The notes: generated by a model not told the origin, from the sequence alone. A stretch of 63,506 nucleotides of DNA, filler included, from Reclinomonas americana ATCC 50394 (GCA_048213135.1; 14 parts of 14 records of this genome joined end to end with filler, not necessarily neighbours in it), one strand, 5' to 3'; positions 1 through 63,506 are shown, numbered from the whole stretch's first letter. Program-made: numbers and translations.

Positions 1-19
1 CGGAGGAGGTGTGCATCAC

Positions 20-1203
20 TCATGCAGTGGAACCCACCTCGTCGACCACCTCCTGGATCGCTCGCAGCCACTGTTGCAGGTATTCGGGCTTGTGTCGCGG
101 ATTAACAAACATCATCTCCGGCACTCCATCCTCCTCGTCCAACGGGACCAGCCGGAAGCCGTCACTCATCAACTGCACATCGACATCCTCCAGCTCCGAC
201 GCCACCACATGCTTACCGTTGTACGAGACGTACTGGTGCAAGCAACGATCCATCAACACACACCAATGCTCCCGATTGTACGCTGCACATTCGCCAGTTG
301 GTACGCAGCACACACACACGCGCGCACACATAGAGAGGAGCGCCACGCAACGTCGCACAAACAGACTGCCGCTCATGGTGACGACGCCCAGCGGCCCGCT
401 GCCGACGAGCATCTCCTCATCGCGCTGCACAGCCAATCGCGACACGCGTTCCTCGCGCGTCTCATGCACCTCCTGCGCTCGTCGAATGGCCGCAATCCAC
501 TCCTCAATCACCTCGTCCGTGGCGTGCTTGTCATCGAAAAACACCATCTCCTGTCCCGGTCGCCCACGCAAGCGCATCGCGTTGGGTCGGAACGACGATC
601 GTCGCACATACAAGCCGCCAATGTACACCTCGAAAGTAGGGTTGCCAGGACACTACGTGTGTGTGTGCGTGTGAGCAACACCCATGTGCACGCAAGAGCG
701 AGAGAAATCGTTAACAACGCAACATCGGCCAAAGTCGCAAACGCACGCAATCGCGCTCCACTCAGCGTGCACCACAGGCGATGCCACACCGGCGACGTGG
801 GATCTAATGACACAGATGCACGCACACACACAGACACATAGACAAAGAGCAACAAAGGGGGAGTGAGCGCACAAAGAACACACACAATGGCCATCGCGTG
901 CAACACGCGCCGCCGACCTTGATACGTCAAAAAGCCCTCCTTGCTGGCCACGCTCAGCGAGCTCAAGTTGAGCGCCAGACTCGTAGGCGACAGCGAGTGA
1001 TGGTGCTGATGCTTGTGCGTGGTCAACGACGTGCGCACAGGAGGAGGAGCAGGAGGAGGCGTTCCACCACCACCACCACCACTCACAATTGCCGCAGCCC
1101 GTGCTGACATGGCATGCGCGGCCTGTTGCTGATGTTGATGCTGCTGCTGCTGATGATGATGATGATCGCCACCACCACCACCAACGCCGTCGCGATCGCC
1201 CAT
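20..1203 (-). CDS. Tandem PH-domain protein (spliced; 3' end uncertain)
   Basis: Spliced product reads KEGFLTYQ-DPTSPVWHRLWCTLSG...EEWIAAI, then MSGSLFVRPYNREHWCVL...QQWLRAI: two PH-like repeats, each with the C-terminal helix Trp. His/Gln/Pro low-complexity N-terminus. Introns at about 805-917, 653-723 and 283-351. Confidence 0.7.
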
Positions 1204-1260
1204 AATGAACGGTGACAATATCACGCTTTGTCCAGATGCTCGCTCCGTCATTCGCCATCG

Positions 1261-4200
1261 ATGCTTCGTGTGGGCGTCGATGTTGGCGGCACCAACACCG
1301 ACTGCGTGGTGCTGTCGGTGGACGATGGAAAGTGCCGCATTGTAGCGGCGCAAAAGTCGCCGACGACCGATCCGGTGGAGATTGGCGTGATCCGCGCGGT
1401 GCAGCAGGCGATGCGGCAGGTGGATGCGGCGCAGGTGGCCGCCGTGCGCGACATGATGATTGGTGGGTTGGTGGTGAATGGAGCGATTGTGTGTGTGTGT
1501 GTGTTCGGAATAAATTTCAATCATGCATTCCCGCTTGCCAAGGCACGACGCACTTTGTGAATGCCGTTGCGTGCTTCTATCGTTTTGCATACGCTGCGTG
1601 GTGGCATGGCGACTGATGATGATAAGCGTGCAGGTGGTGCAACGCAAGGGACTGACCAAGGTCGCCGTGCTGCGACTGTGCCACTACGCGACAACTGCGC
1701 TGCCGCCGTTCGCGGGGTGGCCCGACGATTTGGCTGAGTTGGTCAATGGTCGGTGGCGATTACCGGCGTGGGTGGAGGGAGTGCGATCGTGTTGATGGCA
1801 TCTCTCTGTGTGCAGGTTATGTGGCGATGCTGCCGGGTGGGTTCGAGTTTGATGGCAGTGTGATTGCGCCACTTGGGGAGGACGCGGTGCGTGTGGCGGC
1901 GCGCGAGGCGATTGCACGAGGGTGCGTGTGTGCACTCTGTTGTCGTCGTGTGGCCACGCGGTGACTCTCAAGCGCTGCGCAGCATTCGAGCGGTGGCGAT
2001 TGTCGGCGTGTTTGCGCCGGTGTGCACCGAGCAGGAGAAGCGAGCGCGTGATCTGGTGCGCGATGAGTACGAGAAGGCCGGTCAGGCCGCTGTGCACGTC
2101 ACCATGTCGTCGCAGATTGGTCGCCTCGGGTTCAAGCAGCGCGAGAATGCCACCATCATGAATGCGTGTCTGCGAGACCTGGCAGTGACCACCATTGAGG
2201 TGAGCGGCGACATTGCAGAGAGAGCTGGATGTTGTTCTCTAATCTGCTGCATGTGCGCAGGGATTCGAGCGCGCTGTCAAGTCCGAGCTCGGCCTCCGCT
2301 GCAACTTGTTCCTCACCCAGAACGACGGCACTCTCATGTCGAGTCAGCTGGCGTGCGAGTTGCCGGTGCTCACCTTTGCGTCGGGGTGAATCCGCTTTTC
2401 CTTCCTCTCCCAGTCGCTCCACACATGCTGACACTCATCTACTGATACACTGCAGACCCACAAACTCCATGCGAGGCGCTGTGTTCCTCTCCGGCCTCAC
2501 CAACGCCGTCGTCATCGACATTGGCGGCACCACTTCCGACGTGGGTCTATTGAGCGACGGGTGTGTTCCACTTGTGCCTCCCACTCTCCCACACATGAGC
2601 CGCTGATCTCGCACATCGTGTCAGGTTTCCTCGTGAGCGTGCACTCGAGGCCTCCGTGGGAGGCGTGTTGACCAATTTCCGCATGCCGGTTGCGTCGCGC
2701 GTGGTCATGCACGATCGTTCTCGTGAGTGCCTCATAGTGCGTGACACGCAGGATGTGCATTCCTTCGGTCTCGGAGGTGGGAGTCGTGTGCGCGTCAGCG
2801 ACACGGGTGCGGTGACAATCGGCCCCGACAGTGTCGGATACCGCTTGGTGCAGGAGGGAATTGTGTTTGGTGCGACTCTTCCTCTCCCTGCCTCTCTCGC
2901 CCAGCATCACGCAGACGCTCATTGTGGCCGAGCATGCAGGGGGCGACACATTGACGGCGAGCGACATTGCGGTGGCGGCTGGATTTGTGTCGATGGGTGA
3001 TCCCACCCGACTGCATGGCAAAGTAACGCCCGAGATGGTGGACAAGACTGTCGACTTGATGGTCGCCATGCTGGAGGAGGTCAGATGTGTGCACGAGAAC
3101 TCGCAAAAAATGACCCTCTCACTCTCCAAACAGAGCATCGACCAAGTCAAGCTGAAGACAGGCGCCATTCCGGTGCTCCTCGTCGGCGGTGGTGCAGTTC
3201 TTGTTGGCAACCGGTCACTCGCCGGAGCCAGTGAGGTTTTTGTGTGGCCATCAACGTGCGATCTGCGTGCTGGCTACTCACCACAGCGAGTGCAGATTAT
3301 TGTTCCTCCGTTCTCCGATGTGGTGAATGCAGTAGGTGAGAAAGGAGAGCACTGTGCTGGCTTATGTGGATCATCATGAGAGTAACACTGCGCGCGTGTG
3401 CGTGTGTAAGGCGCTGCGATTGCGCAGGTCAGCGCCGAGATCGACACGATTGTCGATTTGCCGCCGGCGCAGCACGACGAGATTATCCTGGAGCTGCAAC
3501 GGCAGGTCACGGCACAAGTGGTGGCCGCCGGAGCGCACCCCTCCACCGTCTCCGTGCTCGATGTCGACGAGGTCTGCAGCCGAGCACCACAGATGTACAC
3601 CAAGGATTTGCATCCGTCTCATCTTATCCTGGTACGCAGGTGGCGCTGGCATATGTACCCGGCAACAAGAGGCACGTGCGCATCAAGGCCGTGGGTGACC
3701 TGTTCATGTCTGCCGGTACGAGTACCGGTGCGGGCGCGGACAGCATGCCATCGGTCGCCGTCGAACGAGAGACAGAAACGCACGGCCACAGTGCGTCTTC
3801 GGTTGCCTCCATTGCGCCCGCAGGCAGTACGCAGTCCAGCAGCGGCAGCGGTCCGCAAGCAGCCGTGTTTGCAAATCACAACGTTGTCGACGAGCGCGAC
3901 ATCGAGGTGGACGCCGACGGCATGTGGGTGCTCAGCGAGCGCGATGTCGAGTTTATGACGTTCGGCGCCTCGATTCTCGGGTCGGGCGGTGGCGGAAATC
4001 CGTTGCGTCACCAATCCCTCGGTACCGCAGTGGCGCACCTCTCACGTGCGCTCGTCTCTGTTGTAGGTACTCGTCCAAGATGCGTGCGCTGACTGCACTG
4101 CGCGAGGGCAAACGCATTCGTGTCATGTCGACGCAGCAGCTCGCGGATGACGATCTGGTGATTCCAATCGCCTTTATCGGAGCCCCCACTGCCATGTACG

Positions 4201-5786
4201 TGTCTCTATCGCTGTCGCTTCGTAGCAGGTGACTGTAACCACCGAGAGCATGCAGGCTCGAGAAGCTATGTGCAGGCTTCGAGTGCTCGAACAGCTTCCG
4301 CGCACTGCGAAAGCTGGCTGACTTTGCAGAAAAGGTGTGAGACCTTGTGCACCGCAGCACATCCATTGACCCTTTACGCTCACCTCTTCTTGTGCGCAAC
4401 AGCGTGTCCGCGGTCTGATGCCGATCGAGGTCGGCGGTCTGAACAGCATCGAGCCACTGCTGACGGCCGCTCACATGGACGTGCCGGTGGTTGACGTCGA
4501 TGTTGCGTGGCCGCCACTGTTGTTGTTGATGAAGAAGACGGGAAAATCACGTATCTCTGTGGACAGGGCATGGGCCGGGCGTTCCCCGAGATGCAAATGA
4601 TCTCCTTTTATGTTGCGTTTATGAGACGGGAGGGAGGGAAAGAAGAGACGACTTGCTCACTCACTCTGCCGACGAGCAGATTAATGGACTCGACTATGCG
4701 CCGTGTGCACTGGTGTGTTCTTCCTGCTCTACGGCGCATGTGGTATTGTCACTTGACTGCTTTCGTGCGCCACAGTCAGACGACAAGGGAACGAGCTTGG
4801 TAGTCACGGATGTGCCGTCGCCCAAGGGCCTCGAGAACGTAATGCGCACCATGTTGCGTCGCAGTGCGCTTCCACACCGAAGCCACACACACAGCTCACG
4901 TACTGGTGGCGCAGTACGGTGCACTTTGGTTGCTCTGGCGGCCTCGCCCTGTGCCCACTCTCTGGAGCTCAGCTGAAGCAGCACGGTGTGCTCGACACGC
5001 TGAGTTTGAGCTGGCGCATTGGACTGGTATGCGCGCTCGTGGAGTCCCCCGAGTGCACCGCTCCCATTGCTAATAATCCTCCCCTGGTGGTGGCCGCGCC
5101 AGCTGGCCCACAACAGTCGCGTTCTGAAGCAGGATCCTGTGGAGGCCATCGCGCACTACTTGCAAGGTCGTGTGGTGTTCCGCGGCAAGGTGGTGGCTCT
5201 CGATCGCGGCACTGTCGGTGGCTTTGCGCGTGGAGTGGTGACTGTGGGAGGCGTGGGCGAGCACTGTAAGGAGTCCATGCTGATTGAGATGCAGAATGAG
5301 AACTTGGTGAGGCGAAGAAGCTGTGTGGCAAGGTTCCTCTGGCACAGACTGATTTGTTTCGCGGCAGATGGCCTGGCTCCGTTCTGCGGACGGCACAAAG
5401 ACGGTGGTGGCTTGCGTGCCAGATCTTATTGTGTGCGTCGAGACCGCCACCTGCAGTGCCATTACTGCCGAGGAACTGCGATACGGTATATATGTCGCCA
5501 ATATCGCCCCGTCGATGAAAGCGTACCCATCACCCTGCTGTTGCACACGTGCAGGTCAGCGAGTGTCGGTGATGGTGCTGCCGGCGCCCTCGGTCATGCG
5601 CACGCCGCAAGCGCTAAAGGTATGCTGTTCTCGCTCAACCACACTGCGTGTACACTGTACCTCATTATTGTGTGGCAGGTGGTGGGGCCGGCGGCATTCG
5701 GCTTCTCCAACAGCGCCGAGTACCCAATGCTGCCGGGCCACATGGAGGCCAAGTCGGTGTTCTACCACGACCAGCACCCCAAGTAA
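1261..5786 (+). CDS. Hydantoinase/oxoprolinase A-like domain fused to DUF917 (about 24 introns)
   Basis: N-half motifs GVDVGGTNTD, IGTTHFVNAVVQR, LTQNDGT, TFASGPTNSMRGA, DIGGTTSDVG, GLGGGS. C-half DUF917 motifs ILGSGGGGNP, IGAPT, PIEVGGLN, DGMGRAFPE, QNENL, VPDLI, EELRYG, VVGPAAFG. All joins are GT-AG and in frame; TAA at 5784-5786. Confidence 0.92.
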
Positions 5787-5827
5787 CAACAGCTACAACA
5801 CACACACAATGAAGTTTACGCTCTTAT

Positions 5828-6505
5828 TCACAACAGATTACGTTCCAGGGCCCACGCCACCAGGCGATGGCGAAACGCCTCGTTGGTGAGTATCATTCGC
5901 CGCTGCGCCACATCCTCGACGGCCCGAAATAAGCCTCGCTTGTCGTACTGCGCCACATACGCCACCACCATCGAGCCACTGCGATTGACGCCCGCACGGC
6001 AATGCACAAGCGCCCGCCCACCGCTCTCCTTGGCCTTGTCGATGAACTCGCGCACCTCCTCAAAGTGCTTCATGATGTCGTACTCCTCCGTGTCGTCCGA
6101 CGAGACCCAAGCACGCTCCTGGATCACAGTCGCCACCTCGTCCAGATCGTGACCGAGCAGATCCCGTGGTGAGCCCACCATGGAGAAGATGTGCGTGATC
6201 CCCATGCGCTGCACGAGTTCCACATCAAAGGCCTCCGTGATCCCACTGAGATACAGGTGCGGCAGAATCTCAGTCATCTCTCCCACGGGTGCCAGCACCG
6301 ACGGGCGCTGCGGGCGGCCGGCTTCTCGTTGCAGACGATAGCGCTCCTGATCGCTGGCCAGCACCACCAAGTTCATCTGCTTCACCGACTCATCGTAGCG
6401 CACCCATCGTCGACGAGCCTCGGTCGAAAAGTACTCGGCGTCGAACTCTTCCACCACAGACGAAGGCCGTGCTTCCTGCGTATCCTTGCCGTGCTGTCCA
6501 CCCAT
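5828..6505 (-). CDS. Dual-specificity protein phosphatase (intronless)
   Basis: 225-aa ORF with EILPHLYLS, the catalytic loop VHCRAGVNRS and a downstream AY...R...N..F motif. Confidence 0.92.
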   Translation of the reverse strand: MGGQHGKDTQEARPSSVVEEFDAEYFSTEARRRWVRYDESVKQMNLVVLASDQERYRLQREAGRPQRPSVLAPVGEMTEILPHLYLSGITEAFDVELVQRMGITHIFSMVGSPRDLLGHDLDEVATVIQERAWVSSDDTEEYDIMKHFEEVREFIDKAKESGGRALVHCRAGVNRSGSMVVAYVAQYDKRGLFRAVEDVAQRRMILTNEAFRHRLVAWALERNLL

Positions 6506-6583
6506 CCAGCGCGACTGGTGAAAGAGCGAAAAGCGAAAAGCGAGGCGGACAACGCGCCTGTCGTCCTCTGTTCCTGATCAATC

Positions 6584-7706
6584 ATGCGACGTGTGAGCGT
6601 GTTGCTGCTCTCTCTGTTGGTGCTGCTGGTGGCGGTGGCGGTGGTCGAGTCCAGCACGCAGCGACTGCGTGGTGGCGACGAGGTGCAAGGCGTCTCGCGC
6701 ATCATCGCCACTGGTAACAAGTGCGACGGTGGCGTCTTTTGTTCTTACAAGAACGTGCTGCTGTTGGAGCTTCAGCCGAGTGGGAAGGCGGCGGTGTTGG
6801 CCACGTTGCAGAGCAAGGTATGCGCTGTCTCTTGTGTGTGTGTGTGAGGAGGAGGAGGAGGAGTGCATGCCACTCATGCATTCATGATGATGCAGGTGCG
6901 CTCTCGTGACGTCGACAGCCAGTCGTATCTCAACGCAGTGGACGCGACGCATGGTGTCGTGTATGCACTGGTGGTCGATGGCGCGTTGAACACGCTCTCG
7001 TTTTACCAGTGCGTTGAACTTCTCCTGTGCTCGTTGCGTGAAGTCCTTTTTTTCCGACTCGTGCGAGCGCAGGTACAACGTGGCCTCGCAAGCGCTCTCC
7101 ACCATGATGGTGACCAACTCGACTGGTCTTGGTGCGCCGCTGACTATGGACTTTTACAATGGGTTCCTGTACTTGGCAAATGCACAGAATCAGTTGCGCG
7201 TCTTTCTCTCCAGCCTCCTTCTCTCCCCCTCCTCACATGCATGCGCGTGGCAGCCTGTTTGCCGTCAACGTGGCCACTGGCATCATGTCGGACATTGGGT
7301 TGCTGGTGAGTCTCCGCTGTACATCGCCCCTGTGTGTGTGTGTGTGTGCATGCACAACGATCTATCGCGTCGCAGGTGCCGTCGCAACAAGCGAATCAAC
7401 TCGTGCATGGCGGGTTGGTGGCCCTTGACCCGAGCACCAATTCACTGTACTCGTATGTCATCGACAGCGGCATGAGCGCCATGAACTACTACATTGCCAC
7501 CTGCACGCTCATCCCGGCTCAGGTGACCTTTTCTTTCTTCCTTTTTTCCGATCTCATGAGATATTGACACTCTCTCTCTCTCCTTCTCCTTGTGCCGGCT
7601 GAGCAGGGATGCGTCAACGCCACTGTCTCGCCCGGAACGCCCTACGATTCCGGCTCCTCCAGTGGCACCAAGTTGCGTGTTGACGACAAGAGAAAGACAC
7701 TCTCTC

Positions 7707-7755
<49 letters not shown>

Positions 7756-8146
7756 NNNNNNNNNNNNNNNNNNNNNNNNNNNNNNNNNNNNNNNNNNNNT
7801 TAATTAATTAANNNNNNNNNNNNNNNNNNNNNNNNNNNNNNNNNNNNNNNNNNNNTGACCAGTGGTTCATGACGGTCGGTGTGAGCGACGGCTCGGAGAA
7901 TGTTGCGTCGTTATGTTTTGCGCATGTGTTTGCCCGACGTACCTGTCTCTCACGAGTCATCCCGCACAGGCAAACACGGTGCTCCGTTTCCAGCTGCCGT
8001 CTGGCAAGTTGCTGGACGCCAACGGTCTGTCGACTCGCGCGCACGTGTCTCATTTGTGGAGTGTGTCTGTGCTTACAGTGCCGACTGCAGGTTGGACGAC
8101 GATACCGCAGACGTACTCGAATGTCGATGCGTATGTGCTGGCCTGA
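6584..8146 (+). CDS. Secreted protein of unknown function (spliced, spans gap 7756-7855)
   Basis: Hydrophobic signal peptide MRRVSVLLLSLLVLLVAVAVVES. At least 7 GT-AG introns join a beta-strand-rich open frame ending NVDAYVLA-TGA. Confidence 0.7.
7756..7855. other. Artificial scaffold spacer (first of 13)
   Basis: N run + TTAATTAATTAA + N run, 100 nt. The others are at 11865, 21630, 29903, 34142, 37454, 39200, 41003, 42624, 45756, 50499, 54827 and 60661. Confidence 0.98.
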
Positions 8147-8275
8147 ACGGACGGAGACATGCACGCATTCGTTTTTTTGCGCTTGTGCTGCAGAAATTTA
8201 TTTTATGATGGAGGCTGCGGCCCAAGTACATGCTCGCACGTGTACGAGATTTGTGTGCACAGACATGTTGCTGCA

Positions 8276-11200
8276 TTACGAACGCGACGACGACCACAGG
8301 CGCTCGAATTCGGCCCGCCGCCTCCGATACAGTTTCTCCTCCACCGGTAAAGGTGGTGCGCGGCACGGACCACAACAATTCTCGCAACAGCAGCAGCACG
8401 GACAACGCCACCAACAGCACTGCCTTCGACCTGCGCGTCCCACAAAGCCGTCGCCGGCGCTGGAGACCAGCAGTGCGGCCCGATCGACACGCGGCTTGCG
8501 CACCTGCAACATCAGACACGTAAGTGAGTCATCTCTCCCTCTCGGTCACACATCCACAGGAAAGTGCCGCACCAGCGCCATACGCGGGTCGTTTGCCACA
8601 CGCGAGGCTCGCGAACCGCTCGATCCAAACGCCGCCTCCTCGTCTGCTTCCTCGTCGACGGGACTGGGCGGGCAGCACTTGCACGAGAAGCCACTCATGC
8701 ATGCTTGGAGCGGTCTCTTCCAGCATTGCAGGGGCACAATAATGAGCTCCCACAGCAAGCACAGCACAAAGTTGACGGTGAACAGCAGCGCGAGTTGCAT
8801 GCTGTGCGAAGGGTGAGTGACGTGAGCGTTTGTGCGCTCACTCGGCAAGAAAAATCACAAACCAAAAGTTCATCGGCATCTCCATCATGCTGAAAAAAGT
8901 CCGTACATGCATCTCAGCGCCAAACAACAAGAAGAGAACGAAGCCGGAGACCAGAGCCAGCACGAGAACGAGGGGCCCTGCGCGTGCTCTCACTGTGTGA
9001 GAGACTCACGCAGACACAATGCACAAGCGGCAACGGAAGAAGCGCAACAGTTGGAGAACATGGTGCGTCGGTGAGGTCTGGCGGGATTCAGAGGGAACGC
9101 CAGGAATGTGGTCTGCACAGCCGTGGCCAAGAACAGTGTGGTGGTCTCGTATGTCAGGCTGAACTTGTCGTTCGGGTTTGGTCCGAATATCGGAACCCAC
9201 CTGCATGTTTCGAACCCAATCAGTTTCCTCGCCATCACCAGCAATGCTCCATCCCACGTAACCAACTCTGTTCGCGCACGTAAAAGTACGCAAACACCTG
9301 TACGAGGGCGCACAAGACGAACTGGCCCACCAGCGACACGAGGATCGGCGGCGCGGTGAGCGAGGCAGGTGGACTTTTCTTGGCCAGCTTTTTGGAAGCC
9401 GCCGTTTGTGCCACTGTGCACGCACTCAGATGGTGAGCCACAAACACACCAGCATAGCATGTCGTAGCTTGTGTGTGTGGTGCGCAACTGAAGAGAGTAA
9501 TGGGAGTGGCGATAATCAAATCCAGCACGAGATACTCGAGGTCACTCGGCACGGCATTGTCAAGAATGAGAATCGCGGTCGTCATGTACTGCAGCAAGCT
9601 GCGTTTGAAAGAAAACACACGGTCAGCGACATGAAACAGTGGTACAAGTATTCGCAACCTCAATCAATGCACCTATACTCGGCCACATAGCGGAACAAAG
9701 CAAACGAGGCCACCAGGCCAGATCGCCCCTCCCTGCAATAATGCCAGTGGGGTCAGGAGATGGTCGACGCAGACGACTGTCGCCACCAAAGGGGTGCACG
9801 CAACTTGAGCATAGTTACAACAGATCCGATTGAATTGACCTTGGAGGTAAACGGTGCCGCGATGGAGGCCTCGGCATCGGAGAGCGAGAGACCGACCTGC
9901 ACGAATATCGTGAGGACTGCACTGGAGAAGCAATCGGCGATTTTCCGTACACAAAGACGCACATGAGCGGCCTTGAGGGCACTGCAGTCGTTAGCTCCGT
10001 CGCCACACATGGCCACCGTGTATCCCATGTCCTGGTAGCACTCGACAAGCTGCGCTTTTTGCGCTGGGTTGGCGCGAGCAAACACAGCGCAACCAGCCAG
10101 CACCTTGGTTGATCATCATTGTGAGCAAATGCAAAAACAGACAGAAGCAACGGAGAACAGGCGTTCTGCGTACCTTTTGGAAGAACGAATCGCCGTCGAC
10201 ATCGCCGCAATGTGCCGTGCGCAGCAAATGGAAGCACTCGCCAGTCATTGCCAACTCGAATTCACGCACCGCCACGCCCTGCATCGGCTGCACCACGGAT
10301 GAGTCGGCAACTGACCGCGCGACTCGAACGCACGATGCGAGCTGGGCTACCTTTAGATTGTCGCTCAGCACGTTGTCTGGATTGTAGGGATCGACCCACC
10401 GAATGCCGCCGTCGCCAGTGGGCTCACTGAGAAATACCGTACGATCGCCACGCAGGATACCGCACTCACGCGCCACGGCAACAGCGGTGACGGGGTGGTC
10501 GCCTGTTTTTTTTGGTGCACCCAACGCTGTTGAGTGACGCACTCCCACGTATACAAGGCCTGCGACGATGATACCAACCAGTAATCATCACGCTGCGAAT
10601 GCGCGCGTCAGTCAGCTCGGCAATGTGCTGTGTGGTATCCGGCTTGAGCGGGTTGTGCAGCACCACCAGGCCCAGGAACTGCAAGTCGCTCTCCACGGCC
10701 TCCCTGCGCCATGCGTGCATCAGGCAACACGTCGCACAAGATGATGAGATTGTGACGAGTGCGACTCGCACCTGGCCAGCGCTCGTACGCGACGCCAGTC
10801 GTTGCCGAGAGGCTTGAAGGCGTACGCAATCACGCGGTACTGCTGACGCGCGTACTGTTGATTCACGTCCAGCGTGTCGACCGGCACTGCACGCATGTTA
10901 TCGATCGCATGTGAGCAGCAAATCAGAATGAAGGGGCGGTGGCGAGGCAAGTTCCACTCACCAGAGGCTGGTACACACAGTTCGCGAATGCTCTCCGGCG
11001 AGCCCTTCACGCATGCCACGTAGCCGCCGTCGCATGATATGATGGTGCTCATGCGGCGCAAGTCAGGCACAAAGTCGAAATGCTTGACAATCACCAGCTG
11101 CGCACGGGCGGTACGTGAGTGCACCGAAAAGAAACCAGTCACTTCCCGGTGGAAAAAAACGCAACAGAGCGGCGTGACTCTTGCAGCGTGATCTGCGTGG

Positions 11201-11786
11201 CCATTTGGTCTGGTTCAGGGTGCATCCCGCTGACTTCACTCATCGACTGGCCATTCACAAGCGAGTGAGACGGTGTCGCGCAACCACATTTCAATGCACG
11301 CCAGCGAATTGCACGCAACTGCTTCGCTGTTCTGGAAGATCTTGATCTCGAGTGGATCGCCGACCAGCAGCGTGTCGCCCTGAATCTGCGACAGGCTGTG
11401 GCACGACGCAACTGCGTCGGCCAGAGGCCCGTGTGCCAACGACAACTTTTCCAGCCACTCGGCAAAGTCGGCGCCACCGTCCCGTGCACTGCGTGCGAAG
11501 CCAGTTGGTACACAACGAGCTTGCACACAAAGAGCGAAGAGCAACGCACGAGACGGTTCGAGCACCGAGGACGTCGAGGCCGTCGGTGGTCAGCGTGCCT
11601 GTCTTGTCGAAGCAGCACAGATTGACCTTGCCGGCCAGATTGATTCTGTGCGCACGAGATGGCAAGTCGGTCAAATGCAGCAAGAAGATTGCGTTCGAGG
11701 GCGAAGGCTCACCGTGGCGGACTGATGCAATAGATCTGCTTCTTCCTGAGTCGAGCGGCGGCAGCCATGGTTCCCGTCGTCAGTGC
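8276..11786 (-). CDS. P5B-type ATPase (ATP13A2-5/Ypk9-like), C-terminal part; N-terminus lost in gap
   Basis: [27 protein letters not shown] (phosphorylation site), [80 protein letters not shown], followed by transmembrane segments. Confidence 0.93.
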
Positions 11787-11791
11787 CTGCG

Positions 11792-11841
<50 letters not shown>

Positions 11842-12130
11842 GACAACCAACCGACGACGCGGACNNNNNNNNNNNNNNNNNNNNNNNNNNNNNNNNNNNN
11901 NNNNNNNNTTAATTAATTAANNNNNNNNNNNNNNNNNNNNNNNNNNNNNNNNNNNNNNNNNNNNTTTTCTGCTGAATCTATAATCTCGCCCCAAGAAAAT
12001 TGTTAGCGTAGTCATGCTTGTGCCTGCGCAGCGTACTCGACTATCTGCTGTACGAGAGTCGAACTCGGATCCAAGTCGAGTTGTGGTCCAACAGGAAACT
12101 CCGAAATTCTCAGTCATTCTTCATCCTTTC

Positions 12131-40428: not shown

Positions 40429-40936
40429 GCTCATCACCGCCCTCCTCCGCGACGTCAACCGCGTCGACGAAAACCTCAAGCAACGAGTTGCGCCATCACC
40501 CCCGCCCCTCCCCCTGTATCCCCCTTCTCCCTCACTCCCTTCCCCCTCTCCTCGCCCGCAGAACGAGGAAATCCTCACCCGCATCAACGAGATGCTGGCC
40601 GAGCCGATGAACAAGCTCGACTCGCCCGAGGCCAAGGAGGCGGCCTTTCTGCAAATGTACCAGCGCGCCATGAAGTCGGCCACGATTCGAGATGTGACGA
40701 CGACCACCATAGCTGGAGGAGGCGACAGTGGTGGTGGTAGCAAGACGGCCGCCACCACCGCGGCAGCCGCAGCTGCTGCAGCCTCCAGTCGCCCACCTGC
40801 CGCCGCCGATGAACCTTCTCCACCATCATCATCATCGCCCTCATCCACCCGACCATTAGACGAGGCCGAGGAGAGGAGACTGCGTGCACACTTTGGTGGT
40901 GGAAGTGGCGACAGCGACATCAAGGTGGAGAGATAA
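40429..40936 (+). CDS. Last two exons of an unknown protein
   Basis: LITALLRDVNRVDENLKQR | intron 40487-40561 | NEEILTRINEMLAEP...IKVER-TAA, with high GC at third codon positions after a polypyrimidine acceptor. Confidence 0.6.
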
Positions 40937-41953
40937 TCTTCGCTGCCACAACCGTGAATCCTCGTCACCTCGACGAGAGTAATGCAAAAAAGACAATCTA
41001 CCNNNNNNNNNNNNNNNNNNNNNNNNNNNNNNNNNNNNNNNNNNNNTTAATTAATTAANNNNNNNNNNNNNNNNNNNNNNNNNNNNNNNNNNNNNNNNNN
41101 NNGGGAGATGAGGGGAAGGGAAGGCGAAGGGGAAAGTATGACGCACGGAGAACGCCACACATGCACAAAGAAAGAGAAAGAGGGAAGGCGGGAGAGGAAG
41201 AAATAGCAAAAATTAAACAGCGGCAAACGAGAACTCGAATACAGATCCTCTTTCTCTGTCTCTCTCTCTCTCTCTCTTGTCATTCTAGAAAGGAAAACGA
41301 CTGTCGCACAGGAAGAGGACGGCAAGCGCGGCCAAGGTGCAAGCATAGCGACACGGCAAAACAGAAGGAAGACAAGGAAAGTGAGTGACAAGGACAGGAG
41401 GAAAAGGGAGAAGAAGAAGGAGAAAAAGGCGGAGAGCGAGAGAGAGAAGAGACATTGGGGACCGAGGAGCAAGGGAAGATATGGAGATCGAGTCGGAAGA
41501 TGCTTCTCTTCCGTGTACTTGCTTGCATTCGCTTACCCCTCTCGTCTACAGGCTTCCTGCTTCAGGACCTCTACATTAATTGTCGTGGCGATCGGCGGGC
41601 TCGGTCGGATAATTGGATGATGAGAATCGGCTCCTCACAATTCTACTTCCAGAAGATTGACTCATCGTGCTTGCTTCAAGTGAGAAGCAACACCCCACGT
41701 TTCTCTTTGCCTCTCACTGTGCTCCATGTCTCTCGCTGCGCTTCCTGCCAAGGTCAACGAAAATAGACGCGCAACATAATAGATGGCCGCAACCCTTCCC
41801 CTCTTCCACATTCAGAGAGAGACAAAGCAACGCAGCGACGACACGCATCAGATAGTATCCTCCATCTCTTTCCCTACTGCCTCCCCTATCTTCTAGACAC
41901 GTCGAAGAGAAAGCACAAGAAAAATGTCGCTTGTCAATAAGCCCACTCCTCAC

Positions 41954-42574
41954 CTTGTTGATGACACCTCCACTCTCCACCACACATTGCGCGCCGACCA
42001 ACACCACATCCACTTGCTCCATAATGTGCGCCACGGCCGAGTCGAGAATCACCGTCACCTCAATGCCGTGCTTCTCGAGAATCTCCTGCACCCGTTGCCT
42101 GCATCGAGAGACATGTCAGGAGAAGCAATCTGACGGGGGGATGTGAAGAGGCAAACACACCCGTCGTCGAACGGCCGAGTCTCGGTGACAAAACAGCGGA
42201 CGCGCTTCTGCTGCTCGGCGGCGCGCAGTAGGATGCGAGTGGTGACGCGGGAGTAGCCGTGGAGGAGGACGACCTGGAAGGAGGTGGGTGAGAAGGGTAG
42301 AGAGCAAAAGACAGGGAGAGAAAGAGAGAGAGAATGCAGAGAGTTAGATTCGATATCCTGCTCCCGCTTCCCCTTTCCCTCCGCCTATCGACTCACCATC
42401 CCATCACGTGTAAACGGCTCAAAATACTTGACAATCTTGGCGCGACGATCTGTCAACGCCGACTCCTCGCCGTCGCGAATGAGCTGCAACTTGCACTCGG
42501 CGAGATCCTAATGGATGAACGAGATCAGCAACCACAGAGTGCAGGACGAAGATACGCACCCGCAAAAGACGAGA

Positions 42575-42620
<46 letters not shown>

Positions 42621-43198
42621 GACNNNNNNNNNNNNNNNNNNNNNNNNNNNNNNNNNNNNNNNNNNNNTTAATTAATTAANNNNNNNNNNNNNNNNNNNNN
42701 NNNNNNNNNNNNNNNNNNNNNNNGAGAGAGGGAGAGGGAGAGGGAGAGAGAGGGAGAGAGGGGGAGAGAGGGAGAGAGAGGGAGCGTGTGAGCGAGAGAG
42801 AAGAGAGATGCGTGATTGAGGTCTGAGACTGAATGACTTGCAGGGATCCTCATTCATTCATCTTGCAAGCGCGTGTACACATGAGAGAGAGAGAGAGGGA
42901 GGGAGGGAGGGAGAGAGAGCGAGTGAGTGTGTGTGTGTGTGACAGAAGAGAGATGCATGACTGAGGTCTGTGAGTGGATGACTTGTGCGGAATTCTCATG
43001 CACTCGACTGTGTGCAAGTGTGAGTGAGGAGTGAGTGAGTGAGTGTGTGTATGTGTGCAAGTGTGTGTGCGTGTGCGTGTGAGAGAGTTAGAAAGAGATG
43101 CAATCTTAATCGATCTCACTCTGATCTCTTTCTCTCTCACACAACCTGCTCCCAGACTCTCTCTCACACACACACACACACTTACACACACACACACA

Positions 43199-43236
<38 letters not shown>

Positions 43237-43502
43237 TCTCTCTATCTCTTTGTCTCTCACACAAACCTTTGCTCCTGCGCACCACCTCGCACAGTCCCAA
43301 CACAGCAGCAGAGGCCAGTGAGGCATCCTCCTCACTGACGCGCTCACGGAACACTTGCACTGCGCCTGTGAGTGAGAGAGGGGGAGAGAAGTCAGTGACA
43401 TGTCTTTTTCCTCTCCGTCTCTCTCCTCATTCTCTTTCGTTGTCGCGGAGTGTGTGGCAAGAGAGAGACGCGACTTTTTACGAGTTGCTCGTCGTCGGTC
43501 AT
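41954..43502 (-). CDS. EIF2B1: Translation initiation factor eIF-2B alpha subunit (partial; internal and 3' exons lost in gaps)
   Basis: VLLHGYSRV, FVTETRP, ILDSAVAHIMEQVDVVLVGAQCVVESGGVINK; N-terminal exon EEDASLASAAVLGLCEVVRRSK. Confidence 0.85.
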
Positions 43503-43815
43503 TGTGTGTGCGCGTATGAGAGAGAAGAAGGAGAGAGAAATGAGCGTCGCGATGTCCTGCGGGAAATGCACTCCTGTGCTTGACTTGCTGCTGCGCACGG
43601 AGAGCTGGTGTTTGCCAACAGCAATGCACAGCTCACTCCCAGCTTTTCTCTGGTCAAAAAACATGAACGTCGCAGTGAACTTCGAGAAATTGAGGGAAAA
43701 TGATGGCATTCGCTCTGTTATCTTCATACTATGAGAGAATAAGGCATTCTCTATCAGTGTGTTGTTCTCTGTGTGTGACTTGTGTGGACTGCAGAGAAAA
43801 AATAAAAAATTAAGG

Positions 43816-43888
43816 TGCCGTGGGTGAGACTCGAACTCACAACCTCGGGCTTATGAGACCCACGCGCTACCGGTTGCGCCACCACGGC
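43816..43888 (-). tRNA. tRNA-Met(CAT), elongator-type
   Basis: GCCGTGG/CCACGGC acceptor stem, anticodon loop CT-CAT-AA, GTTCGA T-loop, G1:C72 pair, and a downstream oligo-T Pol III terminator. Confidence 0.95.
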
Positions 43889-44009
43889 TGGTTGTTATCC
43901 ATGTTGCACGCAAGGGCCGGTGCAATGAGACGGCGGAAGGCTGGGAAAAGCAAGTGAACCATGCCATCATGCAGGCGACTGGCAGGCATCAGGATGGCGA
44001 ATGAGTCGC

Positions 44010-44715
44010 CCATGGAACAACTCACACCGCCCAAGTGCCCAAGCACTGCGAACACAGTGGTCACGACAAAACCAGGCACAACAATCCTGTACATGTCCTC
44101 TCCCCAAGCGCAACAGGCGCAACAACAACAATCCTCGCACTAGCAAACAAAGGACAACTGTCTTCACGACATCCCACACTGATGCAGCGACACGAGGCAC
44201 AGACAAACAGAGAGACAGATCGGAAGAACACGAACTGATACATCGAGAACAAGAAACGTCCGTGAAGAATAAACACGAGTGAACCTGCGCTGTCCCCTCT
44301 TCACCGTGAATAACTTCCCTTCTCTCGAGTACGACAAGACCACGGAACAACTCGCCACGCCCGAGTGCCCAGGCACTGCGAACACACAGTGGTCACGACA
44401 GGCTGTAGAGCAATCAGGCGCAACTACAACAATCCTCGCACTAGCAAACAAAGGACAAATGTCTTCACGACATCCCACACTGATGCAGTGACACGAGGCA
44501 CAGACAATGAGAGAGACGGGCCGGAAGAACACGAACTGATACATCGTGACAACCAAAGTCAAGCAGAAACGCCCGTGAAGAAGAGCGACCCTGTTCAGTA
44601 CTCTACTCAACACGCATCAACTTCCTTTTTCTCAAGTACGAGTCGACCACGGAACAACTCGCCACGCCCAAGTGCCCAGGCACAACGAACACACAGTGGT
44701 CACGACAAAAACCAT
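44010..44715. repeat. Direct repeat, about 310-330 bp, about 2.2 copies, upstream of the tRNA
   Basis: GGAACAACTC...GTGCCCA.GCAC...ACAGTGGTCACGACA at about 44014, 44344 and 44651. ACAACAATCCTCGCACTAGCAAACAAAGGACAA at about 44125 and 44426. Confidence 0.85.
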
Positions 44716-44913
44716 AGAAAGCACTCTTCCCCACACTCTGAAGCAGCCACACGAGAAGCTAAAGAAAGAAAGAAAAAGAATAAAAGAGAGAGCAGATACA
44801 CACCGCCAACCAAGATACCGGCCGCTCGTCTCAATTGATCGGTGCACATTTATCCCGACGCGTCCGCACCCTGCACGTTTCATACTTTGTTCACCTCTTT
44901 ACGCGCCAACCTT

Positions 44914-45259
44914 ATGTCTCAGGGGTTGTGTGTCGTCGCGCTTGTGGCGCTCTTTGTTTGCATCTTGGCTCTCTCATCACCGTTGGTCAATGGTGAGTCG
45001 CACGTGCATGCGCGCGCGAAAATCAACATGCAGTGCACTGACTTTGCTTGTTTGCTGTGTTAGGACACCGTGTGGACTGCTCAACTAACCCCTCTGTTTG
45101 CGGTCCTCATGTTGCGTTTCCTCTCTTGCTGTGTGTGTGTGTGTGTCACAGTGTGTGTGTTGAGAGTGTGCGAGAGTGTGTGTGAGGAGTTGATTTCTCC
45201 GTGGTGTCCCGACTTGTGTACAAAGAGGCATCTCCCACACTGTCTCTCTCTAACACACT

Positions 45260-45298
<39 letters not shown>

Positions 45299-45655
45299 GT
45301 GCGTGTGTGTCAGATAGGTGTCCGTTTTGTGTCCTGAGTACTCTCGACGTTTTTTTCTTTTATCGCAAGCACGTGAGTGCCTTCTCTCACCTTGCAAGTC
45401 CTCCATCTCTCACCTTGCAACTGTCCCCTTCTTCTCTTCTCACATCTTTGCAAGTCTTCTCTCACCCGGCAAGAGTCCTCCTTCTCTCACCCTGCAAGAG
45501 TCCCCTTTTCTCGCCCTCCTTCCTCCCACCTTTTTTCCTCTCTTGTTTCTTGTTTGCTAACGTTATCCACATCAACAGGGTTCCTGCGTCGACGGTGCAT
45601 GCGAATGCCGTACATCATGTATTACCCTCCGTGGCTCTGTCAATATTTGTGCTGA
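44914..45655 (+). CDS. Secreted EGF-like protein, 5' part
   Basis: Signal peptide MSQGLCVVALVALFVCILALSSPLVNG. Exons 45064-45110 and 45579-45655 join to give CSTNPSVCGPHGSCVDGACEC. Confidence 0.65.
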
Positions 45656-45855
45656 GTTGCGTCTCCTGTACTTGATGTTGGTGGAAGTACTCCTTGCTCT
45701 CCTCCTCCCTCTTGCTCTCCTCCTCCCTCTTGCTCTCCTCCCTCTTGCTCTCCTCNNNNNNNNNNNNNNNNNNNNNNNNNNNNNNNNNNNNNNNNNNNNT
45801 TAATTAATTAANNNNNNNNNNNNNNNNNNNNNNNNNNNNNNNNNNNNNNNNNNNN

Positions 45856-48800
45856 GTCGAACGAGTACATTCGCGGCGTCGGCAGCGGCGACTCGGCCTG
45901 GTACATGAACGTGGGTGAGTCGGCACCACGTGTGGACATGGCACGGGGCGTGGTCCGTGCCGACAGCGGAGCAGTCAGTCCCGACACCGCATCCGACACA
46001 GCAGAACGCGGCGACGGTGCCGGTGACACGCTCCCGGCCACGCTCGGACCAGGCGATGGTGCCGCATACTGACGTGGCGAGCCAATGGAACTGCCGGCTC
46101 CACCTCGTGGTGTGCTCAGTGGCGAGTAGGGGGCGGCCAGCGGATTCACACGTGGCGTGCTGACCTCGCTTCCGTTCCACACCTCCCCCAATCCCCCCGC
46201 CAGCATGGCGGCTCGTGTCGCCGAGTCCAGCGATTCGGCACCGCGCACCGACGGTACGCGTTCGTGCGAAATCTCGTCCACACTTGGCAAGTCCGGTGGC
46301 GGCGGTAGCTCCGGGGCCCGTTCGACAGCGTTGAGTGCGGCAATGTTGAGAAGCGGCATTCGCACGCGCGCAGTGCCGCTCACGTAACGCGTCGTGTCTG
46401 CCGATACTGGACTCAGCACCGTTTCGGCCGGCTCCGCAACCGCCACCGCCATGTGGGGAAACAGCTGCAGCCAGCGCTCCTCGGCCATGGAAGCCGACAG
46501 ACGCCGTTTCGTTGCCAGTGACACGGGCGGTTCGTACGGGGCGGCGACCGGAATGGGAAGGCTGCGCGGTTGTGAGATCTGGTGGTGACTGTCGCCGTGC
46601 GTCGGCGATGTTGGTGCGCTCTCGTCGATCTTGCCCTCGCCACCTTCGTCCTTACCGTGTCGATGCCGGTGGTGGCGGTGTCGATGATGTCGATGGTGCC
46701 GATGTTCGCCATTTTCCTTGTCGTGGCGATGTTTGTGTCGCCTGCCGGAGCGTGGCGTCTCACCAGGGCTCTCCGTCGGCGACATTTCGCCGCCAGCTGG
46801 TGAGCGCGGCGTGGCCGATGCTGTATCGAGGGCCGTGGGTGACCTCGGCGACGCCTCCTGCACAGCAGCGACCACAACGTGCGGCACGCCAGCAGCTCTG
46901 GTCGCCGCCGGTGAAGCGACAGGTGTTGTCGGCGACGTTGGCGTCGGTGTTGTTGTCGTTGTTGTAGTGGCCGTTGTCGTCACCGCCACCACAGCCGGAG
47001 GAGGCACAGTGTCTTGTTCCGCTGCTCCGGCAGCAGCAGCAGCCTTGGCCTCGGCCTTGAGCCGACGCCGCTCTTCCCGCTCTTTCCTGCGTTGACGTCG
47101 CTCCCTCCTTCGCTGCTTCTCCAACTCCTTATCGTGCTTCGCTTGCTCCTCTGGCGACAGCACGGGTTGCGCGAGGGGTGTCACTGCGGCGGCCATGGCA
47201 GAAAAGTCTCCAGAGGCATTCGGGGAGGCAATGATGATGGACGCGGGCCGCGGAGGCGGCGTCTGCTCCACCACCACGTGTTCCGCCTTACCGCCCTCCG
47301 ACTGCTCCTGCATCTCGGTATGCACCGGTGTCTCCACTCGCTGCTGCTTCGCCACCGGCGACGATGGGACGGCAGTCTTGGACAGACTGCCGGGTGTCGG
47401 CGAGCTCGGTAGTACATCGTGTGGCCTCTTCGACACCACCTCCATAACACGCTGGAGAATGTAATCGAGGACGTACGTGACAGACGAGGAGACTCGCGGG
47501 GAACCACCTGCGGAAGAGAGAGAGAGAGAGAGTGAGACAGAGTGCGAATGGAGGGCAAACATGTGGGGGCGAAACAGAGACCTTTTGGTGTACGTGGTGT
47601 GGGTGAGCCTGTGCTGACCGCGTTCGGATCCGCATCGAAAAACGATGCCGTCGTGTGTGGCGCAGTGCGCGTCTTGTCTGCGCCGTCAAGAAATGTCAGT
47701 GACCACGTGGACACGATGGAGAGTGTGCGAAAAAACAAACAAACAAACCTTTGCGTTCTCTTCTCTTGTTGTGACGCAAGTGCCTCCGCAGGGTCTGCTC
47801 GGGCAGAATCGATTCGAGAATGTCGTTCGCCGCAAAGTTCAAGTAGTACAGCGAGCGGTTCTGTAATATGCGCGCCGCCAGCGTGCCCGCTTGCTCGGGA
47901 GCCACATGGCAACCTGGAGGGAGGAAGAGAGTGAGCTGCCGGAGTGAAGTGAGCGACAAGCGCACCACTCTCACCGGTAAAATCGACATCATGCAGGCTC
48001 TTGTTCACTGCCAAGCAGTCGGCTACGGCTCGCGTACCAGCGTCGCCCAGTGTGTTTCCTGCGTGCATCGATACGAGGAAACAATAAGACGACCCGCTTT
48101 TCTCCGAGGAGGAGGAGATGAAGGAGGATCACCGCACCGGCAAAGTTTAGTGCGTGCACCGACGAGTTTGAGGCCAAACTGGTGAAGATAATGGCGCTGC
48201 CGGTTTCGGAAATGCCACAGCCTGCGTGATCACCACAACAGGCGTCAGCTCTTCCTACGCCCACGATGACTGTAATGCGGGCGACGTAACTCTTGACTGA
48301 GAGCTCTCGTAATCTGCATCCAGGCGTGCCGAGCGCGGAAGCCAGTGACATGGCTCCATCGTCGTCGATAGCAATGTCTGTGGGAGAGGGGCCACGCGTG
48401 TCACACACCCACACGCAACAAGGCGCCTCTGCGGCAACACAGCAACCCGTCTGACGCGCGCAACTGTTGAGATTGAGATGCCGCAACATCGGAATATCCA
48501 ACAAGCGATGCTCCAACAACACCAATCCCAGCGTGCTCAGCGCGTTCCCTGCGCCTCGCTCGTCACACACACAAGCACATTGCATCTCGACTCGCACGCT
48601 CACTCACCTCCCACATCCACGTGTGTCGGGTACCCGTTTCTCGAGACACAGTCGAGCAAGATCTCAAAGCCACGATCGGTGACCAGATTGTCTGCGTGCG
48701 ACCCGCGTGTCATGCGACTATAGGCGCTGGTAGGCAACTGGGGGAGAAGAAGCAACAACAAAAACACAACTGGCCAAGCTACAGCACTCGATCACCAATC

Positions 48801-49381
48801 CCGACGTGAGCGCATAGTCAATTGCCGCCACCGATTCATCCGTGAGCGCATTGTCTGCGTGCACAGTGTCGGACTCCGCCATGGGAAGAGTGAGAGGGAG
48901 GGAGACACGCAACTGCTCACGTCGAGCTCGTGCAAATGCACCGAGCGTGTGACCAGGCAGTTGACGACCACCGCGAACTCTTCATCGGCCAGTGACGAGC
49001 CTAACGCGAACACGCACATCAGTGACAAAGGAGACTGGAGTGTGCGCGCGTGTGTGTGTGAGAGAGAGACTGTACCTGACAGATCGAGAAAGACAAAGCC
49101 CGGTCGCCCGGGTACCTCCTCGCACATGCGCAACACCTCTGCCTCGATCTCATTGTCGACGCGCTGTGAACGCACACACGAGAAGAGAGGAGAGAGAGAA
49201 GAGAGAGGCAGAGAGGTGTGAGTTCCGATCTTCGGACAAACAACTCTCGCTTCTCTGCTTGTTTGCTGTTGTGTGTGTTGTGCGAAACTCCCAGTGCGAT
49301 CTCTGTGGGCTCCACGTAGAGAGGAGGAGGCGACGGCGACGCTTGTGCAGCAGCGACAGCCGTCGCACTGGCGCGCTGCAT
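45856..49381 (-). CDS. RNI-like leucine-rich-repeat protein with long disordered Ser/Pro/His-rich tail (3' end in gap)
   Basis: Repeats LHELDVSNNALTDES, LRHLNLNNIAIDDDGA, LRELSVKSCGISETG, VHALNFAGNTLGDAG, LHDVDFTGCHV, LYYLNFAANDI; long open exon 45856-47507. Confidence 0.8.
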
Positions 49382-49940
49382 TGAGAGGGGGTGATGATTG
49401 AGCGTGAGAGAGCTGCGAAATTTTGCTTGTGATTGATGTTGGTGGTTGGGCGCGATCCAATCAGATTTGTGAGGAAAATGTGCCCAGCAGTACACTTTTT
49501 GAGCAGTCACTGGGTGTCAGCCAAGTGCACTGTGACATATCACCGTGACCGTGAGTATATGTGCCGCAACTGTACACTTTTGTTTTTTCTTTTCAACGAT
49601 AGAGGAGTGCTTTTCCCTTGTCATTTCCTACGCGCAGGAAGCGACGGAGGGAATGACTGCGGGTAGGGCACATACACAAACAGCAACACACGGAGGAACA
49701 GAGTGGGGAAGGAGGAGACACACGATACTATGCGCCTAAAGGGACAGGAGGGGGGAGGGAGGAGAGGAACTCTGCGGCCACAGCAAAATAGGAAGTGTAA
49801 GAGGGACCAGAAAAAAAGCACGAGAGAAGCGGGCCCTCAAAGTGAGGCGATTCCACACACACACACACACAAGACACACACACACACAGATACATGGAGA
49901 CGGGAGACACACGGAAGGGTAGAGGAAATTGTCGTGCTCC

Positions 49941-51517
<1,577 letters not shown>

Positions 51518-52141
51518 TGAGATAACAAAAAAACAATGGTCCAACAATCAGATGAAGGAACTGAATCCACCGTCCACGCGAACCGACGAGCATTCTCACT
51601 CAAAGGGCGAGAGAAGATCTCTCCTCCTCTTTCTCTTTCTTTTTCTCTACCTTCTTCGCACACGCGCGTGCGTGCGTGTGTGTGGTGGAGGTAATTGCCA
51701 GATAATGGGCGCCTGCTGTAGTCGACGCGACTTTCAACGCCGACGACAGGTGTGTTTTTTGCAGTTTGATATTCCGATGACTGTTTTGAAGAGGAAAGAG
51801 AGAGACACACACGCGCAGCGACAGTTGCCGCTAGTCAAGCGTGTGTCTTTAGTCACAGTTTTTGTTGCTCACCCTCGCGCACACCTCATAGGAGTCCATC
51901 TCATCATTGGGTCGGAATGCCGGGCACGTGCCTCGCCTTAATGCAGGTGATTTGTTGTCTGGAAGAGACTCTCCCTCTCTCTCTGTGCGGCTCAACCAAC
52001 ATGTGCTGGGGCCACACAGACGGTCGATCACGCAGAGTCGTTGCCGCTGCTGCTGCTGGTGGGACCGCGCGGAGAACGTCGTCGTCGAGTTGTTGGGGAT
52101 GTGGCGGTGGCGACACGGTTACTGAGTTTCTGCCTTCGTCC

Positions 52142-53803
52142 ATGTCGGCGGCGTCGTTCTCGGCGGCGTTGACGGCCGCAGCGCGACGGCGGATATCGGC
52201 GACGACGACGGAGCAATTGAGGACAACTGCGCGAGGGGCGATGTATGTCATGGACGAGGAGAAACGGAAGGAGCAGGAGGCGGAGAAGGAGAAGGATGGG
52301 GAGGTGGTGGCTGTGGCTGAGGATAGCAGGGAATCCGCGGTGGTGGCGGTGCCGGTTGCCGAGGTCGCCGGTTTGGAACCGTCGCTCTCTGCACCGACGC
52401 CTTCCTCCACGTCGATTGTCGGTCGCGAATCGCCGTCAGTGTCCACTCTGCCAGTGCGGTTACCTCCCATCCTGTCGCCACCCGTGCCGTCCATGTATCG
52501 CATCGGTAGTGCTGGTGGTGGTACTGGTGGTGGCGGAACCAGTGGCGGTGACAGCACGCCGCATTTGCGACCGCGCGTCAAGTCGCAGACACTGGCGGCG
52601 TTGCACTCGACGCAGTCGCCACTGGGAGGCGCAGGCGACGGTGTGCTGTCCACCAAGCCGGTGGTGGAGCGGCATCAGAGCAGTACGCTGTTTGATGAGC
52701 GACGGGTGCGCGGTGGAGTGGGCAGCAGTGGTGGCGGTGGTAGTGGTGGTGGTGCGTCGGGAGCACTGTCGGGCGAGCGTCGACAGAGCGCGGCCACCAC
52801 GGCCACCATTACCAGTGTGACGACAGCCACCACGAATGCCGAGTCGGCGGGACTACCGAGTGTTCTTGTGGCCAGCTCTGGCGGCTCGCGAGGCGAGGAG
52901 GATGATGAGGAAGAGGAAGAGGAGGAGGAGATGCCACCAATCAAGTCTGCGCTGACTGCCAAGTCGCCGCAGTGGATGCCCGGCATGCCTCCACGGTCGT
53001 CCACTGCGGCGTCTTCGGCCGCCGTGGCCGCCGTGGCGGCAGCACGACGCCGATCCTCCATGGCGTCCATGTACGCCAACGAGAACGCCGAGAACTCCAT
53101 GCCATCGTTGCCGCACCTGATTGACAGTCCGCTCCTCAATCGCTCGCTTGGCGTCGGCAGCGAGGCGGGTGGCGTCGCTCCGCACAACCATGCCCGACAA
53201 CGACCCAAAGGTGAGAGAGAGAGAGAGACAAGGGTGGCAGCGAGTGACGGAAGACGGCTTCTGACACAACATGTGTTCTGCGCAGCCATCAATGTCGACA
53301 CACTCATGTCACCACCGGAGCGACCGAGTCCGACCATGGCCTCGCCGTCGACGCTGTACCGTGCGGCCTCGTTGAGTATGATGCACATGTCGCCAATGAC
53401 ACCGGCCGGCACGCCCTTTGGAGCCACCATGGAGGACATGATGGCCTCGGCGGCGGCGGCGGCCACTGGTCCTGTCTTTGGCACGCCGGTGGGTCGTCGC
53501 GCCTCATTCGTGATGCGCTCGTCGCTGCCGAGCCCCCTGCCGACACGCCTCGCCGACATCACCAACACCATGACCTCCATGTCGCCCACCACACTCATGT
53601 TCCACGGCAAGGGTCGCGAACACCAGTCGCCACTCACCAGTCCCGGCTCGGCGGCCGCCGCATTCCTCATGCAACGCCGACGCTCGCAGCGCCGAGTCAG
53701 TTTCGGGCAAGTGCAAGTCCAGTACTTTGACAAGTCCACCATTGAGCTGATGAACGAGTCAGCTCGTCTCCAGCAGCAACAGCAACAGCAAGCACTGCGA
53801 TAG
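52142..53803 (+). CDS. Disordered Ser/Pro-rich protein with C-terminal RVxF motif
   Basis: Long ORF with many SP/TP and RRxS sites, one probable in-frame intron at about 53169-53285, and RRVSFGQVQV near the C-terminus. Confidence 0.6.
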   Translation: MSAASFSAALTAAARRRISATTTEQLRTTARGAMYVMDEEKRKEQEAEKEKDGEVVAVAEDSRESAVVAVPVAEVAGLEPSLSAPTPSSTSIVGRESPSVSTLPVRLPPILSPPVPSMYRIGSAGGGTGGGGTSGGDSTPHLRPRVKSQTLAALHSTQSPLGGAGDGVLSTKPVVERHQSSTLFDERRVRGGVGSSGGGGSGGGASGALSGERRQSAATTATITSVTTATTNAESAGLPSVLVASSGGSRGEEDDEEEEEEEEMPPIKSALTAKSPQWMPGMPPRSSTAASSAAVAAVAAARRRSSMASMYANENAENSMPSLPHLIDSPLLNRSLGVGSEAGGVAPHNHARQRPKGERERETRVAASDGRRLLTQHVFCAAINVDTLMSPPERPSPTMASPSTLYRAASLSMMHMSPMTPAGTPFGATMEDMMASAAAAATGPVFGTPVGRRASFVMRSSLPSPLPTRLADITNTMTSMSPTTLMFHGKGREHQSPLTSPGSAAAAFLMQRRRSQRRVSFGQVQVQYFDKSTIELMNESARLQQQQQQQALR

Positions 53804-53929
53804 TCGCCGAATAGCTCAATCGCCTGCCGATCCACCCTAATCCGCACCCCTCGGCAGTGCACTGGCGAATATCATCACCGTCATCTATTTTATCTTTCCT
53901 TTAGTAATGTACAGCCAGAATAACGCAAA

Positions 53930-54670
53930 TCACCTTGTCTTCTGTTTCCGTGCGGCGCCCGCCAGCGACAGCATGGACACGACGGCGGCGGCGAGCAATC
54001 GCGCCAGCATGCCGCACATGGCCAGCCACAAGAAACCGTACACAGCGAGGCCACCCTCGATCGCACCTCCGCATCCGAGACGCGCCTGCAACCACGCTGG
54101 CGCATGCTCCTGCAGCAGCCATCCCACAGTCGAAGAAGAAGACGACGGGCACCACGCATGCGCCGGCACTGTGACCGCAGCCGGATCGGCCAACCACGCA
54201 AACGACATGACCGAGCAGCTGACCAGCAGCACCGACAAGAGCAGCTTGAGCAGCTGCGAGACGGCCGGCACACTCAACCACGTGGCCGTCGACATCACCG
54301 CTGCAGCAGGCGTGAGCATGCGAGTGAGTGAGACAACTGCGCGCACACACTTACACACACGCAACGACGCGTGGCCAGATACTCATCCAGCTCCTTGCGC
54401 AGTGGCTGCAGCTCGCGACTCTTCTTCGCAAACTGCACAAAGGTGGAGGGTGTGTTGAGGAGGCGGCATTCGTTCTCCAGCTGTGCCACGCGATCGGCCA
54501 GCTGTCGTACGTGCCGACTCGGACGCTGTGTCGCAAAGGGGTGAGTGTGTGCGATGAGAGAGAGAGAGAGAAGAAGAAGAAGGAGAATGCATCACCTTCC
54601 ACAGCCACAGGCTGAGAGACACGACAGTCTCAGCAGCGACTGCAGCACACGCAGCGCTCCACACAAACAT
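53930..54670 (-). CDS. GET1/WRB-like tail-anchored protein insertion receptor
   Basis: N-terminal TM, coiled coil QLENECRLLNTPSTFVQFAKKSRELQPLRKEL (resembles the GET1 PSTFAxxAKxxR loop), then two more TMs; two introns. Confidence 0.7.
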
Positions 54671-54926
54671 TGATGCGATCGAGTGAGGGGGGGTGGGGGA
54701 CAAAGTATTATTTCTTTTGGGACCGGCATTTTTACTTTTGGCCTGGCATTATAACTTTTCGGCCCCTGCTGCCCAAGCGACCCCTACACTCGTCCGCATG
54801 CGTCTGCCACCAGCGCAGCCTTCGCGNNNNNNNNNNNNNNNNNNNNNNNNNNNNNNNNNNNNNNNNNNNNTTAATTAATTAANNNNNNNNNNNNNNNNNN
54901 NNNNNNNNNNNNNNNNNNNNNNNNNN

Positions 54927-57817
54927 TTCCGAAGACAAGCTTCGTCAAGCATGGAGTGCGAGTTGCTGGAGACGTGTACTCCACCCCACACACCTCACCT
55001 TGTGCCGGCAGCGTCGGGCGGCAGCGTCTCTGCACCACTCACGCCACCCTCCGGCGCACACTCGACGCCCACACTTGTCGGCGTCAGCGCCGCCTCGCCC
55101 CCTCGCAACCTCTTCTCTCCTGGCCAGCCGCAGTCGCAGCCCATGTCCACCACAGCCTCCTCATCATCGGCCTCCTCGTCCACCTCAACCTCCCCAGTTG
55201 TCGTACCACCACCACCAGCTTCCTCTGCGCCACCCTCGCAGCACAACCTCTCGCTTCCTGTGCACACCATGGGCAAGCACAGCAACAACAGCGCCTCGTC
55301 CATTCCTTCACCCAGCGCCAGTGCGGCTGCTGGAGGAGGAGGAGGAGGTGGATCACCAGGCGCCATGTCGTATGCCACCCACGCCACACAGTTTGGCCCT
55401 TCGAGTCTGTGGTACACTCCGCGACCTCCATTCCAGCGAGGGAATGGTGGCAGTCCGAGTGGACTGATGTCCACGATGGGAAACAGCGTGGCAGGTGCAT
55501 TTGGAATGTTTGGCGGCGGTCATCGTTCGGGATCCGAGTACTTGTCAGAGGTAAAACACGCAGGGGGTCAGCAAGAAGGGAGCGAGGCATGTGCGCTGAC
55601 TGCTTCTTCTTGTTGTTGTTGTTGTTGATGTGCTCTTCTAGCATGAGGAGGTGTCGACGAGAAAGATTGGGCGGGTGATATTCAGCGTGGTGCTGATCTC
55701 GCTGCTGGCACTCGGTTTTTACTGGATCATGGGCAACTATCTCGTTCCCATGTTGCGTCGCAGTGGTCGATGCGGCAAGCCGAAAAGCGGGAGCACAGTG
55801 CTGACCTCTCCCCCTTCCTTTGTCGTCGTCGTTGTCCCTTCAGTTTTCTGGCGTTCATGTGGAGTCTGGTGACAACTCGCGGCCACAAGCGGATATATCG
55901 CTGGATGCTGCGACTCGACGCACGAGTGTACAACTTGGGCACGCGCCTGTTTGGCCCGTCGACACCCATTACGCGATTCGAGAACCGCATTGGCGTCATT
56001 GATCCGTGCAAAGTCAAGGGATGGCTGTTGTGCACGGTGCTGCTGTTCCTCCTGTGCTGTTGCGTGCTCTCGCTCTCTCTCTCCTTGTATCCCGCACACA
56101 CTAAATCTGCCCCTCCGCTCTGCGCAGGGACCTTCATTTTCTCCTTTGGCTTTGCCATTCTCATCACCTTTACACTGGCCATGGTGATCATGGCGGTGGC
56201 GAGCATGGACCGCGCTCTGCTGGCCTCGCTGACCGTCACCGGCATTATGATTGTGTCCATCCTGGCACTCATCGGCTTGGCCACTGGCGGCTTTTATGTG
56301 GAGGGTCAGCGCATCATCCACTCGGTGATTGCGTACCTGGAGACGGAGCAGATTCAGACGCTGCTGACGAATCACGAGCGATCGCCCATCTACCAGTGGG
56401 CACTCGAGCAATTCGAGTTCTTTGGCTTCAACACGAGTCTCCTCGACCCGGCGTACTTGCAGGATGAGGTGCGTGCACAGCGTTTGGCAAGCAAATTTCT
56501 TCGCAGATGCTTACATGTGGAGGGGTTTCGGCGTGTGCAGGCCGTGGCACTGGCGTACGCTCTGGCCAAGAAGGGCGACATTTTGCTCGACGGTGCCCGC
56601 AAGGGCCTGTCGGTGGCCTCCGACACGGCGTTTTCGATTGTGCTGTTCCTCACCAGCTTTGTGTACTTTTTGCAAGTGAGCGATGAGTCGATCGATGGTG
56701 CCGCCACGGTGCATCAAGCGATATCTCACTCTCTTTCTGTCGTGCAGTTCAACCAACAAGTGCGCAGCGCCATGAACACACTGTCGCCCTTTGACGGTGA
56801 CGTGACGAGGCGCCTGTTCAAGGATCTGGAGCACTCGTGGGTCCGCATCACGCAGGCCTTTGCGCTCATCGGTGCGTTGTGAATCTCTTCGAGTAGCTGT
56901 CCGTGCATGAGCTGACACCGGTACGATATATGGCGGAACAGGCGCGATGAATGCGGTGGCGACATTCATCTCATTTTACTACTTTCTCGATTACCTGACG
57001 TTCCTGCTGCCGGCACTGAGTGCGGTGTTGTCCACGCTGCCGGTATGTGTGTCTCTGTGTGATTTGTGTGTTGCCCCTTCTGCTGCTCTGTTGCCCCTTC
57101 TGCTGCTCATCTTCTAATGCAGGTATTCTCATCGTGGATTGTGTGGATTCCGGCCTGTATCTACTTGGCGATCGAGGGCGCGTACTGGCGGGTGATTTTT
57201 GTGGCCGCCATCCACATTGCTACCACGTGGCTGCAGACGCTGGCCTACGCCGTCATTCCACACACGCATCCGTACGCCATCTCTGTGAGCGTGGTTCTCG
57301 GACTGTACGCCATGGGTCCAGTCGGGTCGCTCGTCGCCCCCCTGCTCCTCTGCTTGGCCACGCAGTTGTACGCGCAGTACGCCGACAGTCGCCCTGGCGA
57401 CGACTCGAAAATCAAAATGTCGTCGTCGGAACCAGTGGGTGAGCTCGGATCGACGCAGGAATTGCCTCACGGTCGCAAGCGCGGCCACTCTGACGTTGCG
57501 TCGCACCCGAGTCTGGCCGCGCCGACAAGCGTCTCAATGTCTTCATGAAAAACTCGCAGGCGGAGGTTCGTAGTCCACTCGGAGGGGGCTTGGACACACC
57601 GAAAAGCCACATTGACGCGTCGGTGCCACCAACGTCGCACCTGCGACGTGGATCGGTGACGTTCAACACTGCCACTCCCGACAGCCCGATTGTGGTGGAA
57701 CAGTACGCCGAGGAGGCTCCGGGTGGCTTTGGCACACCACCGACGCGCGGCGGCGTCACACTGCGGCGACCCACAGTCAATGGCGAAGAGGCCGTGTACA
57801 CCATGCACCGTTCGTGA
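54927..57817 (+). CDS. TMEM245-like / AI-2E-family multi-pass membrane protein (5' end probably in gap)
   Basis: Multiple TMs; IVLFLTSFVYFL and HPYAISVSVVLGLYAMGPVGSLVAPLLLC resemble the AI-2E/TMEM245 C-terminus. Intron 57495-57559 removes the apparent early stop. Confidence 0.68.
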
Positions 57818-57918
57818 GAGCGAACACGGCCGAGAGGGAATACCAATGTAATCAATTACGAGAATCACAAACAATTTTTCATACGCAGGGAGAGGGGATG
57901 GAAAAGCAAGAAGAATGG

Positions 57919-60421
57919 TCAGCAGCCGACGAATCCGCGACGGCGGCGGCGAGGCTGAGAAGCAGGCTCCTGGGCCATCAGCTGCACCACAGTTGCCTCC
58001 TCGTCACCAGGCGGCTCCACATTGGCGGCGACGGTAAGAGCGTTCTGATCGTAGGCCACCTGCGTGTGGTTGGTTCCGAAACACGTCGTGAGTCACAGAA
58101 AAATGCACAGCAGAAGCAGCTGCTGGTATGCTGCCAACACACCTTGATGTCGTCGAACTTGAAGTGCTGGATGACTGGGACGGGGATGAGTACGCGCTCC
58201 GCCAGCAGCTGGTTCAGGGTTGGCAGTACAGCTGCAGGGCGAGCAGAGTGGATGAGATGGCAGGGGAAGGGGGGGTGAGGACATGAGCAATCGGCGCGGA
58301 AAGCGCAACTCTTGAATACTTGGTCGAGGAAGTTGGCCAGCTCTTTCTCGTCGAAGGGCAGTCGTGTGTGATTCTGCACGCAACAAGACGTGTGTATGTG
58401 TGTGTGAGTGAGGTTGCAGGGGCAAACAGCAGGGAGACGATGCTAATGCTGACCTTCAGAATGAAATCAAACTGCAGAGAGTCCAGCTGTACATGCAACG
58501 AGACAACAGTGAGTGGAAATCGAAGTGCCTTGAGGGAACAGAAGACGAGCATGGGTGACTCACATCGACTTCGGGCACTTGCAGATACACAAAGGTGCCA
58601 TTCACGTTGGTGACGGACAGAGCCTGTGCGACCCTCGTGAGTGGCCAGCCCACAACACCGCAGTGGGAATGAAAAAAACGGCAAACCTCAGCATCCAGCA
58701 CCACATGCGAGTCAATGCCGAAAGCAAACTCGGGGAACAGCGTAAAGTTGAACACGGCGCTCGACAGCAAATCAAGCTTGATGCCGTCGGTCGGATCAAT
58801 GTTGATCAGCGGAATACCCGTGACCTGTGGTGCACGATAATGTATCAACAAAATGCGGACGATTGCAAACAGGCTCGCCGTCGCAGCGCGCAACATTCAG
58901 TGAGATGTTGAGGTCGTGCAACAGGCCGGTTTTGCCGGCCGTCAGCGACACCTGCAGCAAGTCGTGCGTGTAGAAGCTCCAGAAGGCACCTTGGAAAATG
59001 CTCTGTCCGATCGACACCGCGGCCGCCTCCGTCTCCGGCGGGACCGGCACCGCAGTGGGTGCGAAGGGCGAGTTGTGGTTGGTGGTCGGGTCTGTGCGAC
59101 GCAGCAGTCAGCACACACGGACAGCTTCCAGCAGACTTCCTTTCATCTCCCCGCGCACCAAACACTTCGCCGAGGATGGATACGAGAGCGCCGGCTGGTG
59201 AGAAGACAATGGGGCCGGCCAAATGGTAGTCAACGCCCAGCACCTTGTCGACCACGGCCTTGAAGGTGAGCTTGGCAATGGCCTGTGCGGCAGCCTTGTT
59301 GACCGACGGCGCCAGCTGCGAGCGCACCGCATCTTGCACCTTGTCGTGGATGAGTCCTTGGAAGATCTGTGTGCGCGCAATCAGCTTTGGCGCACATGCG
59401 CTAGAGGGGAAAGGAAGGCGGGGACCTTGATTAGCGTGTGGAGTCTGCAGACAGGAAACCGAATCATGGTGAGCACGGATCGAGGATTTTCTCTCTTCGC
59501 GCATGCACACTCACCCGCCGCAAATGTCGAGATTCCATCTGCGATATGACGGACACAGACGCAGTAAGCACCGGCAACAGCAGCCAGAGCGTACTGGGCG
59601 GCCGGGGAGAAACGCAACGAGCCCAAGTTAAATCCCACATTTCCAGTGTTGACCACCGGCACGCCATTGCTCTCCGCGATCGTAATGGTGAAGCTCAGCT
59701 GGAACAATCAACACAAGAATGTCAGAGTCAATAATCGACACACAAGTCGGTACATGCTCACCGCCGTGGCTCCAGCGGCCGAAACACTCATATCGCCCTC
59801 GCAGATCTTCACGTGCCCGACCGCATCCTCCTCGATGCGATAGTGGCCGGCCAGCACCACCGAGATGCCTGCAGCACCACCACAAGTCAACAGAAGGACG
59901 CACAGGAGAGTCAGACATAGAGAGAGACCATTCATCGCCACTCCGACACCACTCGTGTTGGTCGACACTGTCACACCACTGCGCGCACAGCATAAGACGG
60001 AAGCCAGCAGAAGAGACTGAGAGACACACACGAACCTCGTCTTCACCGTCTTCAACACCATGTTGTTGAGCTCCACGCGGAACCCATCTGCAATCACACT
60101 CACTCAGTCACAACAAAACACAAAAGGCAGACAGACACAGACAGACAGAGACAGAAACCTTGCTTGACATCAATGCTCTGAATGGGTGTTCCCGAGAGAC
60201 CGGCCTCGATCTGTGGCACGAGGTCGGCGACCACCTTTTGCACGGCGGCAGTCTCCACAAACGCTTGCACAGCAGGCACATTCGCTGCACTCGCGCACGA
60301 CTACAACGCAAGAGTAAGAGAGAGTGTGTGTGTGTGTGAGAGAGAGGGAGAGAGAGCAAAGTACCAGTGTGGTGGCAAGCAGCAACAGCAGCAGCAACAC
60401 AGAGACAGCAGCGCGCGTCAT
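57919..60421 (-). CDS. Secreted BPI/LBP-like (TULIP) lipid-binding protein, about 12 introns
   Basis: Signal peptide and about 500 aa of alternating long helix and beta strands: LGVDYHLAGP, ILGEVF, FAPTAVPVP, SIGQSIFQGAFWSFY, VLPTLNQLLAERVLIP. Confidence 0.7.
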
Positions 60422-60470
60422 CGTGTGAGAAAACTAAGAAGAGCGTGATTGTCCGCGCTCAGTCTCTCTC

Positions 60471-60645
60471 ATGCACGAAGTGTTGCGTGCTGTGCTTCTC
60501 TCTCTCTCTCTCTCACTCACTCACTCACTCTGCGATGCTCCTTTGTCAGTGAGGTCGCTGTGGACTTCCCGTCGGAGTATTTCGCACAGGTGGCCGCACG
60601 CTCGCTGTCGGCCGATGCCGAAGTGAGACCAGAGCGATTGTCGCG
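60471..60645 (+). CDS. PCC1/LAGE3-like KEOPS subunit, 5' part
   Basis: MHEV|EVAVDFPSEYFAQVAARSLSADAEVRPERLSR fits the Pcc1 pattern F.s...A.ia..sL..D.E. Intron 60482-60549; the rest is lost in the gap. Confidence 0.65.
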
Positions 60646-60760
60646 GTGAGTGTGCATGTTNNNNNNNNNNNNNNNNNNNNNNNNNNNNNNNNNNNNNNNN
60701 NNNNTTAATTAATTAANNNNNNNNNNNNNNNNNNNNNNNNNNNNNNNNNNNNNNNNNNNN

Positions 60761-61204
60761 CTCCTCTATAGCATTGACCGGCGGGTTGTTACTCCGCCTT
60801 GTCTCGTGCACTGCCGACAACGACCGCGGAATGCTGTAATCACATGATTCAATCAACGAGAATGTTTCCATGCAACAAACACGAGCCACGCAACGTGGAC
60901 TGCGGTGGTGTGCAAGTGGACATTGTGTGTGGGTGTGCACAAGCGACGAAGAGAAGAGCAGCGAGTGAGTGAGCAAGTAAAAGCGCATGCGCGAGAGAGA
61001 TGGGATCGCAACTTCCTGCTGCCGCTTTTGGTCATTGTGCGACTCACTTACAAGCGTGCTGCTGCTGCTGCTGCTGCTGCTGTCGTGCAAGAGCAGGCGA
61101 CGGTGATCGTGGTTGCCATCTTCCTCGTCGGCATCTTCACCATCATCATCATCACCAGCAGCAGCGCTGCTGATATCGTCGACAAGGGCTTTTCTCGCGT
61201 GCAT
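60761..61204 (-). CDS. 5' part of an unknown low-complexity protein
   Basis: ATG at 61204, acidic/poly-Ser exon and a GTAAGT donor at about 61051. Confidence 0.35.
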
Positions 61205-61562
61205 CACAGAATGAATGATACCCCCTCCCAACTTGTGTGGGGTGGGGTGGTGTGTGCGCGTGCGTGGGGTATTGTGGATGCGAGAAGTCACGCACACGAC
61301 GGATCGCGACCGACGGAGTCGAGCGATGATGGACCGGCGATGGTCACGATCGTCGCATCGCGATGAAACATTGGTGTCGAGAAAAACGCGTGGGCCGCGC
61401 CAGTCAGTCGCGTGTGAGACGAACAAGGTTTCACGGGCAACGTGGTGTACAAAAACTGCGGACAAAGCACAATGCGTTTATCTTCAATCTCGCACTTCCC
61501 CGCCGAACACATTAATATCGCTGTTCGAATTCACGCCACCTCCGACGACACGTCACAGACTG

Positions 61563-63506
61563 CTAACACGCAGTCGTGATGATGTTGCCCGTCGTTGGTG
61601 TGGCAACGTTGGTGACCGTGGCATACGCACGTCCACCGGAAGCGCTTACAGCCACACTCGACATGTCAGTGTTAACAGGCCCATATTCAGCGAGCCACGT
61701 CTGGCCGCCGTCGTTGGAAGCGAAAATGGCCGGTACCGTCTTGGTGGTTGCCACCACGCGCATGCCATCTGCACTGCAAGCTACCGACGTCCAGTTCTTC
61801 GCATCAAACATGGTTGGCGTCTGATCCCACGTTACACCAGAGTCTCTGGAAAAGTAAATGTTGCTGGCGTCGATCGATGCATAGATCTTGCTCATGTCGT
61901 AGCTGCAGGTCACCGCGGTCCAGTTCTTATTGCTACCGAACCGCGACGTCATCGTGGCGCCAAAGTTGAGAGTCGTGAAAATGCGAGAACCGGATACGAC
62001 CGTGACAAACTTCTGACAGTCCGCGCTGCACGCCACATCAACATACGACTTGGACATGGAACCAGCTGGAATACTCCAGGTGGTGCCAGAGTCACTCGAC
62101 ACGTACACTTGCGACGAGCTGCCGACAGCCACCATCTTTGAGCCATCGGTGCTCATGGCAATTGCGGAATACGGCAGATTGCCTGCGGCTGTGTTCCGAG
62201 CCGTCCACAATCCGCCACTGTTCGTCGACACCCAAATGTTGCCACCGTTCACCACGGCAGCCATCACCGTTCCATCAGAATTAATCGCCACGTCCGTGTA
62301 GACGCGATTGCCGGCTGCGGTATTCGTCTGCGCCCATGTCACACCCGAGTCCAATGACAGATACAAGGTACCTCCCGAGACACTCGCAAGAACCTTTGTC
62401 CCGTCCTGACTCGTGGCCACCGAGGACCACAAAAGAGTGCCGGCGCCGGCGCGTGGCGTCCACGTGACGGTCGGACAGTCAGTGCGCGGTGGCGATGGCG
62501 AGGCAAGGATGGGGACCCAATTCGCTCCATCGCTCAGCACTTGAACGGCGTAGAACGATCGTACCTCGCTCTCGCTCAGTCCGCGATTCAATTGCGACGA
62601 CACCGTCGATGTCACCACCACACTGAACAGACCGCCAGCAGTCTGGCCAGTGCACCCATTGACCACCATGTACGCCTTGCCAGACACACCCACCGCCGTC
62701 GGCAGCGTCACCGTAATTGTCGTGCTTGCCGTCGGGAAACAGGAAGTCGGTCGGACGAGAATCACAAAGTCGGATGAGGCAGCAGAGTAATTGGCGTTCA
62801 CAGAAGTCCACACCAACGTGGTGCTTCCAGCTGAAGGCGTTGACCACTGAGCCGTTGTACCAGATGATGTCAACACCTGACCAACAGTACCCACTGCCAA
62901 CTCTGTGGATCGACCAGATGAGTTGCCCACAAGGAGCGCACCCTGCGTCAGCGGCAACGAGACACTAGCGCCTACGACAAGGCTCCCGGCTGTGCTAAGA
63001 CTGCCACCTGCCACGAGACCGGATGCGCTCACCGAGCCGCCTTGCAGCGAGCCCACCGTAGTGACGCTGCCGCCGCTAATGACACCAGCTGAACTAACTG
63101 AAGCTCCACGCAGAGATCCCACTGTCGTCACACTGCCACCACTGATCAAGCCGCCAGAGCTCACAGAGCCGCCTTGCAATGAGCCCACAGTCGTCACACT
63201 GCCACCGCTGATCAAGCCGCCAGAGCTCACAGAGCCGCCTTGCAACGAACCCACAGTCGTCACACTGCCACCGCTGATCAGACCGCCAGAGCTCACAGAG
63301 CCGCCTTGCAACGAACCCACAGACGTCACACTACCGCCACTGATCAAGCCACCAGAGCTCACCGACCCACCAAGCAGAGCACCACCAGTGCTCACCGAGC
63401 CGCTTTGCAATGAACCCACAGTCGTCACACTGCCGCCACTGATCAAGCCGCCAGAGCTCACCGAGCCACCAAGCAGAGCACCACCAGTGCTGACCGAGCC
63501 ACCTTG
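61563..63506 (-). CDS. Intronless fibre/adhesin-like protein with Gly/Ser repeats and BNR/Asp-box beta-propeller (5' end outside window)
   Basis: Over 630 aa open frame. 22-aa repeats GGSVSSGGLISGGSVTTVGSLQ, then GALLVGN...LAVGTVGQVLTSSG...W, then NYSA..SDFVILV...TVTLPTA...GK.Y, then about 6 blades with S.D.G.TW. Confidence 0.85.
   Translation of the reverse strand, partial: QGGSVSTGGALLGGSVSSGGLISGGSVTTVGSLQSGSVSTGGALLGGSVSSGGLISGGSVTSVGSLQGGSVSSGGLISGGSVTTVGSLQGGSVSSGGLISGGSVTTVGSLQGGSVSSGGLISGGSVTTVGSLRGASVSSAGVISGGSVTTVGSLQGGSVSASGLVAGGSLSTAGSLVVGASVSLPLTQGALLVGNSSGRSTELAVGTVGQVLTSSGTTAQWSTPSAGSTTLVWTSVNANYSAASSDFVILVRPTSCFPTASTTITVTLPTAVGVSGKAYMVVNGCTGQTAGGLFSVVVTSTVSSQLNRGLSESEVRSFYAVQVLSDGANWVPILASPSPPRTDCPTVTWTPRAGAGTLLWSSVATSQDGTKVLASVSGGTLYLSLDSGVTWAQTNTAAGNRVYTDVAINSDGTVMAAVVNGGNIWVSTNSGGLWTARNTAAGNLPYSAIAMSTDGSKMVAVGSSSQVYVSSDSGTTWSIPAGSMSKSYVDVACSADCQKFVTVVSGSRIFTTLNFGATMTSRFGSNKNWTAVTCSYDMSKIYASIDASNIYFSRDSGVTWDQTPTMFDAKNWTSVACSADGMRVVATTKTVPAIFASNDGGQTWLAEYGPVNTDMSSVAVSASGGRAYATVTNVATPTTGNIITTAC
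62990..63506 (-). repeat. Coding tandem repeat, 66-bp unit built of 33-bp halves
   Basis: GTCGTCACACTGCC recurs at about 63124, 63190, 63256 and 63421, with synonymous variation between copies. Confidence 0.9.

Follow-up and report, generated by a model that had tools for sequence, protein, structure and literature searches.

Within the window, i.e. the whole stretch of 63,506 nucleotides analyzed here, GTTGCGY is confirmed by homology and sequence statistics as a real class of GT-AG 5' splice sites, both discrete and abundant, which, by the same homology-based estimate, opens about 20-25% of the introns in this intron-dense eukaryote. A search of the literature did not find the motif GTTGCG described as a donor class.

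Occurrence and use of GTTGCG donors

The first-pass annotation had placed such donors at 37 positions, and GTTGCG is indeed present at 37/37 of them on the strand given, followed at +7 by T in 26 cases, C in 9 and G in 2 (Table 1). Both strands together, the window holds 73 copies, i.e. 0.9% of its GT hexamers (73/7958), a number reached by none of 100 dinucleotide-preserving shuffles (mean 48.2 +/- 8.2). In the confident genes, sense copies largely outnumber antisense ones (45:7, p = 2e-6), which is the top excess among all GT hexamers, and this count relies on gene strand only, no splice positions being required; GTTGAG has no such surplus, with 6 sense copies vs. 15 antisense ones, and GTTGGT is balanced (20:22). 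The heptamer alone is insufficient because two sense copies within homology-verified exons, at 10093 and 11412, are unused, the latter being a perfect A/GTTGCGT left unspliced in the homology alignment (here and below, a slash marks a splice junction).

Regarding actual use, the most direct evidence comes from a profile-to-DNA spliced aligner, which demands only GT or GC at the start and AG at the end of an intron and scores by protein homology alone, with no donor model. Over three conserved genes it recovered 11/14 listed sites, namely 6/6 in the hydantoinase-DUF917 gene, 3/5 in the P5B ATPase, where 11319 and 11165 in an unconserved stretch were not recovered, and 2/3 in the DEAH helicase, where 16183 was not. 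All 11 verified members have the form GT...YAG and keep the homologous frame. As a G directly follows 8/11 of these introns, their boundaries are ambiguous by one base; where junction codons are informative, they favor GT-AG limits rather than limits displaced by one base, as at 9488, where the profile consensus M (+2.85 bits) is obtained instead of R (-1.66 bits).

Continuity along Pfam profiles backs three further sites. At 25071, CLP1_P position 58 lies six residues ahead of the donor and position 67 at residue 3 of the following exon. At 50657, Ras positions 4-49 fall in exon 50803-50943 and 68-157 start from residue 1 of exon 50213-50485, so that 18 positions remain for the 53-nt exon ending at the donor. 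At 37693, the exon ends at Mito_carr position 30 and residue 2 of the following exon, located on another contig, is position 32, the intron spanning the contig spacer. A weak match places Pcc1 position 4 at residue 2 of the exon after 60482. Among the donors that the first-pass annotation had pinned by protein motifs, those of hydantoinase and ATPase (MLK/EGR) were recovered by alignment and those of Rab11 and carrier (ELIK/) are backed by profile continuity; 7672 and 45656, flagged there as running into gaps, both enter contig spacers.

An ab initio gene finder blind to donor sequence called 11/37 listed sites exactly, adding seven to those above (7902, 40487, 55752, 60482, 351, 723 and 58309), and its commonest donor hexamer was GTTGCG (14/211). 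Supplied with a hexamer table, the finder called 25/37, a support that is circular for GTTGCG. A strict local test of frame, branch site and acceptor was passed by 14/37 listed sites, compared with 68/1500 (4.5%) other GT sites and 0/36 unlisted GTTGCG copies, and newly supports 7193, 16183, 48913 and 54365. Overall, 25/37 listed sites have donor-independent support; for the remaining 12/37, spliced alignment, profiles, finders and frame test gave either no support or circular support only, and none of the 37 is positively refuted. Three probable members were absent from the earlier list, 12857 and 56059 from donor-blind calls and 13661 from the trained finder.

The 12 sites lacking donor-independent support, the preference of the homology alignment for a GT 5 nt downstream at 11319 and the two unused exonic copies could together suggest that many donors were misplaced by a motif-seeking reader, the true share being small. 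Such an artefact is highly improbable: an alignment free of any donor model places 11/50 introns at GTTGCG, the donor-blind finder ranks this hexamer first, the 45:7 sense excess depends on gene strand and not on splice positions, and the frame test separates the listed sites from control GTs (14/37 vs. 4.5%).

Table 1. Members and candidate members of the GTTGCG donor class in the window, with associated features (support, donor-independent support of the 37 sites listed in the first-pass annotation)
Feature	Position	Strand	Support	Evidence and remarks
GTTGCGT intron	1566..1633	+	yes	donor-blind homology alignment; hydantoinase part, ..HFVNA/VVQRK..
23-nt micro-exon	1543-1565	+		just before GTTGCGT intron 1566..1633
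GTTGCGT intron	2689..2751	+	yes	63 nt, stop-free, in frame; homology alignment, strict subset; ..FRMP/DVHSFGLGGGS..
GTTGCGT intron	4002..4066	+	yes	homology alignment, donor-blind finder, frame test
GTTGCGT intron	4502..4566	+	yes	homology alignment, two profiles
GTTGCGT intron	4612..4679	+	yes	two profiles; junction codon I vs. V
GTTGCGT intron	4853..4914	+	yes	two profiles; junction codon I vs. M
GTTGCGC donor	7193..7199	+	yes	trained finder only (circular); local frame test passed
GTTGCGT donor	7672..7678	+	no	candidate; intron enters contig spacer at 7756
GTTGCGT donor	7902..7908	+	yes	donor-blind finder, frame test
GTTGCGC donor	12857..12863	+		unlisted earlier; donor-blind finder
GTTGCGG possible extra donor	13661..13667	+		hexamer-trained finder only
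GTTGCGC intron, DEAH helicase	14172..14244	+	yes	two profiles; strict subset
GTTGCGT intron, DEAH helicase	14687..14758	+	yes	two profiles; donor-blind finder
GTTGCGT donor	16183..16189	+	yes	trained finder; frame test passed; following exon fits profile from 16256
GTTGCGG donor	23765..23771	+	no	unsupported; then 65-nt intron-like stretch; frame test fails on downstream side
GTTGCGG donor, NOL9/Grc3-like gene	25071..25077	+	yes	long intron to about 25863; CLP1_P profile
GTTGCGC donor	40487..40493	+	yes	donor-blind finder, frame test
GTTGCGT donor	45111..45117	+	no	unsupported by all methods used
GTTGCGT donor	45656..45662	+	no	candidate; enters spacer at 45756
GTTGCGT donor	55752..55758	+	yes	donor-blind finder
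GTTGCGT donor	56059..56065	+		unlisted earlier; donor-blind finder
GTTGCGT donor	57495..57501	+	no	hexamer-trained finder only
GTTGCGT donor, ahead of Pcc1-like exon	60482..60488	+	yes	donor-blind finder; Pcc1 profile
GTTGCGT donor	345..351	-	yes	donor-blind finder
GTTGCGT donor	717..723	-	yes	donor-blind finder, frame test
GTTGCGC intron, P5B ATPase	8978..9048	-	yes	homology alignment; junction scan best of all GT/GC-AG pairs
GTTGCGC intron, P5B ATPase	9414..9488	-	yes	homology alignment; junction codon M over R
GTTGCGT intron, P5B ATPase	9733..9804	-	yes	homology alignment; ..MLK/EGR..
GTTGCGT donor	11159..11165	-	no	trained finder only; unconserved stretch
GTTGCGT donor	11313..11319	-	no	trained finder only; homology alignment picked GTGCAA 5 nt downstream
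GTTGCGT donor	36779..36785	-	no	trained finder only
GTTGCGC donor, carrier gene	37687..37693	-	yes	..ELIK/; Mito_carr profile; donor-blind finder
GTTGCGT donor	38528..38534	-	no	unsupported; frame test fails
GTTGCGC donor	48458..48464	-	no	trained finder only
GTTGCGT donor	48907..48913	-	yes	trained finder, frame test
GTTGCGT donor, Rab11-like gene	50651..50657	-	yes	..AITSA/YYRG..; Ras profile; donor-blind finder
GTTGCGT donor	54359..54365	-	yes	trained finder, frame test
GTTGCGC donor	58303..58309	-	yes	donor-blind finder, frame test
GTTGCGC donor	58888..58894	-	no	unsupported by all methods used
GTTGCGT donor	59612..59618	-	no	unsupported by all methods used

Share and bodies of the introns

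Among homology-derived introns, 11/50 (22%) start with GTTGCG (binomial p = 1e-12 vs. background), as do 6/24 (25%) in the strict subset (p = 7e-8), and the original estimate of about a quarter was right. Beyond the donor, class introns resemble the others: the median length is 68 nt in both sets, the branch motif CTVAY occurs in 9/11 class and 26/39 other introns, its A lies at a median of 17 and 18 nt from the 3' end, respectively, the class motifs (CTCAC, CTCAT, CTGAT, CTGAC) are the same as elsewhere, and acceptors are CAG or TAG in 11/11 vs. 32/39. This shared length, branch motif, acceptor and composition indicate that the same major-type spliceosome handles the 3' half of the class. Two assignments were considered and rejected, namely U12-type (minor) introns, the 5' motif being GTTGCGY and the branch motifs common to other introns, and a lineage-wide donor of the Entamoeba type, the atypical motif opening only 11/50 introns.

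The tight range of verified lengths (62-75 nt), the fixed 5' heptamer and the family-specific donors carried by Micromonas introners, according to the available part of the source (PMC3879977), would suit an origin of the GTTGCGT start as the conserved end of an old intron-generating mobile repeat family. This origin is most unlikely since similarity is absent past +7, where information content is close to zero; from +8 to +55, class introns have a mean pairwise local score of 7.1 with one another, compared with 6.8 for the other introns and 6.9 for pairs drawn across classes, and the top-scoring pairs are (CT)n microsatellites.

Register and reader of the 5' splice site

Ordinary donors (n = 39) form a weak G/GTNNGY mix holding less than 2 bits beyond GT, with a purine at +3 in 26/39 and G at +5 in 25/39. 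Set against this canonical U1 register, the class has T at +3 and C at +5, as the first-pass annotation had pointed out, and G at -1 is all but missing: it precedes 1/37 listed sites vs. 30/39 other donors (Fisher p = 4e-12), or 1/11 when verified members only are considered (p = 8e-5), compared with 133/483 (27.5%) exonic sense GTs as background. The -1 composition of the class (A16 C7 G1 T13) is close to that of the ordinary -2 position (A15 C5 G6 T13, p = 0.27) and far from that of the ordinary -1 position (p = 1e-9); GTT donors without the GCG core retain -1 G in 5/7 cases. A point against the match is that G is scarcer before the class (3%) than at the ordinary -2 position (15%). When H/GTTGCGY is laid over G/GTGCGY, the +1 G falls in the -1 G slot; in sequence terms, the site thus fits a frame shifted by one base, in which the first G of the intron would stand where the last G of the exon usually does.

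This qualifies what the first-pass annotation had proposed, namely the common local donor moved by one base and paired in a shifted or bulged register. The motif does equal G/GTGCGY off-register, but GTGCGN represents just 6/39 ordinary donors. The shifted half of the proposal is favored, -1 acting like an ordinary -2, while the bulged half is disfavored. That the whole local consensus has moved does not hold: GTTGAG shows no sense excess (6:15 vs. 45:7), so that what defines the class is one particular heptamer.

With the standard U1 5' end, pairing to GUUGCGU is predicted to be poor in every register, i.e. 4 Watson-Crick pairs in the canonical one, 5 plus 2 wobble pairs in the shifted one and 6 plus 2 in the bulged one, while duplex folding yields -1.4 kcal/mol at best vs. 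-8.6 for CAG/GUGCGUG. The count of pairs, the highest of any register, speaks for an ordinary U1, then U6, pairing with GU and GCGU on either side of an extra U, at +3 (or +2), that routinely loops out, an arrangement with experimental validation in human cells as given in the available part of PMC4856993; besides, any model keeping GCGU paired needs some bulge at the U6 stage. However, -1 would then stay opposite U1 C9, and the preference for -1 G that a +2/+3 bulge would keep is absent (1/37 vs. 30/39, below the 27.5% coding background), which disfavors a simple bulged U. As folding finds no stable bulged helix either, and as human bulged sites are so scarce (see below), this pairing is improbable.

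The best explanation as a whole, to which belief and doubt are given in about equal measure, is a 5' site that would be read as the fixed heptamer G-N-U-G-C-G-Y. Where N is G, the cut would fall between the two Gs and yield an ordinary G/GUGCGY donor; where N is U, the sole GU lies one base upstream and the cut would fall before the first G (/GUUGCGY), the intron +1 G filling the slot of the exon -1 G as a routine shifted register. U6 and Prp8, as the catalytic core, would fix the cut at GU. Since GCG is the sole core in use, the site is probably recognised by the 5' end of an snRNA, or by a factor, that matches ..GCG.. better than standard U1 does; and because the class is confined to this core and standard U1 pairs poorly with it, an snRNA variant matching GUUGCGY is plausible, the first-pass annotation having proposed a variant U1 or U6, or a dedicated factor. 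The search for snRNA genes within the window found none. Against the shifted register, a general shift would predict GTTGAG, GTTATG and similar classes echoing the ordinary donors, and GTTGAG shows no such class.

A variant U1 reading both classes in one fixed frame, as the fixed-heptamer explanation allows, overlaps with a further proposal, that of a dedicated second recogniser, whether a U1 paralogue, another snRNA or a protein, with a 5' end RCGCAAC complementary to GUUGCGY. Under this proposal, the class would form a population recognised on its own, comparable to U12-type introns, weak ordinary donors being left to standard U1. The rigidity of the single core (45:7 for GTTGCG, 6:15 for GTTGAG, 20:22 for GTTGGT), the less than 2 bits held by ordinary donors beyond GT, the poor predicted binding of standard U1 in every register and the missing -1 G preference, which would follow from reading by another RNA, all argue for it, together with the U1 precedents of Sulcionema specki, Entamoeba, Mastigamoeba and Physarum as partially available sources present them. 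Conversely, no snRNA gene came out of the window, the branch motif, acceptor and length match those of other introns, unlike in the U12 system, and Micromonas and Thecamonas, with GYGCGY or +4C donors, retain standard U1 according to the same kind of sources. Such a recogniser is on balance rather unlikely, and it is doubtful that a U1 paralogue or new small RNA carrying RCGCAAC, in perfect pairing with GUUGCGY, serves a quarter of the introns.

Known systems and significance

U12-type introns, with their RTATCCTT 5' motif and their own rigid TCCTTRAY branch site, resemble the class in being a minority whose 5' motif is rigid and which, next to a degenerate majority, shows no preference for G at the exon end; unlike them, the class uses the majority branch site and acceptor, and its share is far above any known minor-intron share. 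Shifted-register 5' splice sites in humans are reportedly the subject of a 2009 study by Roca and Krainer. As given in the available part of a later source, human cells have been proven to use both shifted and bulged registers, bulges at +2/+3 concern 54-68 and bulges at +3 36-51 of 201,541 sites, and U1 only marks the region while U6 sets the site (Tan et al. 2016, PMC4856993). Like the class, these human sites belong to GT-AG introns, start with GUU, match well one base off-register and are cut at GU. However, they are rare exceptions compared with about 22-25% of introns here, and their core is AAG or GAG whereas that of the class, known from sequence only, is GCG and mismatches standard U1.

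The GYGCGY-type donors of Mamiellophyceae and Thecamonas reportedly also figure in a 2008 study by Irimia and Roy (PMC2483917). From the available portions of the sources, these organisms use AG/GTGCGT or GYGCGY donors with standard U1 (PMC3879977; bioRxiv 10.1101/2022.06.08.495308) and have the GCG core in common with the class, theirs lying in the ordinary register so that +4 is C; in the same portions, no GTTGCG class is described for them and their canonical introns are few per gene. With roughly 7 introns per gene, a P5B ATPase, a sortilin/BNR gene and, by eye, a possible BPI-like gene, the window does not fit a mamiellophyte. Changed U1 5' ends are found in Entamoeba, with GUUUGUU donors and a co-evolved U1 AACAAAC (ACAAAC matching GUUUGU), and in Mastigamoeba, with GUACGU donors and U1 ACGUAC, as far as the accessible text goes (bioRxiv 10.1101/2022.06.08.495308). 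As in the class, U at +3, a +7 preference and a misfit to standard U1 are encountered, but in that text one atypical motif opens 88-90% of introns within an intron-poor genome, while two classes coexist in the intron-rich genome considered here. More than one U1 5'-end sequence within a protist whose donor consensus is a weak G/GT has precedents too, Physarum having both a standard and a modified U1 (bioRxiv 10.1101/2022.06.08.495308) and the diplonemid S. specki two U1 genes with differing 5' ends (PMC12621601), though the accessible parts of these reports tie no U1 variant to a discrete donor class and give the S. specki variant as a run of Cs rather than a complement of GUUGCG (PMC12621601).

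In practical terms, position-weight donor models mis-score the class because of its +3 T, its +5 C and its lack of -1 G, and considering the rise from 11/37 to 25/37 listed sites once the finder was given a hexamer table, standard annotation of this genome likely mis-splices a large share of genes. A dedicated reader, if real, would mean two parallel 5' recognition systems sharing the branch-site and catalytic machinery, a layout that matches neither the arrangement with a single U1 nor the one with major and minor spliceosomes. More broadly, off-register reading of 5' splice sites is so far known only as a rare exception in human genes, where it concerns a few hundredths of a percent of them. 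An organism in which about a quarter of the introns rely on one such type of site would offer a natural system for studying how the position of the cut is settled as U1 hands over to U6, and one in which it could be asked whether snRNA 5' ends co-evolve with intron sub-classes rather than with a single consensus.

Placement of GTTGCG copies at intron starts

All 37 positions at which the first-pass annotation had set GT-AG introns starting GTTGCG (hereafter the GTTGCG class, each site being named by its donor start) carry the motif on the strand assigned to them, and the existence of such a donor class is confirmed far beyond chance. Across the window, GTTGCG occurs 73 times, against 48.2 ± 8.2 copies in dinucleotide-preserving shuffles, none of 100 reaching 73; this overall excess is modest and the real signal lies in the placement of the copies.

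Homologues were obtained with single exons as queries, and the local profiles built from them were aligned to the DNA with a spliced aligner whose sole splice rule was GT...AG (GC...AG being penalised more heavily) separated by 30 nt or more. As nothing beyond the splice dinucleotides was scored, protein homology alone picks the donor. In three conserved genes, 11 of the 14 listed sites were recovered in this way. For the hydantoinase-DUF917 gene, the alignment comprised 24 introns and included 6/6 listed sites (1566, 2689, 4002, 4502, 4612 and 4853). The micro-exon preceding 1566, missed by the gene finder and found only by homology, restores ..IGTTHFVNA/VVQRK.., the motif of both homologues. 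The gene finder also read straight through the intron at 2689, the retention of which would put 21 extra residues in the conserved ..MP/DVHSFGLGGGS.. motif. For the P5B-type cation ATPase, 14 introns were aligned, including 9804, 9488 and 9048; 11319 and 11165, both in an unconserved stretch, were not recovered by this alignment. For the DEAH helicase, 14172 and 14687 were obtained from each of two independent profiles and 16183 from neither. Altogether, GTTGCG opens 11/50 homology-derived introns and 6/24 in a strict subset requiring gap-free, well-scoring flanks, whereas the motif accounts for just 73 of the window's 7958 GT hexamers (p = 1e-12 and 7e-8, respectively, by binomial test).

Besides spliced alignment, the Pfam profile coordinates of single exons support three more sites. 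At 25071, the CLP1_P match runs to position 58, six residues short of the donor, and is taken up again at 67 on residue 3 of the following exon; at 50657, a 53-nt exon lies between Ras positions 4-49 and 68-157; at 37693, Mito_carr position 30 falls on the last residue of the exon and 32 on residue 2 of the next, across a spacer. The intron after 25071 is about 790 nt long. A gene finder without donor model was seeded from Pfam-hit segments, Pfam ORF matches serving only as training seeds (unseeded self-training gave poor models); GTTGCG headed its donor hexamers, with 14 of 211 noisy calls, and 11/37 listed sites were matched exactly. Given a learned hexamer table, the finder called 25/37, which is circular evidence. 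A strict local test, which required that the frames flanking the intron be open and score positively as coding, that CTVAY be present and that a YAG follow at 45-130 nt, was passed by 14/37 listed sites, 68/1500 other GT sites and 0/36 unlisted GTTGCG copies; it is unfit as a verifier, since it fails the homology-proven 1566, 4502 and 14172, where exons are short. Within 40.9 kb of confident genes, and with gene strand as the only information used, 45 GTTGCG copies lie in sense and 7 in antisense orientation, the largest excess among GT hexamers (p = 2e-6). Taken together, donor-independent support, i.e. evidence not resting on a donor-motif model, exists for 25/37 listed sites; 12 are without it, two of which run into spacers, and none is refuted. 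Two sense copies on the minus strand, 10093 (G/GTTGCGC) and 11412 (a perfect A/GTTGCGT), are unused as donors within homology-verified ATPase exons, so that the heptamer by itself is insufficient for donor use.

Contigs and genes of the window

The window is made up of 14 contigs of 1.5-9.7 kb with 13 identical 100-base spacers between them; the source assembly is therefore fragmentary and the window a concatenation of contigs, with no single contiguous locus. Each spacer, composed of N44, TTAATTAATTAA and N44, has stops in all six frames, and the gaps mentioned in the first-pass annotation are these spacers. The mitochondrial-carrier repeat runs on across one of them, which makes the two contigs true neighbours, correctly ordered and oriented. 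Several contig ends lie within (CT)n or (GA)n microsatellites. [quoted passage not shown] Few Pfam matches came from the 150 longest ORFs, because exons are short. From about 20000 to 45000, the strands of the contigs differ strongly in composition (GC and AT skews as low as -0.33 and -0.31, respectively), and gene models are poor over the same stretch. GTGAGT is present in 193 copies in the window.

Genes could be recognised for the fusion of a hydantoinase with an S-Me-THD/DUF917 domain, for the P5B-type cation ATPase and for the DEAH helicase, behind which lies an RBR/IBR gene. Further ones encode a NOL9/Grc3-like kinase, a mitochondrial carrier, a Rab11-like GTPase and a BNR/sortilin protein, and one gene is Pcc1-like. 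The hydantoinase-DUF917 fusion is also found in Ancoracysta, Artemidia and a Mytilus protein, its best full-length relatives being those of Ancoracysta twista (44% identity) and Artemidia motanka (42%), identities too low to assign the host to a lineage. The closest match to a conserved ATPase exon is animal ATP13A3, and an unconserved ATPase exon used as query in the homologue search gave no match; the N-terminal 440 profile columns of this ATPase are missing at the contig edge, adjoining the spacer at 11865. The DEAH helicase and the RBR/IBR gene may form one gene, since each of two metagenomic homologues, P0172 and P0178, combines helicase and IBR (PF01485) domains in a single protein. In metagenome collections, no close relatives were found with the helicase exon, and the Rab11 exon gave 80 loci at ≤76% identity, none of them close; an exact 40-mer from the window was absent from the prokaryote genome collection.

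Features of the window and additional GTTGCG sites
Feature	Position	Strand	Remark
Contig spacers	7756-7855, 11865-11964, 21630-21729, 29903-30002, 34142-34241, 37454-37553, 39200-39299, 41003-41102, 42624-42723, 45756-45855, 50499-50598, 54827-54926, 60661-60760		
Hydantoinase/oxoprolinase-type domain with S-Me-THD (DUF917) N and C domains	1261-5760	plus	one gene, 24 introns
Micro-exon (G TTHFVNA), 23 nt	1543-1565	plus	between 80-nt intron ending AAG and GTTGCG intron 1566
GTTGCG intron, 63 nt	2689-2751	plus	in frame, stop-free
P5B ATPase	8693-11786	minus	matches profile columns 443-1117 of 1195
DEAH helicase directly followed by RBR/IBR-type gene	12131-20781	plus	
Mitochondrial-carrier repeat spanning spacer	37043-37861	minus	Mito_carr profile 3-30 in one contig, 32-65 in the next
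tRNA gene	43816-43888	minus	Rfam 67.7 bits
Probable extra GTTGCG members, unlisted	12857, 56059		donor-blind finder
Probable extra GTTGCG member, unlisted	13661		hexamer-trained finder (circular)
Weak miRNA-family matches	21250-21440, 43020-43224		microsatellite look-alikes

A heptamer one base out of step

The base at +7 of the 37 listed sites is T (26), C (9) or G (2), and the motif is therefore GTTGCGY. Ordinary donors, i.e. those of the other 39 homology-derived introns, are a weak G/GTNNGY mix, with G at -1 in 30/39 (17/18 in the strict subset), G at +5 in 25/39 and G 19, A 7, T 7 and C 6 at +3; only 6/39 are GTGCGN. In the GTTGCG class, G at -1 is found once among the 37 listed and once among the 11 verified sites (Fisher p = 4e-12 and 8e-5 vs. 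ordinary donors), the background before exonic sense GTs being 133/483. The composition at -1 of the class (A16 C7 G1 T13) is unlike that at -1 of ordinary donors (p = 1e-9) and fits that at their -2 (A15 C5 G6 T13; p = 0.27). Read on the sequence one base off, H/GTTGCGY matches the ordinary (A/T)G/GTGCGY everywhere but at ordinary +1, an alignment with which the statistics of the exon ends agree. The first-pass annotation had proposed a shifted or bulged register of U1 pairing: the exon ends favour the shifted one, with pairing one base off, and speak against the bulged one, in which the extra U is looped out. If the +3 U were simply bulged, -1 would still face U1 C9 and the preference for G at -1 should be kept, which is not seen.

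The first-pass view that the local consensus had moved by one base holds for this specific heptamer and fails for the consensus as a whole. GTTGAG (6:15 sense:antisense) and GTTGGT (20:22) show nothing like the 45:7 of GTTGCG, ordinary donors including GTGAG and GTATG types; a shift common to every type of donor is thus rejected, the shift being limited to the GCG core. The other GTT donors (GTTGGT, GTTACG, GTTTGT, GTTCGC and GTTTTT) keep G at -1 in 5/7 and were therefore grouped with the ordinary class.

Beyond the donor, introns of the class and ordinary ones are alike in median length (68 nt in both) and phase; CTVAY is present in 9/11 class vs. 26/39 ordinary introns, with the same motif mix and a median distance from its A to the 3' end of 17 vs. 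18 nt. CAG or TAG acceptors terminate 11/11 class vs. 32/39 ordinary introns, and CGCAG acceptors, read off in considering a possible donor-acceptor pairing (UGCGU with ACGCA), 4/11 vs. 6/39. Non-YAG acceptors among the 39 ordinary introns are AAG in 5 and GAG in 2 (1542, 3410, 5400, 10104 and others), some in weakly aligned stretches where they may be misplaced. An introner origin was rejected: mean pairwise scores are 7.1 within the class, 6.8 among ordinary introns and 6.9 across, the best pairs being (CT)n microsatellites, and the pairwise scores reveal no similarity among class members past +7.

Regarding the cut itself, G follows 8/11 verified introns, so that GT...AG is there indistinguishable from boundaries one base downstream. 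Three informative introns lend modest support, from their junction codons, to GT-AG: at 9488, M (+2.85 bits, the profile consensus) vs. R (-1.66); at 4612, I vs. V, level in one profile and with an advantage for I in the second; at 4853, a slight advantage for I over M. These codons, informative in only 3/11 introns, count against a one-base displacement of the boundaries (TT...GN).

Recognition of the class and comparison with other eukaryotes

In the simplest model, recognition would be of an invariant heptamer, G-N-U-G-C-G-Y, whose internal GU would then determine the cut: between the two Gs when N is G and before the first G when N is U. Such a reading corresponds to the shifted register of rare human sites. 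Under any model, an extra nucleotide would have to be accommodated at the U6 stage. Pairing was computed with the standard U1 5' end, from which the host's own U1 may differ: GUUGCGU forms 5 Watson-Crick and 2 wobble pairs in the shifted register and 6 and 2 in the bulged one, with a best duplex energy of -1.4 kcal/mol vs. -8.6 for CAG/GUGCGUG. The limitation of the shift to the GCG core and the poor pairing of GUUGCGU, whatever the register, show that standard U1 reading every donor one base off does not fully account for the class, and its reader is probably a better match to ..GCG.. than standard U1. Candidates are a U1 with an altered 5' end, an additional U1, some other RNA or a protein; the variant snRNA put forward in the first-pass annotation is plausible. 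The Rfam search of the window (E ≤ 1) returned no spliceosomal RNA, only microsatellite-driven miRNA look-alikes.

Published accounts supply several points of comparison. In Entamoeba, GUUUGU(U) opens 88-90% of introns and U1 is changed to (A)ACAAAC, Mastigamoeba U1 reads ACGUAC and Physarum has standard and modified U1; standard U1 is kept in Thecamonas (+4 C) and Micromonas (GYGCGY) (bioRxiv 10.1101/2022.06.08.495308). In canonical introns of Micromonas, the donor is AG/GTGCGT and the branch motif NCTGAC (PMC3879977). Two U1 genes that differ at the 5' end are present in the diplonemid S. specki, where the donor consensus, G/GT, is weak; diplonemid donors are (G)/GTATG or non-canonical, with YTRAY in ≤16% of introns (PMC12621601), whereas CTVAY is found here in 35/50. 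An affinity with diplonemids was dropped, as donor types and branch-motif share differ. No GTTGCG class is described in the passages drawn on here, and a full-text literature search, judged by title and start of abstract, found nothing relevant to such a donor class. In human, the shifted register is proven for rare sites, U1 only marking the region and the cut being set later, and a +2/+3 bulge is predicted for 54-68 and a +3 bulge for 36-51 of 201,541 sites (PMC4856993). Set beside the human bulge-register share in that account, the share of the GTTGCG class is hundreds of times higher; the class is noncanonical 5' splice-site recognition, operating here at the scale of a whole class of introns.

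Follow-up and report, generated by a model that had tools for sequence, protein, structure and literature searches.

A second class of 5' splice sites and its link to the last exon base in Reclinomonas americana

The two sides of a 5' splice site compensate for each other, with G at the last exon position (-1) weighed against G at the fifth intron position (+5). Programs that find genes or score splice sites work with a single register, and in general they count -1 G in favour of a site. Other registers of U1 base pairing have reportedly been described, namely a shifted (+1) register at atypical human 5' splice sites, said to be the work of Roca and Krainer in 2009, and bulged-nucleotide registers, reportedly the work of Roca et al. 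in 2012. Here we describe donors of the form GTTGCG(T), which we call class 2, and compare them with these systems and with the ordinary donors of the same genome.

The shifted register has been described and measured in human cells (Tan et al. 2016, PMC4856993). In that register an exon ending in CA is followed by GU N AAGUAU, and the test oligonucleotide ACAGUCAAGUAUA pairs with unmodified U1 at a predicted -6.5 kcal/mol and a measured -6.8 kcal/mol. Class 2 is alike in that the donor consensus lies one base downstream relative to the cut, with G+1 in the slot of G-1, and in that the last two exon bases resemble the normal -3 and -2: the human test word has an exon ending in CA before the intron GUCAAGUAU, and here an exon ending in [A/C][A/T] precedes GUUGCGU. 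It differs in two respects. The human sites described are individual atypical donors, whereas in the present genome a single fixed word is used by about one intron in five. Second, the human core AAGUAU pairs well with standard U1, whereas the core found here, known from sequence alone, pairs poorly (-0.6 kcal/mol).

The 5' splice-site classes termed 'left-handed' and 'right-handed', which LUC7 proteins regulate (Kenny et al. 2025, PMC11842720), resemble the present case in that a donor either has a strong exon side and is loose within the intron, or has a weak exon side and is strict within the intron. These known classes form a continuum in a single register, whereas here the intron-strong class consists largely of one heptamer whose register is displaced, and the -1 split is nearly all-or-none in validated introns. 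The bulged-nucleotide and asymmetric-loop registers of U1 (PMC4856993) share with class 2 an extra U at +3 relative to an ordinary donor, but they keep the exon side in frame and predict -1 G, which class 2 has in 1 of 29 donors. U12-type donors likewise have a long, near-invariant intron-side word and do not require -1 G; their word is RTATCCTT rather than GTTGCGT, and class 2 shares its 3' signals with ordinary introns.

The window is the whole stretch of DNA that was analysed, 63,506 nt from R. americana ATCC 50394 (GCA_048213135.1), in which 14 contigs are joined end to end with filler. GTTGCG(T) is a genuine second 5' splice site class of ordinary GT-AG introns in this genome, and its use is strongly tied to the -1 base, also among introns that protein homology alone has fixed.

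Introns fixed by protein homology

A hydantoinase/oxoprolinase-type and DUF917 fusion gene occupies 1261..5786 on the plus strand. Its curated model has 25 exons and 24 GT-AG introns of 54-80 nt, and when all 24 are removed the coding sequence (2949 nt, 982 aa) contains no internal stops. By blastp the product matches two full-length homologues end to end (residues 4-972 against 21-1071 of P0003, 36% identity; residues 11-972 against 19-1088 of P0002, 37% identity), and PF05378, PF01968 and PF06032 are present in the homologues. Several of its introns keep the frame and contain no stop codon (63, 60, 63 and 69 nt), and these can be translated silently as if they were protein sequence.

Introns were located by a spliced aligner that relies on BLOSUM62 and the GT..AG rule only, admits no other intron borders, and contains neither a donor model nor a coding model. 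This homology-only procedure recovered 22 of the 24 curated introns with P0002, 22 with P0003 and 18 with P0004, and all six GTTGCG introns were recovered with each of the three. It never recovered the introns at 5027 and 5307, which have ordinary donors in the curated model; the stretch is poorly conserved and homology is ambiguous there.

All six class-2 donors of this gene lie on the plus strand. The first, GCC/GTTGCGT at 1566..1572 (intron 1566-1633, 68 nt), was found with 3/3 homologues, and its junction FVNA/VVQRKG matches FVNAVVQQKG of a homologue without gaps. The second, CCG/GTTGCGT at 2689..2695 (intron 2689-2751, 63 nt, by homology-only alignment), is the sole GTTGCG donor with -1 G; its junction NFRMP/DVHSFGLGGG matches NFRMPDVHSVGLGGG, and the 21 residues that read-through would add are absent from the homologue. 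The donor TCC/GTTGCGT at 4002..4008 (intron 4002-4066, 65 nt) was again found with 3/3 homologues, and its junction GGGGNP/YSS is ungapped in the homologue alignment. Homology-only alignment also placed GAT/GTTGCGT at 4502..4508 (intron 4502-4566, 65 nt), where VVDVD/GMGRAFPEMQM matches LDADGMGRAFPMLQM, and TAT/GTTGCGT at 4612..4618 (intron 4612-4679, 68 nt), where ISFY/INGLDYAP aligns with FLPFIHGIDPYP without gaps. Because the exon after intron 4612 begins with A, the GT-AG borders there cannot slide by one base. The sixth donor, CAT/GTTGCGT at 4853..4859 (intron 4853-4914, 62 nt), has an ungapped junction in the homologue alignment and was recovered with 3/3 homologues. The only ordinary donor of the gene without -1 G is CAT/GTACGT at 4196..4201 (plus strand), which was recovered with P0002 and P0003 and has a strong intron side with +5 G.

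The second gene is an HrpA-like DEAH helicase, the core of which lies at 13897..16320 on the plus strand (Pfam Helicase_C and OB_NTP_bind on the exons; homologues P0005-P0008). Spliced alignment supports 11 introns in the core. Seven have ordinary donors, all with -1 G (13988, 14348, 14530, 15018 or 15033, 15161, 15454 and 16008, plus strand), and the remaining four, three GTTGCG and one GTTGAG, have none. The donor ACA/GTTGCGC at 14172..14178 (plus strand; intron 14172-14244, 73 nt) was found with 3 homologues, which are all those whose alignment covers the site, and the junction AQPRRLAAAq/LAKRVADE aligns with TQPRRVAALSLSRRVAEE without gaps; the ab initio gene finder described below missed this intron. 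Further class-2 donors on the plus strand are TTT/GTTGCGT at 14687..14693 (intron 14687-14758, 72 nt; 3 homologues) and AGA/GTTGCGT at 16183..16189 (intron 16183-16251, 69 nt; 4/4 homologues). The variant GCC/GTTGAGT at 15595..15601 (plus strand; intron 15595-15652, 58 nt; 4/4 homologues) is G/GTGAGT in shifted form, and the codon that it splits lies inside the conserved PEIQRA.

The last exon base and the donor word

Exactly as in the initial annotation, 5 of the 6 GTTGCG donors of the hydantoinase/DUF917 gene lack -1 G and 17 of the 18 others have it (Fisher p=8.1e-4). For the homology-fixed introns of the two genes together, GTTGCG donors divide into 1 G and 8 non-G and the others into 21 G and 2 non-G (p=3.6e-5), and one of these two exceptions is the GTTGAG donor, the shifted form of GTGAG. 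The window-wide figures are 1 G/28 non-G against 83 G/48 non-G (p=1.1e-9), where the 46 'other, non-G' calls of the gene finder surely contain false donors. In the subset of introns with a length not divisible by 3 or with a blocked read-through, the division (G/non-G) is 0/18 against 64/43 (p=5.5e-7). In the proposed analysis of -1 against the intron positions, mutual information with +3..+6 is significant by permutation in both sets (p<=0.0025) and amounts to 0.47-0.55 bits in the 35 homology-backed introns; the same permutation test gave no mutual information of -1 with +7 or +8.

The strengths of the exon side and the intron side are thus anticorrelated, by the Fisher tests and by mutual information alike. 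The rule on -1 is not absolute: H/GTRNGT donors occur, such as the validated CAT/GTACGT at 4196 and 20 gene-finder calls. The ordinary donors had been characterized as having very degenerate intron sides. The four quoted examples are correct (GTTTTT at 3236, GTCTGC at 3572, GTATAT at 5486 and GTCAGA at 3080), but the description does not hold overall, with +5 G in 18/24 homology-backed and 56/69 window-wide ordinary donors that have -1 G.

The word itself is overrepresented. Over both strands of the window GTTGCG is present at 73 sites, where shuffles give 48.2 +/- 8.2, and GTTGCGT at 33, where they give 10.8 +/- 3.6 (9.7 by another expectation); neither count was reached in any of 100 shuffles. 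The shifted relatives that were counted in the window stay near expectation (GTTGAGT 10 against 8.4, GTTGTGT 13 against 14.8, GTTGGGT 4 against 4.9, GTTAAGT 0 against 1.1). Since only GTTGCGT is enriched, the class is one specific word rather than a general shift of ordinary donors.

Among the 73 GTTGCG sites, 29 can be called as donors, with -1 being A12 T10 C6 G1. An earlier tally of 37 (A16 T13 C7 G1) is reproduced in its proportions but not in its number. The called donors are present in 9 of the 14 contigs, and the share of GTTGCG among introns is about 18-26%. Note that 20 of the 29, and 125 of the 160 introns overall, come from a home-made ab initio gene finder that finds 15-20 of the 24 curated introns, the figure varying with run and donor model, and whose donor term ignores -1. 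Its class-2 calls on the plus strand are the GTTGCGT donors at 55752 (CAT/), 56059 (GCT/) and 57495 (GAC/), all within 55752..57501, and those at 7193, 7902, 12857, 13661, 23765 and 40487; on the minus strand they are at 351, 723, 9804, 11165, 11319, 48464, 48913, 54365, 58309, 60894 and 61012.

The exon side of class 2 resembles that of ordinary donors moved by one base, in a profile test that has real power at one position only: the -1 of class 2 is indistinguishable from the -2 of ordinary -1G donors (A28 C15 G6 T20; chi-square p=0.80), with a log-likelihood of -35.0 under the shifted profile and -41.9 under the exon background. At -2 (A13 C10 G4 T2) class 2 is rich in A and C like the ordinary -3 (p=0.36, compared with p=0.096 against the ordinary -2), and the log-likelihoods are -36.9 shifted, -39.0 unshifted and -42.0 background. 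Position -3 speaks slightly against the shift (-44.1 shifted, -40.5 unshifted). The single -1 G among the 29 donors compares with about 2.5 expected from the ordinary -2 profile and is far under any codon-position background (at least 23% G; binomial p=0.005).

On the intron side, GTTGCGT is G/GTGCGT displaced by one base. GTGCGT, which has the core TGCGT in common with it, is a joint-commonest ordinary hexamer (10/131, tied with GTGTGT). T is found at +7 in 20/29 class-2 donors and at the ordinary +6 in 31/69, and ordinary donors at the matching position +4 have mostly T or A, not C. An excess of A at -1 had been taken to reflect a one-base shift of the donor. The -1 profile agrees with this, but a generic shift does not follow, GTTGCGT being the only shifted form that is enriched.

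Candidate readers of the class-2 word

With the standard U1 5' end, AUACUUACCUG (PMC9311317 and PMC4856993), the proposed calculation of duplex energies gave class-2 donors -0.10 kcal/mol in the canonical, -0.59 in the shifted and -0.38 in the +3-bulged register, all negligible, whereas ordinary -1G donors average -6.28 kcal/mol in the canonical register. Against 506 decoy GT sites of the same genes, standard U1 gave an AUC of 0.89 for ordinary donors and 0.39, below the decoys, for class 2. With pairing negligible in every register and GTTGCGT alone enriched, the word must have some other reader unless the U1 of this organism is different. We scanned all 16 combinations of nucleotides 5-6 in the U1 5' end, and only a few of them separate class-2 donors from decoys worse than the standard end. 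The best overall (0.889) is the hypothetical end AUACGUACCUG, with AUCs of 0.90 (ordinary donors) and 0.86 (class 2). With the hypothetical end AUACGCACCUG the two classes, taken each in the register proper to it, have equal mean stability (-7.4 and -7.3 kcal/mol), and with A added at position 8 class 2 reaches -11.5 kcal/mol. Hypothetical ends with G at nucleotide 5 give -5.4 to -7.4 kcal/mol in the shifted register. A search of the window found no match to an snRNA.

The explanation that we favour, and to which we give about an even chance, is recognition of both donor forms in one frame, GTTGCGT being the common G/GTGCGT with the cut one base further upstream. In H/GTTGCGT the first G of the intron would fill the slot of the last exon G, the TGCGT core would lie one base deeper in the intron, and the preferences on the exon side would move along with the displaced core. 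Early recognition, by the U1 snRNP helix, would bind both forms as G-[G/U]-U-G-C-G-U, and later steps would cut before the first GU. A donor with -1 G could then let its intron side drift, and one without it would need the complete shifted word. U1 may well be the reader of the class-2 word; if it is, the U1 of this organism should be able to pair with UGCGU, which the standard 5' end pairs poorly. We consider it possible, but rather doubtful, that there is a true two-register donor code achieved either by a U1 5' end altered to G at 5, and perhaps to C at 6, or by an additional U1 with A at 8 that serves /GUUGCGU alone. The two-mode code proposed in the initial annotation, with the shifted motif as compensation and G+1 standing in for -1 G, thus keeps the class, the -1 link and the shifted exon profile; the gain in U1 energy is lost with standard U1, and would return only if the organism's U1 differs.

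In this genome about one donor in five would be overlooked or put in the wrong place by tools that assume one register; the donor-blind gene finder used here missed the validated intron at 14172. The shifted register has so far been a curiosity of a few human sites, whereas here it would be used wholesale with one fixed word. If U1 is indeed changed or duplicated, this would be a rare co-evolution of a near-universal U1 5' end with a new splice-site class. Such a genome would lend itself to studying what determines the position of the cut after U1 binding, to what extent the U1 5' end can co-evolve with the donor consensus, and in what way a new donor class spreads through old genes.

A separate or diverged U1, either a second variant complementary to GUUGCGU or a sole U1 changed at nucleotides 5-6, would provide two helices in place of one shifted helix with mismatches. 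The separation of both classes from decoys by AUACGUACCUG and the even stabilities given by AUACGCACCUG speak for it, and the strict C at +5 and the single enriched heptamer fit a Watson-Crick reading of every base. We nonetheless judge it unlikely: across eukaryotes the U1 5' end is, to our knowledge, almost unchanged, hypothetical partners rich in G:C owe part of their better scores to trivial causes (decoys also rise, to -3.8 kcal/mol), and the inference is drawn from 35 donors. Moreover, a single diverged U1 would still use a shifted register, and would overlap one-frame recognition rather than exclude it. Variant U1 genes with altered 5' ends are known in human (PMC3561869, PMC10870369).

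Decidedly less probable than not, and somewhat behind a diverged U1, is plain compensation with no shifted helix, in which donors without -1 G simply need a strong intron side. GTTGCGT would then be read by the ACAGAGA region of U6 (with the +3 U flipped out), by U5/Prp8, or by a U1-associated protein akin to LUC7 or U1-C, and the classes would be an extreme form of the known left- and right-handed donors. The negligible pairing with standard U1 in any register and the occurrence of H/GTRNGT donors favour this reading. It leaves unexplained why the -1 of class 2 copies the ordinary -2 profile and why the word is exactly a common core displaced by one base, and we know of no protein that reads a 7-base word at such a place. 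The strong anticorrelation between the exon-side and intron-side matches is also on its side, being the pattern that PMC11842720 describes for LUC7-dependent classes.

A bulged register, in which GU(U)GCGU pairs like G/GUGCGU with the +3 (or +2) U bulged and the exon side in its normal frame, is already disfavoured and seems very unlikely. Bulges at +2/+3 have been validated in human (PMC4856993), and for a GTTGCG test word with -1 G and standard U1 this register is the most stable (-6.1 kcal/mol), but the real class-2 donors average the -0.38 kcal/mol given above. Position -1 would still face C9 of U1, and -1 G should be at background or favoured rather than nearly absent; the likeness of the -1 profile to the ordinary -2 also stands against a bulge.

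Young introner-like mobile introns that carry the GTTGCGT end into non-G sites, or a diverged U12-like class, are likewise disfavoured, and we think them highly improbable. A fixed 7-base donor without an exon-side G does recall introner ends and U12-type donors, and RTATCCTY occurs 5 times in the window against 1.65 expected. However, the window has a single copy of the U12 branch word TCCTTRAY (5.6 expected), which adjoins no candidate donor, and the U12-type donor word is a different one. Class-2 interiors resemble one another no more than ordinary interiors do (mean local alignment score 7.7 among class-2 introns, 7.2 among ordinary introns and 7.3 across the two), which sets aside introners, and among about 900 5-mers tested none that separates the two kinds of intron survives correction. 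The median length is 69 nt in class 2 and 68 nt in ordinary introns (no difference), the acceptor is CAG in 26/29 and 71/83, and YTVAY lies 6-45 nt from the 3' end in 24/29 (median 18.5 nt) and 62/83 (median 18 nt), CTCAC being the commonest branch-like motif in both. Because length, branch motif and acceptor are common to the two classes, class 2 is neither a mobile-intron family nor a minor-spliceosome class. It is also found in old conserved genes at a similar share (6/24 in the hydantoinase/DUF917 gene, 3-4/11 in the helicase).

Least probable of all, to the point of being barely credible, is an artefact of gene modelling or chance: most window-wide calls are indeed ab initio, but nine GTTGCG donors are fixed by ungapped homologue alignment in which donor words play no part, GTTGCGT is about three times as frequent as in shuffles, and the association with -1 is significant on the homology-backed introns alone. 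Beyond the 29 called donors, the GTTGCG sites at 9048, 9488 and 36785 are further plausible members of the class.

The last exon base and donor class

The window holds a real class of splice donors, starting GTTGCG or GTTGCGT (class 2), that is linked to the last exon base (position -1) and set apart from the remaining GT-AG donors (ordinary donors). The evidence comes from the window itself, protein homologues and custom scripts. The hydantoinase gene (1261-5786, + strand), a fusion of a hydantoinase/oxoprolinase-type domain with DUF917, has full-length homologues (P0002-P0004) in which PF05378, PF01968 and PF06032 are all present. We curated this gene from its sequence and tblastn, obtaining 24 GT-AG introns and a joined coding sequence of 2949 nt (982 aa) with zero internal stops, whose product aligns end to end with P0003 (36% identity) and P0002 (37%). 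A custom protein-to-DNA spliced aligner (BLOSUM62, gap costs, GT..AG only), which was meant to remove the donor prior, recovered 22 of the 24 introns with P0002, 22 with P0003 and 18 with P0004, and all six GTTGCG introns with each homologue. The introns at 5027 and 5307 were never recovered, and the homologues are gapped there; because alternative donors are possible around them (for example 5325, with T at -1), both were treated as ambiguous. The six GTTGCG donors carry C, G, C, T, T and T at -1, and 17 of the 18 others carry G, the exception being CAT/GTACGT (the slash marks the cut). This is exactly the pattern given in the initial annotation, five of six non-G against 17 of 18 G (Fisher p = 8.1e-4, or 1.3e-3 when only the 22 recovered introns are counted).

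The second conserved gene, at about 12000-17100 (+) in the contig 11965-21629, was identified by Pfam matches and homologues P0005-P0008 as an HrpA-like DEAH helicase of bacterial type, encoded here by a eukaryotic gene rich in introns. PF11898 (DUF3418) is present in the homologues, one of which has the name "ATP-dependent helicase HrpA" from its source. Spliced alignment of the core (13897-16320) gives 11 introns backed by three to four homologues each, with two exceptions: the donor at 16008 is backed by three homologues and its acceptor at 16075 by one, and one donor is ambiguous between 15018 and 15033, with G at -1 at both. Three of the donors are GTTGCG (A, T and A at -1), one is GTTGAG (C at -1) and seven are ordinary, all seven with G at -1. 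The intron at 14172 was missed by the gene finder described below; its junction AQPRRLAAAQ/LAKRVADE matches TQPRRVAALSLSRRVAEE of a homologue. The homology fades past about 16.7 kb; alignments beyond that point were spurious, each intron being backed by one homologue, and were left unused.

Few usable homologues exist for the other genes, so a custom dynamic-programming gene finder, with a donor term blind to the -1 base, was used there. Its performance is mediocre, with 15-20 of the 24 curated introns found across runs and donor models: 16-18 in a donor-agnostic version, 15-17 with a single position-weight donor matrix, 19-20 with a two-component donor term without -1, and 18-19 with a shared -1 term. 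Its faults are that it merges and splits genes and reads through in-frame stop-free introns. Four hydantoinase introns of the latter type (2689-2751, 3236-3295, 4713-4775 and 5486-5554), with lengths that are multiples of three, give plausible protein if read through; two or three of them were read through in each run, 3236 always, 4713 and 5486 mostly, and 2689 only in runs that preceded the GTTGCG donor term. Such introns are an annotation hazard in the Reclinomonas americana genome. A local score of flanking coding potential for each GT site was dropped because it did not separate true donors (curated donors, 9.5-36.7; all GT sites, median 12.3 and 95th percentile 29.5). In the final set of 160 introns, a local strand filter was applied, and homology-backed calls replaced those of the finder in the two validated regions.

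The association between the -1 base and donor class holds at both levels. In the homology-backed pool, from which the three ambiguous introns were left out, GTTGCG donors have one G and eight non-G, and the others 21 G and two non-G (p = 3.6e-5). Window-wide, the 29 GTTGCG donors have A12, T10, C6 and G1 at -1, against 83 G and 48 non-G among the 131 others (p = 1.1e-9), a table that false donors can only dilute. The initial annotation had counted 37 GTTGCG donors; this total is not reproduced (29 are called, perhaps 32-33), but its -1 proportions are. Eighteen class-2 introns out of 29 have lengths not divisible by three, and when only introns of such lengths, or with read-through blocked, are taken, class 2 has no G and 18 non-G, against 64 and 43 for the others (p = 5.5e-7). 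A confidence margin obtained by banning donors, used as a trend only and on the set without the hydantoinase gene, shows -1 G climbing from 0.51 to 0.78 of the other donors as the margin grows, with none of 18 GTTGCG donors having G. The description "two-mode" is apt.

The word itself is in excess in the window: GTTGCG occurs 73 times (48 +/- 8 in shuffles) and GTTGCGT 33 times (10.8 +/- 3.6). Among the 44 GTTGCG sites not called as donors, 10 have G at -1 (donor versus non-donor, p = 0.04). One GTTGCG site, at 43873 (+), lies inside a tRNA gene (43816-43888, - strand) and is not a donor; this gene was the single match in an Rfam search of the window (67.7 bits).

Class-2 introns compared with ordinary introns

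Apart from their donors, class-2 introns resemble the ordinary ones. Median lengths are 69 and 68 nt, CAG acceptors occur in 26 of 29 and 71 of 83, and CTCAC ranks first as the branch-like word in both, at 18.5 and 18 nt from the 3' end. After correction, no 5-mer distinguishes the two classes, and class-2 interiors are no more alike among themselves than ordinary interiors. The sole difference is a slight one in GC content (0.564 and 0.521). Class 2 is spread over nine of the 14 contigs.

Two identities can be rejected on these grounds. A mobile-intron family is contradicted by the shared length, acceptor and branch-like word and by the unlike interiors, and a minor-spliceosome class by the ordinary 3' signals and by the absence of a U12-type branch word near any candidate donor in the window. 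The U12-type donor word RTATCCTY does occur five times, at 6480 (+), 20585 (-), 33065 (+), 33671 (-) and 41855 (+), against 1.65 expected; one of 100 shuffles reaches five, and the excess is probably chance. The only copy of the U12 branch word TCCTTRAY, at 39881 (-), is not near these sites. Class-2 introns are ordinary introns with a second form of donor.

Exon-side shift and U1 pairing

GTTGCGT can be derived from G/GTGCGT by substituting the second base and placing the cut one position upstream; a single G-to-T substitution would thus displace the cut by one base and disrupt the reading frame. GTGCGT shares the top rank among ordinary hexamers with GTGTGT (10 of 131). If both classes shared a recognition frame, class-2 position p would behave as ordinary position p-1. 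The class-2 -1 base (A12, C6, G1, T10) does follow the ordinary -2 base (A28, C15, G6, T20; p = 0.80), and the shifted profile at -1 gains 6.9 nats over the exon background. Position -2 is A/C-rich like ordinary -3 (log-likelihood -36.9 shifted, -39.0 unshifted) and position -3 does not follow the shift, although with n = 29 the profile comparison has too little power at these two positions. The one-base shift proposed in the initial annotation is supported in its exon-side geometry. Note that a single G at class-2 -1 compares with about 2.5 expected from ordinary -2 and is far below the coding background of at least 23%; since the scarcity matches that of ordinary -2, a special avoidance of G is not needed.

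The exon-side pattern is that of the shifted U1 register known from certain atypical human donors (PMC4856993; reviewed in PMC9311317). The nearest concepts to class 2 are this register and the left-handed/right-handed donor classes of PMC11842720. Titles and abstracts among the matches listed in a literature search held no description of GTTGCGT as a splice donor.

As to what reads the word, we put about an even chance on recognition by U1 in the shifted register, whatever the sequence of that U1. With the standard U1 5' end, AUACUUACCUG, the compensation proposed in the initial annotation fails energetically: the pairing energy of class-2 donors is -0.10 kcal/mol in the canonical register, -0.59 in the shifted and -0.38 in the bulged one, against -6.28 kcal/mol for ordinary donors with -1 G. 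When 506 decoy GT sites, taken from the sense strand of both validated genes, serve as the contrast, the AUC is 0.89 for ordinary donors and 0.39, below chance, for class 2. In addition, class 2 is one word, with other GTT[AG]NGT words occurring in the window at expected counts, and its C at +5 corresponds to ordinary +4, where T or A predominates.

That a separate or altered U1 is what class 2 essentially requires, a reading that overlaps with shifted-register recognition, seems unlikely. In a scan of all 16 base combinations at U1 nucleotides 5-6, G at nucleotide 5 makes class 2 recognisable. The hypothetical end AUACGUACCUG gives AUCs of 0.90 (ordinary) and 0.86 (class 2), and AUACGCACCUG gives -7.4 and -7.3 kcal/mol, each class in its own register, values that rest on 35 donors and are helped by the strength of G:C pairs. 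The scan offers a sharp prediction for U1 in this organism and does not count as a finding. A non-U1 reader in a plain compensation scheme is less probable again. The remaining weight falls on minor rivals such as a +3-bulged U1 register, which keeps -1 opposite U1 C9, so that the shifted -1 pattern argues against it.

Relatives of the GTTGCG word are rare and not enriched in the window. GCC/GTTGAGT at 15595-15601 (+) is backed by four of four homologues, with -1 not G, and the gene finder called AGA/GTTACGT at 48290 (-), CCA/GTTGTGT at 48770 (-), ACT/GTTGCAC at 13170 (+) and GTC/GTTGCTT at 19151 (+), none with G at -1.

Contigs and further features

Rather than one chromosomal stretch, the window is a concatenation of 14 contigs (1.5-9.7 kb) with linkers of the form N44-TTAATTAATTAA-N44 between them (at 7756-7855 and 12 further places). 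No feature should be read from one contig into the next. Simple repeats, among them (CT)n, (GA)n and CGTAC repeats, lie at many contig ends. The sequence is that of a eukaryote with a very high density of introns, which are about 55-110 nt long, and its GC content is about 50-63%. One metagenome scan with a 646-aa exon query found no close relative, its seven loci being 35-55% identical over short stretches. An exon of the gene in 7856-11864, used as a profile query, drew only 10 weak repeat-like matches (best E = 3.7e-10), useless for spliced alignment.

Strand asymmetry is extreme in the contig 21730-29902, where around 24-26 kb the GC skew falls as low as -0.51 and the AT skew as low as -0.56. 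Its low-complexity tracts are C/T-rich, and the introns predicted in it run much longer, at 180-390 nt. A NOL9/CLP1-type P-loop match lies at about 24877-25050, with GTTGCG sites on either side at 24872 and 25071. In 50599-54826, long open frames occur on both strands (677 aa on +, 398 aa on -) with no Pfam match on either; multi-exon models score similarly by strand (311 and 266). Either strand may be the coding one, and the GTTGCGT donor call at 54365 (-) depends on which it is. Finally, three adjoining small contigs have one weak mitochondrial-carrier (PF00153) match each, at 36758-37453, 37556-38197 and 38492-39199 (all -), and could be parts of a single gene family, or of a single gene that the assembly has split.
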